64,000 nucleotides of DNA. Origin: a virus. Taxonomy: Duplodnaviria > Heunggongvirae > Uroviricota > Caudoviricetes. Both the position numbers and the translations under genes were made by a program. The notes beneath the pieces were generated by a model. That model ran no database searches. It had not been told where the DNA came from and saw nothing but the letters and a program-made list of their open reading frames with translations. Of the stretch, positions 1-64,000 are shown piece after piece (within the stretch, counting starts at the first letter, position 1; each line of letters starts with the position of its first letter). The stretch lies in IMG/VR virus record IMGVR_UViG_3300042564_003265; one strand, given 5' to 3'.

Positions 1-1
1 G

Positions 2-145
2 TTCAAAGGTAACTCGATTGAGAGACACCTTTTCGACCAATGGGTTATCAAGTCGAGTAAGAACAACGTTAATGTTCGTCAAGTGAATATCGAGAACATC
101 AACGAAATCACAATCGACCACACGAAGTACATTCGAGTAAGGTAG
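2..145 (+). CDS. 3' end of a hypothetical protein (partial; start lies upstream of the window)
   Basis: Frame open from the window edge to TAG at 143-145; a rho-independent terminator follows. Confidence 0.35.
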   Translation, partial: FKGNSIERHLFDQWVIKSSKNNVNVRQVNIENINEITIDHTKYIRVR

Positions 146-165
146 GGTAAAGTTGATAGGTTAAA

Positions 166-193
166 GGGGGTGTAGTAATACACCCCTTTTTTT
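166..193 (+). terminator. rho-independent terminator
   Basis: Hairpin GGGGGTGTAgtaaTACACCCC followed by T7. A near-identical terminator is at 6869-6895. Confidence 0.7.
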
Positions 194-195
194 AT

Positions 196-292
196 GTCCA
201 CAATCCATCTTGGTTCAGGACGTATCCAAATGTCCACCGGTTATTTGAAAGCTGTAAGACATTCTACCATCACAGAACCTTCGGGGGTTTTA
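196..292. repeat. GC-rich intergenic element, copy A (AATGTCCACCGG ... GTAAGACATTC)
   Basis: Shares AAATGT(T/C)CA-C and GTAAGACAT motifs with elements at 1600, 2683, 3876, 6896, 9150 and 10688. Confidence 0.6.
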
Positions 293-313
293 ACATTATC
301 ATAACAAAATAAA

Positions 314-346
314 TTTGGTAGTTAAATAAAAAGGTATTACCTTTAC
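314..346 (+). promoter_or_regulatory. Bacteroidetes-type sigma-A promoter (TTTGG - N - TAttaccTTTAC)
   Basis: -33 TTTG and -7 TAnnTTTG-like elements with correct spacing. The cassette aTTTGGtagttaaataaaa is reused upstream of many early genes. Confidence 0.6.
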
Positions 347-368
347 TCCATAATCAAACTACTACAAA

Positions 369-518
369 ATGGAAAACATTAACATCAAAAAATTGATTGA
401 CGACTTACAAGAATTATTAGACAGAGGAGAAACGACACTAAAATTCGAGGGTACAATTGTATGTATCGAACAAGACGGAAGTTGTAATTGTATTAGAAGT
501 ACTAAACCCCAAATGTAA
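369..518 (+). CDS. small early hypothetical protein (49 aa)
   Basis: ATG 23 nt downstream of the promoter; ORF MENINIKKLIDDLQELLDRGETTLKFEGTIVCIEQDGSCNCIRSTKPQM is too short for the ORF track. Confidence 0.35.
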   Translation: MENINIKKLIDDLQELLDRGETTLKFEGTIVCIEQDGSCNCIRSTKPQM

Positions 519-524
519 ACAAAA

Positions 525-719
525 ATGGAAACACTTATTATCACATCATCATCACCACAAGGTCTAAATGAGAAAATCGAAAAGTATTACAACGAGGGTT
601 ATAGAGTTGAGGGAAGTCATCAAGTTGTTGAAACACGTCACCAAAATCGTTTTCGTGGTACTCAACACGTTGATACGTTAATTGAACACGAATACTCAGT
701 TACCTTAACAAAGGTTTAA
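525..719 (+). CDS. hypothetical early protein
   Basis: ORF in a plus-strand operon downstream of the promoter at 314. Confidence 0.45.
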   Translation: METLIITSSSPQGLNEKIEKYYNEGYRVEGSHQVVETRHQNRFRGTQHVDTLIEHEYSVTLTKV

Positions 720-728
720 CAAGAAAAA

Positions 729-761
729 TTTGGTGGTCTCGTATAAAGGTTATACTTTTAC
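729..761 (+). promoter_or_regulatory. Bacteroidetes-type sigma-A promoter
   Basis: TTTGGtggtctcgtataaaggttaTACTTTTAC. Confidence 0.55.
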
Positions 762-780
762 ATTCTAAAATTAAAACACT

Positions 781-987
781 ATGACTTCTACATTTGTAAA
801 AATTGATGAACTACCAATGAAATGTTTTAGATTAACATTTCCTGAAAAAACTTATGATGTGTTTATCCCTGACACTACTGATAGTAGTAGTTGTGTAAAC
901 ATTACTGATGAAAACGGAGACCAAGTTCCATTCGAGGAGTGGGACAATATCCTAATGTTTTTGGGTCATCAAACACAAGAAATTTAA
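781..987 (+). CDS. hypothetical early protein
   Basis: ORF preceded by a promoter and followed by a terminator. Confidence 0.5.
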   Translation: MTSTFVKIDELPMKCFRLTFPEKTYDVFIPDTTDSSSCVNITDENGDQVPFEEWDNILMFLGHQTQEI

Positions 988-1009
988 GGTCGTAAAGATT
1001 CCTTAAACA

Positions 1010-1036
1010 CCCTCAACGAAAGTTGGGGGTTTTTTA
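1010..1036 (+). terminator. rho-independent terminator
   Basis: CCCTCAAC gaaa GTTGGGGG stem (one G-U pair) followed by a T-tract. Confidence 0.6.
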
Positions 1037-1059
1037 TTTCCAAGAAGAATGGTTCGAAA

Positions 1060-1105
1060 AAATCCGACTCCGAATGTTTAACAGCTTTCACCAAATAACC
1101 GGTGA
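1060..1105. repeat. short copy of the intergenic motif (AATGTTTAACAGC ... GGTGAACATTTC)
   Basis: 13-mer variant plus the reverse-complement of the GAAATGTTCACC motif. Confidence 0.45.
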
Positions 1106-1266
1106 ACATTTCTCTACCCCAACAGGTATGAGTCGTTAAAAAAAATTAACGGATTTTAACAAAACTTTTTATCAAAGTATTAGGAAATATCATTTTTATT
1201 CTCGTACTTTGTATTGTTATATTATTCAACACTACAACGGGGACGGGTTACCGAACAACTACTACT

Positions 1267-1557
1267 ATGTTAGAATTTGAATTTGGAATGGACGATGTAA
1301 GTGAGGACATTTATGTCGAGGGTGAGTTCACCGACACTATCACGGAAGAACACGTGTTAAATGTTCTACACTTTGTTAGAAACCAAGAATGGTTTAGTGA
1401 GGGGAACAAAACGGAAGGTGTGATTACCTTCTCCAAAGGAAGTACCGAGGTGATGTGGAACAAAGTCTTTATGGTTATCACGAATAGTGGTGATGTGTTC
1501 GATGAGGTGGAAGGTCCGGAGACCTACACAATCGACCGACAATTCTTCAAGTTCTAA
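1267..1557 (+). CDS. hypothetical early protein (acidic)
   Basis: ORF followed by a strong terminator. Confidence 0.5.
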   Translation: MLEFEFGMDDVSEDIYVEGEFTDTITEEHVLNVLHFVRNQEWFSEGNKTEGVITFSKGSTEVMWNKVFMVITNSGDVFDEVEGPETYTIDRQFFKF

Positions 1558-1569
1558 ACTTGACTACGA

Positions 1570-1598
1570 AACCCTCATCAGAAATGGTGAGGGTTTTT
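1570..1598 (+). terminator. rho-independent terminator
   Basis: AACCCTCA ... TGAGGGTT, perfect 8-bp stem followed by T5. Confidence 0.75.
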
Positions 1599-1599
1599 A

Positions 1600-1665
1600 T
1601 TTGGTGGACAAACCATCTTGGTTCACCGTCAGAGGGAAATGTCCAACAGCTTTTAGATATATCGT
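1600..1665. repeat. GC-rich intergenic element, copy B (GAAATGTCCAACAGC)
   Basis: Shares AACCATCTTGGTTCA with copy A, plus an AATGT(T/C)CAACAGC variant. Confidence 0.55.
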
Positions 1666-1688
1666 TAACAAATTTTTAACAAGAATTA

Positions 1689-1720
1689 TTTGGATATATC
1701 ATTTATATTGTTTTACTTTG
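1689..1720 (+). promoter_or_regulatory. Bacteroidetes-type sigma-A promoter
   Basis: TTTGGatatatcatttatattgttTTACTTTG. Confidence 0.55.
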
Positions 1721-1740
1721 TGGTATTAAATTATAACATT

Positions 1741-2007
1741 ATGAGTAAAAACATTGTTGATTTGTCAAATCTCGATACTTGGGATATGATTAAAGAGTTA
1801 CAAAGTCGTGGTTGGAACACGGAACTACTTTGGTGTAGAGATGATGTTCAAACACAATTAGACGACATCAATGAAGAAAAAAGTGAAGATGAGAAAATCA
1901 CTTTAACTGATGAGGACAAAGATGAAATCTTGGACGACTTGTCTTACGAGTGGTATTGTGAAAGAATAAATGAAGAAATCTATAATAAAATTTTAAACTA
2001 TGAGTAA
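1741..2007 (+). CDS. hypothetical early protein (acidic)
   Basis: Internal ATG 21 nt after the promoter (MSKNIVDLSNL...). The longer track ORF from 1690 would overlap the promoter. Confidence 0.5.
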   Translation: MSKNIVDLSNLDTWDMIKELQSRGWNTELLWCRDDVQTQLDDINEEKSEDEKITLTDEDKDEILDDLSYEWYCERINEEIYNKILNYE

Positions 2008-2233
2008 GAAAAAAGTAAGTAAAAAATGGAGAATTTTATCTCCCGATGGTTTTCCGATTGAGTTCGGAGTATCGTACTACACAAGTAGTGAGAAAATGTA
2101 TGAGAGTTTTGAGAAATGGAAACAACGATACGAACAACAAGGGTATTATAGTACAATTGAAGACGGAAGAAGGATACAAATTCCTTTGGACGAATTGGAA
2201 AACTATTGTTTTGTATCGTGTTTAGATAATTAA
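2000..2233 (+). CDS. hypothetical early protein
   Basis: ORF overlapping the previous gene by 8 nt (ATGA-type coupling). Confidence 0.5.
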   Translation: MSKKKVSKKWRILSPDGFPIEFGVSYYTSSEKMYESFEKWKQRYEQQGYYSTIEDGRRIQIPLDELENYCFVSCLDN

Positions 2234-2245
2234 AACCATAAAACT

Positions 2246-2599
2246 ATGTTAAAAGTTAAAGACCACAACAAGTATCGTCACTTCGACTACGAAAACGAAC
2301 CCAGTAATACGTACCAACTTGGAGATGTGTTACTCAAAAACTATGATGATGATTTAAGTCCTGAGATTGGAGTGGTGATACAAACATTCTCCGATGGTGA
2401 TTTTAGAACTGATATGTGGGGTATGAGTTCTTATAGTGAAGTGTTACGAGCTAAACTATCAGATGTTAAAGAATATAGACCTGACCTTCTATCAGATTTA
2501 ATTATTAACATAGGTGTTTACTTCACCACCGATGATAATGGTGAAATAACATTTGATGTTGAGGAAATGGAAAACGAGTTAGTCCACTTGACTATGTAA
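2246..2599 (+). CDS. hypothetical early protein
   Basis: ORF followed by a terminator. Confidence 0.5.
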   Translation: MLKVKDHNKYRHFDYENEPSNTYQLGDVLLKNYDDDLSPEIGVVIQTFSDGDFRTDMWGMSSYSEVLRAKLSDVKEYRPDLLSDLIINIGVYFTTDDNGEITFDVEEMENELVHLTM

Positions 2600-2654
2600 A
2601 AATAATTCACTATACTTTAATTAGTTTTAGTTTAGTGTTTGGTAGTAAGTTTAA

Positions 2655-2682
2655 AGGTGAACAGAAATGTTCACCTTTTTTC
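2655..2682 (+). terminator. rho-independent terminator
   Basis: GGTGAACA gaaa TGTTCACC, perfect 8-bp stem followed by T6. The same hairpin recurs at 10661. Confidence 0.75.
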
Positions 2683-2835
2683 GTTTCCAAGAATATCTCC
2701 CCGAAAGCCCGGTACAAATGTAATGTTCAACAGCTAAACGCCGTAAGACATCTCGGATTACCAGCGCTGGTCCAGGTAAACACTGGTAAAAACTATCGCC
2801 GTAAGACATTCGTCTGGTTTCGCGCCAGACCCTAA
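2683..2835. repeat. GC-rich intergenic element, copy C (AATGTTCAACAGC-N5-GCCGTAAGACATCT, plus a second GCCGTAAGACATTC)
   Basis: GC-rich island in an AT-rich context. Track ORF 2635-2835 is rejected as coding. Confidence 0.6.
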
Positions 2836-2887
2836 TTCATCTGTTAAAAAAATAATTTAAAATTTAACAAAAAAATATATCAATTTA

Positions 2888-2919
2888 TTTGGTTTATAAA
2901 ATCTCGTGTAGTAAATTTG
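2888..2919 (+). promoter_or_regulatory. Bacteroidetes-type sigma-A promoter
   Basis: TTTGGtttataaaatctcgtgtagTAAATTTG. Confidence 0.6.
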
Positions 2920-2937
2920 TATAAATAATTAAATCGT

Positions 2938-3804
2938 ATGACAGAACAAACTATCTCCACAGGTAACGAGATTACCGACATTTTGAATCAGACAGGTCTG
3001 AATTGGAATGTAAGAACAGAAGAATTACAAACCACATCAGGTATTATTATTCCTGACAAGATTGGTTTAATCCGTGATGACAACAACACTTGTCTTGGTG
3101 TTCACTCGGGTTCGTATGTTCCTTATCAAAATCAGGAACTACTTGAATTGTTATTCCGTATCTCTCAACAAACAGGATTGGAACTTCACACAGGGGGTTC
3201 ATTCAAAGGTGGTGAGAAGGTGTGGTTTCAATTAAAGTCAGAGGACTTGAAGTTATCTAATGACCGAATCGAAGGTTACATTAGTGGGTTCAACTCATTT
3301 GATGGAAGAACGTCATTAGCGTTTGGTAACTCCAACGTTACAGTATCTTGTCAAAATACTTTTTGGAAAGGATACCGAGATGTGGAAACCAAATTGAGAC
3401 ACTCGTCCGCGATGAAACCAAAGATTGAAGAAATTTTGAGAAAGATTGATGTTCTATTACAAGAAGAACAACAAACCTTTGACAACATTCAACGTCTTGG
3501 GAATGTAAGAATGACTGAACAAGTTAAAGACTTGGTTATCCGTAGATTGTTCGACATTCAAAAAGAAGAGAGATTAGATAGTGATGACTTATCAACGAAT
3601 AAGAAAAACAAACTATCTCGTTTCTACATTGACTTGAATGGTGAACTTCAACAAAAAGGTGATAACCTTTGGGGTTTATTTAGTGGTGTAACAAAATATA
3701 CTACTCATTCTATGAAGAAAGGTGATAACACGGAAGGTAAAATCTTCGGACAAGTTGGTTTCAAAGAGAGACAAATTTGGGACAACCTCGTAGAATTGGT
3801 GTAA
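2938..3804 (+). CDS. DUF932-like phage/plasmid-like protein (TIGR03299-type), tentative
   Basis: ~290 aa with an N-terminal ...ILNQTGLNWNV... motif reminiscent of that family, in an early-gene context. Called from memory only. Confidence 0.35.
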   Translation: MTEQTISTGNEITDILNQTGLNWNVRTEELQTTSGIIIPDKIGLIRDDNNTCLGVHSGSYVPYQNQELLELLFRISQQTGLELHTGGSFKGGEKVWFQLKSEDLKLSNDRIEGYISGFNSFDGRTSLAFGNSNVTVSCQNTFWKGYRDVETKLRHSSAMKPKIEEILRKIDVLLQEEQQTFDNIQRLGNVRMTEQVKDLVIRRLFDIQKEERLDSDDLSTNKKNKLSRFYIDLNGELQQKGDNLWGLFSGVTKYTTHSMKKGDNTEGKIFGQVGFKERQIWDNLVELV

Positions 3805-3845
3805 GACATTGATTTGAGGAAATCAATTGGTGACAACCTGTCGAA

Positions 3846-3875
3846 CCCTCGGACTTTTAGTTCGGGGGTTTTTTG
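3846..3875 (+). terminator. rho-independent terminator
   Basis: CCCUCGGAC uuuua GUUCGGGGG, 9-bp stem (2 G-U pairs) followed by U6. Confidence 0.6.
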
Positions 3876-4030
3876 TTTCCTGTGTACTGTACCTGCACAG
3901 GACCTGGACAGATGTTCAACGGCGAATGGCCGTAAGACATTCACCTGCTGCAGCGCTGCGCTGTTGCGCTGCTTTACTTATTTAACCGGTAGACATCTCA
4001 CCAGTTCAGGGCTGGGGAATTATTCTTCTT
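3876..4030. repeat. GC-rich intergenic element, copy D (GATGTTCAACGGC-gaatg-GCCGTAAGACATTC; ACCGGTAGACATCTC; CAGCGC repeats)
   Basis: Best-preserved copy. Motif pair is separated by 5 nt and can form an imperfect hairpin (AATGT...ACATT outer stem, ACGGC/GCCGT inner stem). Confidence 0.65.
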
Positions 4031-4061
4031 AAAAAACTTTAACACTTTTTAACAAAATAAA

Positions 4062-4093
4062 TTTGGTAGTTAAATAAAACTATATTACTTTTA
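4062..4093 (+). promoter_or_regulatory. Bacteroidetes-type sigma-A promoter
   Basis: TTTGGtagttaaataaaactataTTACTTTTAC. Confidence 0.6.
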
Positions 4094-4112
4094 CATCATT
4101 AAACAAAGAGAT

Positions 4113-4256
4113 ATGAAACTATATTATTATTTACCCAAAGGAGGTTCAGGTATTGGATTCAGTATTAGAGGAAATGATTTAGTAGAAATTAAAAAATCTA
4201 TTAAATCTATTTTAGGTGTTAAGACATTAAGAGGTGTACAAATTTGGGAGGGTTAA
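4113..4256 (+). CDS. small early hypothetical protein (47 aa)
   Basis: ATG 20 nt after the promoter; MKLYYYLPKGGSGIGFSIRGNDLVEIKKSIKSILGVKTLRGVQIWEG. Confidence 0.3.
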   Translation: MKLYYYLPKGGSGIGFSIRGNDLVEIKKSIKSILGVKTLRGVQIWEG

Positions 4257-4276
4257 CAAAAATTTAACTAAAATTA

Positions 4277-4309
4277 TTTGGTAGTTAAATAAAACTATAT
4301 TACTTTTAC
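4277..4309 (+). promoter_or_regulatory. Bacteroidetes-type sigma-A promoter
   Basis: Identical cassette TTTGGtagttaaataaaactataTTACTTTTAC. Confidence 0.6.
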
Positions 4310-4331
4310 ATCGTAATCAAAAACAACTACA

Positions 4332-4550
4332 ATGATAAAGTCAATCGAAGAAAAAGTAACTAAATTAGAAATCGACCTTACAGGTCCAGAGGGAAACTCA
4401 TTTGTCCTATTAGGTATGGTCAAAGATTTATCTAAACAATTAGGATTAGATGGTCAGAAAATTAGATTTGAAATGACAAGTGGAGACTATGAACACCTTG
4501 TCAATACGTTCGACAAGTATTTTGGTGAGTATGTAACATTATATCGTTAA
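4332..4550 (+). CDS. hypothetical early protein
   Basis: ORF 23 nt after the promoter. Confidence 0.5.
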   Translation: MIKSIEEKVTKLEIDLTGPEGNSFVLLGMVKDLSKQLGLDGQKIRFEMTSGDYEHLVNTFDKYFGEYVTLYR

Positions 4551-4566
4551 CAAAAATTTAAATCAT

Positions 4567-4935
4567 ATGGACAACATTAAAGAAATTATCAAAAAAACAA
4601 TGGTACCCAAAGGTTTCTTATCATCAAATGATAGACCTACACAAAGGGCGATAGAGATGTTTTTCATCTATCTCTCACATTTACCAAAAGGTTGGGATGT
4701 TAAAAAAATTAACCGGAATTCAATCGAAGAAGTTAGAAACTACTTTAGGGTTGATTATGGATTCGAGGCGATGATTGCTTGGGGTATAACTATTGGTTGT
4801 GCGAAATCTAACACTTCAAAAGGAAGGTACGAGGCGATGTCAGTTGCTTTCACAATTGCCCAAGGTATGATTGGACAAGGGGTTGTAGTTACTAAAAAAA
4901 CATTATGTCCTACCGAATATTTAAAAGTTGCTTAA
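4567..4935 (+). CDS. hypothetical early protein
   Basis: ORF in the operon. Confidence 0.5.
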   Translation: MDNIKEIIKKTMVPKGFLSSNDRPTQRAIEMFFIYLSHLPKGWDVKKINRNSIEEVRNYFRVDYGFEAMIAWGITIGCAKSNTSKGRYEAMSVAFTIAQGMIGQGVVVTKKTLCPTEYLKVA

Positions 4936-4955
4936 CAAAACTTTAACTAAAATTA

Positions 4956-4988
4956 TTTGGTAGTTAAATAAAACTATATTACTTTTAC
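4956..4988 (+). promoter_or_regulatory. Bacteroidetes-type sigma-A promoter
   Basis: Third copy of the TTTGGtagttaaataaaactataTTACTTTTAC cassette. Confidence 0.6.
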
Positions 4989-5018
4989 ATCATTAAATCA
5001 CAACTAATAAAAAAACTT

Positions 5019-5270
5019 ATGTCAGAGTTAAAAACTAAAACTGATGTCCTAACACATTGGACACAAAAATCGAAAGAGGTTTTACAGGGTAAAACTATTG
5101 TAGAAGTTCGTTATCTAAATGATGATGAAATGGAAATGATGGGTTGGTATAAACGACCTGTGTGTTTCTTCCTTAATGATGGTACAAGTTGTATCTTGTC
5201 CTGTGATGATGAAGGGAATGATGGTGGTGTATTATTTTATGGTAATGACGGAGTGTTACCAACATTATAA
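5019..5270 (+). CDS. hypothetical early protein
   Basis: ORF downstream of the promoter. Confidence 0.5.
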   Translation: MSELKTKTDVLTHWTQKSKEVLQGKTIVEVRYLNDDEMEMMGWYKRPVCFFLNDGTSCILSCDDEGNDGGVLFYGNDGVLPTL

Positions 5271-5289
5271 ACCTTTAAATCAAATCAAG

Positions 5290-5523
5290 ATGAGTTACCT
5301 AACATTAAGAGATTGGAGAGAGAACCACGTTAGAGTGTTGTTCGACCTCAACGGAAGTAAAGTAGAAGTTAAATCAACTGATAGTGATATAACTTACTTC
5401 AAAAGTACGGATAGAAAAATTGTTCAAGATTTTATTGATGATTCTTCAAAACAATTAACTACTATCTATCGACTTAACTTCGAAAACATTCAAGAAGATT
5501 TTTTAAAACTTTTAAATAACTAA
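5290..5523 (+). CDS. hypothetical early protein
   Basis: Internal ATG (MSYLTLRDW...) chosen to avoid overlap with the previous gene. The track ORF starts at 5176. Confidence 0.4.
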   Translation: MSYLTLRDWRENHVRVLFDLNGSKVEVKSTDSDITYFKSTDRKIVQDFIDDSSKQLTTIYRLNFENIQEDFLKLLNN

Positions 5524-5526
5524 GAA

Positions 5527-5976
5527 ATGGGATATACACATTATTGGAACTACAAAAAGAAATCACCGAATTTCGAACAAGAAATGATTAATGTTCATTT
5601 AGACATTCAAACAGGGTTGAAACATATCGACCGAGATAAGATTGTACTACGTGGTGGTGATGGAACAGGAAATCCTGAGTTTACAACCGAGTCCATCATA
5701 TTCAACGGCGATGGGAACGTAGGATTAGACCACGAGACATTTTACTTTGATGGAGAACCAACGGACTATACGTTTTGTAAGACCGTACATAAACCTTATG
5801 ACTTCGTTGTGTGTCTATGTTTATTATCACTATGTAATAGATTAGAAGGGTTTGAATTCAGTTCAGACGGAGGTATTACGGAATGGGAACCGGTTATTCT
5901 TTTCTATCAAAAGTTTATCGGAGAATTAAAACCCGAGGTCATACAAGACTTTATTAAAGTGGAAGAAAATTTTTAA
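5527..5976 (+). CDS. hypothetical early protein
   Basis: ORF. Confidence 0.5.
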   Translation: MGYTHYWNYKKKSPNFEQEMINVHLDIQTGLKHIDRDKIVLRGGDGTGNPEFTTESIIFNGDGNVGLDHETFYFDGEPTDYTFCKTVHKPYDFVVCLCLLSLCNRLEGFEFSSDGGITEWEPVILFYQKFIGELKPEVIQDFIKVEENF

Positions 5977-6006
5977 CACCTTTTAACAAAATTTTAATAA
6001 AAAAAA

Positions 6007-6037
6007 TTTGGTAGTTAAATAAAATTGTATAACTTTG
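6007..6037 (+). promoter_or_regulatory. Bacteroidetes-type sigma-A promoter
   Basis: TTTGGtagttaaataaaattgTATAACTTTG. Confidence 0.55.
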
Positions 6038-6099
6038 TAAACGTATTCATTATTCTATAACTAAATCGGGGACAGGAGTAAATCTGAACAACTACTATC

Positions 6100-6846
6100 G
6101 TGAATAAAATTCAAACAGGTAAAAAAGTAGGAGAAATCTTTGAGACCAAAGATTATTCAATCTTCAAGTTTCGTGATGACAATCGTATTGTGAACACGAA
6201 CCACGTTAAAAAACTTTCACAACGAATGAAAGACAATGGTTGGTTATCTACATCAGTTGTAACAATCAACGGAAGTGGAGAAGTAATTGACGGACAACAT
6301 AGAGTCAAAGCCGCGATGTCGGTGGGTTGTCCAATCCGTTACAAATGTGTAAGGGGAGCGGGTAGTGATGAAATGACATCAATGAACACACTTCAACGAA
6401 ATTGGAGTCCGTTTGACCACTTACATAAGTTTGTTAAGAAAGGAAATCCTAACTACATAACTTTCCAAAAGTTTACAGAGGAGTTTCCAATGTTTAAGTA
6501 CACGGAAATCGCGATGTTGTTACAAAATAGTACAACATCAATCAAAAGAGATAATTTTGATAGTGGTAATTATGTCGTGAGAAACGAAAAGAAAGGTCGT
6601 TTGTGGGGACAATACTTATTAGAGTTGAAACCATACTTTGAAAAGTATTACAACAAATCAATCTTTGTTAGAGGTTTCTTAAAAATCATCTCAAACAAAA
6701 AGGAGTTTGTATTTGAGGAGTTTTTACACAAAGTAAAATTGAGACCAAATATGTTGGTCGCGTGTGGAACTACCGAACAATATATTGAGATGATTGAGAA
6801 CATTTACAATTATAAGAGAAGTAATAAAGTGAATTTGAGATTTTAG
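6100..6846 (+). CDS. ParB/Srx-fold (ParB-like nuclease domain, DUF262-like) protein
   Basis: GTG start. N-terminal domain with ...VVTINGSGEVIDGQHRVKAA... resembling the DGQQR/DGQHR motif of ParB-like nuclease / DUF262 domains. Confidence 0.4.
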   Translation: MNKIQTGKKVGEIFETKDYSIFKFRDDNRIVNTNHVKKLSQRMKDNGWLSTSVVTINGSGEVIDGQHRVKAAMSVGCPIRYKCVRGAGSDEMTSMNTLQRNWSPFDHLHKFVKKGNPNYITFQKFTEEFPMFKYTEIAMLLQNSTTSIKRDNFDSGNYVVRNEKKGRLWGQYLLELKPYFEKYYNKSIFVRGFLKIISNKKEFVFEEFLHKVKLRPNMLVACGTTEQYIEMIENIYNYKRSNKVNLRF

Positions 6847-6868
6847 TAGTTGTAGATGATGAGTGAAA

Positions 6869-6895
6869 GGGGGTGTAGAAATACACCCTTTTTTT
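6869..6895 (+). terminator. rho-independent terminator
   Basis: GGGGGTGTAgaaaTACACCC followed by T7. Near-identical to the terminator at 166-193. Confidence 0.75.
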
Positions 6896-6990
6896 ATGTC
6901 CAAGAATTGTTGAACCCGCAGCGGGTTTGAATGTTCAACGGCGATAACACAAAAGCCGGAGGACATTTACCATCCAGGAACAGAAAAATT
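6896..6990. repeat. GC-rich intergenic element, copy E (GAATGTTCAACGGC ... GCCGGAGGACATTTACC)
   Basis: 13-mer perfect, second motif degenerate. Also an AACCCGCagcGGGTT hairpin. Confidence 0.6.
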
Positions 6991-7026
6991 CTTTAACAAA
7001 ATTTTTAGAAAAAAAAGTAAAATATA

Positions 7027-7059
7027 TTTGGAAATATCAAACTATTAATTGTATATTTG
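7027..7059 (+). promoter_or_regulatory. Bacteroidetes-type sigma-A promoter (consensus)
   Basis: TTTGGaaatatcaaactattaattgTATATTTG, a perfect TAnnTTTG. Confidence 0.65.
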
Positions 7060-7094
7060 TAGTGTAATAATTAATCATCTCAATTTATTAAAAA

Positions 7095-7355
7095 ATGAAA
7101 AAGAAAACCAAACACACATTATTGAAGGGTGAGGGAACAAACCAACATACCCTTTATGGTGATTTCTCAATCGAAGAAGTTACCGAGTATCCTTCATTAG
7201 AAGTAACAAAGGATAGTTTACTTAAACACGAACAACCTGATGGTTCATTTAGTAATGAACACCAAACTCTCAAAATCGAGAAGGGTGATTGGGTGATGGG
7301 TAAACAAGTAGAGTACAATCCATTTGAGGGCAGGGTAACACAAATTTGGGACTAA
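7095..7355 (+). CDS. hypothetical early protein
   Basis: ORF. Confidence 0.5.
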   Translation: MKKKTKHTLLKGEGTNQHTLYGDFSIEEVTEYPSLEVTKDSLLKHEQPDGSFSNEHQTLKIEKGDWVMGKQVEYNPFEGRVTQIWD

Positions 7356-7762
7356 CAATGGCGAACCCTTTAATACATTCAAAATCCAGTGTAAAGAGGT
7401 GGGGTGGAAAAGTAGAAGACTACATATCCATTCACGAATTAATTGATAGTCCGAAGGCGACTATGAATAATAATTCATCAAGATTATTAACACATAATAC
7501 TTGGTTCGCATATCACATTTGTCCAAAAATCTTTGGATACAACATTACCAACTCTGATGGTAGAAGTGTTGATGTGGTTGATATAGCGATGTTACATATC
7601 GCTGAGGACTTTCGTATGAAGTTCGTTCCTACACCACAGGATTACTTACAACACCTACAAGTCCAACCCTGGATGAACAATGGTGTAAAAGTTTTAGAGA
7701 GTGTAGAAGGTCAAGAAATCGTTAAACAATTAAATCAAAAATTACATTATGAAAACAACTAA
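7346..7762 (+). CDS. hypothetical early protein
   Basis: ORF overlapping its neighbours by a few nt. Confidence 0.5.
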   Translation: MGLTMANPLIHSKSSVKRWGGKVEDYISIHELIDSPKATMNNNSSRLLTHNTWFAYHICPKIFGYNITNSDGRSVDVVDIAMLHIAEDFRMKFVPTPQDYLQHLQVQPWMNNGVKVLESVEGQEIVKQLNQKLHYENN

Positions 7763-8399
7763 TGAAGAAATGATTGAGTTATGGAAAAAACTCAACATTG
7801 AACAATGTCTTATGGAGTTCTCTTGTGGTGGGGATAGTATGAACGAAACTGAATTTAAGTTTTTCAACTCAAAGAACGAAGAAGTAGATGGTGAGGAACT
7901 TGAAAGTTACTTTGAAAGTGAAGTATATAATCAAGTTGAGTTTTACGAAGTGTCAGACGGACATTATATGGGTGAGTTTGGTCAGGTGGTAATTACTTTG
8001 GAAGAAGAAGATGGTGAAGAACCTTTCTTTCAGTATGACAAACAATCTCAAAGTGAGTGGGAAGAAAGAGAAGTTCAAGTGATGGAGTATGAACTTACTG
8101 ATAGTGAGGTGAAGTTCCTTACAGAAAAGGTAGATAGTATTGTAGGTGGTGAAGATGGTGAGGCGATTAACTACAAAACCGATTGTGTTCTATCTGATGA
8201 AGAAGAAGAAATTTCTGAAAAGTTATTAAAGGATATTTCTGATACCGCAAATGATTTTGAATTTGAGAATGTTGATGGTGAACAACAAGATTGGTTTATC
8301 TTCACTACAAGAATTGATGATGAAGATGGAGTTATCATTGACGGAAATAAACTATCGGTGGAAGTAACAAGAAATTATTATCAAACAAGAGAAGACTAA
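7749..8399 (+). CDS. highly acidic early protein (candidate DNA mimic / anti-restriction)
   Basis: 216 aa, roughly one-third Asp/Glu and few basic residues, in an early operon. Composition only, no homology claimed. Confidence 0.45.
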   Translation: MKTTNEEMIELWKKLNIEQCLMEFSCGGDSMNETEFKFFNSKNEEVDGEELESYFESEVYNQVEFYEVSDGHYMGEFGQVVITLEEEDGEEPFFQYDKQSQSEWEEREVQVMEYELTDSEVKFLTEKVDSIVGGEDGEAINYKTDCVLSDEEEEISEKLLKDISDTANDFEFENVDGEQQDWFIFTTRIDDEDGVIIDGNKLSVEVTRNYYQTRED

Positions 8400-8410
8400 A
8401 ACTACAAAAA

Positions 8411-9094
8411 ATGAAAATAGTAATCAGTAATCAAAGATTTGACTACAACTTGGGAGTAAGATTGTTAAAGTCAAAATATAGAGAGTGTCCAGATTGGATT
8501 GACATTCAAGACATTTGGAACGACATTGAACCAATGACATTCAAAGAAGTCGCTAAGTCATTTAAGAATGTTGAGGAACGAAGAATTGCGATTGGGTGTT
8601 TGGGTATTACAAATATCGCAGAGGAATTAAATCCTGTGTTGGTTAAGAGTGAAACCTTAAATAAACAAACCACTTGGGTTAAACCTGATGGTGAGTTGTT
8701 TACCAAGAAGTTTGATGATACCTACGAACTTTACAAAGTGAAGAAGGAAGATTTGTTAGATGGTACTGAACGTAGTTGGGGTTTAGATGATGTGTACTTT
8801 TTGAAGTTCAAAGACACATCAACCGATAGGGAGTATATGTTGTGGATTGACAGGGATAGTGTCGCTCGGGTGAATAACAAACAACGACATTTTTCTTCTG
8901 ATATGAGAAACGAAATTACTCCAACCCAATGTATCGCTTGGACTATTCAGACAGATATTGTTGAAGGTGGGATTGAGAAGATTGTTCGTCAGGGTGATTG
9001 TATCTTAATTAAAAAGAAACCAACCGCAGAGAAGGGTAGTGTAAGACACATTACCGAAAGTGAGTATCGAAATTTATTGGTGTTAGAAAGTTAG
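8411..9094 (+). CDS. hypothetical early protein
   Basis: ORF followed by a terminator. Confidence 0.5.
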   Translation: MKIVISNQRFDYNLGVRLLKSKYRECPDWIDIQDIWNDIEPMTFKEVAKSFKNVEERRIAIGCLGITNIAEELNPVLVKSETLNKQTTWVKPDGELFTKKFDDTYELYKVKKEDLLDGTERSWGLDDVYFLKFKDTSTDREYMLWIDRDSVARVNNKQRHFSSDMRNEITPTQCIAWTIQTDIVEGGIEKIVRQGDCILIKKKPTAEKGSVRHITESEYRNLLVLES

Positions 9095-9117
9095 TAGTTC
9101 ATAGGTTTAATGGTTAA

Positions 9118-9147
9118 AACCCTTCGCTTTTAGTGAGGGGTTTTTTT
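9118..9147 (+). terminator. rho-independent terminator
   Basis: CCCUUCGC uuuua GUGAGGGG followed by U7. Confidence 0.55.
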
Positions 9148-9149
9148 AT

Positions 9150-9300
9150 GTATAATGATTTCCGACGCTGCGCTGAGGGTGAATGTTCAACAGCTTTTAA
9201 CCGGTAGACATCTCTACATTGCTGTGCAAAACCAGAAGAGTAAAAAAAAGCCCCGACATTGCTGTCGAGGCTCGGGACTTACTAACCATCCACAAAGAAA
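9150..9300. repeat. GC-rich intergenic element, copy F (GAATGTTCAACAGC-N6-CCGGTAGACATCTC)
   Basis: Also holds a CCCGA...TCGGG hairpin with an A/T-tract that can terminate the minus-strand gene 9308-9703. Confidence 0.55.
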
Positions 9301-9307
9301 CACTATA

Positions 9308-9703
9308 CTAAATCGTACCTTCTATTCCGTGTATTTTCTTGGTAATACGTTTACCCTTCTTTTCGTAGTTCTCGTATCCAATTAAGAAGTTGTCTTTTTG
9401 AGTTCCAATTAAACAAGAACCTTCAACTTTAACATTACCATAATTTACTTTCAACTGCTTCATAAAAGAATTGAAAGACTTTTCAAGTTTACGCCCTATG
9501 ACATCTGACGGAGGTACAGGTGCGTTTTCAATTCGGTAATGTGTTCCTATTCTTGAAAATTTAATTCCATACATAGACTTCTTTTCAAATCCCGGAACAC
9601 TTTGACTCAAGCAACTTCTCATAGAGTCGAGGGACTTCTTTAAAGTTTGTGTTGTGTCTTTTCTTGGTTTTTGTATCATAACAAATTTTGTTTGTTTCCA
9701 CAA
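9308..9703 (-). CDS. hypothetical protein; the only minus-strand gene inside the plus-strand early block
   Basis: 131-aa basic ORF in opposite orientation, flanked by a GC-rich element and a promoter-rich A/T tract. No recognisable motifs. Confidence 0.4.
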   Translation of the reverse strand: MWKQTKFVMIQKPRKDTTQTLKKSLDSMRSCLSQSVPGFEKKSMYGIKFSRIGTHYRIENAPVPPSDVIGRKLEKSFNSFMKQLKVNYGNVKVEGSCLIGTQKDNFLIGYENYEKKGKRITKKIHGIEGTI

Positions 9704-9756
9704 AAGTAATGCTAATATGTTAATAAAAAAAAAATAAAAAAAAAATATCCATAATA

Positions 9757-9789
9757 TTTGGGTATATCAAAGTAATAGCCGTATATTTG
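9757..9789 (+). promoter_or_regulatory. Bacteroidetes-type sigma-A promoter (consensus)
   Basis: TTTGGgtatatcaaagtaatagccgTATATTTG. Confidence 0.65.
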
Positions 9790-9829
9790 TACTCGGGATA
9801 TTTATCTATTACAATATAAACATCTGAAT

Positions 9830-10624
9830 ATGAAACTAACCGATATAATTAACGAGTCACCAGAGAGGGAAGTTGGTGAAGGGGGTTACTCCAGAGTAAT
9901 GACATCTATGAGAGGAGCCGTTCCTAAAATTAAAACCATAGGAATCCTAACCGCCCATAATCCTTGTGCAAATGAACTTTCGCCAGAGGAAAACAATAGA
10001 CGTAATGCTCGACTTGAAAAAGAATTGGGTAGTTACTTATTTGGATACAGGAAGGTGAAGGGTAAGTACGGGACAGAGGAAGATAGTTTCTTGGTAAACA
10101 ACATTACTAAAAAGCAATTGCTGCAACTTGGAAATGATTATGAACAAGAGAGTGTTATCTTTGGTGATTACTTTGAGGAGGGTGAAGAGTATGGTATGAA
10201 CTTCTCAATGATTAGGACTCATACTTGCGACACTGATGAACCGGTTGGTTCTATAATGGGTATCAGAAAAGTATTCATTGACAGAAACAACTCTGATAAC
10301 TTCTACTCCGAGATTAAGGGACGTAAATTCCAAATCCCATTCTTCGAAGTACCAACCTTTGATGATAAAGATGGAACACAGACAGGTGAGAAGTTCAAGC
10401 ATATGTATGATGACCATTATGATAATGCATCGTTTGATGGTGGTAAAGTAGTTGGTAGTATTAGAACATACCCAAACAAAAAAGATGTGGCAGATAAAAT
10501 ATCTGATGAGGACAAGAAAGAGATTGAGAAGTTAAATGACCAATCCTTAAATGAGAATAAGACTTTATCTAACGGATACAATAAAAGAGGTAGGATTATT
10601 AATATCCTTAACAAATATATGTAA
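9830..10624 (+). CDS. hypothetical early protein
   Basis: 264-aa ORF followed by a terminator. Confidence 0.5.
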   Translation: MKLTDIINESPEREVGEGGYSRVMTSMRGAVPKIKTIGILTAHNPCANELSPEENNRRNARLEKELGSYLFGYRKVKGKYGTEEDSFLVNNITKKQLLQLGNDYEQESVIFGDYFEEGEEYGMNFSMIRTHTCDTDEPVGSIMGIRKVFIDRNNSDNFYSEIKGRKFQIPFFEVPTFDDKDGTQTGEKFKHMYDDHYDNASFDGGKVVGSIRTYPNKKDVADKISDEDKKEIEKLNDQSLNENKTLSNGYNKRGRIINILNKYM

Positions 10625-10660
10625 GATTGTTTTTTAGTGGTTATGATTTAATCGAAGAAG

Positions 10661-10687
10661 GGTGGACAGAAATGTTCACCTTTTTTT
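10661..10687 (+). terminator. rho-independent terminator
   Basis: GGTGGACA gaaa TGTTCACC followed by T7. Confidence 0.7.
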
Positions 10688-10875
10688 GTGCTAATAATCG
10701 TCCGACGCACAGCTCGGCGACAAATGTTCAACGGCGAATAGCCGTATGACATCTACCATCGCAGCGCAAACGCCAGGCATTTCTGGTTTATTGCGCGCAA
10801 ATACCAGTTTTTACCAGGCACAGTCTCCAGCGCAACAGGGAGGATGTTCAACGGCTTAGTAGCCGATAAACTTTT
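10688..10875. repeat. GC-rich intergenic element, copy G (AAATGTTCAACGGC-gaata-GCCGTATGACATCTACC; second GATGTTCAACGGC; CAGCGC repeats)
   Basis: Two copies of the 13-mer within one element. Confidence 0.65.
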
Positions 10876-10896
10876 TTAAAAATATATAAAGATTTA

Positions 10897-10929
10897 TTTG
10901 GAATACGGTCCATATTGTATTACCTTTAC
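10897..10929 (+). promoter_or_regulatory. Bacteroidetes-type sigma-A promoter
   Basis: TTTGGaatacggtccatattgtatTACCTTTAC. Confidence 0.5.
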
Positions 10930-10952
10930 ACTGTTATAAAAAAAAGACACTT

Positions 10953-11078
10953 ATGTGGAAGATATTCAAGACCGCACTCAAGATTACCATCACCGTTTGG
11001 TTAATAAAATCCATATGGAATGATATTGGACAGGAGGATGTTGACAAGCTTAAGTCAGTCTTTAAACAAATCAATTAA
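10953..11078 (+). CDS. small hydrophobic early protein (41 aa)
   Basis: ATG 24 nt after the promoter; MWKIFKTALKITITVWLIKSIW... includes a TM-like stretch. Confidence 0.3.
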   Translation: MWKIFKTALKITITVWLIKSIWNDIGQEDVDKLKSVFKQIN

Positions 11079-11096
11079 AATAAAACAAACACAATT

Positions 11097-11606
11097 ATGG
11101 CCAGAAACAACAGACTTATTGAAGTCGTGTTCTCAAACGTTATCGGTAACGACGAACGTGTGAGTCAGTACGAGAAATTTTTAACTACAGACAAAGCCCT
11201 TGGTATTGAGGAGACTGAAGACATCAGAGACGCTAAAGCTTTGTATGCATCTATCATCAAGAATAACAAGACTGTTTTGGATGAACTTGCAAAGCTTGAG
11301 GAATCAATTGTACAGTTAAGATGTCGTGAGCAAGTGCTAAAGGAATTCAAATTGTCCAAGGTACGTGAGTATATCTATGCAAGAGCATTATTTTTTAGAC
11401 CCGGTCGTGAGGTGAAGGACATCCGTGTAGTGGTTGGTCGAACAGACGTCTACGGGGAGGACCTTCAGGACCTAATGTTCAACGGCGACTTTATGACGAT
11501 AGCCCGAGCTAAACTATCTGAGGCAATGGATTATGAGATTACTGAGAACAAATATTATATCAGAAATCTTAAGACGAAGTATGGGAAAAAAATGTTAGTA
11601 AAATAA
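11097..11606 (+). CDS. hypothetical early protein
   Basis: 169-aa ORF. Contains an in-frame copy of TAATGTTCAACGGC at 11473. Confidence 0.5.
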   Translation: MARNNRLIEVVFSNVIGNDERVSQYEKFLTTDKALGIEETEDIRDAKALYASIIKNNKTVLDELAKLEESIVQLRCREQVLKEFKLSKVREYIYARALFFRPGREVKDIRVVVGRTDVYGEDLQDLMFNGDFMTIARAKLSEAMDYEITENKYYIRNLKTKYGKKMLVK

Positions 11607-11627
11607 ATCTAGAATTATTTGGAATAT

Positions 11628-11649
11628 TCTAGAATATATTTTAATTTAC
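11628..11649 (+). promoter_or_regulatory. Bacteroidetes-type sigma-A promoter
   Basis: TTTGGaatattctagaatatattTTAATTTAC. Confidence 0.45.
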
Positions 11650-11668
11650 ACCCCTAAACCAAACACAT

Positions 11669-12022
11669 ATGAATTTCATATCTCAATTGAATACCATTAG
11701 GGATTCGATGCACCGTGAATTAGTTCAGGAAGCAACAGTACGTACATTTATAAAAGAAGATAGTACCGACGGTTTCATAGAACTGGTAGAACCATTTAGA
11801 TTTTATAAGGATGACTATCATCCGCTAAAAGGTAATTACACATACGAGTGTTACGTGATAGGAATTCATAGTTTGTCTGGTGATTTGATGGGAGAAGACA
11901 TTGACGGATTCCAAAGATGTATTAACTACAGGGACCTGAGTCTTGAGGAGATGTCAAAGCTCCACGAATATATTGTGCAACAAAAACAATTTAAATTTAG
12001 ACTGTATGACGAAAAGAATTAA
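11669..12022 (+). CDS. hypothetical early protein
   Basis: ORF. Confidence 0.5.
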   Translation: MNFISQLNTIRDSMHRELVQEATVRTFIKEDSTDGFIELVEPFRFYKDDYHPLKGNYTYECYVIGIHSLSGDLMGEDIDGFQRCINYRDLSLEEMSKLHEYIVQQKQFKFRLYDEKN

Positions 12023-12416
12023 AGTACGGTTCAATCTCGGACGAGGTCCTAATTACCTGAAGTGGAAGGTGTCATACCCGAACGGGGAGGTAATGTATTA
12101 CCATCCGACCGGTACACAGCTCACAATGAGGGGCTGTACACTGAAGAATAATAAAAGTGCAGCACAAAAGATATTCCGTGGTGAGACTAATAAGACAGTT
12201 TGTGCTTGGGTCCTATGTGAGGGTATCGATATTAAGTTTGATAACTTCGAACAGCACGACCTTGGTAAGAGCCCAAGGTTGAAGTATAATCCTCGGGTAG
12301 CTCCGTCTTGGATGATAGAGTACACACATATGCATCACTCCGACATCAGGGTTGACAATGAGTACTTCAATCAAATCTCCTCAGTGGATTACAGATTATT
12401 CATTACTAAAATTTAA
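12006..12416 (+). CDS. hypothetical early protein
   Basis: ATG at 12006 (MTKRIKVRFNLGRG...). The track ORF begins at an upstream TTG. Confidence 0.45.
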   Translation: MTKRIKVRFNLGRGPNYLKWKVSYPNGEVMYYHPTGTQLTMRGCTLKNNKSAAQKIFRGETNKTVCAWVLCEGIDIKFDNFEQHDLGKSPRLKYNPRVAPSWMIEYTHMHHSDIRVDNEYFNQISSVDYRLFITKI

Positions 12417-12418
12417 AT

Positions 12419-12568
12419 AATGGAAAATAACGAGCAACAAGAAATGTTCACATCAGATGAGGTGGACCATATAGTGAAGAAGGTAAGAAATTACCAAGCA
12501 AATATTGGTATACTCATTGCAGCAATTGTAATGGGTCTGTTATTCTTGAGGGACTACCTGATGAGATA
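12419..12568 (+). CDS. small membrane protein (49 aa)
   Basis: MENNEQQEMFTSDEVDHIVKKVRNYQANIGILIAAIVMGLLFLRDYLMR, with a C-terminal TM helix. Confidence 0.3.
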
Positions 12569-12613
12569 ACAGCACCGTCGTAAATGTTTAACGGCTAACT
12601 AATTTTTTTATAT

Positions 12614-12820
12614 ATGAAACGCACACTAAATCGTATCGGCTGGTGGTTTGACTACTACATCGCCTATTTCCTGTACCACCCAACTAAAAGGAAACGTTAC
12701 CACAGGTATATGTTCCACAAGTATGGTAAGTTATATGACCAACGATGTCCCAACTGCCATAAAGAGAAATCCCCGTATGAAAACTTAGAACAACTACGTC
12801 GAGGACGTTCAAAACATTAG
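12614..12820 (+). CDS. small basic protein
   Basis: ORF preceded by the TAAATGTTTAACGGC motif at 12581. Confidence 0.4.
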   Translation: MKRTLNRIGWWFDYYIAYFLYHPTKRKRYHRYMFHKYGKLYDQRCPNCHKEKSPYENLEQLRRGRSKH

Positions 12821-12821
12821 T

Positions 12822-13187
12822 ATGAGAATATTCCTCATTTTTGCAACGTTGTTTGCCTCCTTCAGTATTCTGTACCCCCCTTGGGGGACACAGTTACTTT
12901 CTGTTGCAGTTTTAAATCTGTGTCTACATCTGTTGGACCTGAAGACGGTGACAAATGTTCAACGGCCAAAACCAAGGGTCAAAAAGCCGGAAGACATTCC
13001 CAAGGCCCCTGTGCCTGAGTCACCTCCTCCACCCTACGTTCAGGATGTCCTTTCAGGACTTTCGAATATGGGACTTAAGAAGTCCGAAGCCGTTAGACTT
13101 GTATTACAGGTCCGTCGGGAGGAACCGTCCCTTCGGGACACAGGTGAAATTCTAAAGAGATGTATTACTCTATCCTATAAAAAATAG
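12822..13187 (+). CDS. questionable ORF in a GC-rich region: N-terminal TM helix, Pro-rich linker, RuvA domain III-like C-terminus
   Basis: C-terminus DVLSGLSNMGLKKSEAVRLVLQV...TGEILKRCI resembles the RuvA C-terminal helical domain. The region is ~50% GC and contains the AAATGTTCAACGGC ... GCCGGAAGACATTCC element and a GTCCC-UUCG-GGGAC hairpin, so it may instead be non-coding. Confidence 0.3.
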   Translation: MRIFLIFATLFASFSILYPPWGTQLLSVAVLNLCLHLLDLKTVTNVQRPKPRVKKPEDIPKAPVPESPPPPYVQDVLSGLSNMGLKKSEAVRLVLQVRREEPSLRDTGEILKRCITLSYKK

Positions 13188-13249
13188 TTCCGGCAAATTT
13201 GACTTTGTCATATTCTAATGTTATATTTTATATATAAACATTTATAGAA

Positions 13250-13444
13250 ATGGCAACTAAAAAAACAACAACCCTGAAAAAGACTCGTCGCACACCCGTA
13301 ACAACTTACGTTCCTGTGGCGAGCAATGTGTACTTCGACGGTACGTCATACCGTGTACGCGTTATTAAGAATGGCGTTCGCAACAGCAAGAACTTTTCTT
13401 CTAAGCGTGCAGCATTACAATACCGCAAACAGTTGTTAGGCTAA
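13250..13444 (+). CDS. small basic DNA-binding protein, AP2/integrase-arm-like fold (tentative)
   Basis: SNVYFDGTSYRVRVIKNGVRNSKNFSSKRAALQYRKQLL matches the Y.GV...G.(R/K)...F.T.(E/K)AA..Y pattern of AP2-like / arm-DNA-binding domains. Confidence 0.35.
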   Translation: MATKKTTTLKKTRRTPVTTYVPVASNVYFDGTSYRVRVIKNGVRNSKNFSSKRAALQYRKQLLG

Positions 13445-14053
13445 TCCCTACGACTCGATGTATGACCGAATTCCCTGGGGACTGATTGTCCCTGGGGATT
13501 TTTTATGCCCCTTCGGGGAAGTGATGTATGACTCATTTAGCCGTATGACATTCTGAGAATAGATGTATAAACAACTAAATTACGCCGTAAGACATTGTTT
13601 AATTCTGTTTAACTAAACCGTCCATTCCTTAAACAAAATAATGGGACCAGTAATCGGGCCTCCCTGCGGTCGGCCCTTCGGGGACGAGGTGTAGTACGTC
13701 GGGGAAAGGTCACGTATGACCGTATATGTGTATATGTATGTGTATAAATTGTGGATATAAATGTATGACCTTTATAAATTTTTTAAAACCAGGTCTCGTT
13801 TCACGGACAGGACAATCCCCCACTATTTACCACTTATCCCCACTTTTTCCCCAAAACTGGTTTCTCTGTATGACCAGGGGGAATTTTAGTCTGTAATACC
13901 TATATACTAATATAAAAATATACTACGACAAAAAGTATGACAAAATGTCTGGTTTTTTAGGGGTATTTTTATCCCTTTTTAGTATATCTGAGGGGGAAAA
14001 AATTTAGGGTGTTGCCGGAACCTGACATATAGGTCGGGGACTGTCGTCCCCTC
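13445..14053. other. ~600 bp non-coding convergence zone with GTATGAC iterons, (TG/TA)n tract and CCC-UUCG-GGG hairpins; candidate replication origin, packaging site or terminus
   Basis: At least 8 copies of GTATGAC / GTAAGAC within the zone (13459, 13526, 13543, 13587, 13714, 13764, 13868, 13935) and one more just inside the adjacent ORF at 14088. GC-rich hairpins at 13507 and 13683. Lies between convergent transcription units. Confidence 0.5.
13472..13504 (+). terminator. rho-independent terminator at the end of the early plus-strand block
   Basis: UCCCUGGGGAC ugauu GUCCCUGGGGA, 11-bp stem (2 G-U pairs) followed by U6. Confidence 0.7.
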
Positions 14054-14365
14054 CTAAGCTAGTAAAGATTGTAGTAAGTATGACAACTTATACCCTGTGA
14101 ATGCTCCGAGAGCTGAGGGGATGGGGAACACTATAAGTTTCCCTAAGTCTGTAACATATCGGGGTCTATTCTGAATTCTTCCTAACATATAGTAGTAACT
14201 CATATACCCTACTAAAACCATAACGTCTACTCTTGTGGAAATGAAAACCACGATGGTTGCTCCTAAGAATCCGAAGAAGAAATTATCTCTTACTCCTTCC
14301 CATACCTCTAAGGGTGTTGCCTCATTCCATTCCTTTACTATCTTTTGTAATCTCTTCTTTGCCAT
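14054..14365 (-). CDS. membrane protein (2 TM helices)
   Basis: Hydrophobic segments FFFGFLGATIVVFISTRVDVMVLVGYM and LIVFPIPSALGAFTGY. Confidence 0.45.
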   Translation of the reverse strand: MAKKRLQKIVKEWNEATPLEVWEGVRDNFFFGFLGATIVVFISTRVDVMVLVGYMSYYYMLGRIQNRPRYVTDLGKLIVFPIPSALGAFTGYKLSYLLQSLLA

Positions 14366-14366
14366 A

Positions 14367-14567
14367 TTATTTTATCTTACTCTCAGGGTAACACTCCAAA
14401 AGGAACCTCTTATTATATACATTAGTCCAACCTCTTCCATCAATTCCTGACACTGCTGCATCGTGTGCTGACCGTAGAGATTCCCTTACGTGTATCTTGG
14501 CAAACTCAATCATTAGTTCCTCAGTGGTGGAACCTTCCATCTTTTCAATTAGTTCTTTTGCTGTCAT
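14367..14567 (-). CDS. hypothetical protein
   Basis: ORF adjacent to the previous gene (1-nt gap). Confidence 0.4.
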   Translation of the reverse strand: MTAKELIEKMEGSTTEELMIEFAKIHVRESLRSAHDAAVSGIDGRGWTNVYNKRFLLECYPESKIK

Positions 14568-14889
14568 TATATATTAGTGGTTCTTCACAATGTGGACATT
14601 CTTCAATTACTATAAGATTATTCTTATGGAAACTCCATTTACTTACTATAGGGATTTCTTCACTGTTTAGTTCAGTATATCCTATACAACCTCTTTCACC
14701 ATTTATATCATAGTACTTACCTTTGTATCTGGTAATGATATGATTTTTATTCCAAGAAATATATGGGGTACAATTCTTATACATCTTTGATAGTAGGAGA
14801 TGAAACTTATAACATCCTCCTTCTGTGTAGATGTGTTTAATGTACCTATCACTATTCCTTAATTCCTCTATGAATGTTAGGATATCCAT
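14545..14889 (-). CDS. hypothetical protein with a C-terminal CPHC motif
   Basis: ORF. Confidence 0.4.
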   Translation of the reverse strand: MDILTFIEELRNSDRYIKHIYTEGGCYKFHLLLSKMYKNCTPYISWNKNHIITRYKGKYYDINGERGCIGYTELNSEEIPIVSKWSFHKNNLIVIEECPHCEEPLIYNDSKRTN

Positions 14890-14896
14890 CTTATTA

Positions 14897-15457
14897 CTAT
14901 ATTATATTCAGTTTATATTCTGTTCTATTAAAGTATTGAATATAGTTTGTTCTTGGAATAAGATATCCCCGGCTGTCACTTCCAGGGTCACCACCCACAC
15001 CAATTGGGAAATCATTCTCACTAATTAACTTCCTTAACCTATTTGTGGGTATTGTCCATATCTCCCTGAGATAATAGAAATTATATAACCATATGTCCGA
15101 TTTGGTGGTTACAATCCCCGATTCCTTTCCCCACGATGTGAACTCAATGAATATATTCCCCGTATCGGTCGATTTAATCATATCCATCCTCTTTGTTACA
15201 ATATTATAGTGAGGTCTCTCAGGTTTACATAACACATCAATCTTACATTCAAACTTCTTCGTCTTATCCCCATATGAACATAACAAATCAAACTCCTTCA
15301 ATACAGAATCATCAGGACCACCGAGGTATTTGTAACCAAGTTGTTCAACATATTGTTTGGCCAAATCCTCCCCGACCATACCCGCGTTTAGGTCAACCTT
15401 AAACTTTAGGTGACTCACCATCGATTCATCCTTCTCCTTTGTTATGTTAAAAACCAT
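14897..15457 (-). CDS. hypothetical protein
   Basis: 186-aa ORF. Confidence 0.45.
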   Translation of the reverse strand: MVFNITKEKDESMVSHLKFKVDLNAGMVGEDLAKQYVEQLGYKYLGGPDDSVLKEFDLLCSYGDKTKKFECKIDVLCKPERPHYNIVTKRMDMIKSTDTGNIFIEFTSWGKESGIVTTKSDIWLYNFYYLREIWTIPTNRLRKLISENDFPIGVGGDPGSDSRGYLIPRTNYIQYFNRTEYKLNII

Positions 15458-15458
15458 A

Positions 15459-15788
15459 TTATCTGTTAAACGCTATACTAAAATCTGATAACCTATGGAA
15501 TATATCTGTTTCTCTATCCTGTCTTTCCCACATATTCTTTAGATACTCAGCATTGGATTTACTTCTAAAATACCATAGAACATCATAGTCAGGTTTGAAT
15601 TTATCCTTATATATTGGGTGAATACATCTTTGTACTATAGTATATTTTGGAGTTACCTTTCTTTCTCCCGTATAGGTATACTTAACAATCTCCTCCTTAT
15701 TCATACTATAGAAGTATTCCCCCGGATATATATAACCGCCGTCGTGGGCCGTTATAATGGGATTCCTTAAGAACTTAAATGGTCTCAT
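15459..15788 (-). CDS. FKF-motif family small protein (N-terminus MRPFKFLRNP)
   Basis: Shares the N-terminal M-[KR]-[PED]-FKF-[FL] peptide with 10 other small ORFs. Confidence 0.5.
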   Translation of the reverse strand: MRPFKFLRNPIITAHDGGYIYPGEYFYSMNKEEIVKYTYTGERKVTPKYTIVQRCIHPIYKDKFKPDYDVLWYFRSKSNAEYLKNMWERQDRETDIFHRLSDFSIAFNR

Positions 15789-16137
15789 TGTTTCTTATTA
15801 CTCCTCTGAATATTAGTGGTCTATCCTTTGGCATATCATCAAAATTATCTTGGTTGTAATGTATCATATTACTTATATCCGCATTGTCCACGAATTCATA
15901 TGCAAATATAATCTTATCCCTGTTCATTTCCATAAATTGATTGTATGAATTGATGTATCTACTATAAACCGACACCGTCATTGATTTTATTTCCTCCGTA
16001 AACACACCATCATTATTTGTCCTTTCCATATAGAATATTACGCCCACCGGTCTATACATCCATTGTAGTTGACCGAGATACCTACTCTCTAACCATCTTC
16101 TTGTTATATTCTTTTGGAAGAATTTAAATGGTCTCAT
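15775..16137 (-). CDS. FKF-motif family small protein (MRPFKFFQKN)
   Basis: N-terminal family motif. Overlaps its neighbours by 4-14 nt. Confidence 0.5.
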   Translation of the reverse strand: MRPFKFFQKNITRRWLESRYLGQLQWMYRPVGVIFYMERTNNDGVFTEEIKSMTVSVYSRYINSYNQFMEMNRDKIIFAYEFVDNADISNMIHYNQDNFDDMPKDRPLIFRGVIRNNETI

Positions 16138-16472
16138 AGTCTTCGTGTTAAATAATCGTAGGTCTCATTTAATATTAGTCGAGCATCCATATGACTTATC
16201 TCATAATCCACACCGGTGATTCCCCTATAACTCAAATAAAGATATCTCCTCACCTCAGACGGACTTGTTATCTGTCCATCCCTAATAAAACCACTCGACC
16301 TATTGTAAAGGTCCCAAGCCGATTGACAATGTATATGACGAATGTCGGTTATCCCGTGATAACGAACATAATGATAGTCCAACCTCCTATTATATTCTCG
16401 AAGAAACTCAATGGTATTGCTACTCACCTCACCACGATTGTTGGTCAAGAATTTAAATGGTCTCATATCCAA
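16134..16472 (-). CDS. FKF-motif family small protein (MDMRPFKFLTNN)
   Basis: N-terminal family motif. Confidence 0.5.
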   Translation of the reverse strand: MDMRPFKFLTNNRGEVSSNTIEFLREYNRRLDYHYVRYHGITDIRHIHCQSAWDLYNRSSGFIRDGQITSPSEVRRYLYLSYRGITGVDYEISHMDARLILNETYDYLTRRL

Positions 16473-16966
16473 TACTGTTGATTGGTTAATCTTAAGAATA
16501 CCGTATAGGTTAGTCTTCCATTATCCTTACTATCACCAAATGATTCCTTTATTCTATGCAACGTGGTTGAAGGATATATCGTTAGTCTATTATATACATT
16601 CTCCACATAATCTATCTCTTCATTCTTATCATTATAAAATGCCGTTCCTGAATTTGGTGGTGGGTTTGGTGTTAAGTATAGAACACCGGCGAAGTCAAAT
16701 ACCCCATCCGTGTGAATAGTATTCGACATATCCTCATTTAATGTATAGTGAAAATAACACCTTAAAAACGAATTATCGAACTTCGGGTTCAACTCTGAGA
16801 GTTTATCCTTTACGAGTTCATATACCTCATCCCCCACCATATTGGTGTATAGACATCTATGTCCCCTCCAACCCGGTGAGTTGGGTTGTGCCTTGGTATA
16901 GGTCAACTCCAACGCATCCTCCCTGACTCTATCAGGGTCATTTAAAAAGTTATCAATTATAATCAT
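16463..16966 (-). CDS. 2OG-Fe(II) oxygenase superfamily protein (P4H/PhyH-like)
   Basis: Start placed at MIIIDNFL... Contains the HxD motif IHTDGVFDFAGVLYLT (the T.LLYLN-type strand of prolyl-hydroxylase-like enzymes) and a distal His in TTLHRI. Confidence 0.4.
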   Translation of the reverse strand: MIIIDNFLNDPDRVREDALELTYTKAQPNSPGWRGHRCLYTNMVGDEVYELVKDKLSELNPKFDNSFLRCYFHYTLNEDMSNTIHTDGVFDFAGVLYLTPNPPPNSGTAFYNDKNEEIDYVENVYNRLTIYPSTTLHRIKESFGDSKDNGRLTYTVFLRLTNQQYWI

Positions 16967-17039
16967 ATACAATAAAATGACAAAGTCGGAAGCAAAACAC
17001 GTCCAAACTCGGAAGTAAAAACGTGACAATCTCGGTAAT

Positions 17040-17345
17040 TTAGTCCACGAAGATGTACCTCGAATCCTTATAATCCCTTCTTGCCTGTTGTTCTTCCTTC
17101 CAATTATTTATAATATCCTCCGCCTGTGACTTGTGTTGAAATGGGTATGAACCCGATTTCCATACCTTGAATGGTAATGGAAAGTAATTTGTTTTATACC
17201 ATACCTTTTGTTGTGGCAAATAATAGGTTGTCCCATTATATACCCACGACTCAATACGATACTTCGGTTTTCCTTCTGTTGTCATCACTCCCAATAACAA
17301 CGATATTAATATAATAATCCTTTTCATTATATGTAAAATATACAC
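17040..17345 (-). CDS. small secreted protein (signal peptide)
   Basis: MKRIIILISLLLGVMTTEG signal-like N-terminus. Confidence 0.45.
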   Translation of the reverse strand: MYILHIMKRIIILISLLLGVMTTEGKPKYRIESWVYNGTTYYLPQQKVWYKTNYFPLPFKVWKSGSYPFQHKSQAEDIINNWKEEQQARRDYKDSRYIFVD

Positions 17346-17361
17346 AAAAATTCTTATTATA

Positions 17362-17667
17362 TCAAATTATATCAGGGAAATTCCACATCGGATGGTTAGA
17401 TTCTATTCTTTGTCCTTGTACCGTATTCCCCTCCTCAATATGTCTGAATAACATATGTTTATATGGTGTTAACCAAATAGGGTCAAACATAATTTGGGTC
17501 ACATCACAGAACACAAACTCATCCGTGTTATAATACTCAGGGTCTGTCGGTTCTAATGGTCTGGTTGGTTCTGTTGTTATCCCACCGAGAAAATAATCAT
17601 CCATCTGGTCCATCCAGTTGGAGAATACTCTCTCCGGTTTGTTTTGGAAGAATTTAAATGGTTTCAT
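17362..17667 (-). CDS. FKF-motif family small protein (MKPFKFFQNKP)
   Basis: N-terminal family motif. Confidence 0.5.
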   Translation of the reverse strand: MKPFKFFQNKPERVFSNWMDQMDDYFLGGITTEPTRPLEPTDPEYYNTDEFVFCDVTQIMFDPIWLTPYKHMLFRHIEEGNTVQGQRIESNHPMWNFPDII

Positions 17668-17888
17668 CGTCTGTTTAATTGTCTACCCATTGCAGAATTT
17701 GTTGATAGATAGTATTCATAACTCATCCTAAACTTTCTCTGTGTCTCCTGAACCGTATATACAAAATGATTCTGCAACATTCTGGTTACAGTACAATAGT
17801 ACCCACGATAATGAAACGATGAACCAATATCTAGTCGACACCTATTCTCATAAGGATTCCTACGAAAGAACTTGAACTCACTTACCAT
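17664..17888 (-). CDS. FKF-motif family small protein (MVSEFKFFRRNP)
   Basis: N-terminal family motif. Codons differ from the paralogs (ttc aag ttc ttt). Confidence 0.45.
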   Translation of the reverse strand: MVSEFKFFRRNPYENRCRLDIGSSFHYRGYYCTVTRMLQNHFVYTVQETQRKFRMSYEYYLSTNSAMGRQLNRR

Positions 17889-18343
17889 ATGTTTAATATT
17901 TTTGCAATAACTGAGGAAACGATAATTGTTATGAGTGTTGACAAAAAGATAATCCCAAATACTTCGTCACTTTGTAACAATATCTTTTGAAAGAACATTT
18001 TTATCTTCGTCTTCCAATTTGGATTTACTCTTGTTACTCTTGGACCACCGGTAAAGAATGGAATATAATCTATGTTGCCGTGATTATCATTATGAACTAT
18101 TCCTGTTGGTTGAGTAGTTTCAAAACGTCTTAACTCCCTATCATAGAAATATCTTTCCATTTCATTATTATTAGGAGGATTACGAAGTCTATCATATAAC
18201 TCACGGTCTGTGTGATATAAACGTCTTCTGTAAACGTGACCATCAGGAGTATCGGCATTGAATGATGCAGTTGCTCGAGTCATCCCCTCCAACATCTGTG
18301 GGTCATCCAATGTTCCCTTCTGAAAAAATTTGAACTCCTTCAT
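17882..18343 (-). CDS. FKF-motif family protein with a C-terminal TM helix (MKEFKFFQKG)
   Basis: N-terminal family motif. C-terminal IIFLSTLITIIVSSVIAKILNIW. Confidence 0.5.
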   Translation of the reverse strand: MKEFKFFQKGTLDDPQMLEGMTRATASFNADTPDGHVYRRRLYHTDRELYDRLRNPPNNNEMERYFYDRELRRFETTQPTGIVHNDNHGNIDYIPFFTGGPRVTRVNPNWKTKIKMFFQKILLQSDEVFGIIFLSTLITIIVSSVIAKILNIW

Positions 18344-18519
18344 TAACGTAAGAATTTAAATTCATTTATTGTTGGTTTCGGTACATCCTCAACAACAATA
18401 TTTTCTAAATAATCAATATAATCTTGTGTCATTGTTATCATTTCACTATACGTTTTATAAAAATCATATAATGAAAATGATAATGTAAGAGGTTCTGTAC
18501 TTATTTCTTTCATATCGTT

Positions 18520-18759
18520 CTATGTGTTAACATCTGGTGTTTCCGCAAACCAACCATCATCAAATATTAGTTTACTTCCGTTGCTTATTAAGTTTCTTCT
18601 GGTCCAATTATCTCTAGGGTTACCCATTCTAAAATTCAATACTCCACAAACGAATAACTCCCTTTGATAGTCTGTATTGTATTTGTTAGGTACAATGATT
18701 TCTCTCCCATCCTCTGGAATAAAAACAAATCCATTTCTTAAAAATTTAAATGGCTTCAC
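18520..18759 (-). CDS. FKF-motif family small protein (GTG start; V/MKPFKFLRNG)
   Basis: Start moved to GTG so the family motif is N-terminal. The track ORF starts 33 nt upstream at an ATG inside the preceding gene. Confidence 0.4.
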   Translation of the reverse strand: MKPFKFLRNGFVFIPEDGREIIVPNKYNTDYQRELFVCGVLNFRMGNPRDNWTRRNLISNGSKLIFDDGWFAETPDVNT

Positions 18760-19057
18760 TATATTGAATTTGTTCTTCAACAATCTCATCAATCATCGGT
18801 TGGTTCTCCAACTCCTCAATAACAATATTAATTGCTTCCGGATAATTGGTGTGACCTTTTTGGAAATAGATACCTGCAAGGCCTAATACTTCATTGTTAA
18901 TGTAGTGACGGTTCTTACCCTTACCATTCACAATTTCGTGGTCCATTGACACATCATCCCAATCTTCCAACACACACCTATGTCCACCTTTTATTTTGTA
19001 ATGTAATCTCACAATATTATTGTGAGAAAATTGTTTGATGAATTCCCCTAATTTCAT
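18746..19057 (-). CDS. hypothetical protein
   Basis: ORF. Confidence 0.45.
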   Translation of the reverse strand: MKLGEFIKQFSHNNIVRLHYKIKGGHRCVLEDWDDVSMDHEIVNGKGKNRHYINNEVLGLAGIYFQKGHTNYPEAINIVIEELENQPMIDEIVEEQIQYSEAI

Positions 19058-19387
19058 TTAAAAATTTTTAATTAGTCCAAATAAAAAACTGATTTGTACT
19101 TTAATACCTTGTCCCCATTCTATATAAAATAATGGGTGGCCATAATTGATTTCTAAAAAAGAAACCCAACTTCTTCCTACTTTGTAGTAGTCAAAAGCAA
19201 ATAGCTCAATGTTTAATCTCATTTTACTTAATTTTAATCTGTTATGTCAACGTGAAAAAATAATGAATCCCATTTCGAATGTGCAAGAAAACGTGAACCG
19301 TCTTTACATTCATAAAGATTAACATCTCGACCATTTACAACATCAGTAAATCGACGACTAATGAATTTTGCAAATAGTCTTTTCATT

Positions 19388-19648
19388 TTACAATTGTTGC
19401 ACTTTTAACATTACATCTGTAACATCTTCAGGTCTTAACCAACCAATCACATCTTCAGTGATGGGTGTGTCGTATGTTAAATCACCGTTTTCATTTAAAA
19501 CTGCCAATTCATATAGTCCTTTATCACCACCATAAGAATAGTCGTGTTTAACAACTGAAACCCCATACCCATTATCAAAAAAAGTACGAGACACAACACC
19601 ATTATTGAATGAGTGTGGTTTAAATTCTAAGTCTTTAAATGTTTTCAT
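19388..19648 (-). CDS. small conserved protein, paralog of 24187-24465
   Basis: KTFKDLEF ... GVSV ... GLYEL ... Y.TP ... VTDVMLKVQQL is shared with the ORF at 24187. Confidence 0.5.
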   Translation of the reverse strand: MKTFKDLEFKPHSFNNGVVSRTFFDNGYGVSVVKHDYSYGGDKGLYELAVLNENGDLTYDTPITEDVIGWLRPEDVTDVMLKVQQL

Positions 19649-19653
19649 ATGTT

Positions 19654-19824
19654 TTAGTTTTTGTCTTCTTTAATTGATTGAGCAAGAAAAAATAAAAAAA
19701 AGAAAGTGGTTAACGCCCATCTATATGGTTCAATCGGCGTGTTAAACTTATATTGGGATGTAACGTATCCACCCAAGACAAATGCTTGTAGGTATGTTAC
19801 TAACTTAATTAAATTCTTTCTCAT
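19654..19824 (-). CDS. small membrane protein
   Basis: Internal start MRKNLIKL... chosen to avoid overlap. Hydrophobic C-terminal half. Confidence 0.35.
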   Translation of the reverse strand: MRKNLIKLVTYLQAFVLGGYVTSQYKFNTPIEPYRWALTTFFFLFFLAQSIKEDKN

Positions 19825-19825
19825 A

Positions 19826-20020
19826 TTAATATCTTCTTTTAATAAACCAAAAAAATGAATTCGGTGATGAACCAATTCTAACTTGTTTTCTATGTTTACC
19901 CGGTTGGTATTTGTTTTGTGATAAGTTGTGATGTCTCATACCCGCACCGTTTATGTGTAACATCGGATTACAAGATACCAAAAATATTCCAGTTAATAAC
20001 AAAAAAAATATTCTTTTCAT
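19826..20020 (-). CDS. small secreted or membrane protein
   Basis: N-terminal signal-like MKRIFFLLLTGIFLVSC. Confidence 0.4.
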   Translation of the reverse strand: MKRIFFLLLTGIFLVSCNPMLHINGAGMRHHNLSQNKYQPGKHRKQVRIGSSPNSFFWFIKRRY

Positions 20021-20118
20021 AATTTAAAATTTACCCCATTGAGATTTGTGTCTGTTTTCTTCGGCAATCTTAAACCCTAACCATATTTCTTTGAAGAATG
20101 ATTTTATTTTATTCATAA

Positions 20119-20361
20119 TTAATATTTGTTTTTTTCTGATTTACCTAAATGTATTCGACCTTTAACAGTTCCATTAAAATTATCCTCTTCAATATTTCTA
20201 TCAACAATCAATGATGTACCATTTAGACTTATCATTTCTTGAAGTGTTTTCTTTGCAATTGAATTGGCATATTTTCTTTTGTGTTTGGTATTATCAGCAC
20301 CTAACAATGGTGCTTCAAATTCAACCTCCAACTCTAAATTAACTGTGTACTTAAATAACAT
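20119..20361 (-). CDS. hypothetical protein
   Basis: ORF with its own promoter at 20366-20396. Confidence 0.45.
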   Translation of the reverse strand: MLFKYTVNLELEVEFEAPLLGADNTKHKRKYANSIAKKTLQEMISLNGTSLIVDRNIEEDNFNGTVKGRIHLGKSEKNKY

Positions 20362-20365
20362 AGGA

Positions 20366-20396
20366 TAAAGTTATTACTTTTTTGGAATATTCCAAA
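20366..20396 (-). promoter_or_regulatory. Bacteroidetes-type promoter on the minus strand
   Basis: Reverse complement reads TTTGGaatattccaaaaaagTAATAACTTTA immediately upstream of gene 20119-20361. The core TTTGGAATATTCCAAA is palindromic. Confidence 0.45.
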
Positions 20397-20636
20397 TTAA
20401 TTTTTAAAAATATTAATCATAATACCCGCTGACCCCGAAGAGACGGTATAATTGTTAAATCTATTGTCATTAATCCACCCGAAGTCCTTGAATCTGAATA
20501 TGATACACAGTTTTCCCTCAAACGTTGCATATATTGCATTGTCTGCGTAGTCTATAGATGGGTGTTGGATGTGACCCATTTTCCAACTATTTCTAAACTC
20601 TTCTTCTAATTCATCAGGTGTGATTAGTATTGTCAT
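20397..20636 (-). CDS. hypothetical protein
   Basis: ORF. Confidence 0.4.
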   Translation of the reverse strand: MTILITPDELEEEFRNSWKMGHIQHPSIDYADNAIYATFEGKLCIIFRFKDFGWINDNRFNNYTVSSGSAGIMINIFKN

Positions 20637-20938
20637 AGGTCTTCTTCTTCGGTGAATTTATAATATTCAATTAATAATAGGTCTGAAGTAATATCAAATC
20701 CCCAACCATCATCATAACGACTAACACCGGTGTGTATCCTACCGTTACAAGTAATTGATTTAACAACCGCAATAAAATTATTAGGAAATTGATTTAAAAA
20801 TTGGTGAATGCCTTGATACTCCTCTACCACCGTGAAACAGTTAAGACCGTTCAAGTTCACAAATGTATCGAACATCCAACTCGGTGAGTCGTCTAATTCT
20901 AATTCATCACCGTTAGAGAAAAATTTGAAGTCCTTCAT
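20633..20938 (-). CDS. FKF-motif family small protein (MKDFKFFSNG)
   Basis: N-terminal family motif. Confidence 0.5.
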   Translation of the reverse strand: MKDFKFFSNGDELELDDSPSWMFDTFVNLNGLNCFTVVEEYQGIHQFLNQFPNNFIAVVKSITCNGRIHTGVSRYDDGWGFDITSDLLLIEYYKFTEEEDL

Positions 20939-21085
20939 ATTATAAAATATAATGAAGAAAAATTAAAATTCCAAAAATATATTATTAAAATAATATAGCT
21001 TTTATAATATGGTAAAGTAAGATACCTCCGGTCCAAAAAACCAAAGTACCAACACCTATAGCAATAATTAGAAATATAATTCTTG

Positions 21086-21778
21086 CTATATTTTCTTTTT
21101 TGTTTGTATCCATTGTTTGATTATTTTATATAAATCTTTTGCCAATTCTTTATGTCCATCTTCTGAATAATGACCATCATTCATTACACCTAACGTTTCG
21201 AGTGTTAGAGTTTCGTAATTATATAACGGAATCACATCTTCAAAAAAACTTTTAATATTCTCATCATCTTTCTCTCGACTTAAATCTGAAAAATACCAAA
21301 AGACAGGACAGATTTCCTCACCACAAATCTTTTTTATTACTTTTGTGTAGTTGGAAACCTCTTTATAATATATACTTGAGGAATTACGATTCACCCCAAT
21401 TTCCTCTAAACTTTTTTCGGACACAAATCTGTTGGGAGATTTACAACCGGCCTGAATCATCACCTTCTCAAACTTGTTGTTGTCATCTGCGATTCTGAAT
21501 CTGTTTGGATATGTCCAGTTGACGATTACGATATCCCCATCCTCAATTTTATCCATAACTTCTATGAAACTATGGAATATTTCATCATTAGAATTACCGG
21601 CAGATGCAAAGATTTCTATGTGACAATTTAATTTATCTCTAATAATTTCACCATAAGACAATGGTGAATAACCTTTCCAAATGTGGTATCTAACCCTATA
21701 ATCAACAGGGTCGTAAAGTTTCGCGTCGAAGTCACTAAACCTCTGACTGAATGAGTCTCCGAATATCCAAATTTTCAT
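21086..21778 (-). CDS. SGNH/GDSL hydrolase family protein, paralog 1
   Basis: Block I at the N-terminus (MKIWIFGDSFSQRF) and block V DxxH near the C-terminus (DGHYSEDGHKELA). Confidence 0.55.
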   Translation of the reverse strand: MKIWIFGDSFSQRFSDFDAKLYDPVDYRVRYHIWKGYSPLSYGEIIRDKLNCHIEIFASAGNSNDEIFHSFIEVMDKIEDGDIVIVNWTYPNRFRIADDNNKFEKVMIQAGCKSPNRFVSEKSLEEIGVNRNSSSIYYKEVSNYTKVIKKICGEEICPVFWYFSDLSREKDDENIKSFFEDVIPLYNYETLTLETLGVMNDGHYSEDGHKELAKDLYKIIKQWIQTKKKI

Positions 21779-22384
21779 TTATAACGAATGTATTCTAGTG
21801 TTTATTTCTTCATAAAATTTATCAGCCACAATCTGATTCCCAACCTCATCGAACATATTATCAATTACAGTTGCACCATTCTCCTCAAAATATTTAACCA
21901 AACAAGTTGTCGATTCATTACACAAGTAACTTCTCTTAGACTTAAATGATGGTCTGGCAGGATAAATCAATCTATCCTCATTACTCGACCAAAAGAATAG
22001 ACTAAATCTTTTTGTTTTAGCCAACTCATCTAAAATATTTTCATAGTAATAAATTTGTTCACACCATTTCTCCGATTGTCTATCTCTTGTGAGATTTTCA
22101 ATAAACAAAGAATCAATGTGTTCATCTCCTAAATCGTTTATATCATAACTAACAAACTCATTGTCTACCGCCATTCTGAAGTTAGTAACTTTACCCCAAC
22201 CAACAATCACAATATCATTTGAATTAATTAAATCACATACTCCACAAAAATCGTCGAATATTTGATAGTTGCAAGTTTTATTTTTCGATAAATTCTTAAC
22301 TTCATATCCAAACTTATCTCCCAATAATTTGGTCCAACTACTTGAACTAAAACTATCACCAAATATCCAAATTACTCTATTCAT
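21779..22384 (-). CDS. SGNH/GDSL hydrolase family protein, paralog 2 (possibly degenerate)
   Basis: VIWIFGDSFSSS N-terminus. Block V reads DNMFDEVGNQ with no His. Confidence 0.45.
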   Translation of the reverse strand: MNRVIWIFGDSFSSSSWTKLLGDKFGYEVKNLSKNKTCNYQIFDDFCGVCDLINSNDIVIVGWGKVTNFRMAVDNEFVSYDINDLGDEHIDSLFIENLTRDRQSEKWCEQIYYYENILDELAKTKRFSLFFWSSNEDRLIYPARPSFKSKRSYLCNESTTCLVKYFEENGATVIDNMFDEVGNQIVADKFYEEINTRIHSL

Positions 22385-23130
22385 ATTAATTTTGGTTTTA
22401 ACTTTTCTGAAATTTCTTTATAAAAAACTTCAGCTTGTATTTGATGTCCAATTTCTCCAAAGTGAACATCTTTAACCTCTCCTTTAGTTTCCACTTCGAT
22501 TTTCTTCGCACCTTTTTTTCTAATTAGGTGGGTTATGGTATCGTCAACAGAATCGCTACACAAATATCTTCTTTTATTTTTAAAATTTGAGGGTTCATTA
22601 TAAATAACTTCGGAGTCACTTGACCAAAAAAATATATCAAAACCTTTAAACTTTGATAGTTCTTCCATAACATCCTCTCTAAAATATATTTCCTCAACAT
22701 ATAATCTATCAGTTCTTTCCACCAAAAGAAAATCCAACACATCAGTTGTCATAAATGATGTTGTATCAACATTGGTGGTCATATTTGGGAGGACTGACAT
22801 AAATTTCGGTAACCCTCTCTCATCATATACTGCAGCTCGAAATCTTGATATTTGTGTCCAACCTACAATAACAATATCACCTTTAGAAATAAATTCACAA
22901 TTATCACAGAACTCTCCAAAAATATGGTCATTAGATGCACCACCCATACCTTTGTTTTCGACCTCCATACCTAACATTTTAGATAGTCTAGTTGGCCAAA
23001 TATCGGGTAGGGTACCACCTAACCATTCTCTATATAATGTATAATTGTTTTTGGTTCCATTTGCATTTATAGATTGGACAGGATGATATTCCGCAGTGTA
23101 ACTACAACCGAATGTCCACAATTTACTCAT
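22381..23130 (-). CDS. SGNH/GDSL hydrolase family protein, paralog 3
   Basis: MSKLWTFGCSYTAEY (G-C-S replacing G-D-S) and DVHFGEIGHQIQAE. Confidence 0.5.
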   Translation of the reverse strand: MSKLWTFGCSYTAEYHPVQSINANGTKNNYTLYREWLGGTLPDIWPTRLSKMLGMEVENKGMGGASNDHIFGEFCDNCEFISKGDIVIVGWTQISRFRAAVYDERGLPKFMSVLPNMTTNVDTTSFMTTDVLDFLLVERTDRLYVEEIYFREDVMEELSKFKGFDIFFWSSDSEVIYNEPSNFKNKRRYLCSDSVDDTITHLIRKKGAKKIEVETKGEVKDVHFGEIGHQIQAEVFYKEISEKLKPKLI

Positions 23131-23875
23131 TGTATAAATTGTTTCTATAACGATTTATATCTCTTAAAAAATATTCAGCCATCACTTTATGACCTACCTC
23201 ACCATAATGTTCATCATCTGGTAGTTCTCTAAGAGTTTCCTCGTGAAAACTTTTCGCACCATATTTGCGTAAAAATTTAGTCATATCAGTATCTGCTTCA
23301 GGAACCAAACACTTGAACTTTAACTTAAATTCTTTGTCTTCTTTATTTATGATATGTTTATCTGCCGACCAAAAATACAATTCAAATTGTTTGGCAAGAC
23401 TCAATTCTTTTATCAATTTCATAAAAGAATACACCTCATCACACCAAATCATATTGGTTCTATTAACCAATATTTGTTGCATAACTTTTAAATCGTATTG
23501 AATATGACTATGTGCTTCGGATGGAATTACAGAAACCCATTGGTGGTACCTTCCCATATTATTATTAACAATATCGAAACGTTCTTTTCTTGACCACTCA
23601 ATAATTACAGTGTCTCCCGATTGAATTCTATGACAATTTGCAACGAATCTATTGAATATTCGGTAATTAGAGAAACCGGGATATCCCATATTTTCTTTCT
23701 CTAAACCTAATTCTCTTGCGACAATAGTTGGCCACACATCAGTAACTTCTCCATTTCTTAAATTTCGATATCTGATGTTGTTATTCTCATTCTCTTCACT
23801 TTGGCCGGGTTTAATATACGATGTGAAATCGTACTCCGCAGTGAAACTACAACCAAATGTCCACAATTTACTCAT
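23123..23875 (-). CDS. SGNH/GDSL hydrolase family protein, paralog 4
   Basis: MSKLWTFGCSFTAEY and DEHYGEVGHKVMAE. The four paralogs 1-4 are tandem and overlap each other by 4-8 nt. Confidence 0.5.
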   Translation of the reverse strand: MSKLWTFGCSFTAEYDFTSYIKPGQSEENENNNIRYRNLRNGEVTDVWPTIVARELGLEKENMGYPGFSNYRIFNRFVANCHRIQSGDTVIIEWSRKERFDIVNNNMGRYHQWVSVIPSEAHSHIQYDLKVMQQILVNRTNMIWCDEVYSFMKLIKELSLAKQFELYFWSADKHIINKEDKEFKLKFKCLVPEADTDMTKFLRKYGAKSFHEETLRELPDDEHYGEVGHKVMAEYFLRDINRYRNNLYNE

Positions 23876-23890
23876 ATCAATAATTATCTT

Positions 23891-24190
23891 TTAAGCTGGT
23901 TCAACAACCTCTTCTACTTTATGCCAAGTCATTTCCTCTTCAGGGAAACAATTACGAAGTGCAAGTACGAAAGTCTTTAGATGGTTAATACAATCTTTGT
24001 CAGCTCTCAGTACTGCCTCACTTAAATTGTTCTTCACTACTGATTGAACAAAGTCACCACCTTGCCAACCAACGTTGTCTCTTGTTCTCATTACTGAAAC
24101 GATAATGTCCACAATGTGCTCACTAGCTTCGATATTATACCTCTTCAAGAAATTTCTAGCGGCTGGATAATACAATTCATCTGTTTTCAT
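23891..24190 (-). CDS. hypothetical protein
   Basis: ORF. Confidence 0.45.
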   Translation of the reverse strand: MKTDELYYPAARNFLKRYNIEASEHIVDIIVSVMRTRDNVGWQGGDFVQSVVKNNLSEAVLRADKDCINHLKTFVLALRNCFPEEEMTWHKVEEVVEPA

Positions 24191-24465
24191 ATTACATCTT
24201 TTTTTGGTAAATTTTGTACTTCTATCATTAGTTCTGTTACCTCATCTTCGGTAAGAAAACCAATGGGTCCTTTCAATGGTGTGTTATAAACAACATTAGT
24301 ATTTAAATCCAATGTCACCAACTCATATAGTCCTTGTTCAGCACCCAAAGAACAAGCAAAAGTTCTAGTAACACTAACACCCCACCTATTTTCAAACATT
24401 AACGTCGAATATTGACCATCTCTATCATAGGTAAATTCGATATCTTTAAATGTTTTATAACTCAT
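24187..24465 (-). CDS. small conserved protein, paralog of 19388-19648
   Basis: MSYKTFKDIEF ... GVSV ... GLYELVTL ... VTELMIEVQNL. Confidence 0.5.
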   Translation of the reverse strand: MSYKTFKDIEFTYDRDGQYSTLMFENRWGVSVTRTFACSLGAEQGLYELVTLDLNTNVVYNTPLKGPIGFLTEDEVTELMIEVQNLPKKDVI

Positions 24466-24674
24466 AGTGATTTCATATATTTCACGTGTTCTTCGATTCC
24501 TTTAAGTTTGGTTGAATACATTTCTCTAATAAACTCACCCAACTTTAAATCGGTTATTGTTTCATCTAAAATAATATCAGATGAAATCGTCAATGTCTTT
24601 TTAGATTCTTCGGACATTTCTATGATTTGTTTAACATAGATATTTCTATCCGATGATAAATTATTCTGTCCCAT
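24462..24674 (-). CDS. hypothetical protein
   Basis: ORF. Confidence 0.4.
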   Translation of the reverse strand: MGQNNLSSDRNIYVKQIIEMSEESKKTLTISSDIILDETITDLKLGEFIREMYSTKLKGIEEHVKYMKSL

Positions 24675-25002
24675 ATTCTATTAAATTAATCGATAATGGT
24701 TTTTCGTATTCGTGAATTAGTTGACCGACATTACTCACGGGTAGGTTATATTTTTTTGAGAACCATTGACCTAAAACTTCAGCAGCTTCATAGTTGTATA
24801 GTTCAAAATTATCTGAAACAAATTCAACGTCATTTTCTAAAACCCATAGGTTATTATCCACGCAAGATTCACCCTTTAATTCAAAAGACATTCTGAAGTG
24901 TTTGTTATCTTCAGTTAAGAATTTGGTAGGTCCTTTAGATTTAATCTTATACTTCTCAAATTTTTTATCTAACGCCTCAAAAATTAATTTATTCTGCTGC
25001 AT
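24661..25002 (-). CDS. hypothetical protein
   Basis: ORF. Confidence 0.45.
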   Translation of the reverse strand: MQQNKLIFEALDKKFEKYKIKSKGPTKFLTEDNKHFRMSFELKGESCVDNNLWVLENDVEFVSDNFELYNYEAAEVLGQWFSKKYNLPVSNVGQLIHEYEKPLSINLIEYGTE

Positions 25003-25549
25003 ATAATCTCATATGATTGTACTCGGCAACATCATTTTTTTCCGCAATTATTCCATATTCGTTTCGAACATTTTCATAAATGATGCCGGTTGGTTCGTTA
25101 ATATATTTACCAATGATGTTAACAAATCCATAATTAGATTCATCAACCGATTCTTGTTTTGTGTTAGGTAACCCACAATAAACCGCCTCACCTACTTCGC
25201 TGATGAACATTCCTGAATAGAATCCCTTCAACCCAAATAAGTCAACAAACTTATCAGCGTTACACCAAATAAACACATTATCCTTCTTCTGTTTTAAAAG
25301 TGGAACACAATGTTGGTCGATGATATAACCCGAATTTCTCCAACCCGAATATTTGAATTGACCCACGGAGAAGAGTCCACCCGGACTGCCGTGACCCATC
25401 ATCATTACTCGGTCGTGTTCTTCAATAAGGTTCATTACGTCCATTTTAGAGATACCACCTCTAACTACAGTCTTGTCTACAACGTCCTTATAAACAATGT
25501 CAAGAAACGAAGTACTATCGTCTTCAGGATGTATAATTAATGTTTTCAT
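24989..25549 (-). CDS. hypothetical protein
   Basis: 186-aa ORF with a promoter at 25554-25584. Confidence 0.45.
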   Translation of the reverse strand: MKTLIIHPEDDSTSFLDIVYKDVVDKTVVRGGISKMDVMNLIEEHDRVMMMGHGSPGGLFSVGQFKYSGWRNSGYIIDQHCVPLLKQKKDNVFIWCNADKFVDLFGLKGFYSGMFISEVGEAVYCGLPNTKQESVDESNYGFVNIIGKYINEPTGIIYENVRNEYGIIAEKNDVAEYNHMRLYAAE

Positions 25550-25553
25550 ATCA

Positions 25554-25584
25554 CAAAGATATTGATATTTTTGAATATTCCAAA
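25554..25584 (-). promoter_or_regulatory. Bacteroidetes-type promoter on the minus strand
   Basis: Reverse complement reads TTTGGaatattcaaaaatatcaaTATCTTTG (N18 spacer) 4 nt upstream of the ATG. Confidence 0.55.
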
Positions 25585-25619
25585 AAAATTAAAGATATTT
25601 TTATATAAATGATATTTTA

Positions 25620-25985
25620 TTATACTCTATCGTACATATCATCTAAAATTCGTTCTGTGACTTCAGTATATCTATCTTCATACTTACATCTTGAGTCATA
25701 GGTCTCAATAGAATGAATTGCAGTTGTGTGGTCTCGACCACTAATCATCTCACCAATACTCTTTAATGAATAATCGAATTCTCTTCTCATAATTGCACAG
25801 AATATGTGTCTAGCGTCACACATCTCACTTTTTCTGCGTCTTGAGAGGATGTCGGTTACCGTAACCCCACAATGTTTAGCAACTATCCCCATTACTTTTT
25901 CAGGTGTGATAATTGCTCTTTTCTTTTTTTTAACCGACGGTAATGAATTTTCTTTAATACCCGGATAAACGTAAGGACTAATCAT
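25620..25985 (-). CDS. DnaA C-terminal (domain IV, DnaA-box-binding HTH) domain-only protein
   Basis: VTVTDILSRRRKSEMCDARHIFCAIMRREFDYSLKSIGEMISGRDHTTAIHSI aligns closely with DnaA domain IV (...SKSRKREIVEARQIAMYLSRELT.LSLPEIG..FGGRDHTTVIHA...). No AAA+ domain. Confidence 0.6.
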   Translation of the reverse strand: MISPYVYPGIKENSLPSVKKKKRAIITPEKVMGIVAKHCGVTVTDILSRRRKSEMCDARHIFCAIMRREFDYSLKSIGEMISGRDHTTAIHSIETYDSRCKYEDRYTEVTERILDDMYDRV

Positions 25986-26006
25986 TTACATAGTTTTGAT
26001 TGTGAA

Positions 26007-26507
26007 TTAATATTTGATGTAACTTATACCACCTTGTGTACCATTAAGTGAATTGTTATATTTTTTTACAGCTTCACTTCTTGGAATAATTTTAGATTTT
26101 TTGTGATAGATTGCCCACTTCCATTCTTTCTCAGGTCGATAACCAGGGCCTTTCCAATGGTGGTGTAGTGATTTAGAATAGTTTTCTAATCTTACAACCT
26201 TACCCTCTAAAACGTTATTTTCAGATACTTCTAAGTACGGCATACCTTCATATAACTTTGTCTTGTTTGGACAATTGTACATAACCGCATATCCACAATC
26301 TAATGATGTTTCTAAATCATCATCACTTCTACCTGAAATTAAAAGTGCGGTGTCAGTAGGAACATTTGTTTCCTTTTTTACTTTTGATTGATATTCGATT
26401 AATCTTGCAAGATTCGAACCGAACTTCTTCATTGCCTCTTGTGGTGAGTTGAAAATATCTGAACAGATACCTTCTTTTAATTGAACTTTGTATTGTTTAA
26501 CTTCCAT
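26007..26507 (-). CDS. hypothetical protein
   Basis: ORF. Confidence 0.45.
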   Translation of the reverse strand: MEVKQYKVQLKEGICSDIFNSPQEAMKKFGSNLARLIEYQSKVKKETNVPTDTALLISGRSDDDLETSLDCGYAVMYNCPNKTKLYEGMPYLEVSENNVLEGKVVRLENYSKSLHHHWKGPGYRPEKEWKWAIYHKKSKIIPRSEAVKKYNNSLNGTQGGISYIKY

Positions 26508-26518
26508 AATATATTTGT

Positions 26519-27592
26519 TTATAATGATATTGAACCTGAGCCGGGTGATTGTGGTTGATTTTCCCTATCTTCATATTGACGCTCTTCATTTCTTTCGATA
26601 AGTTCACCCAGTAGTCTTCTTTCCCTTGCTCTTCTTTCTTCATTTCTTCTTTCAATTCTATTAAGAGTATCTTGGGTAGTGATTTCATTTATGTTGACTT
26701 CCATATTTTGAAGTTCTTGTGGTTCTTCCATCGCTACTGGTTCCATCGGTTGTTCCATCAGTGTTTCAACATCTCTAAATCCTCTATTCATTGAATCTTC
26801 AATTTTTCTTTCGTCATCAGATAGTAAGAATCTATTTGTTTTAGCCTTCTCATTTTTAGATTCCTTTTGAATTAATAATCTTACTTCGTCAGGTATCTCA
26901 GCATCTAATGAATCAATTCTACTATCCTTCTGATTCCAAAATGAAAACTCGGGGTCGTTCTTGTCTAATGAATAAAAACTTGCAACTTTATATCCTGTCT
27001 TTTTATTCAAACAATAAATCAAAACACCTTTACTACTATACTTTATGAAGTAATCAGGATTACCTTCAGAAGTGGTACACCATTTAGTGTTAGAACCATA
27101 TTTTTTAGATGCCAAGTATGTTAATGGTCTTAACACCAACCATTCATCAGTGTCCATTAGTTTTATGATTTGACTTTCCATTTGTTTTGCGTTGAATTTC
27201 AACTCTGCAAGACTGAGTTGATTCATAACATCGTCAAATGATTTATATGTACTTAAATCATTTTGTGGTATCAATCCTCTTTCATTGAAATCACAAAACT
27301 TTCTATATTTTTTTAGGTCCTCGAAATTAAAAAAGCTATCAAGGAAACGATACGTCATCATCAATTGAATATCCGAAAATTGATTTAAATCATCGATTCT
27401 AATAAAATCAAAACTACTCATTAAATTAGTTTTGATTTCCATTATATGTTCATCTAAATTTCGAGTATTTTTCATTAAACGAATTAATGTGTCAGTATAC
27501 TTCGATTTTTTTTCGGGACTGAACAATTCTAAAACATCAATAATGTTTATTGAATTTTGTGTGTTGGATTTTAGTTCCTTGATTTTTGACAT
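26519..27592 (-). CDS. hypothetical protein with a charged Arg/Glu-rich C-terminus
   Basis: 357-aa ORF immediately upstream of the RNA-repair gene set. Confidence 0.45.
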   Translation of the reverse strand: MSKIKELKSNTQNSINIIDVLELFSPEKKSKYTDTLIRLMKNTRNLDEHIMEIKTNLMSSFDFIRIDDLNQFSDIQLMMTYRFLDSFFNFEDLKKYRKFCDFNERGLIPQNDLSTYKSFDDVMNQLSLAELKFNAKQMESQIIKLMDTDEWLVLRPLTYLASKKYGSNTKWCTTSEGNPDYFIKYSSKGVLIYCLNKKTGYKVASFYSLDKNDPEFSFWNQKDSRIDSLDAEIPDEVRLLIQKESKNEKAKTNRFLLSDDERKIEDSMNRGFRDVETLMEQPMEPVAMEEPQELQNMEVNINEITTQDTLNRIERRNEERRARERRLLGELIERNEERQYEDRENQPQSPGSGSISL

Positions 27593-27604
27593 CTTGATAA
27601 ATTT

Positions 27605-28096
27605 TTACTCTGTGATATTATGGTTTCTATCCCATTTAGCCTTTCTTGCTTCAGGAGACAATAAATGACTTTCATCAATTGTATGAGGTATTTGTGCCCT
27701 GATACAAGTTTGTGGTAATCTTGAATTCATTAGGTAGTTATTAATATACCCCATCATATTCGCCGAACCGATTGGGTTAGCCGAATGTATGTAAATTTGT
27801 GGTAATGGAATCTTTTTATTCATACTTTCTGCAACCAACCATTTACAACAATCGTACCCGGTCTTTTCGTTAACTATGTTTTCATAGTTTAATGTGTAGT
27901 TGTTCTTTACATTAGTATAATATTCCACCATTGACTCTTCACCTAAATCGTGGTCTAAAGATATTACTTCAAAGTTCTCCAAACCTTCTAATCTTATTTT
28001 AGTTACAAACTCTGTGTAGTTTCTTACCACAACCCAGTCACCCTCGGTTGGTGTTCTTACGTCATCAAGATATAAGAATATTTTCTTTTTAGTCAT
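27605..28096 (-). CDS. receiver-like domain protein, candidate CPR (cyclic-phosphate-processing receiver) domain
   Basis: N-terminal FLYLDDVRTP and a VISLDHDLGEE motif. Overlaps the RNA ligase gene by 8 nt (translational coupling). The CPR assignment rests on remembered family motifs and operon context only. Confidence 0.35.
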   Translation of the reverse strand: MTKKKIFLYLDDVRTPTEGDWVVVRNYTEFVTKIRLEGLENFEVISLDHDLGEESMVEYYTNVKNNYTLNYENIVNEKTGYDCCKWLVAESMNKKIPLPQIYIHSANPIGSANMMGYINNYLMNSRLPQTCIRAQIPHTIDESHLLSPEARKAKWDRNHNITE

Positions 28097-29285
28097 CTTT
28101 TTTAAATGGTTTTGAATATTTTGGATATAGGTTTTTCCAAATCAATTCGGAACAATCCTTCCCATCCAATAATTTAAACAAAATAGATTGTATTTCCAAA
28201 TTTTGTTTCTTTATTATTTCGGCAGATTCTTTTCTTGTCATCTCAGGAGTGATATATTTCAAGAACGCCATCTCTGCCATTGTTTTAGTAATGACGAACA
28301 TTTGATTAAACTTATATTCTTCATTTTTAACCCAATCATAAAACTCATCAGGAACTTTATCTAATATCTCATCCATTGGTTTACCCGCTCTCAAATATTC
28401 CCATATGTCTCGATTAGATATGTTAGTTAAAATTCTATGAAGACGTTTGTATTCTTCTCCTTTGATTTTCATACGAAATCCATTTTTAAAACGGATTACA
28501 TAACCTTCTCTATCGTTACTGATTTCTTCTTTAAGTAAATCATAACCCTCACCCCAAGTTTTATAAACAGTAACAATGTTTAACTTCAAATTCTTTATTA
28601 AATTTTTCAATCTAATATCTTCATTGTTATCATTATGAATGTCCACTTCATCTCCTGTTGGTGTGTGTATCATTCCTAATAAAACCAAGTCTTCAAAATT
28701 GTAATTGCAAACTATTCTATTCTCGGGATAGATGATTTCAAATAGATAAGTGTAATCTTTAACTAGTCTATTGTAATCGTACTTCTCTAATAACTCTCTC
28801 CCTTTAATTGCTTGTGTTGATGTAAATGAACCTCTAGTTGCTAAAACCCACTCACCTTTTGTTTTTGGTGTTGGTTCATAATACGGGTCATCAAAATCAG
28901 GTAAATTGTTCGGGTCAAAGAACCTTTCCATACCTGTTTCATAATTGTTGTTAAACCAAATGTTATATCTCCTCTCATCACTCAATTCTTCTTCATAATA
29001 AAAAAGAATACCTAATGAACCGTCCATTTTTTCATATACAACAAAATCTTCGTTAGGTATTTCTTCTGGTTTATGTTCTTCGTAGTTAAAAAACTTTTTG
29101 AATGGTCTAGCAACAATTTCACCTTTTGAATTTGTAACCAATCCTCGACATTGCATAGTTATCTCATCCCACAACTTTTCATACTGAACCCTTGGTGAAT
29201 AATTCCAAATGGTTAAGTCTAAGGTTGGGTGTGTTTGTTTATGTAACAAACCGTCCTTGTGATATTTTTCTAATGTCTCTATCAT
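28089..29285 (-). CDS. ATP-dependent RNA ligase, Rnl1 (T4 RnlA)-like
   Basis: Nucleotidyltransferase motif I KxDG in VVYEKMDGSLGILFYY, resembling T4 Rnl1 KEDGSL. 398 aa. Coupled to the flanking phosphoesterase and receiver-like genes. Confidence 0.55.
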   Translation of the reverse strand: MIETLEKYHKDGLLHKQTHPTLDLTIWNYSPRVQYEKLWDEITMQCRGLVTNSKGEIVARPFKKFFNYEEHKPEEIPNEDFVVYEKMDGSLGILFYYEEELSDERRYNIWFNNNYETGMERFFDPNNLPDFDDPYYEPTPKTKGEWVLATRGSFTSTQAIKGRELLEKYDYNRLVKDYTYLFEIIYPENRIVCNYNFEDLVLLGMIHTPTGDEVDIHNDNNEDIRLKNLIKNLKLNIVTVYKTWGEGYDLLKEEISNDREGYVIRFKNGFRMKIKGEEYKRLHRILTNISNRDIWEYLRAGKPMDEILDKVPDEFYDWVKNEEYKFNQMFVITKTMAEMAFLKYITPEMTRKESAEIIKKQNLEIQSILFKLLDGKDCSELIWKNLYPKYSKPFKKDD

Positions 29286-29938
29286 TCTTTCATATGTTGT
29301 AACAAATCAATGTGGTGGTCTAATGCACCTAATTCGGAACCGGTTTTAAGTTTCTTTAATGGATTTAAACATTCCTTTAACAAATCATAAGGTCTGAATT
29401 CAGGGTGACCATCCATACCAACATCCATTCTTCTACCATTACTTATCTTAACTGCGTGTGGTAGATGACAATGTCCGTGTAAGTGAACCCTACCCTTACG
29501 AAGACCATTCCAACTTGATATTGGATAGTGCATCATTTCGATAGTCTCTCCTTGATATTGAAATTGTTCAAACCAACTCACACTTAAGAATAATCTTTTA
29601 ATGTTCTCTCTGTTTCTATCTATGTGATGGTCGTGGTTACCAAGAATAAGATGTATGTTCTTACATATTAATCTATCATAGAACTCTTCTATTTGTTCAA
29701 ATCCTCCGAATGACCAATCACCTAAATGAATTAGTACGTCATCCTGACCAACAACTTCATTGATGTTATTAACAATTGCACTATTCATTTTTTCTAAGTT
29801 TGGGAAATCTCTTGTCTGTGATTCAGGTAATGAACCATCGGGCATTCTCCAAGCAGTTACACCACGACATATGTTTGTGTGGTTATAATGTGTGTCGGAT
29901 GTTATCCAAACTTTTATATTATTTTCTATTTTTATCAT
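29282..29938 (-). CDS. calcineurin-like metallophosphoesterase
   Basis: All MPE motifs present: D-x-H (SDTHYNH), GD (HLGDWSFGG), GNHD (ILGNHDHH), GHxH (LHGHCHLPH). Confidence 0.8.
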   Translation of the reverse strand: MIKIENNIKVWITSDTHYNHTNICRGVTAWRMPDGSLPESQTRDFPNLEKMNSAIVNNINEVVGQDDVLIHLGDWSFGGFEQIEEFYDRLICKNIHLILGNHDHHIDRNRENIKRLFLSVSWFEQFQYQGETIEMMHYPISSWNGLRKGRVHLHGHCHLPHAVKISNGRRMDVGMDGHPEFRPYDLLKECLNPLKKLKTGSELGALDHHIDLLQHMKE

Positions 29939-30237
29939 CCTCTAAAAAATTTAAAATCTTTCTTTTCTTTTTTAACTTGTGATATTGGTGGTGGAGGTGG
30001 TATCGTAAAACCACGAGCTCTTATATGTCTATCACTATTCATATAATTCTTAATCGACTCCTCCTGAGTCCTTTCTTCGCTGACATCTTTCATAATTAAT
30101 GCCAATAATGGACCAAATAATAATGAAAGAATAACCACTTCAAATTTTAACTTATAATGTTTTTTATGATGGTACATTACATATGTTGCGGATGTCAGTT
30201 GAAAAACTATTAGTACAAAAATTAATTCATTACTCAT
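29935..30237 (-). CDS. membrane protein ending in a C-terminal FKF motif (…KKDFKFFRG)
   Basis: Two TM helices and a PPPPP linker. C-terminus matches the FKF family peptide, and the stop overlaps the ATG of the phosphoesterase gene. Confidence 0.4.
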   Translation of the reverse strand: MSNELIFVLIVFQLTSATYVMYHHKKHYKLKFEVVILSLLFGPLLALIMKDVSEERTQEESIKNYMNSDRHIRARGFTIPPPPPISQVKKEKKDFKFFRG

Positions 30238-30238
30238 A

Positions 30239-30430
30239 TTAATCTTTTAATAATGCGTTAATGATTCCTGTTGTTGCACTGAAGGAGAATAATAGATATA
30301 AGATTTTAGTGACCCAATGCCACATAAATAAATTTGGCTCATTACTCACGAACCAAAATATCAAATACCAAAACCCGAATCCAAATACTAATCCAATAAT
30401 GAAAAGTAATATTATTTTAATTGCTTCCAT
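30239..30430 (-). CDS. small membrane protein (2 TM)
   Basis: Hydrophobic 63-aa ORF fitting the gene spacing. Confidence 0.35.
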   Translation of the reverse strand: MEAIKIILLFIIGLVFGFGFWYLIFWFVSNEPNLFMWHWVTKILYLLFSFSATTGIINALLKD

Positions 30431-30434
30431 AATT

Positions 30435-30932
30435 TTAACAAAAATCTGTTGATGTACTCACACGAAGTCCATTGATTATTAAATCATCATATTCAGGTCT
30501 ATCAAAAAATGAACCCATACCATTTGTTCTTTGTTTTCTACGATATTCTTCATTAACAACTAACCCATCCGGTTCACCCCAATTCAAAGACATTAAAATA
30601 AATTCATTAACATCTTGTTCTTCACCATACTCATCAACAACTCGACCTGAACGAATGAATGAAAGTAGTTCTTCTTTGTCGGAGTAGTATTTGTTGTTAT
30701 GAAAATTCCAACAGAATTTCCAACCGCTACTTCGTTTACCTAAATGAATATTAGTATCTTCAATGAAAGAATCCCAAGGAGATTCGCTGGACCATTCATC
30801 AACTTGGATAACACGAAACCCCCTTTCAATATTAAATGGTGTTAATATTAAATCTTCAATGTGTTTTATTAGTTTTTCCTTTTTAGATTCCATCTCGTCT
30901 ACGGTTGGAATTCTATAGTAATTTGTACCCAT
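30435..30932 (-). CDS. hypothetical protein
   Basis: 165-aa ORF. Confidence 0.45.
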   Translation of the reverse strand: MGTNYYRIPTVDEMESKKEKLIKHIEDLILTPFNIERGFRVIQVDEWSSESPWDSFIEDTNIHLGKRSSGWKFCWNFHNNKYYSDKEELLSFIRSGRVVDEYGEEQDVNEFILMSLNWGEPDGLVVNEEYRRKQRTNGMGSFFDRPEYDDLIINGLRVSTSTDFC

Positions 30933-30990
30933 AATAATGTTAGTAAGTCTAAAACAAATTTAGATATTTTTATTGATATTGCAAAATTTT

Positions 30991-31021
30991 CGAAAAAAAA
31001 ATCCCCGATTTTTTCGGGGAT
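30991..31021 (-). terminator. rho-independent terminator (minus strand) downstream of the kinase gene
   Basis: Minus-sense ATCCCCGA aaaaa TCGGGGAT, perfect 8-bp stem followed by U9. Confidence 0.7.
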
Positions 31022-31026
31022 TCATT

Positions 31027-31461
31027 TTATAACTTGACATTGAAACGGTCTCTCATTTGTTTAACCTTTTCATCAGGTACTCCGTGAACATTCTCCCCTC
31101 CGTGGCGATTCTCAACAATTAACGTGTGAACACGATATTTGTATCTTTCCGCAATTTCAAAGTACTTCTCCATCTCCCATTCTTCGGTAAAGGTGTTGGC
31201 TACGACGATTCGACTGAACTCGTTCTTCATTCTCTCCGCACATTTCAACAGACAATCATTGTGGGCTTCTTTTAATTTTGTAGCATCAAAATTATAGGTT
31301 CCCTTTTCGTTTAGAAAGAAGTTGTCTGCCGATAAAACATCGGGATTATCACCTCTCACACATCTTAAAATAACCTCACCAACGGTGGTCTTTCCCGAAC
31401 CGGGAACACCCCTCAATAAGATTAATTCACCGATATATTCAATTTCACTCATAATACTCAT
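31027..31461 (-). CDS. P-loop kinase, polynucleotide 5'-kinase-like (AAA_33 / T4 Pnk kinase-domain type)
   Basis: Walker A LLRGVPGSGKTTVGEV. 144-aa single-domain kinase sitting with the RNA ligase and phosphoesterase. Confidence 0.5.
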   Translation of the reverse strand: MSIMSEIEYIGELILLRGVPGSGKTTVGEVILRCVRGDNPDVLSADNFFLNEKGTYNFDATKLKEAHNDCLLKCAERMKNEFSRIVVANTFTEEWEMEKYFEIAERYKYRVHTLIVENRHGGENVHGVPDEKVKQMRDRFNVKL

Positions 31462-31492
31462 TTTTTATAAATACCCAACAAAGATATTAATT

Positions 31493-32440
31493 TTATTGAA
31501 TATTCTTAAACATTTGTGGTACCGTCCCATAAACAGGTAACTTACCATCCCATTTGTTAATCCATTCTAATTGTAATAACATTGGGGTGATTGTCTTTTG
31601 TTTAAGACTATTCGCCTCAGCTTCCGCCTTAGCAGATGTTAGCATTGCCTGAGCATTACCTTGTGCAGTTGCAACTTTAATCTTGGCTTCCGCCTCGGCT
31701 TGTTTAACTTTGTTCTCAGCCATCAAAGCTCCCTGAACCGCATTATTCTTAGCCTCAATTGCTTTCTTGAATGTTTCAGGATATAAAAGGTTAGATGTGA
31801 ATTGTGTGATGATAAACCCTTCTTTACCTAACTCACCATCTAAAATTCTACGAACCTCAATTTCGAACTTCTGACGATTACTAATCAACTCATCTGCGGT
31901 ATAGACGTTGGTTGCTAATCTAAACGCATCAAACACCGCAGTCTTTAAAAACCCCTCTTCAATTTGGTCTAAACTTCTACGATACTTAGCAAAGATTTGT
32001 GGTACCTTCTCTCTTTGTACTGAGTAGTTAATGATTGGTGAAACGTGAAACTCACTACCATCTTTACTATTCACTACGAACGAATTCTCACCCGTGTATT
32101 CCTTGTGTTGAATGAATGTAGGGAACTCATAAATTGAGTGGGTAATAGGGTTAAAAAACACCATACCAGTCACTTCTACCACATCACTTACTCCTTTATT
32201 GTCACCATACTGATTAACTTTAACACCAACGTGTCCCGCGTCAATTCTCTCACAAGAGAAGAATAAAAAAGTTAATGTAAAAAATGCTGCTACTCCGATT
32301 AAAATGCTTCTCATAATTTTTGTTTGTTTTTCTTTTTGTTCATTATTAAATTCTTGTTCCATCCGGTCTAATTCTTCGACAGTCCTTGGTCTTCTTTCGT
32401 TAAAGTTCCATTGATTGTCGTATCTACTAAATTTTGCCAT
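31493..32440 (-). CDS. SPFH/band-7 (prohibitin/HflK-like) domain membrane protein
   Basis: N-terminal TM helix, SPFH-like core (HVGVKVNQYG...) and an Ala/Glu/Lys coiled-coil tail (KQAEAEAKIKVATAQGNAQAMLTSAKAEAEA). Confidence 0.5.
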   Translation of the reverse strand: MAKFSRYDNQWNFNERRPRTVEELDRMEQEFNNEQKEKQTKIMRSILIGVAAFFTLTFLFFSCERIDAGHVGVKVNQYGDNKGVSDVVEVTGMVFFNPITHSIYEFPTFIQHKEYTGENSFVVNSKDGSEFHVSPIINYSVQREKVPQIFAKYRRSLDQIEEGFLKTAVFDAFRLATNVYTADELISNRQKFEIEVRRILDGELGKEGFIITQFTSNLLYPETFKKAIEAKNNAVQGALMAENKVKQAEAEAKIKVATAQGNAQAMLTSAKAEAEANSLKQKTITPMLLQLEWINKWDGKLPVYGTVPQMFKNIQ

Positions 32441-32441
32441 A

Positions 32442-32831
32442 TTATTTGTTTTTAATTGGGTGGTGAGGGGGTAAAGGAAATTCTGATTTCTTTTTCTTTC
32501 TCGTCTTTACAAATTGTTCGTCACTTTTAACTCCATCGAATTGTTTAGGATTTCTTTTCCTTTTAGGTTTTAGTTCTTCAGGATTAATATAATCCAATTC
32601 AGTTTCACCCGGTTCGATTATCGGTTCGCTAAGTAAATCACTATCTTTCAAATAGAAAAATACAAACACCAAAGTGAACAACCCAACGACACCAGAAACG
32701 ATGTTAAAGATTGTACTTGGAGCTGTTAATCCGGGAAAAACAATAAATGTAAAAATTGCAAAGGTTCCCAAACCAATGAAGATTGGTGTGGTGATTTTGT
32801 TGTTAAATGTTTTTTTGAATAGTTCTTTCAT
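32442..32831 (-). CDS. membrane protein (2 TM) with a basic C-terminus
   Basis: Hydrophobic N-terminal half. Confidence 0.45.
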   Translation of the reverse strand: MKELFKKTFNNKITTPIFIGLGTFAIFTFIVFPGLTAPSTIFNIVSGVVGLFTLVFVFFYLKDSDLLSEPIIEPGETELDYINPEELKPKRKRNPKQFDGVKSDEQFVKTRKKKKSEFPLPPHHPIKNK

Positions 32832-32881
32832 AGTTAGTAAGGTTTTATAAAAATATAATTAAAATTTTTTGAGATTCCAAA

Positions 32882-33202
32882 TTATTGCTCAAGTTTTTTA
32901 TAGGTCATTCCATAAAAACCGTAATTACTTATTACTGATTCCTTATCACCCATAGACATCGCAACTTCTTCGGTAGGAAATATTGCATCGACCGGACATT
33001 CAGGTTCACAAGCACCACAATCAATACAAGTATCAGGATTTATGTAAAGTTGTTTACCCAGTAAATCTCCTTTAGACATTGTAGTTATTTCCGCACCTAA
33101 TCTATCGGTGAATATTGGTCCATTGATTGCATCCACGGGACAAACCGCAACACAACTGGTGTCCAAGCAATTAACACATTTTTTTCCTATAATATATGAC
33201 AT
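32882..33202 (-). CDS. 2x[4Fe-4S] ferredoxin
   Basis: Two CxxCxxCxxxCP clusters: [14 protein letters not shown] and [12 protein letters not shown]. Start placed at MSYIIGKK. Confidence 0.75.
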
Positions 33203-33212
33203 AAAATAATTT

Positions 33213-33626
33213 TTAACTATCAAACCAAAAGACAAATCGAGGTACCATTCCACGATTGTCAAGGGCTTTCATTATATCAAGTACAAGATGGTAATCAGTA
33301 CCAATGAATACATCTTCATCTTCTTTTTTAAGCATCTCCTCAATTAGCATTTCATATTCGTTGAGTGATAACCAAGAGGGTGTATGGGTATCTTCTTCTT
33401 TATATGCCTCCCTCACTTCATAACTAACAACACCTTTCGGTATACCCTTTGGATGAACTCCGAATTTGAGTTCGGGGTCATATCTGACTATCCCATCAGT
33501 AAGATAACCAAATAGATTATAGTTTCTACCTAAACTAAGTTCTTCCGATACTGAATACCAATGTGGTTCATCTCGTTTATCATCTTTATCTCTATACTCT
33601 ATGTATCCGTGGATGTCGCACCCCAT
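33213..33626 (-). CDS. hypothetical protein
   Basis: ORF. Confidence 0.45.
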
Positions 33627-34210
33627 AACTTTAAATTTTTTGAAATGTATATTGTTTTATTCATCCAAATGGTTTCTTTTTTTATTATATTATTAAAAAA
33701 AATCCATTCATTTGGATATTCGTTTTTTAATTTTTTTAATAATTCTTTTTTAGTTAAATGTAATTTGTTATTTAAGAAATCAAATTCAGTTCTATTATAT
33801 GGGAACTTATCCCCAAACAATTTTGATAGGTTTTTTAAATTAACAAACTCAAATACGGGTTTCTTTTTTTCTATATCACTATAGAGTGTTTCCCACATAT
33901 TAGTAGACCAATGTTCCGCGTAATTAGTTTTAAATGTATTAACCACCGGTTTCAAGTCTAACTCATCTAACATATTCTCTCTAGCATATGTTAAAACTTC
34001 AGTATGAAGTGCAGTAATAAAGTGTTCTTCAGGTTCGCGATAAATAAAATACGTTATCTTATTTTGGTCAAAATCTTGTTGACTTATTTCTGTGTGGCAC
34101 CCAAGTCTCGTCCAACCCAAAGGACTGGTATAGTCATTCAACCATCTTGTTCCGCACTTTAAAGGTGCTAGAATTGTGTAATTAGTATACCAATACCTCT
34201 TTAATACCAT
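33599..34210 (-). CDS. hypothetical protein (weak sulfotransferase-like PSB-loop resemblance)
   Basis: ILAPLKCGTRWL loosely resembles the 5'-PSB loop P(K/R)SGTTW. Confidence 0.3.
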   Translation of the reverse strand: MVLKRYWYTNYTILAPLKCGTRWLNDYTSPLGWTRLGCHTEISQQDFDQNKITYFIYREPEEHFITALHTEVLTYARENMLDELDLKPVVNTFKTNYAEHWSTNMWETLYSDIEKKKPVFEFVNLKNLSKLFGDKFPYNRTEFDFLNNKLHLTKKELLKKLKNEYPNEWIFFNNIIKKETIWMNKTIYISKNLKLWGATSTDT

Positions 34211-34867
34211 TTAATAAAATTTTCTCAAAACTTCAATCACATCCCAAGCGTCCTCAAGTGCGTCGTGAGTTACAACACCTTCAATACCTGCACGTTCTTT
34301 ACAAGTTGTTAAGTTTGGTAATGACTTATCGTTATTCCAATCAACCATTAAAATTGCCGGGTCCAATACTCTTTGACGAGTACGGATTAACTTTTGCCAC
34401 CAAGGTAGTTCTTGTAAGAATAATTTATCAAATGTTCCAAAGTTCTTACCTGCAACATTTAATGTGATTGGTTTAGATTTCCCGTCGATGATTGGTATTC
34501 CATTTACATCATTCAAAATTGACGGTGAATCCAAATGTGAGAATCCATTACACCAAAGAAATGTATAAAACTGTTTAATCACATCCTCTTCTCTATGGAA
34601 ACTATAATTAAGAATCGTGTCCATATTAAATCTAACATCATCAGTACCTTCTAAGTATTCCCCAATCATTGCAATTAAACCTTTGTTCATTGTAAGTGCT
34701 CGTGGTGAACCTGTGATTTCATTTTGAAGAATAACCGCATTGAACTTTGGACATTCTTCATACGGTAATTTCTTCTCAGTGTCTTCGATGATTGCACCGA
34801 TAGATAGTACTTTGTGTTTCTCGTGGTCAAGACCTGATGTCTCGATGTCTATTGATACATATATCAT
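34211..34867 (-). CDS. DEDDh 3'-5' exonuclease (DnaQ/oligoribonuclease-like)
   Basis: Exo I YVSIDIETSGL and Exo III VVTHDALEDAWDV motifs. Confidence 0.75.
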   Translation of the reverse strand: MIYVSIDIETSGLDHEKHKVLSIGAIIEDTEKKLPYEECPKFNAVILQNEITGSPRALTMNKGLIAMIGEYLEGTDDVRFNMDTILNYSFHREEDVIKQFYTFLWCNGFSHLDSPSILNDVNGIPIIDGKSKPITLNVAGKNFGTFDKLFLQELPWWQKLIRTRQRVLDPAILMVDWNNDKSLPNLTTCKERAGIEGVVTHDALEDAWDVIEVLRKFY

Positions 34868-35331
34868 AATCCTAATGATTTAAGTTGGTCAATTGTATGT
34901 TTTGTGTTGATGTGGTGAATACCGATACCACCAGCATCTCTCCATCCTTGAATGTTATCGATACGGTCATCTATCAATATCGATTTTGGTGCTGCAAAAT
35001 CTTTTTTATGTTTTGCACTTCTTAATATGAGATGAACACCGGGTAGTTCTTTGTAAACCCAATCAAGTTTAGCAACTCTTGACACCTCTTCTCTAGAAGG
35101 TGCCGATAATAATTCGGGTTTGTATTTTTCAATATACTTCCATAACCTCTTACCATCGTTCATCCATTCAAGGTTAATCCAAAAATCGTAACCCGCCGCA
35201 TTTATTGGGTCCCAAAAATGTTTATCATTTCTATGGGTACCATCCAATTGATGTCCGGTAAGTTCAAAATAGCCCTTGTCAAAATCGACAAGGACTCCGT
35301 CCATATCACAATATATTTTATATTCCGACAT
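34864..35331 (-). CDS. 5'(3')-deoxyribonucleotidase, HAD family NT5C type
   Basis: IYCDMDGVLVDFDKGY (DxDGVLxDF) and ILIDDRIDNIQGW, matching NT5C-family hallmarks. Confidence 0.7.
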   Translation of the reverse strand: MSEYKIYCDMDGVLVDFDKGYFELTGHQLDGTHRNDKHFWDPINAAGYDFWINLEWMNDGKRLWKYIEKYKPELLSAPSREEVSRVAKLDWVYKELPGVHLILRSAKHKKDFAAPKSILIDDRIDNIQGWRDAGGIGIHHINTKHTIDQLKSLGL

Positions 35332-35332
35332 A

Positions 35333-35515
35333 TTAATCTTTAGTATTATTTTTTATGAATTCAAATGTGTGGGTGACTGATGTTAAAAATATAAGGAAAA
35401 AAATCAATAATCCAAAATTGACATCGATATTTGGGTAAAAAATAATGAACAATCCAGGTAATGACATTACCAAGAGAGTGGAGAGGATTTTACTTGTATT
35501 TTTCATAATATTCAT
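35333..35515 (-). CDS. small membrane protein
   Basis: Hydrophobic 60-aa ORF. Confidence 0.35.
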   Translation of the reverse strand: MNIMKNTSKILSTLLVMSLPGLFIIFYPNIDVNFGLLIFFLIFLTSVTHTFEFIKNNTKD

Positions 35516-35551
35516 TTAAAATACAAATATAAAATATATTCTCGAATATCC

Positions 35552-35577
35552 AAAAAAAAACCTCACAAAGTGAGGTT
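35552..35577 (-). terminator. rho-independent terminator (minus strand)
   Basis: Minus-sense AACCUCAC uuug GUGAGGUU followed by U9, downstream of gene 35584-35826. Confidence 0.7.
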
Positions 35578-35583
35578 TAAATT

Positions 35584-35826
35584 TTACATAAATAATTGAT
35601 GTTTACTGTGTAGCTTTCTAACGTATTGACAATCAGGTAGATTATCCTTACCTTCGCACCATCTTAATGCAAAGTTAGTTAACATTCTAGCATCTTCTCT
35701 CGACATAGAAACCTCTCTTTGCTTTTCGTCGTTAAAGTTCTTCATCATTCTTTCGAAACTAATTTCCTCTTCCTCTTTAACTATTTTTTTAAGTTGTGAT
35801 TCTGTAATTACTATTTTCTTACTCAT
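35584..35826 (-). CDS. hypothetical protein
   Basis: ORF. Confidence 0.45.
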   Translation of the reverse strand: MSKKIVITESQLKKIVKEEEEISFERMMKNFNDEKQREVSMSREDARMLTNFALRWCEGKDNLPDCQYVRKLHSKHQLFM

Positions 35827-35855
35827 TTTATCTTACTTTTTAATTTTTTTGTTTA

Positions 35856-37178
35856 TTAATCCATTTTAGTAACATCACTTGGTTCGAACAATAATTTTTC
35901 AAGTACAGCATCTGGTTCAATTTCCAATATTTTATCAGTTAACTTTTGGAATAACTCAATGTATAAATTTTTGAATAGTTCTGTATTTTCAATGCAGTTC
36001 ATTGATTCTTTTGGGAATTCTCTTTCATCTCCCATTTCGTGTTCTACCCCCACTGTGATTGGGTTGAATAGGTTACCTCTTGTAGATGCATAAGTTGTGT
36101 TTACAGTTCTAACCGAATTAGTTGCACTGAAACGAGCAGTTAGAACATAAGAATTAGTGTCACCCTTTGTTACTACTTTACCCATCACAGTTAAATCGGA
36201 AATAACGTTGAATGCCTTTTCACCTTTTTGTACTGCTTGTTTATATAATTTATAAATTGGTGTTAATTCAAAATGAGGTTTGTCATATGCTCTTTGTTCT
36301 GGTGACCATTGACCTCCAGAATATACTTGTCCAGCATATTGTCTAACCATTTTACCTGGTTCAGGTCTTTTACCTTTAGGCTTCTCACCCATCTCAAGGG
36401 ATGCTCTGTAGTTAATAATTTTATCAATCGCATCTTGAATATCATCATCGTCACGTACTGTGTGATAATTGAAATAAATGTCAGGTCCACAGAATTTAGA
36501 TTCTTTATCTCTACGTGGAGACAAAACATTAATATTTGTGGTTGGTTCAGTAAATGTTGAACTTGCTTTTAATTCAGGAATACCACACTTATCCAAATGT
36601 GTAATAATACTTTTTTGACCGAAGAACTTATTGATAATAGGGTGCACCAATTTTCTCTTAGATTGTTCATCTTTTGCACTTAATTCAAGTCTTCCTCTAA
36701 CCATTTGTCTTTGATACTCATCTTCCTTATCCCAACCGGCTTGTTTTTGACGCTTTTGTAATTTCTCAATTCTTTTGTCAACTTTAGTTTCCATATCAAC
36801 AGGACCACCATAAGCAGTTCCGTATTTTTCAAGTCTTGGTGGGAATTTAAATGTGTTTACAGCATTACCGTTTCCGTCTATTTCAACATATCTCGTTTCT
36901 CTTTTACCATTCTCTAAGTTCATAAATTGTAACAATCTATGTTCAGTTGGTGATGTTCTCACCATATTACTTTTAATGGTACCAGGTTCTAATGGTTCGC
37001 CTGTGTTACTGTCAACAGCATTTACAGGTATACCACGGATACTATCAACATTTAAAGTTAATTGTTCAGGTAATTTAGAAGGTGCCCAAGCGGCATTAAG
37101 AGCCATTTCCGATAGTTCAAAGTTCTGAACTTCTTCGAAAATTAGTCTCGATATAAATTCTTTGGTTAAAAATTCCAT
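35856..37178 (-). CDS. hypothetical protein (440 aa)
   Basis: Large ORF with no recognised motifs. Confidence 0.5.
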   Translation of the reverse strand: MEFLTKEFISRLIFEEVQNFELSEMALNAAWAPSKLPEQLTLNVDSIRGIPVNAVDSNTGEPLEPGTIKSNMVRTSPTEHRLLQFMNLENGKRETRYVEIDGNGNAVNTFKFPPRLEKYGTAYGGPVDMETKVDKRIEKLQKRQKQAGWDKEDEYQRQMVRGRLELSAKDEQSKRKLVHPIINKFFGQKSIITHLDKCGIPELKASSTFTEPTTNINVLSPRRDKESKFCGPDIYFNYHTVRDDDDIQDAIDKIINYRASLEMGEKPKGKRPEPGKMVRQYAGQVYSGGQWSPEQRAYDKPHFELTPIYKLYKQAVQKGEKAFNVISDLTVMGKVVTKGDTNSYVLTARFSATNSVRTVNTTYASTRGNLFNPITVGVEHEMGDEREFPKESMNCIENTELFKNLYIELFQKLTDKILEIEPDAVLEKLLFEPSDVTKMD

Positions 37179-37413
37179 TATGTTTTGGTTTTATATTATA
37201 AATATACCAAAACGTACTTTAATTCTCGATAATAGTAAACCAATTGAGGATTTTTCTACTTTCTTTTCTTGAATAGGTCAGATAGTTTCTTACCGGGTTT
37301 AATGATTCTACCGGTTCTTTCATCCATCGTAGGTGCTCGATAGATTTCATACGCTGTCCAAAACCCAACCACAACCATAAAGATTCCAATGTAAGTTAAC
37401 ATAGTCTAAGGTT

Positions 37414-37704
37414 TTATTTTATTTTCCAAAATTGCCACCACTTCTTTTCTTTGGGTGGTAAACATTGTGAGAATGGATTGTCACCGAATGAAACCCTACC
37501 ATAATACTTTGAGGTCATCATATTTAAAAAGACTTCGTGGTATTTTTTAGGGATAGTAGCAAAATCGGCGGTAATTTTAACATCTAAAGTAATTTCTTCA
37601 GAGTCGTCTGTTAATTGAAGAGCACATCTCAATTCAACAGGGGTGGATGTGGTTACACCAACGTGGTCACCATTTCCTATGTGTCTTAAGTCGAAATTAT
37701 TCAT
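37414..37704 (-). CDS. hypothetical protein
   Basis: ORF. Confidence 0.45.
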   Translation of the reverse strand: MNNFDLRHIGNGDHVGVTTSTPVELRCALQLTDDSEEITLDVKITADFATIPKKYHEVFLNMMTSKYYGRVSFGDNPFSQCLPPKEKKWWQFWKIK

Positions 37705-37762
37705 ACACCAAATATAACAATATATTTGATAAATCCAAAATAATATTGAAAAAAATTAAGAT

Positions 37763-39343
37763 TTACGCCAAAGATGACGTTGAGGACATACTATTGGTGA
37801 TTTTCGCAATTTTAGGGGCTCCCTGAACAATTAAACTGTTGCCACTATTTTTTCTTCTATCAATAGCAACCTGTAATAATTCTTTAGGGTCTGTAACTCC
37901 CTGAGCAACTTTATCATTAATAGTTTTTGCAAATCTTTGGAACCAACCCGGTCCATTCCAAGTTGCATATGCGAAGTTAAATGTGAGTGGGGTATCATTC
38001 ATTACTATCTTTCTAGCCTCCTCACTCATATATCTACCTAAGTAATCTTGGAAATTAGGTTTCATAATTTCTGCAATCTTTTGTTTCAATTGAGGAGCGA
38101 TATTACCTCCCATATAATTCCAAGGCCAATTCTGTCTCGCGTTCTGAGCATCTATAATTGCCCAAAAGTCTCTACCAGCTTGAGTTGATTCGGTTTCACC
38201 TGTTTTTCTATCCATACCAAACATAGTCTCGCCAGAACCTCCATATCTTGAATCTTTAATTCTACCATCTTTTAACATATCAGGATGGTAATAACCACCC
38301 TCAAGGTTATCGACAATGATATCAATGATTTTTTCGAAATCAGTTGCGGCAACTCCTTCTAATGATGCTTCAGCACCGCCTTTAAGTCTAACTTTAGCTG
38401 CGTTAGTTAATTTTGAAATATCTTCTTTGGTGATGTTTTTAGCTTTAAGAAGTTCAATCATCTTAAGTAACATTTCCTTCGATGCTTTAACCATCGTTAG
38501 TGATGAACTACCACCACTAGAAGCAGAACCCGAACCTCCCGTTGCATTTGACAAACCTGTAGCATAATCGGCTAAGTTACCATATGAAAGTGCAACGTGA
38601 ACGTGTGACGGCATTCCAGGTAATGTCATAATCTTACCTATAACATCTCCTTCTTTAACATTATCACCTTGGTTTACCGTACCCTCAATGTGTGTATAAA
38701 AAACATCAGGACCACCATTACTTTGAACTTTTATTTGGTCTCCGTAGATTTTCTTAACCCCATCTTTCTTCATCGTACCATCACCCTTCTTAACTGCGGA
38801 AACGGTTCCACTTGTCAACGAACGAACGTCAGTACCAACAGGTGCGGCAACGTCCCAAGCGTTATTGTTTGCCCAACCAGGTGCACTGTGTGTACCCTGA
38901 CGCGGTCTACCAATAATACCTGAGCTAGAACCAACTAAACTAACCGCCTCATTAATAGTTTTACCACTATCTCCTGTAACATATTCGTTGGTGAATTTTT
39001 GAACCGCAGCTGCAGTTTCAGGACCAAATAGTCCATCGATACCGTAGTTTGGTAATTCGTATCCTAATAATTTTAATCCAATTTGCATTGATTCAACTTC
39101 ATTTTTAAATGACATTGAACCTTTTTCTTGTTGAGTTATCCCCTCGCCACTTGCGGCCTTTTCTAATGTTTCATAGAAATTCGATAAGTCGTCTTTAACA
39201 GTATCAGCCTTTTTAGGGTCTTCTCCCTCTTTAGCACCGTCTGATGAAGACGTTCCGAAAATCTTACCTAATAAGTTTTCAGATAATGTTCCGTAAGTTA
39301 AGGTGTGTATTCTACTAACCTCCTCAAGTAATGTTTTCTTCAT
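37763..39343 (-). CDS. multidomain peptidoglycan hydrolase: PG-binding domain + M23 (LytM) peptidase + C-terminal domain
   Basis: PG_binding_1-like LKLLGYELPNYGIDGLFGPETAAAVQKF. M23 core WDVAAPVGTDVRSLTSGTV ... YGDQIKVQS..GPDVFYTHI ... GDVIGKI ... SHVHVAL. Gly/Ser-rich linker. Confidence 0.6.
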   Translation of the reverse strand: MKKTLLEEVSRIHTLTYGTLSENLLGKIFGTSSSDGAKEGEDPKKADTVKDDLSNFYETLEKAASGEGITQQEKGSMSFKNEVESMQIGLKLLGYELPNYGIDGLFGPETAAAVQKFTNEYVTGDSGKTINEAVSLVGSSSGIIGRPRQGTHSAPGWANNNAWDVAAPVGTDVRSLTSGTVSAVKKGDGTMKKDGVKKIYGDQIKVQSNGGPDVFYTHIEGTVNQGDNVKEGDVIGKIMTLPGMPSHVHVALSYGNLADYATGLSNATGGSGSASSGGSSSLTMVKASKEMLLKMIELLKAKNITKEDISKLTNAAKVRLKGGAEASLEGVAATDFEKIIDIIVDNLEGGYYHPDMLKDGRIKDSRYGGSGETMFGMDRKTGETESTQAGRDFWAIIDAQNARQNWPWNYMGGNIAPQLKQKIAEIMKPNFQDYLGRYMSEEARKIVMNDTPLTFNFAYATWNGPGWFQRFAKTINDKVAQGVTDPKELLQVAIDRRKNSGNSLIVQGAPKIAKITNSMSSTSSLA

Positions 39344-39386
39344 AATAATATAAATATATGGACATCATTATTATGATTCATAAGGA

Positions 39387-39599
39387 TTAAAATTCCCCCT
39401 CATAATGTGATTTAGAGTTTCTCTCTTTTTGTTCAGATTTATCTTCTTTAATTGGGGGGATGTCGTCGTCCCAATTAAGAAAATCATCACCTTTATAATC
39501 AGGGTGATTCTTTTGCATATAGTCAATGCCATTTACCCATCTCCAAGATATTATCGCAACCACGACAAACATCAATCCAAAAACTGGTAAGTATTCCAT
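39387..39599 (-). CDS. small membrane protein
   Basis: N-terminal TM helix. Confidence 0.4.
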   Translation of the reverse strand: MEYLPVFGLMFVVVAIISWRWVNGIDYMQKNHPDYKGDDFLNWDDDIPPIKEDKSEQKERNSKSHYEGEF

Positions 39600-39600
39600 A

Positions 39601-40203
39601 CTATTTTTCGTTTAAATAATTTATAACCTTCTCTTTAATTCCTGTTTGTTTAATTCCTTCAGAACTTAATGGAGTCTCTACAAAGTTATCTAATCCCCAT
39701 TCGTGTTCATAAGGTATACTATAATCAAGTCCTGTTTTACCCATTCTCAAATCATCGATTGAAACCCAATGGGTAACTTCAGGATGGTCAACCAAGTATT
39801 GTTTAATTTCAATACTTCTAGTTTGTTCCAATTCCCAAGCACGAGACCAAATAAACCCGGCAGGATATGCTTCGATGTACCAAGTACACTGTCCTAAGTT
39901 TGGTGTGAAATCAATTGGTTTTTTAATGATACCCTGTTGTTCATAATATTCACCCATCTCCTCTACAGACGCCCATCTCTTCCAATCTGAACTAACAACA
40001 ATTTCAGCACCTGTTTCTTCTAAAATAGAATTTAATAGTTTAATCGCTTTCTTATCGAAATCATCAAAGCGACATTCCAATGGAACTTCACCATTCGTCA
40101 TTGACATCTTACGACCACCCCAACTCTTTTGTTTTTTGTGACGACCACCCCAATTGTTGGATAAACAGATTACACCATCGTGGTCAAGAAATATTACTTT
40201 CAT
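39601..40203 (-). CDS. HAD-superfamily phosphatase-like protein
   Basis: N-terminal MKVIFLDHDGVICL (DxDG motif I). Confidence 0.35.
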   Translation of the reverse strand: MKVIFLDHDGVICLSNNWGGRHKKQKSWGGRKMSMTNGEVPLECRFDDFDKKAIKLLNSILEETGAEIVVSSDWKRWASVEEMGEYYEQQGIIKKPIDFTPNLGQCTWYIEAYPAGFIWSRAWELEQTRSIEIKQYLVDHPEVTHWVSIDDLRMGKTGLDYSIPYEHEWGLDNFVETPLSSEGIKQTGIKEKVINYLNEK

Positions 40204-40513
40204 TTCTTTTTTTGATTATATTCCTAAATGTACTAAAAATTCCTAATAACATAAACATTTGTACTGGCCAAAATGGTAAGTTTTGTAGTTCGTGTAACAT
40301 CCAAAAGATGTTCATAAAGACCCAAGACAATAACGTTAAGTTAGATTTTCTATTCTCTTTTTCTGTTATAAAAATATAAAGTGTCAATACAGATGTGGGA
40401 ATGACCATAAATGTGGCCATCCACGTAAATTTAAGACACCAGAATATATCTTTAAACAGCCACGAAATTATATGAATTTCTTGTATATTCCAAATAATTT
40501 TAGGAATTTTCAT
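40184..40513 (-). CDS. membrane protein (3 TM)
   Basis: Hydrophobic ORF filling the gap between flanking genes. Confidence 0.35.
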   Translation of the reverse strand: MKIPKIIWNIQEIHIISWLFKDIFWCLKFTWMATFMVIPTSVLTLYIFITEKENRKSNLTLLSWVFMNIFWMLHELQNLPFWPVQMFMLLGIFSTFRNIIKKRNESNIS

Positions 40514-40925
40514 CGATATATTGCAATTGTGGAGACCAAGTACCTTCGGATATTATCGTCGGTTTACTGTTTCTATCAATCATCACCCACTCCACATTAA
40601 CAATACCCCAAGGTTCGAATTGTTCTAACACATCTGACAATGTGAAACATTTACAACTGTAGATATCAAATTGAGCCATTGCCGGTTGGTGGTGGTCCCA
40701 TATATGAATCGATGAATGAGATGTTGCAAGTGTTACTGTTCCTGTCAATCCTTCATTACCCGGATAATCCACGTAAACACTCGTTGGTCCACCAACTACT
40801 TCCATTTTAACTTTATGAACTAAATCAACAAACCACTTGTTGAGTGTGTCCACCTCTTTTGGTGGATTGGTAATCCAAATCTTCATTAGAAGATGTTGGT
40901 GATAAGGTACAAATTCTTCCTGCAT
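40500..40925 (-). CDS. pyruvoyl-dependent decarboxylase, S-adenosylmethionine decarboxylase (SpeH/SpeD class 1)-like
   Basis: GLTGTVTLATSHSSIHIWDHH ... FDIYSCK matches the G.sGvv.I.ESH(L/I)(S/T)IH(T/S)(W/F)PE ... D(V/I)(Y/F)(T/S)CG proenzyme cleavage and active-site region. Confidence 0.5.
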   Translation of the reverse strand: MQEEFVPYHQHLLMKIWITNPPKEVDTLNKWFVDLVHKVKMEVVGGPTSVYVDYPGNEGLTGTVTLATSHSSIHIWDHHQPAMAQFDIYSCKCFTLSDVLEQFEPWGIVNVEWVMIDRNSKPTIISEGTWSPQLQYIDENS

Positions 40926-40977
40926 TAATATGTTTTTACATTACATATATATTGCGGAAAATGGTATTTTTCTAATG

Positions 40978-41661
40978 TTACTTACTATATTTTTTAAAAT
41001 TTTTAATGAACCCATTTTCGTATTTCTCTATTTCTTTTGTGTCTAATCCATTATAAAGACCGGTTGATAAAAATGCGTGAGCTTCGTCATCTAATATCTT
41101 TCTATCGTTTACATAACCCATTTTAATAAGCTTCTTATCAATCTTATCCATAGTTTTTTTGGGTATTAAAGACAATTGATATTGTACCCTCATTCTATAT
41201 TCTCTATTTGTAAAATACAAAGCGTGAGCAATCTCGTGATTCATAGTTTTAACATCTTTACTACTTGCACCAATCAAATACCAATCACATCTAGTACCAT
41301 CATTTCTTTCCATTGCATCATTTGCACAATAGAAAACTATGTCATTCATAATTTCATCATATTCAGTTTCTTTATAAAAAGCGTCGTTTGACTTTTCTAA
41401 AACTGTTGATGGGATGTTATAACCTGACCAATCGATTGGGTATGTGAATGTATCCTTCTTCCAATGATTTTTATAATGTCTCATATACTCCATCCAAGTA
41501 AAATACTCTCCTCTAAACTTTTTTATTGGGGATTCGTAGAACTCTTGGTGTCGACAAAACAACATTGCTCTGTCATAATCATCATCAATAATTGCACAAT
41601 AGATTCTTGGTTGTATTTCTTTTACCTTACCCTTAACTAATGGGTGTTTAATTTTCAACAT
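40978..41661 (-). CDS. hypothetical protein with an HExxH motif (putative zinc metallopeptidase-like)
   Basis: MNHEIAHALYF. Confidence 0.25.
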   Translation of the reverse strand: MLKIKHPLVKGKVKEIQPRIYCAIIDDDYDRAMLFCRHQEFYESPIKKFRGEYFTWMEYMRHYKNHWKKDTFTYPIDWSGYNIPSTVLEKSNDAFYKETEYDEIMNDIVFYCANDAMERNDGTRCDWYLIGASSKDVKTMNHEIAHALYFTNREYRMRVQYQLSLIPKKTMDKIDKKLIKMGYVNDRKILDDEAHAFLSTGLYNGLDTKEIEKYENGFIKNFKKYSK

Positions 41662-42077
41662 ATAAGTAAATTTGTGATGTCGTTACCATCCTTATATATG
41701 TCAAGATACCCCACGACCTTGGGTATCTTTTCGTTATTCTCAAATTCAGTTGTTTTTGGCATCATACCAACCACCCATTCAGGTTCATTAATCTTCGATA
41801 GATTAAATGAAAAAATACCTTTAGGTGTTGAATTAATATAATATACGGACCCTTTCTGAATAAGGGAATCCCATTTTATTTTTTCTATCAATAAATCAGA
41901 ATAATCCGCTCGTCTACATTTTAGTTCGTAAATCTTTTTTCTTACAACACTAAACGCATCCGTCGGATTAAATTGGTCAGTCTTTTCCAAATCAGGAATC
42001 AACTTATCTTTAATAAGGTTGAAAAGTGATTCCTCATTAAGTCTAATAAGGAATCTTTTCTTTTCAAAGGGGGTCAT
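41655..42077 (-). CDS. hypothetical protein
   Basis: ORF. Confidence 0.45.
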   Translation of the reverse strand: MTPFEKKRFLIRLNEESLFNLIKDKLIPDLEKTDQFNPTDAFSVVRKKIYELKCRRADYSDLLIEKIKWDSLIQKGSVYYINSTPKGIFSFNLSKINEPEWVVGMMPKTTEFENNEKIPKVVGYLDIYKDGNDITNLLIC

Positions 42078-42358
42078 TATCTCAAGTATTTAAATTTCTC
42101 AGCAAGGCTGTTTATGAAATTTTCTTCCTCAAGAGATAGTAGGTCTCTACACTTTGCTAACTTATGGAGATTGTCCCAAAATCTTTGGTCATTAATGTTT
42201 GGTCGACGAACACCATTGTTACCATTTTTGGTGGCTTGGTCGGGTTCAATATCTCCATCCTCGATTAAGATTTCAATTAATCTAGCTTTTTCTCGTTGAC
42301 TACAAGAGTCTACAAACTCACTTGGGTCAATGTCTACTTCTGCTGTAAATTCAGGCAT
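42077..42358 (-). CDS. hypothetical acidic protein
   Basis: ORF. Confidence 0.45.
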   Translation of the reverse strand: MPEFTAEVDIDPSEFVDSCSQREKARLIEILIEDGDIEPDQATKNGNNGVRRPNINDQRFWDNLHKLAKCRDLLSLEEENFINSLAEKFKYLR

Positions 42359-42380
42359 AATATTCTATTTTAAAAATTAA

Positions 42381-42650
42381 TTATTCAGTGTTATGTGACA
42401 TCCATTCCTCAGCTTGTTTTGCCGCTTTAGGGTTAACTTCTTTTAGATGTTCCATCGTTATTTCATATCGACCAATGATGGTACCCTTAATGAAATCTTC
42501 ACTCTTAAGTGAATCTGCTTCGGCTTTAACTACCTTAACTTCAGTTCTTAATTTGGTCAATTCTTTTTGTTGTAAAAAACAAATCAGAAGAACTGATACC
42601 GCACCGGTACCTACAATTGCCTTCTGATATTTTGATATCCACTCTTTCAT
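42381..42650 (-). CDS. small membrane protein
   Basis: N-terminal TM helix. Confidence 0.4.
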   Translation of the reverse strand: MKEWISKYQKAIVGTGAVSVLLICFLQQKELTKLRTEVKVVKAEADSLKSEDFIKGTIIGRYEITMEHLKEVNPKAAKQAEEWMSHNTE

Positions 42651-42795
42651 AGTTTTGTTTTATAGTTCTTCAACAATACCTAACACCTCTGCCAACCCTA
42701 AAAGGATTGCGGTGTTACCGAATTGTTCATTAAATAAGAAGTAACAGGCTCCGATACGGACAACTGATTTAAACACACTTATATAAAAGTGTGAT

Positions 42796-43062
42796 TTACT
42801 TTTTGATTCTTTTGGTTGCATTTGTTTTTTTCTTAAAACTTTTTTTCAATGTATAAATTATCTCATCGATTTCATTAATGGCCATACCAAGTCCGAGTGA
42901 GACTTCTGTCGATAGTTGGAAATTTTCGTTATCTCCGAGTTTAAGATACCTCATCGATTCTTTACGAAACCCCAATGATTGTCTTTTGAGATTTTCTTTT
43001 TTTGCTCTTAACTCAGCATATACTTTGTTAAGTGTTCTTTGGTCGTAAGTAAGTGCTTTCAT
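42796..43062 (-). CDS. hypothetical basic protein
   Basis: ORF. Confidence 0.4.
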   Translation of the reverse strand: MKALTYDQRTLNKVYAELRAKKENLKRQSLGFRKESMRYLKLGDNENFQLSTEVSLGLGMAINEIDEIIYTLKKSFKKKTNATKRIKK

Positions 43063-43079
43063 AATAAAAATATAATAAA

Positions 43080-44066
43080 TTATTTTTTAGATTCCAAAAA
43101 ATTTACGGTCTTTTTTTTCAAATACTTCATAATGTATCCCGTAACATAGATTGACCACCCATTACCAATCATCTTAATTCTTGCGGTTTCTGATACACCT
43201 TTAACATTTGTGTAACCCGGTTCAAGACCCTGTAAAATTTCAGTTTGTTCAACTGTTAGTAATTTGGTTTTACCCTTTTTATCAAGATAGAATCCCGTAC
43301 CATACATCTTACCATCTTTTTTACCAACGGTACCTAAACTCGTAACCAAACAATTTGATTTCTTATCCGGTCTGATTGTTTGTGGGTAAGTATAGAAATC
43401 ATCCCCACCAACTTTCCTACCTCTAAAACCAGAACCTGTTACTGCACCTTTAATAACATCACCTAAAGTAATATTCATATCTTGTGGAACTTCGATTCGG
43501 TTAATGTTAGTCCAAAACAAACGAATACGACTCTGAGCACTTACAACTGCGGCATCGAAAAGAACTGGTTCGACACCAACTGCCTTACTAATAATATTCT
43601 CCCACTTCTTTGTCATTTTAACATTCTCTAAAAGAAACTTCGCTTCAGGTAAACCTGCCTTTCTTTGTAGTGAAGTTATCTCTTTGTAAAGTCTAACGAA
43701 CTCCCAAAAAAGATATGACTGACCCTCGAATTGAAATCCGTCTTTCTTTAATTGTAGATATTGTTTCAATGTGGTAATCTCGATATTAGTCTTTGTAACC
43801 ATACCTTTCTTCTTACCACAAAATGAAAATGATTGGCAAGGTGAACCGGCAGTAATCATATCAACATCAATAAAATCCTTAGCTTTTAGGTTTCTAACAT
43901 CACCAACAAATACTGCGTTGGGGTAATGTTTTCTCAACACTTTAAGTGCCGATTCATTAATCTCACTGATGTAACTTTTTTTAACTTTGATACCTGCGTG
44001 TTTTGCCGAAAGTTCAGCTCCACCATAACCTGCGAATAGGTCCAAGATAACGATACTTTTTTTCAT
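43080..44066 (-). CDS. DNA (cytosine-5)-methyltransferase
   Basis: Motif I DLFAGYGG, motif IV GSPCQSFS (catalytic PCQ), motif VI LLENV. Confidence 0.85.
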   Translation of the reverse strand: MKKSIVILDLFAGYGGAELSAKHAGIKVKKSYISEINESALKVLRKHYPNAVFVGDVRNLKAKDFIDVDMITAGSPCQSFSFCGKKKGMVTKTNIEITTLKQYLQLKKDGFQFEGQSYLFWEFVRLYKEITSLQRKAGLPEAKFLLENVKMTKKWENIISKAVGVEPVLFDAAVVSAQSRIRLFWTNINRIEVPQDMNITLGDVIKGAVTGSGFRGRKVGGDDFYTYPQTIRPDKKSNCLVTSLGTVGKKDGKMYGTGFYLDKKGKTKLLTVEQTEILQGLEPGYTNVKGVSETARIKMIGNGWSIYVTGYIMKYLKKKTVNFLESKK

Positions 44067-44170
44067 TGTGTTTGTGTTTAGTTAATAAGATTAAACAAAT
44101 CTAACAATAAAAAATTAAATTCAAAAAAATTTTGAAATCTTTTTTAATATATCATATAATAACCTGAAAA

Positions 44171-45568
44171 TCAATTAGTTATTATTTCGTATTTTTCTTT
44201 TTTCCATATTAAATATGGATATTTCTTTAATCGTTCACACAATATATCCATAGCATCTCCGAACATTTCCCTGTTTACCGGTGTGTTTGCTTTACCATAT
44301 GCTTGAACAAATGAACCTCTTCTGTATTGTAAGTTAATTCTTTTTCTACCTAATGACAAAGAAATATAGATATATAATGCTCCGTGTAAAAATTGTTTGG
44401 ACATACAGTTTTTCATAAGTGCACCTTCGAGAATAAAATCATCTTCAGATAATATTACTTTCGGTGTAAAAACTTTATCGTTAATCACTATAGGAGTTTC
44501 AATATCATTAACAATTTCATCGGGTATATTGTATTTTAGTTTATATCCAACTGTTAAATGTTTTTTAAGTAGTGACCAAAAACTAATGAGGTAATCAATA
44601 TCATCAGGACTCCTCAATTTAATTTTTAAATCGTGACCTTTATCCTCCAAATATTTTCTTAATGTAAATAAATCTTGGATAGTGCTGAAAGGACTTTCAA
44701 TTCTTTCATCATCACTCATCCACTTAATAAGAACTTTAACTATGGCTTCTTTTTCAGAATCGTTTTTACAAGTGAAAGTTTTTCTTGGAGTGTTATGTAC
44801 CATACAGATAGTTTTCCAATCAATCTTTTTGATATACTCAAGATAGTTCTCACCAAACAATTTACATAGAAAGCTCAGACATTTAATATTAACTTTTCCC
44901 TTTGTATTTGAGGATAGTTCCCCAACTATGTACTTTGATTTAATTCCGTAGGATTCTAAAACTGCGGGTAGAAATTTATTATCATTCAGTTTTAAGTACT
45001 TCTTTTTTGGATACTCATCCATAATATGTTGATACACATTATTATGGAACTTGATATTCTTTTTATGTAGATGAAAGTCAACAATCAAATCATATAATGG
45101 ATTAATACAATTTTTGTTTTCGTAATCTTTATTTTTAATAAACTCATCATCAACATTTAGTAGTAATTCATTTTTGATGTGAGTGTAGATTGTTTCAATA
45201 ATTCTTTTATACTTTACACCCCAATAGTTTAAACGCTTCTCACCATAATAAAATCCTCTATCAACTAAATCACATATCTTTTCAAAGTTATTCTTCTTAA
45301 CGAATATGGCGGATTTTAATGAGCTCCCATTTTTAAGTCTATCATTTTCTAAACGATAGGTTACTTGGATATCTCCGGTATGTTTATTGATTATTAGTTC
45401 GTGGAAAAATCTTAATTTATTTCCTACATCGTATCTTGAATAGTTTGTATAAAAATCTGCACAATAAATTATATTGTTCTCATCTGAACCAAGTCTTAAT
45501 TCACAAGTGGAACTTGACTGTTTGTTTCTCTCAACCTTTTCTTGAAAATAATGTTCGTGTGTTACCAT
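44171..45568 (-). CDS. large hypothetical protein (465 aa), paralog of 45607-47439
   Basis: Shares the block LPAVLESYGIKSKYIVGEL (vs AAILDRLGIKSKQTVRIL in the partner) and a C-terminal H.C ... Y.Q motif region with the upstream gene. Confidence 0.5.
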   Translation of the reverse strand: MVTHEHYFQEKVERNKQSSSTCELRLGSDENNIIYCADFYTNYSRYDVGNKLRFFHELIINKHTGDIQVTYRLENDRLKNGSSLKSAIFVKKNNFEKICDLVDRGFYYGEKRLNYWGVKYKRIIETIYTHIKNELLLNVDDEFIKNKDYENKNCINPLYDLIVDFHLHKKNIKFHNNVYQHIMDEYPKKKYLKLNDNKFLPAVLESYGIKSKYIVGELSSNTKGKVNIKCLSFLCKLFGENYLEYIKKIDWKTICMVHNTPRKTFTCKNDSEKEAIVKVLIKWMSDDERIESPFSTIQDLFTLRKYLEDKGHDLKIKLRSPDDIDYLISFWSLLKKHLTVGYKLKYNIPDEIVNDIETPIVINDKVFTPKVILSEDDFILEGALMKNCMSKQFLHGALYIYISLSLGRKRINLQYRRGSFVQAYGKANTPVNREMFGDAMDILCERLKKYPYLIWKKEKYEIITN

Positions 45569-45606
45569 CTACATAAAATGTAGACAATAACTATTACATT
45601 GTGTAG

Positions 45607-47439
45607 TTAAAAGTCCCCAAAAATATCAAGGACGGTGTTGGGTTTTTTTGCTACCTCAATTCCGTTTATGGTTAATGGAATTACTCTTTTTTCGGTTGAT
45701 TTGATTGAATACTTATAATTTGTGATTCTTCTTTTTAATGCATCTAAAGCATCCTCAAAGTGTTCGGGAGGTGTTTGATTACAGAAATATCTTGATTGAG
45801 TACAAGTCTTATCCCTAACATCGAATTCATTGGTCACTCTTTCAGTACCTACCGGACTATCCGCTCTCAATGATACGATTATGGATATTTCCTTATTAGA
45901 ATATGATGCAACACAATGATGCATATGTGAACCTTCTTCAGAATATTCCATCTCCTGTTTTAATAATACCGGATAGTACATTCTATACTTTTCACTATGA
46001 ACAATACCGTCTAACTCCCAAACTTTAATTGGTTCTTCAATCGTTGAAATTAGTTTCTCGTCGAAAACATATTCAATTACACTACCCTTTTTAATTAACC
46101 TATCAAGACGTGAAAGTTCCAAGTGTTCGTTATGAAATTCCTGCCAGGTCTTAGCCCTCATCATAATATCAGGGTAGTAATCCCTTAATTTCTTAATCAT
46201 ATGGAAGTGGTCATCAACTTGATTAAGTTGACTATTGAACACTGACTCCAACCTATGATTGTTTTCATTATTTTTTGAAAACTCTTCAAATAATTTGATG
46301 AGGTTGTACTTCTCAGTGTCGTTTAAATCAAATGTATTTTCATACGTTACTTTCTCTTTGTAGAAGTTATTGTTATATGGTGACACTTTTGTTGGTAACG
46401 TCTCATCAAAAAGTCTCACGTCAATGTTTGAGAGGTATTTAAATAATCCATCCCCAAAGTATCTTTTCAAACGAAACAATCCTCTAATATCTGCATTAGG
46501 TATCTGATGAAGAATTCTTACTGTTTGTTTTGATTTAATACCCAATCTATCTAAAATTGCTGCAATTAATTTATTATCATTTCTCTTAAGAAATGGTTTT
46601 GTTGGGTAACATATACTAATCAGTCTTCTATAATTGTTTGGTGTTTTAATACCTTTAATCAACACAAACAAATCAATAAGATTGTTATATACCCATTCTC
46701 TACATTCATCCTTTGAATTGTAGTTTGGTTCTTCGGTTCTGTGATTTTGAAATGTATTGAAAAAATGGTAGAGTGTTTGATGAAAAGTCTTATCATTAAA
46801 CTCCTCACCAATCTCATTTTTTATTCTTTTACAACTTTCAAAATCTGTATTGTTTATACATCTAACCGCTCTTTCATTAAACCAAGTGATTGGTGACTCC
46901 AAAGCCATCATAACATTGGCAAAGGTATTTTTCCTTGCTTTCATTTGAGACGAGTTATATGCTTTCTCAAATGTGGTAATGTCACCGGTTTTTAAGTTTA
47001 TGGAAATACCATTTATGGTTGAGGCTTTTTTAAAATATTTACAATTCACAAAACGTTTTTTTGTGTGTGTAAACAATTTAATTGTCAACTTATCACCATT
47101 TTGAATAATTGACCTTTCGTATACGTAAGTTTCAACAGAACTAAAAGCCCTACCAAAATGTCGTTTTATTTGTTTATCATTTTTTGTGAAGTATGCCCCA
47201 TTTTTGTGACTAAAAAATCCGGTTAATGATATGTTAATACCTGTGGCTTCGGGAGAATAAAAAAACTTAGTATTTTTTCTTCTTAGTTCTGATTTAGATT
47301 CTAATTCAATAGTGGTTTTTGTGAACACGTCGAACGTATTAAACCCAAGATTTTTGGGTTTTTCAGATAACTTACAATAGTCCCTAAATGGGTGGATTTC
47401 CGAAAATGTGTACCTCTGAACAAGTATTTCTTTTTTCAT
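45607..47439 (-). CDS. large hypothetical protein (610 aa), paralog of 44171-45568
   Basis: See partner. C-terminal GSHMHHCVASYS vs NCMSKQFLHGALY in the partner. Confidence 0.5.
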   Translation of the reverse strand: MKKEILVQRYTFSEIHPFRDYCKLSEKPKNLGFNTFDVFTKTTIELESKSELRRKNTKFFYSPEATGINISLTGFFSHKNGAYFTKNDKQIKRHFGRAFSSVETYVYERSIIQNGDKLTIKLFTHTKKRFVNCKYFKKASTINGISINLKTGDITTFEKAYNSSQMKARKNTFANVMMALESPITWFNERAVRCINNTDFESCKRIKNEIGEEFNDKTFHQTLYHFFNTFQNHRTEEPNYNSKDECREWVYNNLIDLFVLIKGIKTPNNYRRLISICYPTKPFLKRNDNKLIAAILDRLGIKSKQTVRILHQIPNADIRGLFRLKRYFGDGLFKYLSNIDVRLFDETLPTKVSPYNNNFYKEKVTYENTFDLNDTEKYNLIKLFEEFSKNNENNHRLESVFNSQLNQVDDHFHMIKKLRDYYPDIMMRAKTWQEFHNEHLELSRLDRLIKKGSVIEYVFDEKLISTIEEPIKVWELDGIVHSEKYRMYYPVLLKQEMEYSEEGSHMHHCVASYSNKEISIIVSLRADSPVGTERVTNEFDVRDKTCTQSRYFCNQTPPEHFEDALDALKRRITNYKYSIKSTEKRVIPLTINGIEVAKKPNTVLDIFGDF

Positions 47440-47513
47440 ATGTGTGTTATTAGTCCGAATTCAAAGATAAGAAAAAAACTGGAATATCACTATTTATTTA
47501 AAAAGTTTTTAAT

Positions 47514-47642
47514 ATGGCAAAAGCAAAAGGAAGCTCTTCATCTATGAAGGTATCATTCGGTAAAAAAAGTTCAGGTAAAGCTCGCAAATCTTACGGACCT
47601 AAAGACCAGAAACCAAAGAGATACAGAGGTCAAGGACGTTAA
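47514..47642 (+). CDS. small, very basic protein (42 aa)
   Basis: MAKAKGSSSSMKVSFGKKSSGKARKSYGPKDQKPKRYRGQGR. Lone plus-strand ORF convergent with the neighbouring gene. Below the ORF-track size cutoff. Confidence 0.3.
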   Translation: MAKAKGSSSSMKVSFGKKSSGKARKSYGPKDQKPKRYRGQGR

Positions 47643-47890
47643 TCTTCATCATATATAGGGTAAATGTGAATAGGGGTATATTCACCAACATATGCGTTTA
47701 GTATGTTGAAGTGTACCCATTCCAAAGCGTCTTCGAATGAGTAACCACTCGTTTGTTGTGTTATCGATATCATTTTATCGATATCGTATACCGCTTTGCC
47801 TAAATCGGTAAACCCAATAATTGCCGAATCCAATCCATCCCATAGAATTGCGTCAGGATTAACCTCCGCTAGTTTTTCTTTTACTGTCAT
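47639..47890 (-). CDS. hypothetical protein
   Basis: ORF. Confidence 0.45.
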   Translation of the reverse strand: MTVKEKLAEVNPDAILWDGLDSAIIGFTDLGKAVYDIDKMISITQQTSGYSFEDALEWVHFNILNAYVGEYTPIHIYPIYDED

Positions 47891-48420
47891 AGTCTACCTG
47901 CTCCTTTATATGATTTTTTATATTTTGGTTCACTTAATGAACTAATCTTTACCCCCTCATCTTTATTTGCTGCGTGTACAAATCTATCATCACCAATGTA
48001 AATCCCACAGTGCCAACCTGATGGACTTTGTCTACTTCTAAAAAAAACTATGTCACCAACAACCAAATTAGTTTTAGGGATTCTTTTGGTTTGATTCCAT
48101 TGTTTGTACGCCACATTCTCCAAACGTAAATTGTAAATTTCAGAATATAATCTTTTTGTAAATTGTGAACAGTCAATCCCTCTTTTGGTTGAGCCACCTA
48201 ATTTATATCTAACCCCTAACCAGTCTCTCACAAATGCGTCAAGTCTTGCACTATCGGTAAGTGGTATTTTCTCAGTTTTACCTTTAACCATTACATACAT
48301 AAAATTGGTGTCAACCAATGATTGTTTGTAGGTTACATAATCTGAAAATTGATTTTGTCCTAATGTTGAAATTGTTGGTAATATAATCAACAACAATGTT
48401 ATAATATTTTTCATACTCAA
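47887..48420 (-). CDS. NlpC/P60-family peptidoglycan endopeptidase with a signal peptide
   Basis: Signal-like MSMKNIITLLLIILPTISTLG. Catalytic core GIDCSQF ... GDIVFF ... WHCGIYIGDDRFVHA (Cys-His-His). Confidence 0.8.
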   Translation of the reverse strand: MSMKNIITLLLIILPTISTLGQNQFSDYVTYKQSLVDTNFMYVMVKGKTEKIPLTDSARLDAFVRDWLGVRYKLGGSTKRGIDCSQFTKRLYSEIYNLRLENVAYKQWNQTKRIPKTNLVVGDIVFFRSRQSPSGWHCGIYIGDDRFVHAANKDEGVKISSLSEPKYKKSYKGAGRL

Positions 48421-49511
48421 TTACTTAATGGTGCCTTAATCGGTGGATGTGATATATAGTTTTCCAAAATCACGTCGTGCTCACCAAATGAAAATATACC
48501 ATCTCTAACTTGTACAGTTGGTAAATCAAACGGTTCTCTTTTTATTTGTTCTTTGGCTTGTTCAATATGGTCAGAATAAAGATGAACATCACCTAAATTA
48601 CCGATTAACTCATCCGGTATCATATTCATTTCATCTGCTATCATCATCAATAATAAACCATAAGATGCAATGTTAAATGGTAAACCTAAAAACGTATCAA
48701 CACTTCTTTGATTCCACATTAATGAGATTGCTCTCTTAGGTATATTATTTGATTGTAGTTCTTCACTTAATCCTCCACCGAACGGTACAATATCTTCAAC
48801 CATCAAGTCGAATATTTCTTTACCGACTTTCTTTTCTAATAGTTCCCATCTTTCTTCACCACTCAACTCTCTTGTGTAAACTTGAAATCCATAATGACAA
48901 GGTGGTAAAATCATATAATCCAATTCACCCACATTCCAAGCAGATACCATTAATCTTCTACTATCCGGATTTGTTTTAAGTTCGTTGATTAGGTTTTGTA
49001 TTTGGTCAATCTGTTCACCGACCTTACTCCAACTTCTCCATTGCTTACCATAGATTGGTCCTAACTCACCCCACTTCTCCGCAAACTCATCATCGGTTTT
49101 GATATTCTCGATGAACTCTTCTTTTGTTAGTGGTGTAAGTTCATCGGCGTTACTAAACCATTTTTCAATGTGAGGTTGCATCCCCATAATGTCACCAGAT
49201 TTATAACCATCAATAACATCCTCGATTTTTTTACTGTAATTTTTGTAGGCATCACCATCCCAAATATGACATCCATTCATCACAAGGTATTTGATGTTGG
49301 TACTTCCGCTTAGGAACCATATTAATTCAGTAACCATCGTTTTCCAAGCCATCTTCTTAGTTGTTAACAATGGAAATCCTTCACTCATTTTATGACGGAT
49401 TTGTCTACCGAATACTGAAATTGTTCCTGTACCGGTTCTATCTTTTTTCTGCACACCCCAATGAAGAATGTCTTCTAGTAATGCTTGGTACCTCGGGTCT
49501 AAATTATTCAT
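48417..49511 (-). CDS. thyA: thymidylate synthase (ThyA) homolog with a ~100-aa insertion
   Basis: KKDRTGTGTISVFG, active-site ILPPCHYGFQVY, GLPFNIASYGLLLMMIA (Asn retained, so uracil-specific). 364 aa versus ~264 for canonical ThyA. A dUMP hydroxymethylase cannot be excluded from sequence alone. Confidence 0.75.
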   Translation of the reverse strand: MNNLDPRYQALLEDILHWGVQKKDRTGTGTISVFGRQIRHKMSEGFPLLTTKKMAWKTMVTELIWFLSGSTNIKYLVMNGCHIWDGDAYKNYSKKIEDVIDGYKSGDIMGMQPHIEKWFSNADELTPLTKEEFIENIKTDDEFAEKWGELGPIYGKQWRSWSKVGEQIDQIQNLINELKTNPDSRRLMVSAWNVGELDYMILPPCHYGFQVYTRELSGEERWELLEKKVGKEIFDLMVEDIVPFGGGLSEELQSNNIPKRAISLMWNQRSVDTFLGLPFNIASYGLLLMMIADEMNMIPDELIGNLGDVHLYSDHIEQAKEQIKREPFDLPTVQVRDGIFSFGEHDVILENYISHPPIKAPLSN

Positions 49512-49878
49512 AATTGTTTTTTTCTATTTTCAATCTTTTTTTATTTTCTCTCTCAAGTTCAGATGAATATCTTTCTTTCATTCCGATTATTCTATGGAAA
49601 TCTTTATACGCCGTTGGGTGGTAATCTTTAAGGTACGATATCCCCAATTCGTATTCAAATAAAACATCTTCATATCTAAGTTCCTTTTTAGACCAACCAT
49701 CCTCAGCAAATTGTAGTTCTGATTTTAATGAGTCAATTACATTTCTTAAAGAATCTTCTTTACTAATGTTAATTGGTGGGGGGACCATATTGTGTGGTTT
49801 GTTTACCGCAATTATTGTTAAAAGTAGTATAACGGCTATACCAATAATTAGACTAGTCGTTGTGTCTCTGTTATCCAT
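49504..49878 (-). CDS. membrane-anchored coiled-coil protein
   Basis: N-terminal TM helix followed by charged helical segments. Confidence 0.45.
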   Translation of the reverse strand: MDNRDTTTSLIIGIAVILLLTIIAVNKPHNMVPPPINISKEDSLRNVIDSLKSELQFAEDGWSKKELRYEDVLFEYELGISYLKDYHPTAYKDFHRIIGMKERYSSELERENKKRLKIEKNNYE

Positions 49879-50525
49879 TATATTAATTTGTTTTTAAGTT
49901 TCTCTGAAAAAATTGAAGCTAATTTTTTATGTGCGTTTTCACCATAATGATTATCTTCCACCACTTTAGTTTCCATTTTTATCGTTTCAAGTTTCAACAA
50001 CTTATTTACGTTCAGATTAACATTATCATCAAAAGGAGTCCAATGAATTATCTTATTATTTTTCATTGTGTGATTAATGAAATGAATCCAGGCGTTAACT
50101 TCGTTGTAATATAATAAATTATCTCTATTAACAAAAATTTCTTCGATAGTACTTCTTGAAAGGTCGGTGTGATGACTAATATGGAAGTCGGTGACTGTAC
50201 CCGGCACAAACTTTACCCAATCACCATCTTTTGCCGCCAATCTAAATCTAATAACACTTGACCAACCGATTATTACTATGTCATTTTCTTTAATTCTGTG
50301 TACATTCTTACATAGGGTTCCAAAAATAGAATAGTTATCATACCCACACACTCCACAATTTTCCGATTCAATACCTAACTCTTCACCTAAGAAATCGCAA
50401 TATACTTTTGGAGTGTATCCTTTGAATTCGATATAGTTTTTAGACCATTCGGAATTCATATCATACCTCTGAGTGTAACTATCACCAAAACACCAAAGTT
50501 TATTTTTCATTTGAGTAATATGCAT
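49878..50525 (-). CDS. SGNH/GDSL hydrolase family protein, paralog 5
   Basis: KLWCFGDSYTQRY and DNHYGENAHKKLA. True start may be the internal MKNKLW. Confidence 0.5.
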   Translation of the reverse strand: MHITQMKNKLWCFGDSYTQRYDMNSEWSKNYIEFKGYTPKVYCDFLGEELGIESENCGVCGYDNYSIFGTLCKNVHRIKENDIVIIGWSSVIRFRLAAKDGDWVKFVPGTVTDFHISHHTDLSRSTIEEIFVNRDNLLYYNEVNAWIHFINHTMKNNKIIHWTPFDDNVNLNVNKLLKLETIKMETKVVEDNHYGENAHKKLASIFSEKLKNKLI

Positions 50526-50718
50526 TTCTTTGAAATTGTACCCCCATAAAAAATGTTAACCATCTCATACTAAAACCGAACGCGGGTGTAAAAAGACCGG
50601 TTTCAAAGAACACATCTTTTCTGTAAAAAAATACCACCGTTGGTATAATAAACCAATGATACCTTTTATTATAAATAAAAAAATCTGTTAGATATTTTGG
50701 TTCTTTAATTTTTGTCAT
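50500..50718 (-). CDS. small membrane protein
   Basis: Hydrophobic ORF bridging neighbouring genes. Confidence 0.3.
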   Translation of the reverse strand: MTKIKEPKYLTDFFIYNKRYHWFIIPTVVFFYRKDVFFETGLFTPAFGFSMRWLTFFMGVQFQRNAYYSNEK

Positions 50719-51188
50719 ATGATTGTTTTTATTCTTTTTTGTTTAACGTATTTGTTCTTTATATGAATGTAAGAATCAAATAATGTCATATCTAATGGAA
50801 TGTTTAAATATTCACACAATTCATATAACGATTCTGATGGTTCGTCCTTAAAAATGTCTTCATAATAATAAATTTTATTATTACCTGCAACCGAATCAAA
50901 AATTGAAGTCCATTCGTTATTTATTTTTCTTTTAATGTAAATAACTTTGTCAAACTCTTTTATGATTCTATACGAATGTTCCAACAATGATTCACCATTT
51001 TTAAATAAAAGTGGGTCTGGTTCTTTTGAAAAAACTGTTTTAACAATACAATCGTCACCCCATTCAACTTCGGTTGTTCTTTTAAATGGTTCGTACATTG
51101 AAACGTAATGTTTTGGGAACGACTCCACAATAAATTTAAATAAAGAACTGGTACCTGAATTTTGGATTCCGAATATTAAAACTTTCAT
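50715..51188 (-). CDS. P-loop-like protein, weak sulfotransferase-like N-terminus
   Basis: MKVLIFGIQNSGTSSLFKF resembles the sulfotransferase PSB loop (G.P(K/R)SGTT.L). Confidence 0.3.
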   Translation of the reverse strand: MKVLIFGIQNSGTSSLFKFIVESFPKHYVSMYEPFKRTTEVEWGDDCIVKTVFSKEPDPLLFKNGESLLEHSYRIIKEFDKVIYIKRKINNEWTSIFDSVAGNNKIYYYEDIFKDEPSESLYELCEYLNIPLDMTLFDSYIHIKNKYVKQKRIKTII

Positions 51189-51191
51189 AAA

Positions 51192-51494
51192 TTACTCACC
51201 ATCACCGTCATCATCATAGTTACCGGTTGTTTTTCGCAATAATCTATCCACCTCATCTTCCTTTTCCCTCATCTCAATCATTCTAATATAGTAGGTTTCA
51301 GGACTATTGGTTTCTGACTTCATATTTTTATCAAACCATTTACTAAACCATTTTCCTTGGTATACCAATACTTGACATCTATCGGCAAATTCATTTGCAT
51401 CATCTTGGTCTAATAATCCTTCGTCAACTAACTTAGATAGTACTAAGTCTTTAACTTTGTTGTAATTTTCCATTTCACCTTTTAAATCAAACAT
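51192..51494 (-). CDS. hypothetical acidic protein
   Basis: ORF. Confidence 0.45.
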   Translation of the reverse strand: MFDLKGEMENYNKVKDLVLSKLVDEGLLDQDDANEFADRCQVLVYQGKWFSKWFDKNMKSETNSPETYYIRMIEMREKEDEVDRLLRKTTGNYDDDGDGE

Positions 51495-51705
51495 TGTCTT
51501 GGGTTTTAGGTTCTTCTTTTAATTTGTTTAAACACTTATAAAGTGTGTGGGACTCGGCCAGTGTGTACGCTCCCTGACTCTGTAAAGTCTCGATAGATAA
51601 CTCAATAATCTTCAACGAAGTCTCCTTATCAAGTTTATCCACCAAATAGTCATCCAGCTCTTGGGATGTCCTATATTCTAAAAATCCATTAAAAATACTT
51701 GCCAT
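51487..51705 (-). CDS. hypothetical protein
   Basis: ORF. Confidence 0.4.
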   Translation of the reverse strand: MASIFNGFLEYRTSQELDDYLVDKLDKETSLKIIELSIETLQSQGAYTLAESHTLYKCLNKLKEEPKTQDNV

Positions 51706-51752
51706 AGTTTAATATTACAAAATTATTTCGGAAAAACCAAATAATTATAGGT

Positions 51753-52112
51753 ATGTCAGTTTTAATTAATAACCAAACCTTTTCTGCTGAGTACCTAAGT
51801 GAACCCAATGATATCAGAAGGGGTATGATGGGTAGAGAAGAATTAAACGGTTGTATGGTCTTTAAAATGGGTATGGGGACACATTCATTTTGGATGAAGA
51901 ACTGTCTAATACCTCTTGACATTGTTTTCGTTAATAAAGATAGAATTAGTAACATACACCGTGATTGTCAACCCTGTGACGCTGATTGTAATCAAAGATA
52001 CGGAGGTATCGGTGACCACGTAATCGAATTCCCATCAGGTACCACTTCCAATTGGAAGATTGGTGATAAGGTTAAAATGTATCTTGGGACTCCTCAAAAC
52101 CCTGTTCGATAA
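51753..52112 (+). CDS. DUF192 (COG1430) family protein
   Basis: GMMGREELNGCMVFKMGMGTHSFWMKNCLIPLDIVFVNKD...GDHVIEFPSG matches the DUF192 core (GLM.R ... GMlF ... FWMkNt.iPLDiiF ... EL..G). Lone plus-strand gene inside the minus block. Confidence 0.55.
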   Translation: MSVLINNQTFSAEYLSEPNDIRRGMMGREELNGCMVFKMGMGTHSFWMKNCLIPLDIVFVNKDRISNIHRDCQPCDADCNQRYGGIGDHVIEFPSGTTSNWKIGDKVKMYLGTPQNPVR

Positions 52113-52773
52113 AATCCTCAACCTTCGTTAAAAATTCATACTTAACTTTGGGTTTAACCTTTTCAAATACCCAAAAATAGGAGTGGTATTTTCTAGCGTG
52201 TTCTTGTTTTGTCCATTTAGTACCGAAACTATTGATACGAACGTTAGATGTTAACACGAACATATCTTTAGGGTAAAATCCAATCTCCATCGCCATATTC
52301 ATAATTAAACAATGGGTAAAATGATTCTTACCACCTGAAACGGTATCTTGGCATTTGAATACCACGATTCCACCCTTTTCAGTTATTCTATATAACTCTT
52401 TTAATGTGTTATAATAGTTTCTAGTTAGGTGACCATAACTCTCATAACCTTCATATCTCTTTGCGATGATTGAACTTCCTTCTTTGTTACCTCGATAAGA
52501 TTTACCTGCAATAACGAATGGAGGGTCGTACATAACACTTTTCATTGAACCATCATCAAAAGGTAGATTCTCAGAATCTGCTTGGATAATAGTATCGTTC
52601 TTAGGAAACAAATCAGATTTAATCTTAGGTCCCTTTAAGTTTTTCCAAAAATTACCCGTGGAATATGTACAATCAAGGTCAAATTGTTCAATATTATACA
52701 ATTCCATTATGCTCTTGATAACTTCGTCGTTTGAGTTGTAAACGCTTTTAATTGGTTTGAAATCCTTTTCCAT
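52072..52773 (-). CDS. DNA methyltransferase, N6-adenine/N4-cytosine type (DPPF motif)
   Basis: VMYDPPFVIAG (motif IV DPP[YF]) preceded by an FxGxG-like segment. Target base not determinable. Confidence 0.45.
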   Translation of the reverse strand: MEKDFKPIKSVYNSNDEVIKSIMELYNIEQFDLDCTYSTGNFWKNLKGPKIKSDLFPKNDTIIQADSENLPFDDGSMKSVMYDPPFVIAGKSYRGNKEGSSIIAKRYEGYESYGHLTRNYYNTLKELYRITEKGGIVVFKCQDTVSGGKNHFTHCLIMNMAMEIGFYPKDMFVLTSNVRINSFGTKWTKQEHARKYHSYFWVFEKVKPKVKYEFLTKVEDFIEQGFEESQDTF

Positions 52774-52776
52774 TTT

Positions 52777-53475
52777 TTAAATTAAATTTTTTAGTTGCGG
52801 GTAAATAAATTCTTCAAATATTATTTTTTGTGATTCGTTTCCAAAGTGTGAATCTTTCGGTATTGGCGGTATGTTATTTTCTTTAACAAACTCATCCACC
52901 GTACCATAAAGTATACGTATTTTTTTTATCAATTCCAAATAACCGGATTTTTCTGCCAACTTATGTATATCCTCATACCAACTGAAGAAAACTACTTTCT
53001 TTCCATAACCCTCACATATTGTATTGATTGTCAATATAGTATGGAATATTTTTAGTTCTAAATTAAATCTTGAGATGACTGATTGTTCATATATGAAATC
53101 TAAAATTTTATCAGCATCGTATCTTTTACCAAACTCAGATTCAAACGCCGGTTTGTTTCTCATTGTGGTAAAATTAAAATATGTGTATCCATTGATTTGT
53201 GTTGGAGAGTGTAAACCTTTCTCATATGAATTTATCATTGACGCACCTACCATTGTTCTCGCGGGGTGTGTTAGTTGAACAACAAAGAAGTCTAAATCCG
53301 GATTGTTATCAATTATGTATTTTATTTTTTCAATGTTATATTCATTTGACCCTCCTCTTGAGGATGATGAAATTATCTCAGCACCATATTTTTCACCCAT
53401 ATGAAACCACCAAGGTTCTCCCCCATAATTTAATGAACTATGAGAACAACCTGTAACTCCAATTTTCATATTCAC
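52777..53475 (-). CDS. SGNH/GDSL hydrolase family protein, paralog 6 (divergent)
   Basis: MNMKIGVTGCSHSS and C-terminal DSHFGNESQKI. Confidence 0.4.
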   Translation of the reverse strand: MNMKIGVTGCSHSSLNYGGEPWWFHMGEKYGAEIISSSSRGGSNEYNIEKIKYIIDNNPDLDFFVVQLTHPARTMVGASMINSYEKGLHSPTQINGYTYFNFTTMRNKPAFESEFGKRYDADKILDFIYEQSVISRFNLELKIFHTILTINTICEGYGKKVVFFSWYEDIHKLAEKSGYLELIKKIRILYGTVDEFVKENNIPPIPKDSHFGNESQKIIFEEFIYPQLKNLI

Positions 53476-53563
53476 TTGATTTTAAAATAATTTTTAGTTA
53501 GATTTAATTAAAATATATACAATAAAAAACAATAAACCAAAATATTTATAAAAAAACAAAATT

Positions 53564-53752
53564 ATGGGCTGCGGATGTAAAAAAAGAAATGTTCAACCAC
53601 AAAACACTCCGTTACCAACTGAGGTAACATTAGATTTGTCTACGGAAACCACAAGTACTGAGTTGGGTCCGGTAACTGAGGAACAAAGTCAGTTAATTGA
53701 TGAGATAGCTAAAAAATTAAGAGAAATCAATTCTACTGAGGAAACTCAATAA
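53564..53752 (+). CDS. small hypothetical protein
   Basis: ORF followed by a terminator. Confidence 0.4.
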   Translation: MGCGCKKRNVQPQNTPLPTEVTLDLSTETTSTELGPVTEEQSQLIDEIAKKLREINSTEETQ

Positions 53753-53762
53753 TATTAAAATG

Positions 53763-53786
53763 TCGGACTATGTCCGATATTTTTTG
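53763..53786 (+). terminator. rho-independent terminator
   Basis: TCGGAC tat GTCCGA followed by a T-tract. Confidence 0.5.
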
Positions 53787-53818
53787 TCCTTATAATATAT
53801 AAGATTATATATACTAAT

Positions 53819-54016
53819 ATGAAAGCAGAAGTTAAATTAACAAGTGTAAACATTTTAGATGATGTTTACAAAAAATTCAAAATCAAATCAATCGACGGTT
53901 CTATCAACCTACAAAAACTTGTAAACAGGTCTTTAGATTTATACATTAAAGACGAAAATTTTAAAGATAAGATTGAAAATCATAACGGATTAGCGTCCAG
54001 CGGTTCAAAGTTTTAA
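53819..54016 (+). CDS. small hypothetical protein
   Basis: ORF immediately upstream of the glycosyltransferase gene. Confidence 0.4.
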   Translation: MKAEVKLTSVNILDDVYKKFKIKSIDGSINLQKLVNRSLDLYIKDENFKDKIENHNGLASSGSKF

Positions 54017-54019
54017 TTA

Positions 54020-55375
54020 ATGAAGAAAAAGATATTATTACTGTCTGATGATTTAAGAATGACATCAGGTATCGCCACTATGTCTAAAGAGTTAGTGTTG
54101 GGTACCATTCACAAATATGATTGGGTTCAATTGGGTGCGGCAATTCACCATCCTGAGATTGGTAAAATTGTTGATGTCAATGATGATGTTAGAGAAAAAA
54201 CAGGTGTTGAGGATGCTAGTTTAAAAATCTACACAAGTAATGGTTATGGTGATATTCATACATTAAGAAAAATTATTGATATCGAAAAACCGGATGCCAT
54301 TCTACACTTCACGGACCCACATTATTGGCAATGGTTATATGATAACGAACACGAAATAAGACAACAGGTTCCGATATTATATTACCATATTTGGGATGAT
54401 TTACCTGACCCGAAATACAACAGAGACTATTATGAAAGTTGTGATTGGATTGGATGTATTTCTAAACAAACATATGGTATTGTTCATAGAGTTGGTAAGA
54501 TGATTGACAAAGCAACTTACAAACCTTTAGAAGATTGGCAAATTAGTTATGTTCCTCACGGAATTAATCCAAATGTTTTTAAACCTTTGGAAACCGTTAG
54601 TGATGACATAAAGAAATTATTATTCGGAGACAAGGAATATGATTTTATTTTATTCTACAACAACAGAAACATAAGAAGGAAGCAACCATCTGATGTGATT
54701 TATTCTTATAAACTATTCTGTGATAGTTTAACAAAAGAACAATCTGAGAAATGTTTGCTATTGATGCACACAGCCGCGGTGGATGAGAATGGAACAGATT
54801 TACCTGCAGTGATTGAAGCGTTATGTCCTTACGATGTTAAGTTCACCGGTTTGAAATTAGAACAGGACAGATTAAATGAAATTTACAATCTTGTTGATTG
54901 TACTATCAATATTGCAAACAACGAAGGATTTGGTTTGACAACCGCAGAATCGTTGATGGCGGGTACACCAATCATAGTTAACGTAACCGGTGGATTACAA
55001 GACCAATGTGGTTTTAATTACACCGCAGACAACTATATAACATTTGGAACATTACACAATAGAAAAACACACGGTTCAACAATACACGGTGAGTGGGTTG
55101 TACCTGTTTGGCCATCTGCAATCAATTTAAATGGTTCTGTACCAACACCGTACATTTTCGATGATAGAGTAAATGATGAAGAAGTTGCCGGCGCGATTAG
55201 TAAAGTTTATGAATGGTCGAAAGAAGAAAGAAAAGAAAGAGGATTGAAGGGTAGAGAATTTATGATACAAAACCTTTCGTCAGAAATTATGGCAAATACT
55301 TTAATTAAAGGTATTGAACAAACATTTCAAAATTATAAACCAAAAAAGAGATTTGACTTATACAAGATAGTTTAA
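54020..55375 (+). CDS. glycosyltransferase, GT4 (group 1) family
   Basis: C-terminal EX7E-type signature NNEGFGLTTAESLMAGTPIIV. Confidence 0.65.
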   Translation: MKKKILLLSDDLRMTSGIATMSKELVLGTIHKYDWVQLGAAIHHPEIGKIVDVNDDVREKTGVEDASLKIYTSNGYGDIHTLRKIIDIEKPDAILHFTDPHYWQWLYDNEHEIRQQVPILYYHIWDDLPDPKYNRDYYESCDWIGCISKQTYGIVHRVGKMIDKATYKPLEDWQISYVPHGINPNVFKPLETVSDDIKKLLFGDKEYDFILFYNNRNIRRKQPSDVIYSYKLFCDSLTKEQSEKCLLLMHTAAVDENGTDLPAVIEALCPYDVKFTGLKLEQDRLNEIYNLVDCTINIANNEGFGLTTAESLMAGTPIIVNVTGGLQDQCGFNYTADNYITFGTLHNRKTHGSTIHGEWVVPVWPSAINLNGSVPTPYIFDDRVNDEEVAGAISKVYEWSKEERKERGLKGREFMIQNLSSEIMANTLIKGIEQTFQNYKPKKRFDLYKIV

Positions 55376-55376
55376 T

Positions 55377-56624
55377 ATGAAACCATTTTTATTATTTAGA
55401 GGACCAGTTAAAACAAGAAGTGGATATGGTGCACATTCGAGAGATTTATTACAAGCACTATATGAAATGGATATATTCGAAATTAAGATTGATAGTTGTA
55501 TGTGGGGGGTAACTCCGATGACTGCACTCGAAAAGGATAATCAATTCCATATGTGGATAGAATCAAACATTGTTAGGTCACTCAATACCACACCCGACAT
55601 CTATGTTCAAGTTACTGTACCAAATGAATTCGAGAGAAAAGGAAAATTTAACATAGGAATTACTGCAGGTATTGAGACCACGGTCGCTCCTAAAGATTGG
55701 ATTGACGGATGTAATAGAATGGATTTAATCATTACTACATCGAAATTCTCAAGAGATGTTTTATTATCAACAGTTTACAATGAGAATGAAAACAACACAG
55801 GTAAGTTAGTTAAACAATATAAGATAGAGAAACCGGTCGAAGTATTATTTGAAGGTGTTGATGTATCCATTTTCAATAATGAATTTAAAGGTATTGACAT
55901 TGATATAGAAGAAGACTTTGCATATTTGTTTGTTGGTCATTGGTTAAAGGGTTCACTTGGTCAGGATAGAAAAGATGTTGGTATGATGATTAAATGTTTT
56001 ATGGAAGCATTTAAAGATGAGGAAGACAAACCCGCATTGATTTTAAAAACATCATCAGCAACTTTCTCAGTTAAAGAAAGAGAAAATATGAGGAGAAAGA
56101 TTGAGGACATTACAAAGGGTTATGAAAATCCTCCATCGGTTTATCTATTGTTTGGTGAGTTAACGAACCAAGAAATGAATGAACTATACAATCATCCAAA
56201 GGTTAAGTCTATGGTGTCAATAACTAAGGGTGAAGGATTCGGTAGACCTCTATTAGAATTTTCAATGACAGGTAAACCAATCATCGCATCGAATTGGTCA
56301 GGACATAAGGACTTTCTTCCAATGGATAAAGCAATTATGATTGGTGGGACATTAACTGATGTTCACGAAAGTACTGTGGATAATTTCATTCTTAAAAATT
56401 CCAAATGGTTTACAGCAAACTATAATGAATTTGCTGAAGTGTTAAAATTAGTTAAGAAAGATTATCAAGAGTTTAAAGAAAAGTCTGAATTGTTAAGAGA
56501 GGAAAATAAGGAAAAGTTTTCTTTAAATAATATGAAAGAAGTATTCTCTAATTTACTTAAACCATACACAAATAAACCAAAAGAGCATAAATTAGTTCTA
56601 CCTAAATTAACAAAAATTAAATAA
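55377..56624 (+). CDS. glycosyltransferase, GT4 (group 1) family
   Basis: KGEGFGRPLLEFSMTGKPIIAS signature. Confidence 0.65.
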   Translation: MKPFLLFRGPVKTRSGYGAHSRDLLQALYEMDIFEIKIDSCMWGVTPMTALEKDNQFHMWIESNIVRSLNTTPDIYVQVTVPNEFERKGKFNIGITAGIETTVAPKDWIDGCNRMDLIITTSKFSRDVLLSTVYNENENNTGKLVKQYKIEKPVEVLFEGVDVSIFNNEFKGIDIDIEEDFAYLFVGHWLKGSLGQDRKDVGMMIKCFMEAFKDEEDKPALILKTSSATFSVKERENMRRKIEDITKGYENPPSVYLLFGELTNQEMNELYNHPKVKSMVSITKGEGFGRPLLEFSMTGKPIIASNWSGHKDFLPMDKAIMIGGTLTDVHESTVDNFILKNSKWFTANYNEFAEVLKLVKKDYQEFKEKSELLREENKEKFSLNNMKEVFSNLLKPYTNKPKEHKLVLPKLTKIK

Positions 56625-56884
56625 TGTCATTTAAATTTTTAAGAGGAGAAGAATACTTTACGACTTTAAATTTAGAACCGACACAAGTTTTATCATTACG
56701 ACCTCATAGATTTATCGATAATGTTGAATTTTGTTTTCAGTTTAATGATGAGGAACCAGTTGTATTTGCTACAGGCCCAAACGAATGTCATATAACAATA
56801 AACCCAACAGTTGATGGCAATATGACATTCACCGATAACGATAGAACATTTAAACTATTCGCAAGAGAAAGAGAAAATGATTAA
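56624..56884 (+). CDS. FKF-motif family small protein (MSFKFLRGEE)
   Basis: N-terminal family motif, on the plus strand within the glycosyltransferase cassette. Confidence 0.45.
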   Translation: MSFKFLRGEEYFTTLNLEPTQVLSLRPHRFIDNVEFCFQFNDEEPVVFATGPNECHITINPTVDGNMTFTDNDRTFKLFAREREND

Positions 56885-57092
56885 AGATTTTAAATTTTTT
56901 CACGGAATTGTTAACGTCAAAATGAGATTAGTTTGGCCTGAGGATATGGAAGACCTTAATACCCGTCAAGCCATCGACGCAGAAAATGAATTAACAAGAT
57001 TGTTAAGTGAGGAAATTGCCAGAAGTGTTGACGATGAAGTTTTACGAATGTTAACCAGAAGAATAAACGGAGGATATAATCAAATAGCATAA
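56877..57092 (+). CDS. FKF-motif family small protein (MIKDFKFFHG)
   Basis: N-terminal family motif. Confidence 0.45.
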   Translation: MIKDFKFFHGIVNVKMRLVWPEDMEDLNTRQAIDAENELTRLLSEEIARSVDDEVLRMLTRRINGGYNQIA

Positions 57093-57095
57093 AAT

Positions 57096-57716
57096 ATGAT
57101 ACTAAGTTACGCAATTACAATTTGTAATGAATTGGAAGAAATTAAAAGACTATTACCGTTCTTACTTGAGAAGAAAGGTGTTCAAGATGAAATCGTAATT
57201 CTTTTTGATGAGAAGAACGGGAGTCCTGAAGTTCTTGAATACTTGTTAACGTTTAATAAGTTACCGAATGTTCAAACTTGGAGAGGATTTGACTTTGAAA
57301 ACAATTTTGCTGATTGGAAAAATAAACTATCAGATTACTGCAAAGGTGATTACATATTCCAAATTGATGCGGATGAACTGATTAGTGAGATGTTTATGAT
57401 TAATATTAAATCTATATTGGAATCGAATCCTGAAGTTGATTTATATTATCTATCAAGAATAAACATAGTTGACGGTATAACCGATGAACATATTAGGAAA
57501 TGGGGATGGAGTGTGAACCAAAGAGGATGGATTAACTTCCCTGATAAACAAGGAAGAATCTTTAAAAAGAATTTAAGATGGTATGGTAGAGTTCACGAAA
57601 GAATAATGGGTGCCGAAACAGTAACCTCATTACCAAGTGATGAAGATTTCTGTATCATTCACCATAAGAATATTGAAAGACAAGAGAAACAAAATAATTT
57701 TTACACAACAATTTAA
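57096..57716 (+). CDS. glycosyltransferase family 2-like
   Basis: N-terminal SYAITICNE and the DxD motif QIDADE. Confidence 0.45.
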   Translation: MILSYAITICNELEEIKRLLPFLLEKKGVQDEIVILFDEKNGSPEVLEYLLTFNKLPNVQTWRGFDFENNFADWKNKLSDYCKGDYIFQIDADELISEMFMINIKSILESNPEVDLYYLSRINIVDGITDEHIRKWGWSVNQRGWINFPDKQGRIFKKNLRWYGRVHERIMGAETVTSLPSDEDFCIIHHKNIERQEKQNNFYTTI

Positions 57717-57717
57717 G

Positions 57718-58719
57718 ATGAAGATATTAATTACAGGAGTTGCCGGTTTATTAGGTTCAAGATTGGTTGACTATATTGTTGAGAATCACCCCGGTACTGA
57801 AATTGTCGGTATTGATGATTTAAGTGGTGGTTACTTTGAGAATGTTAACCCTAAGATAACCGAGTTTAGAAAATTTAATTTAGTTGATGGGAACATCTCA
57901 GGATGTTTTGAAGAACATAAATTTGATTACGTTTATCATTTCGCAGCATACGCTGCTGAAGGATTGTCACCATTCATTAGAACGTACAACTATCAAAACA
58001 ATTTAGTTGCAACTTCACGTATCATTACTGAATGTATAAAACACAACGTTAAGAGATTGGTGTTTACATCAACGTTAGCTGTGTATGGTCATCAAGATGG
58101 TAATATGTTTGATGAGGCCCAAGTACCAAAACCTATTGACCCATATGGTGTGGCGAAGTATGGTTGTGAAATGGATATACAAATTGCCGGTGAACAACAC
58201 GGATTAGATTGGTGTATCATTCGTCCACACAATGTGTTTGGTGTTAAACAAAACATATGGGACAAATATAGAAACGTATTGGGTATATGGATGTATCAAC
58301 ATATGATTGGTGAACCAATGACAATCTTTGGTGACGGTACTCAAACAAGAGCGTTTAGTTATATTGATGATAGTTTAGAACCATTATGGAAAGCATCACA
58401 AGATGAAAGAGCAAGTAAACAAATAATTAACCTCGGAGGTATTAAAGAATATTCAATTAACGAAGCCAATGAAATATTAAGAGAAGTAGTTGGTGGTGGT
58501 TCGGTTCAATATTATGAACAACGACACGAAGTTAAACATTCAATACCGACTTGGCAGAAGTCAATAGACCTATTAGACTTTGAGTTTAAGACGGATTTAA
58601 AAGATGGGTTAACAAAGATGTGGGAATGGGCAAAGAAACAACCTGTAAGAGAGAGATTCGTGTGGCCATCTTACGAATTAGATAAAGGAATTTATTCATT
58701 TTGGAAAACTAAAAAATAA
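57718..58719 (+). CDS. NAD-dependent nucleotide-sugar epimerase/dehydratase (extended SDR)
   Basis: MKILITGVAGLLGSRL (GxxGxxG Rossmann) and YHFAAYAAEG. The track ORF starts 81 nt upstream. Confidence 0.75.
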   Translation: MKILITGVAGLLGSRLVDYIVENHPGTEIVGIDDLSGGYFENVNPKITEFRKFNLVDGNISGCFEEHKFDYVYHFAAYAAEGLSPFIRTYNYQNNLVATSRIITECIKHNVKRLVFTSTLAVYGHQDGNMFDEAQVPKPIDPYGVAKYGCEMDIQIAGEQHGLDWCIIRPHNVFGVKQNIWDKYRNVLGIWMYQHMIGEPMTIFGDGTQTRAFSYIDDSLEPLWKASQDERASKQIINLGGIKEYSINEANEILREVVGGGSVQYYEQRHEVKHSIPTWQKSIDLLDFEFKTDLKDGLTKMWEWAKKQPVRERFVWPSYELDKGIYSFWKTKK

Positions 58720-58722
58720 TAT

Positions 58723-59346
58723 ATGATAAGTGTTATAATGCCGACGATGTTCGTGCCAGATGGTATTGTTGAATTAGTTAAAGAAGTTACCTCACATCCA
58801 TTAGTTAGTGAGTTAATTTTAATCGACAATACAAATGATGATGAGATTCACATTAAAGAATCAATACCTAAACTTGTTTACATTAAAGAAGGTAAGAATA
58901 CATACGTAAACCCTGCTTGGAACAAAGGGGTTACAATTGCCAAAGAAGATAAGTTGATGTTCTTAAATGATGACATCACAACAGATTGGTCATTAATCGA
59001 TACTATTCACGATAGTATAACCGAAGAAAAAGGAATCATTGGATTAGGTGAGGGTTGTTGGACAGAACCAAGAGGTAGATTTATGTTAACACCAATCTAC
59101 CAATTAATTGGTGGGTTCGCTTGTCTGTTCTTCATACATAAGAAATCTTATAGAATGATACCTCCTGATATTAAGGTATGGTATGGTGATAACTTTTTAA
59201 TCCATAAAGGACCAAAACAAGCATTTCAAATATTGAATTGGAAAATGGGTGGTCACATTTCAAAAACAGTTTTAAAACCTGAATTTAGTCCGGTCATTAG
59301 AGAAGATGGTGTGGCTTGGGCAAACGTAATATCAAGAATGAGATGA
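58723..59346 (+). CDS. glycosyltransferase family 2-like
   Basis: MISVIMPT ... LILIDNTNDDE. Confidence 0.45.
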   Translation: MISVIMPTMFVPDGIVELVKEVTSHPLVSELILIDNTNDDEIHIKESIPKLVYIKEGKNTYVNPAWNKGVTIAKEDKLMFLNDDITTDWSLIDTIHDSITEEKGIIGLGEGCWTEPRGRFMLTPIYQLIGGFACLFFIHKKSYRMIPPDIKVWYGDNFLIHKGPKQAFQILNWKMGGHISKTVLKPEFSPVIREDGVAWANVISRMR

Positions 59347-60455
59347 GTATATCCTTAGTGATGGCGGTCTACAATAAATTAGACCTAACAAAAAAATGTT
59401 ATGAAAGAGTTCGTGAACTTTATCCTGAATCACCATTTGTAATTAGTAGTGGTGGTTCAAGTGATGGAACAAAAGAATGGTTAGAATCATTAGATGATGA
59501 ACACCTATCTTATATACACGACGATGATAGATTAACATTTTCTGACACATACAATGCAGGTATTAAATTGGTTGATACTGATAAGTTAGTATTGATACAT
59601 AACGATATGGTGTTGGGTGAACAGTTTCTTGAAAATTTGGAAACTTTATTGGACGAGAATCCAAATACTTTAATCTCATATACAACAGTTGAACCTCCTA
59701 TTTTCAAGGGACATATGAGAGCTGGTAAAGTTCTCTTAGACTTGGGTTCGGGGTTTGATGATTTTAATTATTTCCATTTTAATAATTTTGTTAATCAATG
59801 GAAGGGTAGTAAAAATCTTTACAACGGTGCAGTATTTTTTATGTCAGGAACCAAAAAAATGTTTGATGATATTGGTGGTTTCGATGGGTTTAGTTTTGTA
59901 CCGGCATTTTGTGAAGATGATGACTTCTTACTTCGTGCGAAACTAAAAGGATATGAATTAAAAACTTGCGACTCTGCTATAGTTTATCATTTTGTTTCGC
60001 AGACATCAAGATTCAGTGATGACTACAAGAAAGATAGAATGTTATATGAAGTCTCATCAAATAGAAACTTTGTTAGAAAATGGGGCATACCATTCTCATC
60101 GTTTAATGAACTTAGATTTTGGGAGGAAAAAGATTTTAAATACAAGACATTCACTATGGGTTTAACAACCAATAGTCGAAACAGACTTATGGAGATTGAA
60201 CCATTCTTCGATAAAATCGAATTAGGGACGATTCCTGAGGATTACATTCAAAATGAACAGAAGAATACTCGTTATGATTTAAGGTCGAAATTTACGTTCA
60301 CAGACAACGTAGATGTGATGATTTATGAAACTTCACCATTCGATGACAATGACGTTAGAACATTACACAAATTAAGGTTATCTATACCTTACTACGAACC
60401 GGGTGAGTATGAAATTGGTAATATGTTAATAGAAATAAAAAAGGAGGTTATTTAA
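59316..60455 (+). CDS. glycosyltransferase family 2
   Basis: ISLVMAVYNKLDLTKKCYERV and SGGSSDGT (GT2 DxD region). Confidence 0.5.
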   Translation: MGKRNIKNEMSISLVMAVYNKLDLTKKCYERVRELYPESPFVISSGGSSDGTKEWLESLDDEHLSYIHDDDRLTFSDTYNAGIKLVDTDKLVLIHNDMVLGEQFLENLETLLDENPNTLISYTTVEPPIFKGHMRAGKVLLDLGSGFDDFNYFHFNNFVNQWKGSKNLYNGAVFFMSGTKKMFDDIGGFDGFSFVPAFCEDDDFLLRAKLKGYELKTCDSAIVYHFVSQTSRFSDDYKKDRMLYEVSSNRNFVRKWGIPFSSFNELRFWEEKDFKYKTFTMGLTTNSRNRLMEIEPFFDKIELGTIPEDYIQNEQKNTRYDLRSKFTFTDNVDVMIYETSPFDDNDVRTLHKLRLSIPYYEPGEYEIGNMLIEIKKEVI

Positions 60456-60468
60456 CCTCCTTATTTTT
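60441..60468. terminator. bidirectional rho-independent terminator between convergent genes
   Basis: AAGGAGGTTA ttt AACCTCCTT, 9-10-bp stem with T-runs on both sides. Confidence 0.6.
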
Positions 60469-60915
60469 AATTAGTCTAAATAGAACTAAGTAATTGTCAT
60501 TTGTTTTCCCTGCATTTTTTAAATCTTCTTTGGTGATTTCAGGATATTCAACTTCAATCTCCTTATCTAAAAGTTCACCAAATTCCTTATCGAACTCAAG
60601 ATAAACAGGATTAATTTTTCTACCGATTATTTCACCCAAGTCATTCTTTACATCAAGGTACATATTAACATAGATTCCTCCCTTTCCATCATCTTCACCA
60701 TATTTTTTCACCAATTCATCTTTAATTGAATCGACCTTTTTTCTTTCTTTTGTTAAGAACTCAATGGTTTCTCTTAAGTCGTATTTTAAAATGACTGATA
60801 GATTTTGATTAATGAATCCTTCGTAAAAAACTTCTCCGTTTTCAGGGTTTCTAAATCCGTTAAGTTCACTTTCTAATTGAAGTGCGTCTTTTAATTTTAA
60901 TGTTATCTTTTCCAT
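60448..60915 (-). CDS. hypothetical protein
   Basis: ORF. Confidence 0.45.
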   Translation of the reverse strand: MEKITLKLKDALQLESELNGFRNPENGEVFYEGFINQNLSVILKYDLRETIEFLTKERKKVDSIKDELVKKYGEDDGKGGIYVNMYLDVKNDLGEIIGRKINPVYLEFDKEFGELLDKEIEVEYPEITKEDLKNAGKTNDNYLVLFRLIKNKEVK

Positions 60916-60955
60916 AAACTAATAATACTAAAAATGATTGTAAAAGTCAATATTA

Positions 60956-61324
60956 TTATGACTCTTTAGGGAATTGAGTTTTAACATCATTTATTGTTTG
61001 AAACCATTCTCCTGTTGTTGTAATGGTACCATTCTGATTAATCTCGTGCCATAGCATATCTAATTGTTCTCCCAATTCAGGATAATGAATTCTTCTCATT
61101 GCATCATAAGGAGGGACAAATGATGGGTCAGGAAGTGGTGTGTATTCGAACTCTTGTTCTACCCAATCTTCCTCAGGTTCCACATCCGCCAAAATCGTGT
61201 GTATATCACCATTCGGTGCCACATATCTTTTATATTGGTCGATAACCTCAACCCAAGAATCTTGTGGAGTTTCTCCATCAAGTAAATGGTGCATAACACC
61301 TAAACTGTCTATAAATTTTCTCAT
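60956..61324 (-). CDS. hypothetical protein
   Basis: ORF. Confidence 0.45.
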   Translation of the reverse strand: MRKFIDSLGVMHHLLDGETPQDSWVEVIDQYKRYVAPNGDIHTILADVEPEEDWVEQEFEYTPLPDPSFVPPYDAMRRIHYPELGEQLDMLWHEINQNGTITTTGEWFQTINDVKTQFPKES

Positions 61325-61336
61325 ATATTTAAATTT

Positions 61337-61825
61337 TTATTGTACCGGTCCTCCGTAATAGTTACCACTATCACTTGTTTGAATTACTGAAATTATACTT
61401 ACGTTTGATTGTGTAACATCACTTCTAGTTGCATAAGCATTTAATGTAAATCCATTATAATAGTTACTACCATTTGCATATGCCCTTAACACAATGTAAC
61501 CATCAGATGCTACATACACTCCGTGTGCGGACATACCAGGGTATTGATTTCGTAATCCAATATTATATAAAAATCCATTAGTATACGGCATACCTGCAGT
61601 ACTAATGTGAAATCCCCAAGCACATCTGATAGGTGCTGCAACACCATAGTTATACCCAACAGCTTCAAACATCCACATATTATAAGTGGTTGCACCAATT
61701 AGGTTTGTCTTCATATGAATATACAATGGACTACCGGCAGTTGTGTTAAAGTTAAAAATGTACTTTTGTTGAAAGTACCAACTACTAACCGATGATATTC
61801 TAAAAGGTGGTGTTAAAATTGCCAT
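61337..61825 (-). CDS. Gly/Tyr/Asn-rich adhesin-like protein, tandem paralog 3
   Basis: Core FEAVGYNYGVAAPIRCAWGF shared with the two upstream genes. Confidence 0.5.
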   Translation of the reverse strand: MAILTPPFRISSVSSWYFQQKYIFNFNTTAGSPLYIHMKTNLIGATTYNMWMFEAVGYNYGVAAPIRCAWGFHISTAGMPYTNGFLYNIGLRNQYPGMSAHGVYVASDGYIVLRAYANGSNYYNGFTLNAYATRSDVTQSNVSIISVIQTSDSGNYYGGPVQ

Positions 61826-61828
61826 ATA

Positions 61829-62269
61829 TTAATAATAAGTTGCTGCCGATGTTTGAACCGCCGACACCACGGATGTTATGGTTCCATAACCATTTCCTGC
61901 AGTATTGTAAGCATTTAATGTGAATCCACAATAATACAAACTACTAGCGTATGCAACAATTACGATTTTATTATCTGCAGCAACATAGTGACTATGTGCC
62001 GTTAATCCATCATAAGCCGAGTTCTGAACATTACCAAAAAAGTAACTGTAACAGTAGAAATTCCAAGCACATCTAACAGGTGCAGAAACACCATAGTTAT
62101 AACCAACCGCCTCAATCATAATCATTGCATATGATTGGTGTGTGATGTTTAATTTCATATGGTAATATTGACCACCACCTGATGATAGATTGGCAACATT
62201 ATATATTCCCAACTGTTCTAAATAACCACCATCCGGATATATCCCCGTACCACTTGCTAAATTTGCCAT
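61829..62269 (-). CDS. Gly/Tyr/Asn-rich adhesin-like protein, tandem paralog 2
   Basis: IEAVGYNYGVSAPVRCAWNF. Confidence 0.5.
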   Translation of the reverse strand: MANLASGTGIYPDGGYLEQLGIYNVANLSSGGGQYYHMKLNITHQSYAMIMIEAVGYNYGVSAPVRCAWNFYCYSYFFGNVQNSAYDGLTAHSHYVAADNKIVIVAYASSLYYCGFTLNAYNTAGNGYGTITSVVSAVQTSAATYY

Positions 62270-62697
62270 TAATAATAATTTCCTGCGTTATCTGTTTGAA
62301 CACTAGCGGTCACACTAACTTCAAAATTATATCCTGTCGGATTTAAACAATAAGCATTTAACACCCAACCACTATAGTATGATGCACAGTTTGCTCTAAT
62401 TACCACATAACCATCTGATGATGTGTAAACTCCGTGAGCACTCATTCCACCATACACGTTTGATGTTCCGATACTAATCGTACTATTACTACCGGCGTAT
62501 GCGTAAAAACTCCAAGCACATCTAATTGCTTGATTCGCCCCATACGCATAACCAACAGCTTCGATAGTACACATAATATTATTCATATTAATGTTAGTCT
62601 TATAATGGAAATAGTTATTTCCACCATAGTACCTATCTTTAAAAAATCCCAACTGGACGCCAGGTGCTGGTCTGGTATTTCCTAGTAGGTTAGCCAT
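62269..62697 (-). CDS. Gly/Tyr/Asn-rich adhesin-like protein, tandem paralog 1
   Basis: IEAVGYAYGANQAIRCAWSF. Immediately downstream of the tail-fibre gene. Confidence 0.5.
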   Translation of the reverse strand: MANLLGNTRPAPGVQLGFFKDRYYGGNNYFHYKTNINMNNIMCTIEAVGYAYGANQAIRCAWSFYAYAGSNSTISIGTSNVYGGMSAHGVYTSSDGYVVIRANCASYYSGWVLNAYCLNPTGYNFEVSVTASVQTDNAGNYY

Positions 62698-64000
62698 TGT
62701 TCTTTAATTCGTTTATTTCTTTTTTCAAGTCTTTTATTGCCTCGATTAATACCGCAGTTATTCTTCCATAAGATACGGAATCTGGTTTACCTTCTGAATC
62801 GTAAAGTACAATATCAGGTAAAATTTCGGCAATTTCTTCAGCAATAACTCCGACTTCTTTTATATCATTTTCTTTTTTAAGGTATGTAACACCTCTCATT
62901 TGTAAAACCTTATCCAAACCATATGAAATGGTTTCAATGTCTTTCTTATATCGGATAGATGAGTTTTCAGTTAGTGTTCCACCAACTGTCATATTACCAG
63001 TATTATATGTATAATCATCCGCGATGTGGAATCTCAATGTTTGACTTGCTAACACGCCACCGGTCCAAAATTTATGTCCCTTACCCGATGAAATTGTTCC
63101 ACCATATTGATAATAGTTTGTATAATCCGCAGCGGTTCCATTTCTATCTCCCCTCATAATAATACTGTGGTTAGTGTCATTTGCATATATCCAACCATAC
63201 CCTCCATTGTTTAATACAAGATTTCCCTCAACCCCTGTAGAACCTTTAACGTGTAATTTATAAGATGGGTCACCCGCACTAAAGTTACCTATACCGACAT
63301 TATTTGATACAACGACTAAACCGTCCGTAGGTCTAGCGATATCTGCAGGTTCACCATTATAACCATTGGCCAGGAATATCATTCCACTATTATTCACAGT
63401 CCAAATTCTTAACTCAGCATCCGCATCATCGTGTTGTCTAATACCACATCTCCAAGTGGTAGATGAACCAAATAAAATTGAACCTTCATACGAACCTCCA
63501 TTAAGGTAAAGTCTATCTGTCAATGTTGCACCGGCAAATGTTGGTTGGTTACTCGTTCCAACACTTTGATTAATCGTGTAACTTGTAATGTTACCGGCAG
63601 TACCTGCGGTATCGGCATAACCTGCGTGTATTTTTCTCCAACTTCCAAATGAATTACTTTCATTAAATCTAACTGAAAGATAAGGTGTTGTAACATTTCT
63701 GTCAACTGCAAACATTGCACCATATGAACCTGCTCCTGTGGATGGGTAATCATTTCCTAAACCGATATACCAAGAATAAAATTGACCTCCACCTGTGCCA
63801 GGTCCATTTGTTGAACCTTGAACAAATCTAAAACCAAATCCGTATGTTGGTGTTGATGAGTCGAATCCTGTTCTTGTGCTATGGTTTTCACCCATATTGT
63901 TAAAGAACTGAACAGGAGTTAATCCACCAACTGTTCCTGCGTTTCCTGTAATGTTTGTTACACTTGTTAAGTAACCACTATTGTTGGTAAACTGAGATAT
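62690..64000 (-). CDS. tail fibre / tailspike protein with a C-terminal intramolecular chaperone (peptidase S74) domain; N-terminus lies outside the window
   Basis: C-terminal SSIRYKKDIETISYGLDKVLQMRGVTYLKK...EVGVIAEEIAEILPDIVLY...SVSYGRITAVLIEAIKDLKKEINELK matches the S74 chaperone domain. Frame stays open upstream of the ATG at 63895 to the window end. Confidence 0.75.
   Translation of the reverse strand: MSQFTNNSGYLTSVTNITGNAGTVGGLTPVQFFNNMGENHSTRTGFDSSTPTYGFGFRFVQGSTNGPGTGGGQFYSWYIGLGNDYPSTGAGSYGAMFAVDRNVTTPYLSVRFNESNSFGSWRKIHAGYADTAGTAGNITSYTINQSVGTSNQPTFAGATLTDRLYLNGGSYEGSILFGSSTTWRCGIRQHDDADAELRIWTVNNSGMIFLANGYNGEPADIARPTDGLVVVSNNVGIGNFSAGDPSYKLHVKGSTGVEGNLVLNNGGYGWIYANDTNHSIIMRGDRNGTAADYTNYYQYGGTISSGKGHKFWTGGVLASQTLRFHIADDYTYNTGNMTVGGTLTENSSIRYKKDIETISYGLDKVLQMRGVTYLKKENDIKEVGVIAEEIAEILPDIVLYDSEGKPDSVSYGRITAVLIEAIKDLKKEINELKNNG

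What the first reader, a model, noticed from the sequence alone, without database searches (positions are those of the whole stretch)
196..13010. Recurrent GC-rich intergenic element with conserved AATGTTCAAC(G/A)GC and (G)CCGTAAGACAT(C/T)(T/C) motifs between early transcription units
At least ten copies of the 13-mer AATGTT(C/T)AAC(G/A)GC occur in the first 13 kb (1063, 1635, 2722, 3911, 6929, 9181, 10722, 10843, 11473, 12581, 12952); a random 13-mer is expected about 0.0004 times. In five intergenic copies a second motif follows 5-6 nt downstream (2741 GCCGTAAGACATCT, 3929 GCCGTAAGACATTC, 9200 CCGGTAGACATCTC, 10741 GCCGTATGACATCT; degenerate versions at 6955 and 12995). Extra solitary GCCGTAAGACATTC, ACCGGTAGACATCTC and CAGCGC repeats lie nearby. 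The elements are local ~45-55% GC islands in a ~33% GC genome. Each sits between the rho-independent terminator of one early unit and the sigma-A promoter of the next (terminator - element - TTTGG promoter - genes). The motif pair can form an imperfect hairpin (AATGT/ACATT outer stem, ACGGC/GCCGT inner stem), so it could be a structured RNA such as a processing or stability site, or a retroregulator. It could also be a binding site for a phage DNA-binding protein; candidates in the window are the ParB-like protein at 6100, the AP2-like protein at 13250 and the DnaA-domain-IV protein at 25620. A second-class (middle/late) promoter or a miniature mobile/recombination element are further options. 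The same GTA(A/T)GAC core is iterated in the 13.45-14.05 kb region.
Basis: seen in the sequence. Interest (0 to 1): 0.75.

Follow-up and report, generated by a model that had tools for sequence, protein, structure and literature searches.

The report
Terminator-linked repeat boxes in phage early region
The two repeated motifs are real: they are one local version of a boundary element that follows almost every transcription terminator in the early-gene arm of a large group of uncultured Bacteroidota phages, and they most likely act as protein-binding punctuation and recombination points, although what binds them is unknown.

Summary
AATGTTYAACRGC (the "L box") occurs 8 times exactly, 0.02 expected, all on the + strand within 1-13 kb. 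A second box, (G/A)CCG(T/G)WRGACAT (the "Y box"), follows it. Eight copies lie after intrinsic terminators. Seven of those precede Bacteroidetes-type sigma-A promoters.

Related metagenomic phages, on contigs up to 335 kb, carry the same module at the same places. The L box has a different sequence in each lineage: at least 16 types on one frame, ATGTT-N4-GGCAA. In 13 lineages, 139 of 149 predicted terminators are followed by L at a median of 39 nt (IQR 36-44), across a spacer with no conserved sequence or structure. L often has an inverted partner. The convergent arrangement is strongly preferred (134 against 9), and the gap between the arms varies.

Y is conserved across lineages, as CGTATTACA in most. 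It resembles the GTATGAC iterons that lie beside a conserved 64-aa protein.

The arms covary. There is no G.U versus A.C bias, most L copies are solitary, and there is no Rfam match. The ParB-fold protein does not track the L type. Strain comparisons show gene conversion and cassette gain or loss at the elements.

Best reading, with confidence about 0.4: these are double-stranded DNA sites for phage proteins at cassette boundaries, and they also serve as substrates for recombination. The closest known analogue is the T4-type PeSL. I class it as a new variant of a known kind.

The parts
163..300 (+). Boundary module E1. Terminator 163-190 with its T-tract. Degenerate L box 229-241 (AATGTCCACCGGT). 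Y box 251-263 (GCTGTAAGACAT). It is followed by the promoter at 314.
1009..1140 (+). Boundary module E2. Terminator 1009-1030. L-like box 1073-1085 (AATGTTTAACAGC). Y-like box 1098-1110 (ACCGGTGAACAT). Read on the - strand it is the same unit as E1, so the palindromic unit is inverted here.
1568..1665 (+). Boundary module E3. Terminator 1568-1597. Solitary L box 1638-1650 (AATGTCCAACAGC). Promoter at 1689.
2653..2845 (+). Boundary module E4. Terminator 2653-2678. L box 2722-2734. Y boxes 2740-2752 and 2798-2810. G+C-rich filler with ACCAGCGCTGGT-type palindromes. Promoter at 2888.
3843..4025 (+). Boundary module E5. Terminator 3843-3871. L box 3911-3923 (GATGTTCAACGGC). Y boxes 3929-3941 and 3985-3997. 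CAGCGC-rich filler. Promoter at 4062.
6869..6985 (+). Boundary module E6, directly downstream of the ParB-fold gene. Terminator about 6869-6895. L box 6930-6942. Y box 6955-6967 (GCCGGAGGACAT). Promoter at 7027.
9116..9240 (+). Boundary module E7. Terminator 9116-9144. L box 9182-9194. Y box 9200-9212 (ACCGGTAGACAT). No L/Y hairpin is predicted and no adjacent + strand promoter is present. It abuts the terminator of the - strand gene 9308-9703.
10661..10876 (+). Boundary module E8. Terminator about 10661-10687. L box 10723-10735 and Y box 10741-10753. A second L box at 10843-10855 has a degenerate inverted partner at 10862-10874. Promoter at 10897. In strain variant L006, a duplicated 10719-10753 flanks an inserted GP88 cassette.
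11474..11486 (+). Solitary L box inside ORF 11097-11606. It is invariant in six strain variants.
12583..12595 (+). Solitary L box in the 44-nt gap between ORFs 12420-12569 and 12614-12820.
12954..12998 (+). L box 12954-12966 plus Y box 12986-12998, inside the linker of the ORF 12822-13187 (transmembrane segment plus RuvA_C-like domain). The homologous ORFs in L009 and L010 carry their own lineage's L boxes.
13250..13444 (+). Gene for a conserved 64-aa basic protein (beta-sheet plus helix). It is the candidate binder of the Y box and the iterons.
13450..14090 (+). Non-coding region between convergent gene blocks. It holds 8 GTATGAC iterons, all on the + strand, and two full Y boxes (13540-13552, 13584-13596).
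6100..6846 (+). Gene for a ParB/KorB/Noc-fold protein with a DGQHR motif.

Best explanation
The two motifs are the local version of a boundary module that punctuates the early-gene arm of a large clade of uncultured Bacteroidota-type phages, many of them jumbo phages.

The order of the module is:
1. An intrinsic terminator.
2. A spacer of about 39 nt with no conserved sequence.
3. The L box. The family frame is ATGTT-N4-GGCAA. Here it reads AATGTTCAACGGC.
4. Optionally the Y box. It reads CGTATTACA in most lineages. Here it reads GCCGTAAGACAT, and it doubles as the imperfect inverted partner of L.
5. Optionally an inverted L copy.
6. G+C-rich filler.
7. A phased TTTAACAA tract.
8. The sigma-A promoter of the next unit.

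I propose that L and Y are double-stranded DNA recognition sites for phage-encoded proteins. The L binder is unidentified. Y is probably bound by the conserved 64-aa protein, which has weak AP2 or integrase-arm-domain-like fold matches and whose gene sits beside a GTATGAC iteron array. Bound at a fixed offset behind each terminator, these proteins would form a nucleoprotein mark. That mark would insulate or shut off the tandem early transcription units, for example as a polar roadblock to RNA polymerase that reads through the terminator, or as an early-arm silencer.

The boxes are the longest repeats in the arm, so they also drive ectopic gene conversion and the gain or loss of gene cassettes. 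Gene conversion would keep the copies within one genome identical while the weakly constrained N4 core drifts between lineages.

Shown: distribution, geometry, conservation, concerted evolution and recombination.
Inferred: protein binding and any effect on transcription.
For: - Enrichment and strand bias. L occurs 8 times exactly against 0.02 expected, only in the early arm.
- Family-wide module with lineage-specific L. At least 16 types share one frame, in 28 loci, with up to 57 copies per 16 kb.
- Link to terminators. 139 of 149 terminators in 13 lineages have L at a median of 39 nt (IQR 36-44). The spacer is neither conserved nor structured: mean z = -0.5, and only the first few bases after the T-tract are weakly conserved.
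- L is conserved as sequence even where no hairpin can form. This applies to E7, to solitary L copies (507 + strand against 323 - strand sites) and to copies inside ORFs at equivalent linker positions in three lineages.
- Polar pairing. Convergent L-R pairs with a gap of 30 nt or less number 134. Divergent pairs number 9 and tandem pairs 18 and 9. This is the geometry expected of a defined operator-like unit.
- No RNA-type bias. G.T mismatches number 116 and A.C 97, and the commonest mismatch is T.T at 143.
- Y is enriched and conserved across lineages. CGTATTACA occurs 128 times on the + strand and 41 on the - strand, against 4.5 expected per strand. Y resembles the iterons next to the 64-aa gene in 11 lineages.
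- Purifying selection. L and Y are invariant among six strain variants, while the flanks are replaced in patches.
- Not a host element. The strict palindrome is absent from 185,579 bacterial and archaeal genomes apart from one hit.
Against: - No binding protein has been identified for L. The only clear sequence-specific DNA-binder fold in the arm is the ParB-like protein, and it does not co-vary with L.
- The distance from L to the next promoter varies from about 20 to about 170 nt, unlike classical operators.
- The fixed offset of about 39 nt from the terminator is not predicted by any known operator mechanism. It is explained only loosely by the roadblock idea.
- The gap between L and R varies from 0 to 24 nt or more, which is unusual for a rigid dimeric binder and more typical of a hairpin loop.
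- Conserved mismatches in the middle of the arms are also typical of protein-recognised hairpins.
- No expression or binding data exist for this uncultured clade.
Confidence: 0.4

Rival explanations
1. Structured nucleic acid. L, the loop (often holding Y) and R fold as a hairpin in RNA that reads through the terminator, or in transiently single-stranded DNA. An RNase III-type processing enzyme, a stabilising factor or an antitermination factor recognises the hairpin, much as it would the intercistronic sites of the T7 early region or a boxB hairpin.
For: - The hairpin is predicted in E1, E5, E6 and E8, with z about -2.7 for three whole elements.
- The arms covary across lineages. 84% of cells are paired, 9 of 13 pairs change on both sides, and the covariation score is 0.37 against 0.145 for shuffles and at most 0.125 for slid controls.
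- Loop length is free, and the loop often carries the conserved Y sequence.
- Mismatches in the middle of the stem are conserved.
- A fixed distance from the terminator hairpin would suit a co-transcriptional fold.
Against: - The element lies after an intrinsic terminator and before the next promoter, so only read-through RNA could contain it.
- About 60% of L copies have no partner. In lineage L010 there are 34 + strand against 4 - strand copies.
- E7 keeps both boxes but no hairpin.
- There is no excess of G.U over A.C (116 against 97).
- The spacer is unstructured.
- There is no Rfam match even at E <= 1.
- Covariation of inverted repeats is equally expected for a palindromic protein-binding site.
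Confidence: 0.2
2. Purely recombinational or selfish repeats. Like the PeSL of T4-type phages or bacterial REP elements, the boxes have no regulatory role. They persist because they mediate homologous or site-specific exchange of early gene cassettes and are homogenised by gene conversion.
For: - The GP88 cassette insertion in L006 is flanked by a duplicated L-Y segment (window 10719-10753). Other indels lie between repeated promoters.
- Patchy replacement occurs right next to L. The patch in L003 at E7 matches the flank of E8.
- Genes such as the ParB-like gene are swapped between lineages as ORF-sized blocks, while the intergenic boxes keep the type of the resident genome.
- The arm consists of many small ORFs in one orientation, with presence or absence differing between strains.
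Against: - Homology alone does not explain the 39-nt offset from terminators, which is held across lineages whose proteins are only 40-50% identical.
- It does not explain the strict convergent polarity.
- It does not explain conservation of the ATGTT and GGCAA flanks and of Y across at least 16 lineages.
- It does not explain the copies kept inside ORFs.
- No integrase, Y1 transposase (RAYT) or other recombinase appears in the precomputed Pfam hits for window genes between about 1 and 55 kb.
- The attC core sequences RYYYAAC and GTTRRRY are not matched.
Confidence: 0.15
3. A parS or OB-like array. The L/R palindromes are the binding sites of the ParB/KorB-fold protein encoded at 6100-6846. 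This protein loads there and silences the early promoters at a distance, as KorB does on plasmid RK2 (comparison from my own knowledge of KorB).
For: - The model of the protein has mean pLDDT 84. Its best PDB matches are ParB, Noc, Spo0J and KorB across both the N-terminal domain and the helix-turn-helix domain, with Foldseek probability 1.00.
- The gene is present in all 28 motif-bearing loci. Loci were selected by this gene, so this is weak evidence.
- Loci whose ParB-like protein is 36% identical or less show no repeat.
- Zero-gap L-R pairs are palindromes of about 24-30 bp with TGTT...AACA ends, as in parS.
Against: - Lineages with the same L type (T1) have proteins only 47-52% identical, with different putative recognition helices: SMSTIKR, TLSTIAR, SLNGSNR and NANPVHR.
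- Lineages with clearly different L types have proteins 74-89% identical.
- The gene is a horizontally exchanged outlier relative to the backbone phylogeny that L follows.
- The arginine patch GERRxR is replaced by DGQHR.
- The protein matches no Pfam or NCBIfam family at the thresholds used.
Confidence: 0.08
4. Second-class promoters. L, or L plus Y, is a promoter for a phage-encoded sigma factor or RNA polymerase. It would give each early unit a tandem middle promoter, as in T4.
For: - Solitary L copies and Y are biased to the + strand.
- The pattern of conserved flanks around a variable core resembles the promoter families of T7-like phages (from my own knowledge).
- In L010, L sits about 20 nt upstream of the promoter's -33 element.
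Against: - 323 inverted copies would fire into the preceding terminator.
- Only about 16% of L copies have a Y within 2-9 nt, and that spacing is not fixed.
- The distance to the downstream genes varies.
- No phage RNA polymerase or sigma factor was seen in the annotated 55 kb.
Confidence: 0.07

Closest known systems
PeSL (promoter-early stem-loop) cassettes of T4-type myoviruses (PMC2839356, PMC4122927)
   Same: Both are repeated composite terminator/promoter sequences between small early ORFs in plastic regions of large lytic phage genomes. In both, insertions, deletions and replacements between close relatives are bounded by the repeats.
   Different: Here two extra conserved boxes (L and Y), G+C-rich filler and about 100-250 bp separate the terminator from the promoter. 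L sits at a fixed offset of about 39 nt from the terminator. The L sequence is specific to each lineage. The phages are unrelated to T4 at the level tested and have Bacteroidetes-type promoters.
REP/BIME extragenic palindromes of bacteria (PMC3733652)
   Same: Both are short imperfect palindromes with a defined asymmetry. Both are specific to a species or lineage, are placed after the 3' ends of genes, and occur singly or in alternating orientation.
   Different: The elements here have no GTAG or CGTC tag. No RAYT gene was found. They are confined to one genome arm of a phage. The basic unit (L) is itself not palindromic, and most copies are solitary.
KorB-OB operator network of plasmid RK2 and ParB-parS (from my own knowledge; structures 8qa9 and 7bnk were matched)
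   Same: In both, a ParB-fold protein is encoded among the regulated genes, and many copies of a palindromic site lie at variable distances upstream of promoters.
   Different: Here the protein and the site do not co-vary. The gaps between half-sites are variable. The sites are tied to terminators rather than to promoters.
Integron attC sites, including the species-specific VCR-type repeats of chromosomal integrons (from my own knowledge)
   Same: Both are imperfect inverted repeats with a variable central part and conserved mismatches, placed at the 3' end of each small gene cassette in a one-directional array. Both are homogeneous within a lineage and differ between lineages, and cassette content varies between strains.
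   Different: No integrase was found. The cassettes carry their own promoters and terminators. The core sequences RYYYAAC and GTTRRRY are not matched. Many solitary half-sites are present.
RNase III processing hairpins of the T7 early region and the lambda or rrn boxA/boxB sites (from my own knowledge)
   Same: Both are repeated hairpins with internal loops between early cistrons.
   Different: Those sites lie inside transcripts, downstream of promoters and upstream of terminators. The elements here lie after terminators and show no RNA-type wobble bias.

Membership tests
PeSL (T4-type promoter-early stem-loop) | A compact composite of a stem-loop terminator immediately followed by an early host-type promoter. 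| tested here: inconclusive
   A terminator and a sigma-A-like promoter flank seven of the eight elements. They are 100-250 bp apart, with conserved L and Y boxes between them.
PeSL (T4-type promoter-early stem-loop) | Boundaries of insertions, deletions and replacements between close relatives map to the repeats. | tested here: met
   The GP88 insertion in L006 is flanked by a duplicated 10719-10753. Other indels lie between promoter repeats. Patchy conversion occurs next to L.
PeSL (T4-type promoter-early stem-loop) | Occurs in T4-like myoviruses. | tested here: not met
   No nucleotide match was found in 50,697 phage records, and no protein match closer than about 31% identity.
REP/BIME | An imperfect palindrome of 20-40 bp carrying a GTAG or CGTC tag at one end. 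| tested here: not met
   L-R pairs are imperfect palindromes, but the conserved ends are ATGTT and AACAT.
REP/BIME | An associated RAYT (Y1 transposase) gene. | tested here: not met
   No Y1_Tnp hit appears among the precomputed Pfam hits for genes of window 1-55 kb. The rest of the genome was not seen.
Integron attC | Core sites RYYYAAC ... GTTRRRY at the base of the hairpin. | tested here: not met
   The base of the palindrome is AATGTT...AACATT, and GTTCAAC, GTTTGGC and GTTATTG do not fit GTTRRRY (direct reading of the sequences).
Integron attC | An adjacent IntI tyrosine recombinase and promoterless cassettes. | tested here: not met
   No integrase Pfam hit was found. Most cassettes have their own promoter and terminator.
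ParB-parS / KorB-OB | A ParB-family protein with an N-terminal domain and a helix-turn-helix DNA-binding domain. | tested here: met
   The AlphaFold model has mean pLDDT 84.3. The top Foldseek PDB matches are ParB, KorB, Noc and Spo0J over about 200-240 columns, with probability 1.00 and low TM-score (0.28-0.35), consistent with a different orientation of the two domains.
ParB-parS / KorB-OB | The site and the protein's specificity evolve together. | tested here: not met
   Lineages with the same L type have proteins 47% identical. Lineages with different L types have proteins 89% identical. The putative recognition helices do not correlate with L type.
ParB-parS / KorB-OB | Direct binding of the protein to the site. 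| not testable with these tools
   Needs EMSA or ChIP.
Structured cis-acting RNA (RNase III site, nut site, Rfam families) | A match to a curated RNA family. | tested here: not met
   No hit at the gathering threshold in 64 kb. Only one chance-level snoRNA hit (E = 0.75) in 1-14.5 kb.
Structured cis-acting RNA (RNase III site, nut site, Rfam families) | Base pairing maintained by compensatory change and G.U tolerance on the transcribed strand. | tested here: inconclusive
   The arms covary across lineages. An inverted DNA repeat predicts the same result. G.T and A.C mismatches number 116 and 97.
Phage RNA-polymerase or alternative-sigma promoter | One orientation, with fixed internal spacing and a fixed distance to the transcription start. 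| tested here: not met
   323 inverted copies are present. The L-Y spacing is 2-9 nt and only 16% of L copies have a Y.

The most novel reading that the evidence does not exclude
The L box is a terminator-coupled DNA signal of a kind not described before. A phage factor bound about 39 bp behind each intrinsic terminator would act on RNA polymerase after termination. It might capture or redirect the polymerase towards the next early promoter. It might also act as a polar barrier that makes each small early cassette an autonomous unit that can be swapped. The factor's code would drift and be re-homogenised in every phage lineage.
Probability: 0.15. Interest if true: 0.85.

Novelty: new variant of a known kind. 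Interest (0 to 1): 0.62.

Why it matters
If the reading is right, a widespread clade of uncultured freshwater and marine Bacteroidota phages, on contigs of up to about 335 kb, organises tens of kilobases of early, largely anti-defence-like genes with a regular "grammar". Each unit runs terminator, then a fixed 39-nt gap, then a lineage-specific box, then a conserved box, then a promoter.

This would matter in four ways:
- It gives a sequence handle for finding early-gene arms and cassette boundaries in metagenomic phage contigs.
- It offers a natural system for studying concerted evolution of cis-elements.
- It points to an unidentified trans-acting factor.
- It provides a testable link between transcription termination, insulation and modular gene shuffling that goes beyond the PeSL model.

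If the boxes turn out to be only recombination scars, the finding is still a clear new example of repeat-mediated cassette exchange outside the T4 group.

Tried and rejected
- Cultured relatives. Megablast of 1-14 kb and tblastn of a 610-aa protein against 50,697 phage records found nothing. DUF932 and the ParB-like protein reach only about 31% identity or less. No experimental system is therefore available.
- tRNA and Rfam scans were negative.
- An exact search for the L-Y pattern in IMG/VR found nothing. The window's own lineage is absent from that collection.
- The CCCACCGTTGGTGG repeats in L008 turned out to be coding 60-bp tandem repeats and are irrelevant.
- DUF932 as the specificity factor. 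Its identity separates the L types perfectly (at least 83% within a type, at most 80% between types). Most other genes show the same backbone pattern, so this reflects phylogeny, not evidence.
- fam7, a small FlbD-like protein, is also concordant with L type, but it simply evolves fast.
- The spacer between terminator and L as a conserved hairpin was rejected: mean z = -0.5.
- L plus Y as a rigid bipartite site or an ECF-type promoter was rejected because of variable spacing and low co-occurrence.
- Host origin of the palindrome. There is only one hit in the collection of 185,579 bacterial and archaeal genomes, and no hit for the strict form in IMG/VR.
- Similarity of CTTTAACAA to the rrn boxA was considered. 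I judged it to be phased A/T-rich DNA upstream of the promoter, because it lies upstream of the predicted transcription start.
- A match to the sigma-54 -24/-12 promoter was considered and rejected on spacing.

Full report
**1. Checking the observation**

The exact pattern AATGTTYAACRGC occurs 8 times in the 64-kb window. All copies are on the + strand and all lie between 1073 and 12954. Dinucleotide shuffles give 0.02. Two further copies have one mismatch (3911, 10843) and two have two mismatches (1638, 5697). The other 50 kb holds only weak matches with 2-3 mismatches. One of these, at 53588, lies inside a coding sequence.

The second motif is also enriched. CCGTAAGACAT with up to 1 mismatch occurs 9 times against 0.88 expected. 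A wider pattern gives 12 + strand copies.

Each of the eight + strand intrinsic terminators in 1-11 kb is followed by the first motif. A Bacteroidetes-type promoter (TTTG-N19-21-TAnnTTTG) follows seven of the eight elements.

- Some coordinates are off by up to 10 nt.
- The elements are 39-52% G+C against a background of 34%.
- Element E7 is not followed by a promoter.
- Three copies lie in or next to ORFs (11474, 12583, 12954).
- The proposed hairpin is the predicted fold in E1, E5, E6 and E8. It is not predicted in E7, which keeps both motifs.

I call the first motif L and the second Y.

**2. Source of the window**

The window is identical to JGI metagenome contig Ga0453230_0000052. On that contig the same array of small + strand genes continues for at least 7 kb upstream of window position 1.

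No cultured relative exists in the phage collection. Relatives are abundant in lake and marine metagenomes, on contigs of up to 224-335 kb.

The promoters are of the Bacteroidetes type. The early genes include families typical of the first-entering regions of mobile elements: DUF932, DUF3846, DUF6891, DUF1281_C, DUF4241, a SAM-lyase-like protein, PcfJ, and a protein with a ParB fold.

**3. The comparative result**

Loci fetched through DUF932 (L001, L008-L011) and through the ParB-like protein (L014-L093) show the same architecture. The repeated box is different in each lineage. Examples are:

| Lineage or locus | L box |
|---|---|
| Window | AATGTTCAACGGC |
| L009 | AATGTTATTGGGCAA |
| L008 | ATGTTGTTGGGCA |
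| L010 | AATGTTAATGAGCAA |
| L011 | AGTTTTTCGGCAA |
| L001 | ATTTTGGTTGGC |
| L020, L021, L037, L039 | AATATTGTTTGGCAA |
| L016, L018 | ..GTTTCGCAC |
| L032-L036, L045 | GATTTTGTCTGGAAA |

At least 16 types fit one frame, ATGTT-N4-GGCAA. The flanks are fairly conserved and the core is variable. Copy density reaches 57 per 16 kb. Loci whose ParB-like protein is 36% identical or less to the query show no such repeat.

Relatives do lack this particular motif at the equivalent positions, but they carry a replacement motif, and the inverted partner changes with it.

**4. Geometry**

I predicted terminators with a simple script in 13 lineages. Of 149 terminators, 139 are followed by L. The median distance from the end of the T-tract is 39 nt, with an interquartile range of 36-44.

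The intervening spacer averages 46% G+C. It has only a weak ATKTCC-like start. It is not consistently structured: mean z = -0.5 against shuffles. By contrast, the distance from L to the next promoter ranges from about 20 to about 170 nt.

L sites number 507 on the + strand and 323 on the - strand. Neighbouring sites with a gap of 30 nt or less are overwhelmingly convergent: L then inverted L, with the GGCAA ends facing inward. The counts are 134 convergent, 9 divergent, and 18 and 9 tandem. Gaps of 0-24 nt are common, and each lineage has preferred lengths.

**5. The Y box**

In most lineages a second, conserved box, CGTATTACA, is strongly enriched. It occurs 128 times on the + strand and 41 on the - strand in 720 kb. 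Many of the - strand copies come from loci held in reverse orientation. About 4.5 per strand are expected.

It lies in three places:
- 2-9 nt after L, though only about 16% of L copies have it.
- Just upstream of the phased CTTTAACAAAAnTTTAACAA tract that precedes the promoters.
- In clusters in the non-coding region beside a conserved small basic protein, as in L024.

The region 13450-14090 lies between convergent gene blocks. It holds eight + strand GTATGAC iterons and two full Y boxes. The 64-aa gene with a downstream GTATGAC or GTATTAC array is conserved in 11 lineages.

The model of the 64-aa protein has mean pLDDT 85 and consists of a beta-sheet followed by a helix. Its PDB matches include AP2 domains and the arm-binding domains of integrases. 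The E-values are only 0.35-2, so the fold assignment is suggestive rather than established.

**6. RNA or DNA?**

A hand-built alignment of 42 L/R pairs from 18 loci, with the loops cut out, gives these figures:

| Measure | Value |
|---|---|
| Cells paired | 84% |
| Pairs (of 13) with changes on both sides | 9 |
| Covariation score, observed | 0.37 |
| Covariation score, shuffled | 0.145 |
| Covariation score, slid controls | at most 0.125 |

This shows that the arms are true inverted repeats that change together. A palindromic protein-binding site predicts the same result, so it does not decide between RNA and DNA.

Several observations argue against RNA:
- The elements lie after terminators and before promoters.
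- Most L copies are solitary.
- In L010 the ratio is 34 + strand to 4 - strand copies.
- E7 does not fold.
- Among 267 L/R pairs, G.T (116) and A.C (97) mismatches are balanced, and T.T (143) is the commonest.
- There is no Rfam match.

Other observations favour a hairpin:
- Loop length is free.
- Y is often in the loop.
- Mismatches are conserved in the middle of the arms (window TCA against CTT; L008 GT against CA; L011 G against C; type T1 T against A).

I therefore keep the hairpin reading as the main rival.

**7. Candidate binding proteins**

The protein at 6100-6846 matches no Pfam or NCBIfam family at the thresholds used. Its model (mean pLDDT 84) matches ParB, Noc, Spo0J and KorB over both domains, with probability 1.00. 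So it is a ParB-fold protein. It carries DGQHR in place of GERRxR.

It does not track L. The four loci with the same L type (T1) have proteins only 47-52% identical across the two sub-lineages, with different putative recognition helices. Loci with different L types have proteins up to 89% identical.

Most other shared genes, DUF932 included, place the window with L009, L010 and L040, whose L boxes also resemble the window's. Only the ParB-like gene, and one other, place the window with L016-L024. L therefore follows the backbone phylogeny, and the ParB-like gene is a horizontally exchanged outlier. The apparent association of DUF932 with L type is phylogeny, not evidence.

If the variable N4 core is not contacted by any protein, no specificity switch is needed. 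Drift combined with gene conversion would then explain the lineage-specific versions.

**8. Recombination**

Among six strain variants that are 95-100% identical, L and Y are invariant. The 5-30 nt next to them are replaced in patches. The patch in L003 at E7 matches the flank of E8, which indicates ectopic gene conversion.

One cassette insertion (GP88 in L006) is flanked by a duplicated L-Y segment. Other indels lie between promoter repeats. ORFs such as the ParB-like gene move between lineages as gene-sized blocks, while the intergenic boxes keep the type of the resident genome.

**9. Interpretation**

The best-supported model is that L and Y are double-stranded DNA sites for phage proteins. 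Together they would form a boundary mark behind each terminator. The mark would insulate or silence the tandem early units, and gene conversion and cassette shuffling would follow as consequences.

I put this at about 0.4. No binder for L has been found, and the 39-nt offset has no precedent among known operators.

The rivals are:
- A read-through RNA or single-stranded DNA hairpin: 0.2.
- Recombination-only repeats: 0.15.
- A parS- or OB-like array for the ParB-fold protein: 0.08.
- Second-class promoters: 0.07.

**10. Comparison with known systems, and novelty**

The closest known system is the PeSL of T4-type phages (PMC2839356, PMC4122927). REP/BIME elements, the KorB-OB network, integron attC sites and the T7 RNase III sites each share some features. 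Each fails at least one defining test; see the membership table.

I found no description of this module in the literature searches I ran.

I rate it a new variant of a known kind. The terminator-coupled fixed offset and the family-wide pattern of lineage-specific L boxes are the new features.

Noticed in passing
window 13450-14090 (and L009 about 18400-18800, L024 10545-11349): A 600-bp non-coding region between the convergent + and - gene blocks carries eight GTATGAC iterons, all on the + strand, plus G+C-rich hairpins. It lies directly downstream of a conserved 64-aa basic protein. The same gene-plus-iteron pairing recurs in 11 lineages. It may be a replication origin or a control region.
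   Followed up: partly
window 6066-6095 and 1238-1262; L001 8068-8098: A conserved 5'-leader motif, CGGGGAC(A/G)GG...(C)TGAACAA, precedes the start codon of the ParB-fold gene and of ORF 1267-1557. It is kept in relatives that are otherwise only about 30-50% identical. It may be a translational or regulatory signal.
   Followed up: no
L016, L018, L020, L021 upstream of the ParB-like gene (for example L020 about 3110-3135); window 25620-25985: Perfect DnaA boxes (TGTGGATAA, the reverse complement of TTATCCACA), single or tandem, lie upstream of the ParB-like promoter in several relatives. The window encodes a 121-aa protein consisting only of DnaA domain IV (TIGR00362, E = 8e-19).
   Followed up: no
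window 6100-6846 compared with L016-L024: The ParB-fold gene is a horizontally exchanged module. It is 74-78% identical to lineages whose other shared genes are only 29-57% identical to the window. It is only 40-52% identical to the lineages that are otherwise closest.
   Followed up: yes
window 4023-4107, 4252-4339, 4932-4990, 5966-6049: Near-identical promoter repeats (TTTGGTAGTTAAATAAAACTATATTACTTTTACATC with its upstream TTTAACAAAA tract) precede several small ORFs that have no terminator or L box before them. Strain variants lose the 47-aa cassette (4113-4256) and the 122-aa cassette (4567-4935) by recombination between these repeats.
   Followed up: partly
window 9248-9703: A single - strand gene (131 aa), with its own terminator (9273-9248) and promoter region, is embedded in the otherwise uniformly + strand early arm. 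Relatives such as L008 (14941-15300) have the same arrangement.
   Followed up: no
window 1-13200 and L002 1-7063: The early arm is rich in families typical of the first-entering (leading) regions of conjugative elements and of anti-defence islands. These include DUF932, DUF3846, DUF6891, DUF3293/SAM-lyase-like and L5 gp82-like proteins. Relatives add DUF1281_C, DUF4241, DUF4314 and GP88.
   Followed up: no
L008 8745-9160 and 16856-17173: Two ORFs contain 60-bp tandem coding repeats (TTAATCCCACCGTTGGTGGA...). These are repeat proteins unrelated to the intergenic boxes.
   Followed up: partly
window 2760-2775, 3945-3975, 10755-10800; L010 10960-11035; L039 4880-4900: The filler between the boxes is enriched in CAGCGC, GCGCTG and GCGCATGCGC palindromic strings in many lineages. 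This may be a third recognition motif or simply G+C-rich repeat debris.
   Followed up: no
window 43080-45568, 48417-49511, 52777-56624: The window encodes two DNA methyltransferases, a thymidylate-synthase homologue, an AdoMet-decarboxylase-like protein and two glycosyltransferases. Together these suggest that the phage DNA is modified.
   Followed up: no

What the first reader, a model, noticed from the sequence alone, without database searches (positions are those of the whole stretch)
13445..14110. 600-bp non-coding convergence zone packed with GTATGAC iterons, a (TG/TA)n tract and UUCG-tetraloop hairpins: candidate origin, packaging site or terminus
Between the last plus-strand early gene (ends 13444, strong terminator at 13472-13504) and the end of the minus-strand block (14054) there is no credible ORF. 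The heptamer GTATGAC (or GTAAGAC) occurs at least 8 times in 13.45-14.05 kb (13459, 13526, 13543, 13587, 13714, 13764, 13868, 13935) and once more at 14088 just inside the adjacent ORF. It is often extended to (C)CGTATGACAT, the same core as the intergenic-element motif; about 0.08 copies are expected by chance. The region also contains gtatatgtgtatatgtatgtgtata, two C(C)C-UUCG-GGG hairpins (13507, 13683; a third at 13128) and a GC-rich stretch at 13640-13720 in an otherwise AT-rich genome. Iterons plus an AT-rich tract at a transcriptional convergence point are typical of replication origins, pac/cos regions or genome termini.
Basis: seen in the sequence. Interest (0 to 1): 0.7.

Follow-up and report, generated by a model that had tools for sequence, protein, structure and literature searches.

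The report
Heptamer-packed boundary zone of phage early genes
A 600-base gene-free stretch at the end of a large uncultured phage's early genes is a conserved DNA landing pad. It is packed with a 7-letter word that fills the early region but is missing from the next 58,000 or more bases, and a tiny DNA-binding protein encoded right beside it probably reads that word.

Summary
Window 13445-14053 has no credible ORF and carries 9 co-oriented GTAWGAC heptamers in 640 nt (0.07 expected), a (TA/TG)n tract, a strong terminator and GC-rich hairpins.

It is not a decayed spacer. The same zone follows the same small gene in at least 9 lineages of large uncultured phages with Bacteroidota-type promoters.

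The "iteron" belongs to a degenerate 7-bp palindrome, GT(A/C)(A/T)(G/T)AC:
- It is about 7-fold enriched on the early-gene side across relatives and about 3-fold in this window.
- It is absent from the other 50 kb of the window (0 vs 18.5 expected) and from 10 kb beyond.
- It is nearly absent from the far side in ten relatives (2 vs 19.9).

The gene immediately upstream (13250-13444) encodes a 64-aa protein whose predicted fold best matches AP2 and integrase arm-binding DNA-binding domains.

A conserved core holds 10-bp-phased CCAC repeats, an AT tract, a near-invariant 18-mer and a minus-strand promoter-like site.

There is no Rfam match, no conserved RNA fold, no conserved DnaA boxes and no attB.

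Best reading: a protein-binding array that closes and marks the early domain. Origin, terminus or packaging roles remain untested rivals.

The parts
13198..13229 (+). Promoter of the small gene. Bacteroidota type: TTTG, 20 nt, TAnnTTT.
   Evidence: Regex scan and consensus scan at 13199-13227. Same architecture as the repeated early promoters (families D1/D2).
13250..13444 (+). Last early gene: a 64-aa basic protein with an AP2 / integrase-arm-binding-like fold. It is the candidate reader of the heptamers.
13460..13466 (+). Heptamer 1, GTATGAC
   Evidence: Conserved in L006 although the flanks differ.
13472..13504 (+). Intrinsic terminator of the early block
   Evidence: 11-bp stem, 5-nt loop, T6.
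13507..13518 (+). CCCC-UUCG-GGGG hairpin
   Evidence: In L006 the stem is kept and the loop is GAAG.
13526..13593 (+). Heptamers 2-4 (13526, 13543, 13587). The last two sit in a GCCGTAWGACATT context, which is the 3' arm of the intergenic palindrome.
   Evidence: Natural variants lack the 44 nt between the two GTAWGACATT copies (about 13550-13593), which looks like repeat-mediated deletion.
13656..13676 (+). Conserved stem-loop GGGCC-TCCCTGCGGTC-GGCCC
   Evidence: Same loop with compensatory stem changes in other lineages: GGGAC/GTCCC in L069 and L070, GGGACC/GGTCCC in L006.
13714..13720 (+). Heptamer 5, GTATGAC
   Evidence: Conserved in L006 and next to the TA-tract in L003 and L013.
13722..13746 (.). 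Alternating (TA/TG)n tract
   Evidence: An equivalent alternating purine-pyrimidine tract sits at the same place in all relatives, with a different sequence in each.
13763..13769 (+). Heptamer 6, GTATGAC
13770..13792 (.). AT-rich tract. Its counterpart in relatives is AAAATATAAAAATATAA.
13802..13818 (.). Conserved block CACGGACAGGACAATCC
   Evidence: GGGACAATCC / GGGTCAATCC is present in all lineages.
13817..13853 (.). Three to four (C)CCAC repeats at an exact 10-bp period (13820, 13830, 13840, 13850)
   Evidence: Present in all lineages at a 10-11-bp period. The whole block is inverted in L012, L055, L046 and L048.
13868..13874 (+). Heptamer 7, GTATGAC. It is homologous to the GTAATAC of the conserved block GATTGTAATACGACCAGC.
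   Evidence: L006 has GTATTAC here, a change that stays within the family.
13893..13899 (.). Palindromic family member GTAATAC
   Evidence: Relatives have GTAATAC, GTATTAC or GTCATAC at this position.
13913..13944 (-). Promoter-like site on the minus strand, reading back into the repeats
   Evidence: Relatives keep TTTG-N17-21-TAnnTTTG-like with three different -7 solutions: TATATATG, TAGATTTG, TACTTTTG (sequences).
13925..13952 (.). Homologue of the near-invariant 18-mer ACGACAAAAAATGTCTGG. Here it is split by an 8-nt insert that carries heptamer 8 (13935-13941).
   Evidence: The 18-mer is exact in 5 lineages from IMG/VR and 7 more metagenome versions. It is single-copy in the window.
13959..13982 (+). 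Weak hairpin followed by a T-run
14036..14051 (.). GGGGAC-TGTC-GTCCCC hairpin just after the stop codon of the convergent block
14078..14084 (+). Heptamer 9, GTATGAC, inside the 3' end of minus-strand ORF 14054-14365. It is the last family member before at least 58 kb with none.

Best explanation
What the zone is. It is a conserved, non-coding, protein-binding DNA element that closes the roughly 23-kb early-gene domain of a large uncultured phage (at least 142 kb). Its promoters are of the Bacteroidota type.

The repeated word. It is a member of a 7-bp degenerate palindrome, GT(A/C)(A/T)(G/T)AC. GTATGAC is the half-degenerate form and GTAATAC/GTATTAC are the perfect forms.

The likely reader. 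The 64-aa AP2-fold protein is the last early gene. It lies upstream of the zone in every lineage, immediately so in this window.

Proposed mechanism (inferred, not shown):
1. The protein is made from its own early promoter.
2. It first fills the dense co-oriented array next to its own gene.
3. It then fills the sites that overlap the -7 box of some early promoters and the palindromic elements that sit between each early terminator and the next promoter.
4. This shuts off or insulates the early domain and blocks read-through into the convergent gene block.
5. Because bound sites obstruct polymerases, the word has been purged from the rest of the genome.

The conserved core (13800-13955) is a second layer of the same platform, and its own role is open. 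It holds a minus-strand promoter-like site, 10-bp-phased CCAC repeats whose orientation can flip, an AT tract and the near-invariant 18-mer.

Shown: repeats, conservation, domain-restricted distribution, fold, synteny. Inferred: who binds, and what binding does.
For: Enrichment:
- 9 co-oriented GTAWGAC in 640 nt against 0.07 expected.

The family behaves as one unit:
- In window 14101-64000 there are 0 GTMWKAC against 18.5 expected. GTMNKAC gives 2 against 26.3, whereas GTANNAC words with A or C at position 5, apart from GTATCAC (0 found, 6.2 expected), occur near expectation.
- A further 10 kb beyond the window has 0 against 5.0 expected.
- In ten relatives the far side has 2 against 19.9 (P = 5e-7) and the early side 135 against 19.3.
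- An unbiased contrast of all 7-mers between the two parts of the window ranks GTATGAC first, GTAATAC second and GTAAGAC fourth.

Selection on the word itself:
- Between the window and L006, 47 of 49 aligned heptamer columns are identical. Both changes stay inside the family (A to T at W, G to T at K).
- Other non-coding columns are 71% identical.
- At homologous sites, lineages carry GTATGAC, GTATTAC, GTAATAC or GTCATAC.

Placement:
- 33 of 51 sites in the early block are intergenic, in 31% of the sequence.
- Several GTATTAC overlap the -7 box of early promoters, and others form arms of post-terminator palindromes.

The candidate reader:
- The residues of the beta sheet are invariant across 29 homologues, matching the invariance of GTATGAC.
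- The gene and the zone travel together in at least 9 lineages, down to 56% protein identity. In L070, GTATGAC is the commonest 7-mer after the gene, with 6 copies.

DNA level rather than RNA level:
- The word is avoided on both strands.
- The CCAC block is inverted in some lineages.
- There is no Rfam hit and no conserved RNA fold.
Against: - No binding data exist. The link between protein and motif rests on adjacency, fold and co-conservation only.
- Complete purging of a 7-mer family is more typical of nuclease-site avoidance than of transcription-factor sites.
- One GTCTTAC lies in the 834 nt to the left of the early block in L068, so exclusion may not hold on that side.
- The model does not explain the 18-mer or the phased CCAC repeats.
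Confidence: 0.42

Rival explanations
1. Replication origin. Initiator-binding repeats (heptamers and/or the 10-bp-phased CCAC repeats) sit next to an AT-rich unwinding tract. The origin is activated or primed by transcription from the minus-strand promoter, as at T4 oriF/oriG or lambda ori.
For: - The core is single-copy and conserved, with 3-4 phased direct repeats, an AT tract and a promoter-like site reading into them.
- Short heptamer/octamer iterons have a precedent (P4 ori/crr, from my own knowledge).
- The zone lies at a strand-switch point.
Against: - None of the flanking ORFs that were scanned shows an initiator, helicase or primase domain.
- DnaA-like boxes are only marginally enriched (5 against about 1.9) and are absent from several relatives.
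- The junction is convergent and at a skew maximum, not a minimum.
- The heptamers are spread over 23 kb, and origin function does not explain their exclusion from the rest of the genome.
Confidence: 0.2
2. Genome terminus, packaging signal or T5-like injection-stop region. The early block would be the first-entering or terminally repeated DNA, and the zone would be the cis site where entry pauses or where terminase acts.
For: - Like T5 Repeat Region 3 (iss), it is a large untranslated region at the distal end of the first-expressed block. It is dense in direct repeats (T5 has 9 DRD copies), inverted repeats and palindromes, and is better conserved than many of the neighbouring ORFs (bioRxiv 10.1101/866236; this window).
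- It contains TTATCCCCA, a variant DnaA box also listed for T5.
Against: - The paired DnaA boxes that define the T5 iss are not conserved here.
- No terminase was found nearby in the ORFs scanned.
- Contigs that carry the zone do not end in it. They break 3-6 kb away in a hypervariable stretch.
- There is no evidence for a terminal repeat.
Confidence: 0.12
3. Nuclease logic. GTMWKAC would be the recognition site of a restriction-type or homing-type endonuclease, from host or phage. Essential DNA has purged the site. In the hyperplastic early block the sites are tolerated or used as break and recombination points that shuffle gene cassettes.
For: - The word is a symmetric degenerate palindrome, formally like AccI GTMKAC plus one central base (my own knowledge). 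Its depletion is near-total, which is typical of restriction avoidance.
- The early block is a cassette array with indels between strains, and repeat-mediated deletion occurs between two heptamers.
- HNH endonuclease ORFs abut the zone in L006.
Against: - A restriction target would be purged from the early block too. Instead it is enriched there about 3-fold in this window and about 7-fold across relatives, and conserved site by site.
- No nuclease with this specificity is known to me or was identified here.
Confidence: 0.1
4. RNA-level element. The zone would encode a non-coding RNA, for example a 3'UTR-type sRNA from the minus-strand promoter. Alternatively the heptamers and palindromes would be RNA hairpins or cleavage sites in early transcripts, in the manner of T7 RNase III sites or T4 RegB sites.
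For: - A minus-strand promoter-like site is conserved through three different -7 solutions.
- One hairpin (13656-13676) and one inverted repeat show compensatory changes.
- GTAWGAC is 20 to 4 in favour of the sense strand in the window's early block.
- The intergenic elements keep one orientation.
Against: - No Rfam match even at E = 10.
- RNAalifold energies are weak (-14 and -3.6 kcal/mol), with little or no support from covariation (covariation terms +2.33 and -0.66).
- The CCAC block is inverted in some lineages.
- The word is avoided on the antisense strand as well.
- Many elements lie after terminators.
Confidence: 0.08

Closest known systems
Phage T5 injection-stop region (Repeat Region 3 of the left terminal repeat)
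   Same: Both are a large untranslated region at the far end of the first-expressed block of small genes. Both have many direct repeats, inverted repeats and palindromes. Both are conserved across relatives more strongly than many neighbouring ORFs (bioRxiv 10.1101/866236).
   Different: The T5 region is defined by pairs of DnaA boxes at fixed spacing inside a terminal repeat. Here DnaA-like words are not conserved and no terminal repeat is known. The repeated word also fills the whole early block and is excluded from the rest of the genome.
Arm-type sites of tyrosine-recombinase attP regions (lambda Int, Tn916 Int, HPI Int N-terminal domains)
   Same: A small three-stranded-sheet DNA-binding domain of the AP2 type reads short repeated sites of 7-11 bp scattered over a few hundred bp. 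The model matches 3jtz and 1bb8.
   Different: The protein has no catalytic domain. No integrase was found nearby. The conserved 20-mer has no meaningful bacterial counterpart. The sites number dozens over 23 kb.
Iteron-type origins (lambda ori, P4 ori/crr octamers, pMV158 dso with three 11-bp repeats)
   Same: Short direct repeats, helically phased triplets, an adjacent AT-rich tract and possible transcriptional activation.
   Different: No initiator gene lies adjacent. The junction is convergent. The repeat block flips orientation between lineages. The heptamers are not confined to the element. The comparison rests on features recalled from my own knowledge, not on a homology test.
Global operator networks and region-restricted binding sites (KorB OB sites of RK2, P1 ParB heptamer boxes, matS/MatP, Noc/SlmA sites)
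   Same: A short word is placed near many promoters, or confined to one chromosomal domain and absent from another, and is read by one dedicated protein.
   Different: Those words are longer (13-16 bp, or heptamers within a compact parS) and are read by HTH or ParB-type proteins. A phage early-domain version read by an AP2-fold protein has not been described, to my knowledge.
Restriction-site avoidance in phage genomes
   Same: Near-total loss of a symmetric degenerate palindrome (0 against 18.5 expected; 2 against 19.9 in relatives).
   Different: Avoidance is limited to one part of the genome, and the same word is enriched and conserved in the other part.

Membership tests
Iteron-type replication origin | Cluster of direct repeats that could bind an initiator | tested here: met
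   9 heptamers and 3-4 phased CCAC repeats. Binding itself was not testable.
Iteron-type replication origin | Initiator (Rep, helicase or primase) gene in or next to the element | tested here: not met
   The flanking ORFs that were scanned give no such domain in Pfam or PHROGs. The neighbour is a 64-aa AP2-fold protein.
Iteron-type replication origin | Conserved DnaA boxes / AT-rich unwinding element | tested here: inconclusive
   An AT tract is present and conserved. DnaA-like words number 5 against about 1.9 expected here but are absent from L052, L050, L024 and L012.
Iteron-type replication origin | Cumulative GC-skew minimum | tested here: not met
   Skew reaches a maximum at about 12-13 kb and tracks gene orientation throughout.
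pac/cos packaging site or physical terminus | Adjacent terminase genes | tested here: not met
   No terminase hit among the 10 flanking ORFs, nor among the large ORFs scanned. Not every ORF of the window was scanned.
pac/cos packaging site or physical terminus | Read starts or a coverage step in virion DNA | not testable with these tools
   No reads are available. Contig ends do not coincide with the zone.
T5-type injection stop signal | Conserved untranslated repeat region at the distal end of the first-expressed block | tested here: met
   compared.
T5-type injection stop signal | Paired DnaA boxes at fixed spacing, inside a terminal repeat | tested here: not met
   Boxes are not conserved. 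Terminal-repeat status is not testable.
attP with arm-type sites | Tyrosine recombinase gene and a core identical to a bacterial attB | tested here: not met
   The neighbouring protein is only 64 aa. The 20-mer found one unrelated GC-rich coding match in 185,579 genomes.
Described structured RNA (Rfam) | Covariance-model match or conserved secondary structure | tested here: not met
   No hit at the gathering threshold, and only noise at E of 10 or less. Consensus folds are weak, with little or no support from covariation.
AP2 / integrase-arm-binding DNA-binding fold (neighbouring protein) | Three-stranded antiparallel sheet packed on a C-terminal helix, with AP2 domains as best structural matches | tested here: met
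Restriction-type site avoidance | Symmetric word depleted far below Markov expectation across the genome | tested here: inconclusive
   Met for 14.1-64 kb plus 10 kb beyond (0 against 23.5) and in relatives (2 against 19.9). Reversed in the early block, which has 43 GTMNKAC against 12.6 expected.

The most novel reading that the evidence does not exclude
The phage uses a 7-bp palindromic 'address code'. GTMWKAC marks the roughly 23-kb early domain for a dedicated AP2-fold protein and is purged from the rest of the genome. One tiny protein could then silence, insulate or physically organise a whole temporal class of genes. The convergence zone would be the nucleation and boundary element of that domain. 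This would be a phage counterpart of domain-restricted systems such as matS/MatP or KorB, built on a DNA-binding fold known in phages mainly as a module of homing endonucleases and integrases.
Probability: 0.3. Interest if true: 0.8.

Novelty: new variant of a known kind. Interest (0 to 1): 0.66.

Why it matters
If the reading is right, it gives a simple and testable mechanism for how a large phage switches off and fences in its early programme: one 64-aa protein and one 7-bp word.

It would define a conserved non-coding landmark for a whole family of uncultured freshwater jumbo-size phages that currently have no cultured relative.

It would also show that k-mer presence/absence maps can reveal regulatory domains in uncultured viral genomes. 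The exclusion of the word from at least 58 kb is a strong, falsifiable signal whichever protein reads it.

Tried and rejected
- GenBank phages. A DNA search and two protein searches found nothing, so there is no cultured relative.
- Rfam at gathering and at E = 10, and tRNA/tmRNA scan: nothing.
- RNAalifold on both strands of the conserved core: weak energies and no convincing covariation. A conserved structured ncRNA was rejected as the main explanation.
- DnaA boxes: marginal here and not conserved. Rejected as a defining feature.
- attB search with the 20-mer in 185,579 genomes: one chance match in a GC-rich coding region. attP rejected.
- Helical phasing of the heptamers: the spacings (66, 17, 44, 127, 49, 105, 25, 42, 143) show no common phase.
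- A literature search for the heptamer string returned only primer noise.
- Pfam gives no ParB domain for the PHROG 'ParB-like' protein, so a ParB/parS reading has weak support.
- Walking to the far left of the contig was blocked by the look-up rule. The left boundary was instead seen in a 91%-identical relative.
- Resemblances to the T7 promoter start (TAATACGAC), to the pMV158 nick site (TACTACGAC) and to the CRESS nonanucleotide (NAGTATTAC) were recalled from memory. I treat them as coincidences because nothing else supports them.

Full report
**The observation.**
Window 13445-14053 lies between the stop of the last plus-strand gene (13250-13444) and the stop of the first minus-strand gene (14054-14365). 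It holds only short, low-complexity ORFs of 56 aa or less.

Exact GTATGAC occurs on the + strand at 13460, 13526, 13543, 13714, 13763, 13868, 13935 and 14078, and GTAAGAC at 13587. That is 9 co-oriented copies in 640 nt against 0.06-0.07 expected.

The strong terminator (13472-13504), the UUCG hairpins, the GC-rich stretch and the 25-nt (TA/TG)n tract are all present. Otherwise the description is accurate.

**Conservation.**
There is no match in GenBank phages, by DNA or by two proteins. Public viral and metagenome contigs do hold many relatives.

- A close relative, L006, is 87% identical overall across the alignment of the small gene plus the zone.
- More distant lineages keep the same order of blocks: L003/L045, the L013 group, L017, L024, L012/L055, L046/L048, L050, L052, L010, L069 and L070.
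- That order is: small gene (sometimes followed by one or two ORFs), terminator, GTATGAC copies around an alternating TA/TG/CA tract, AT-rich tract, GGGACAATCC, three or four (C)CCAC repeats at a 10-11-bp period, GTAATAC(GACCAGC), a variable segment flanked by an inverted repeat, and the 18-mer ACGACAAAAAATGTCTGG.
- The 18-mer is exact in twelve versions whose flanking proteins are only 55-65% identical.
- In the window and L006 the 18-mer is split by an 8-nt insert that itself carries a GTATGAC.
- Gene order around the zone is conserved. It is always a convergent junction.

Relatives sit on contigs of 80-310 kb, several near 232 kb. The window itself spans two JGI contigs that together make 142 kb. 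This is therefore a family of large, uncultured, mostly freshwater phages. Their early promoters are of the Bacteroidota type, TTTG-N19-21-TAnnTTT(G/A).

**What the 'iteron' really is.**
GTATGAC, GTAAGAC, GTAATAC and GTATTAC replace each other at homologous positions. Together they form the degenerate palindrome GT(A/C)(A/T)(G/T)AC.

Its distribution is the most striking result.

| Region | Observed | Expected |
|---|---|---|
| Window 14101-64000 (GTMWKAC) | 0 | 18.5 |
| Window 14101-64000 (GTMNKAC) | 2 | 26.3 |
| 10 kb beyond the window | 0 | 5.0 |
| Window 1-14100 (GTMNKAC) | 43 | 12.6 |
| Ten relatives, far side of the zone | 2 | 19.9 (P = 5e-7) |
| Ten relatives, early side of the zone | 135 | 19.3 |

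- GTANNAC words with A or C at position 5, apart from GTATCAC (0 found, 6.2 expected), occur near expectation.
- In a blind contrast of all 7-mers between the two parts of the window, GTATGAC, GTAATAC and GTAAGAC rank 1st, 2nd and 4th.
- The early block runs from a divergent junction about 9.7 kb left of the window to the zone, about 23 kb in all.
- 33 of its 51 sites are intergenic, although only 31% of the block is intergenic.
- Some sites overlap the -7 box of early promoters.
- Many sites are arms of an imperfect palindrome, ATGTYYWAC(R)GC...CCGKWRGACAT, that sits between each early terminator and the next promoter.

Between the window and L006, aligned heptamer columns are 47/49 identical and both changes stay within the family. 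Other non-coding columns are 71% identical.

**The neighbour.**
The 64-aa product of 13250-13444 has no Pfam or PHROG match. It does have 32 homologues, all small and basic, with an invariant Y-DG-SYR-R core.

The gene has its own early-type promoter and terminator. It precedes the zone in every lineage examined, down to 56% identity, and in all of them the word is still GTATGAC.

**What it is not.**
- There is no Rfam family, tRNA or tmRNA.
- Consensus RNA folds of the core are weak on either strand.
- The CCAC block is inverted in four lineages, which is hard to reconcile with one structured RNA.
- Two local hairpins do show compensatory changes: the inverted repeat flanking the variable segment, and GGGCC-TCCCTGCGGTC-GGCCC at 13656-13676.
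- DnaA-like boxes are marginal and not conserved.
- The 20-mer has no bacterial counterpart.
- No initiator or terminase was found near the zone among the ORFs scanned.
- GC skew peaks here, but it simply follows gene orientation.

**Mechanism.**
The most economical reading is a protein-binding platform. The AP2-fold protein is the last early product. It would bind GTMWKAC in the array beside its gene, in and around early promoters, and in the post-terminator palindromes. Binding would shut off or insulate the early domain and stop read-through into the convergent block. Sites elsewhere would obstruct polymerases and have been purged.

This explains the co-conservation of gene and word, the intergenic bias, the overlap with -7 boxes, the avoidance on both strands and the position at the domain boundary. 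It does not explain the 18-mer, the phased CCAC repeats or the minus-strand promoter-like site. That site is at 13944-13913, and relatives show three different -7 solutions. Together with the AT tract, these features keep a transcription-activated origin alive as the main rival.

A T5-like injection-stop or terminus role is formally similar but lacks its defining DnaA-box pairs. A nuclease-site reading fits the purge but not the enrichment.

I put the binding-array model at about 0.4, origin at 0.2, terminus/packaging/injection stop at 0.12, nuclease logic at 0.1 and RNA-level function at 0.08.

**Novelty.**
Repeat-rich non-coding zones and small phage regulators are known kinds. A 7-bp palindromic word that fills one temporal gene domain and is excluded from the rest of a large phage genome is a different matter. 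Here it is also paired with a stand-alone AP2-fold protein and conserved across a whole uncultured family. To my knowledge this combination has not been described. I file it as a new variant of a known kind, with a real chance that it is something more.

Noticed in passing
window 1-13200 and L061 1-8734: The early block is an array of more than 35 small-gene cassettes. Each has a near-identical 75-nt promoter element (TTAACA-N5-TTAACA...TTTGG-N19-20-TAYYTTT) and its own hairpin terminator. This resembles T4-type hyperplastic regions or the SPO1 host-takeover module.
   Followed up: partly
window 1074, 2723, 3912, 6931, 9183, 10724, 10844, 11475, 12584, 12955; L061 980-5850: An imperfect palindrome, ATGTYYWAC(R)GC-loop-CCGKWRGACAT, recurs after early terminators and always in the same orientation. 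In the left part of the block the left arm is the consensus heptamer (GTCTTAC). In the right part the right arm is (GTAWGAC). One copy (12955) lies inside ORF 12822-13187.
   Followed up: partly
window about 13550-13593: Natural variants (L037, L040-L042) lack exactly the 44 nt between two GTAWGACATT copies. This indicates repeat-mediated deletion or duplication inside the zone.
   Followed up: yes
L006 6239-7977: In the closest divergent relative, two HNH-endonuclease-like ORFs (148 and 431 aa) are inserted directly at the right edge of the zone, in place of the window's gene 14054-14365.
   Followed up: no
L012, L055, L046, L048 versus L003, L013, L017 (core module): The roughly 40-bp block of phased CCAC repeats is present in inverted orientation in some lineages. 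It is flanked by a short inverted repeat (ACAATCC...GGATTGT).
   Followed up: partly
window 14101-64000: Other words are strongly depleted in this part: TAAATA (44 against 99 expected), ATATTTA (10 against 38) and CCGGAA (1 against 14.7). CAGCGC occurs 9 times in 1-14100 and never afterwards.
   Followed up: no
window about 59630: The window is 100% identical to JGI contig Ga0453230_0000052 (86.6 kb) up to about 59.64 kb. It continues into contig Ga0453230_0000107 (55.9 kb) of the same sample. The genome is therefore at least 142 kb, and the public assembly breaks in the glycosyltransferase block.
   Followed up: partly
L068 923-1294: In a close relative, the first gene of the early block gives a weak hit to the C-terminal domain of the RNA polymerase alpha subunit. 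It lies just right of the divergent junction that starts the block.
   Followed up: no
window 48417-49511, 43080-44066, 28089-29285, 54020-60455: The motif-free part encodes an unusually long thymidylate-synthase-family protein (364 aa), a C5 cytosine methylase, a T4-type RNA ligase, and a plus-strand island of glycosyltransferases and a sugar epimerase. These hint at DNA or surface modification.
   Followed up: no
L013, L052, L010, L012; window 13861-13882 and 151-192: The heptamer repeatedly sits in the loop or loop-stem junction of terminator-like hairpins, for example aaCCCCCttGTATGACacttGGGGGtttttt.
   Followed up: no
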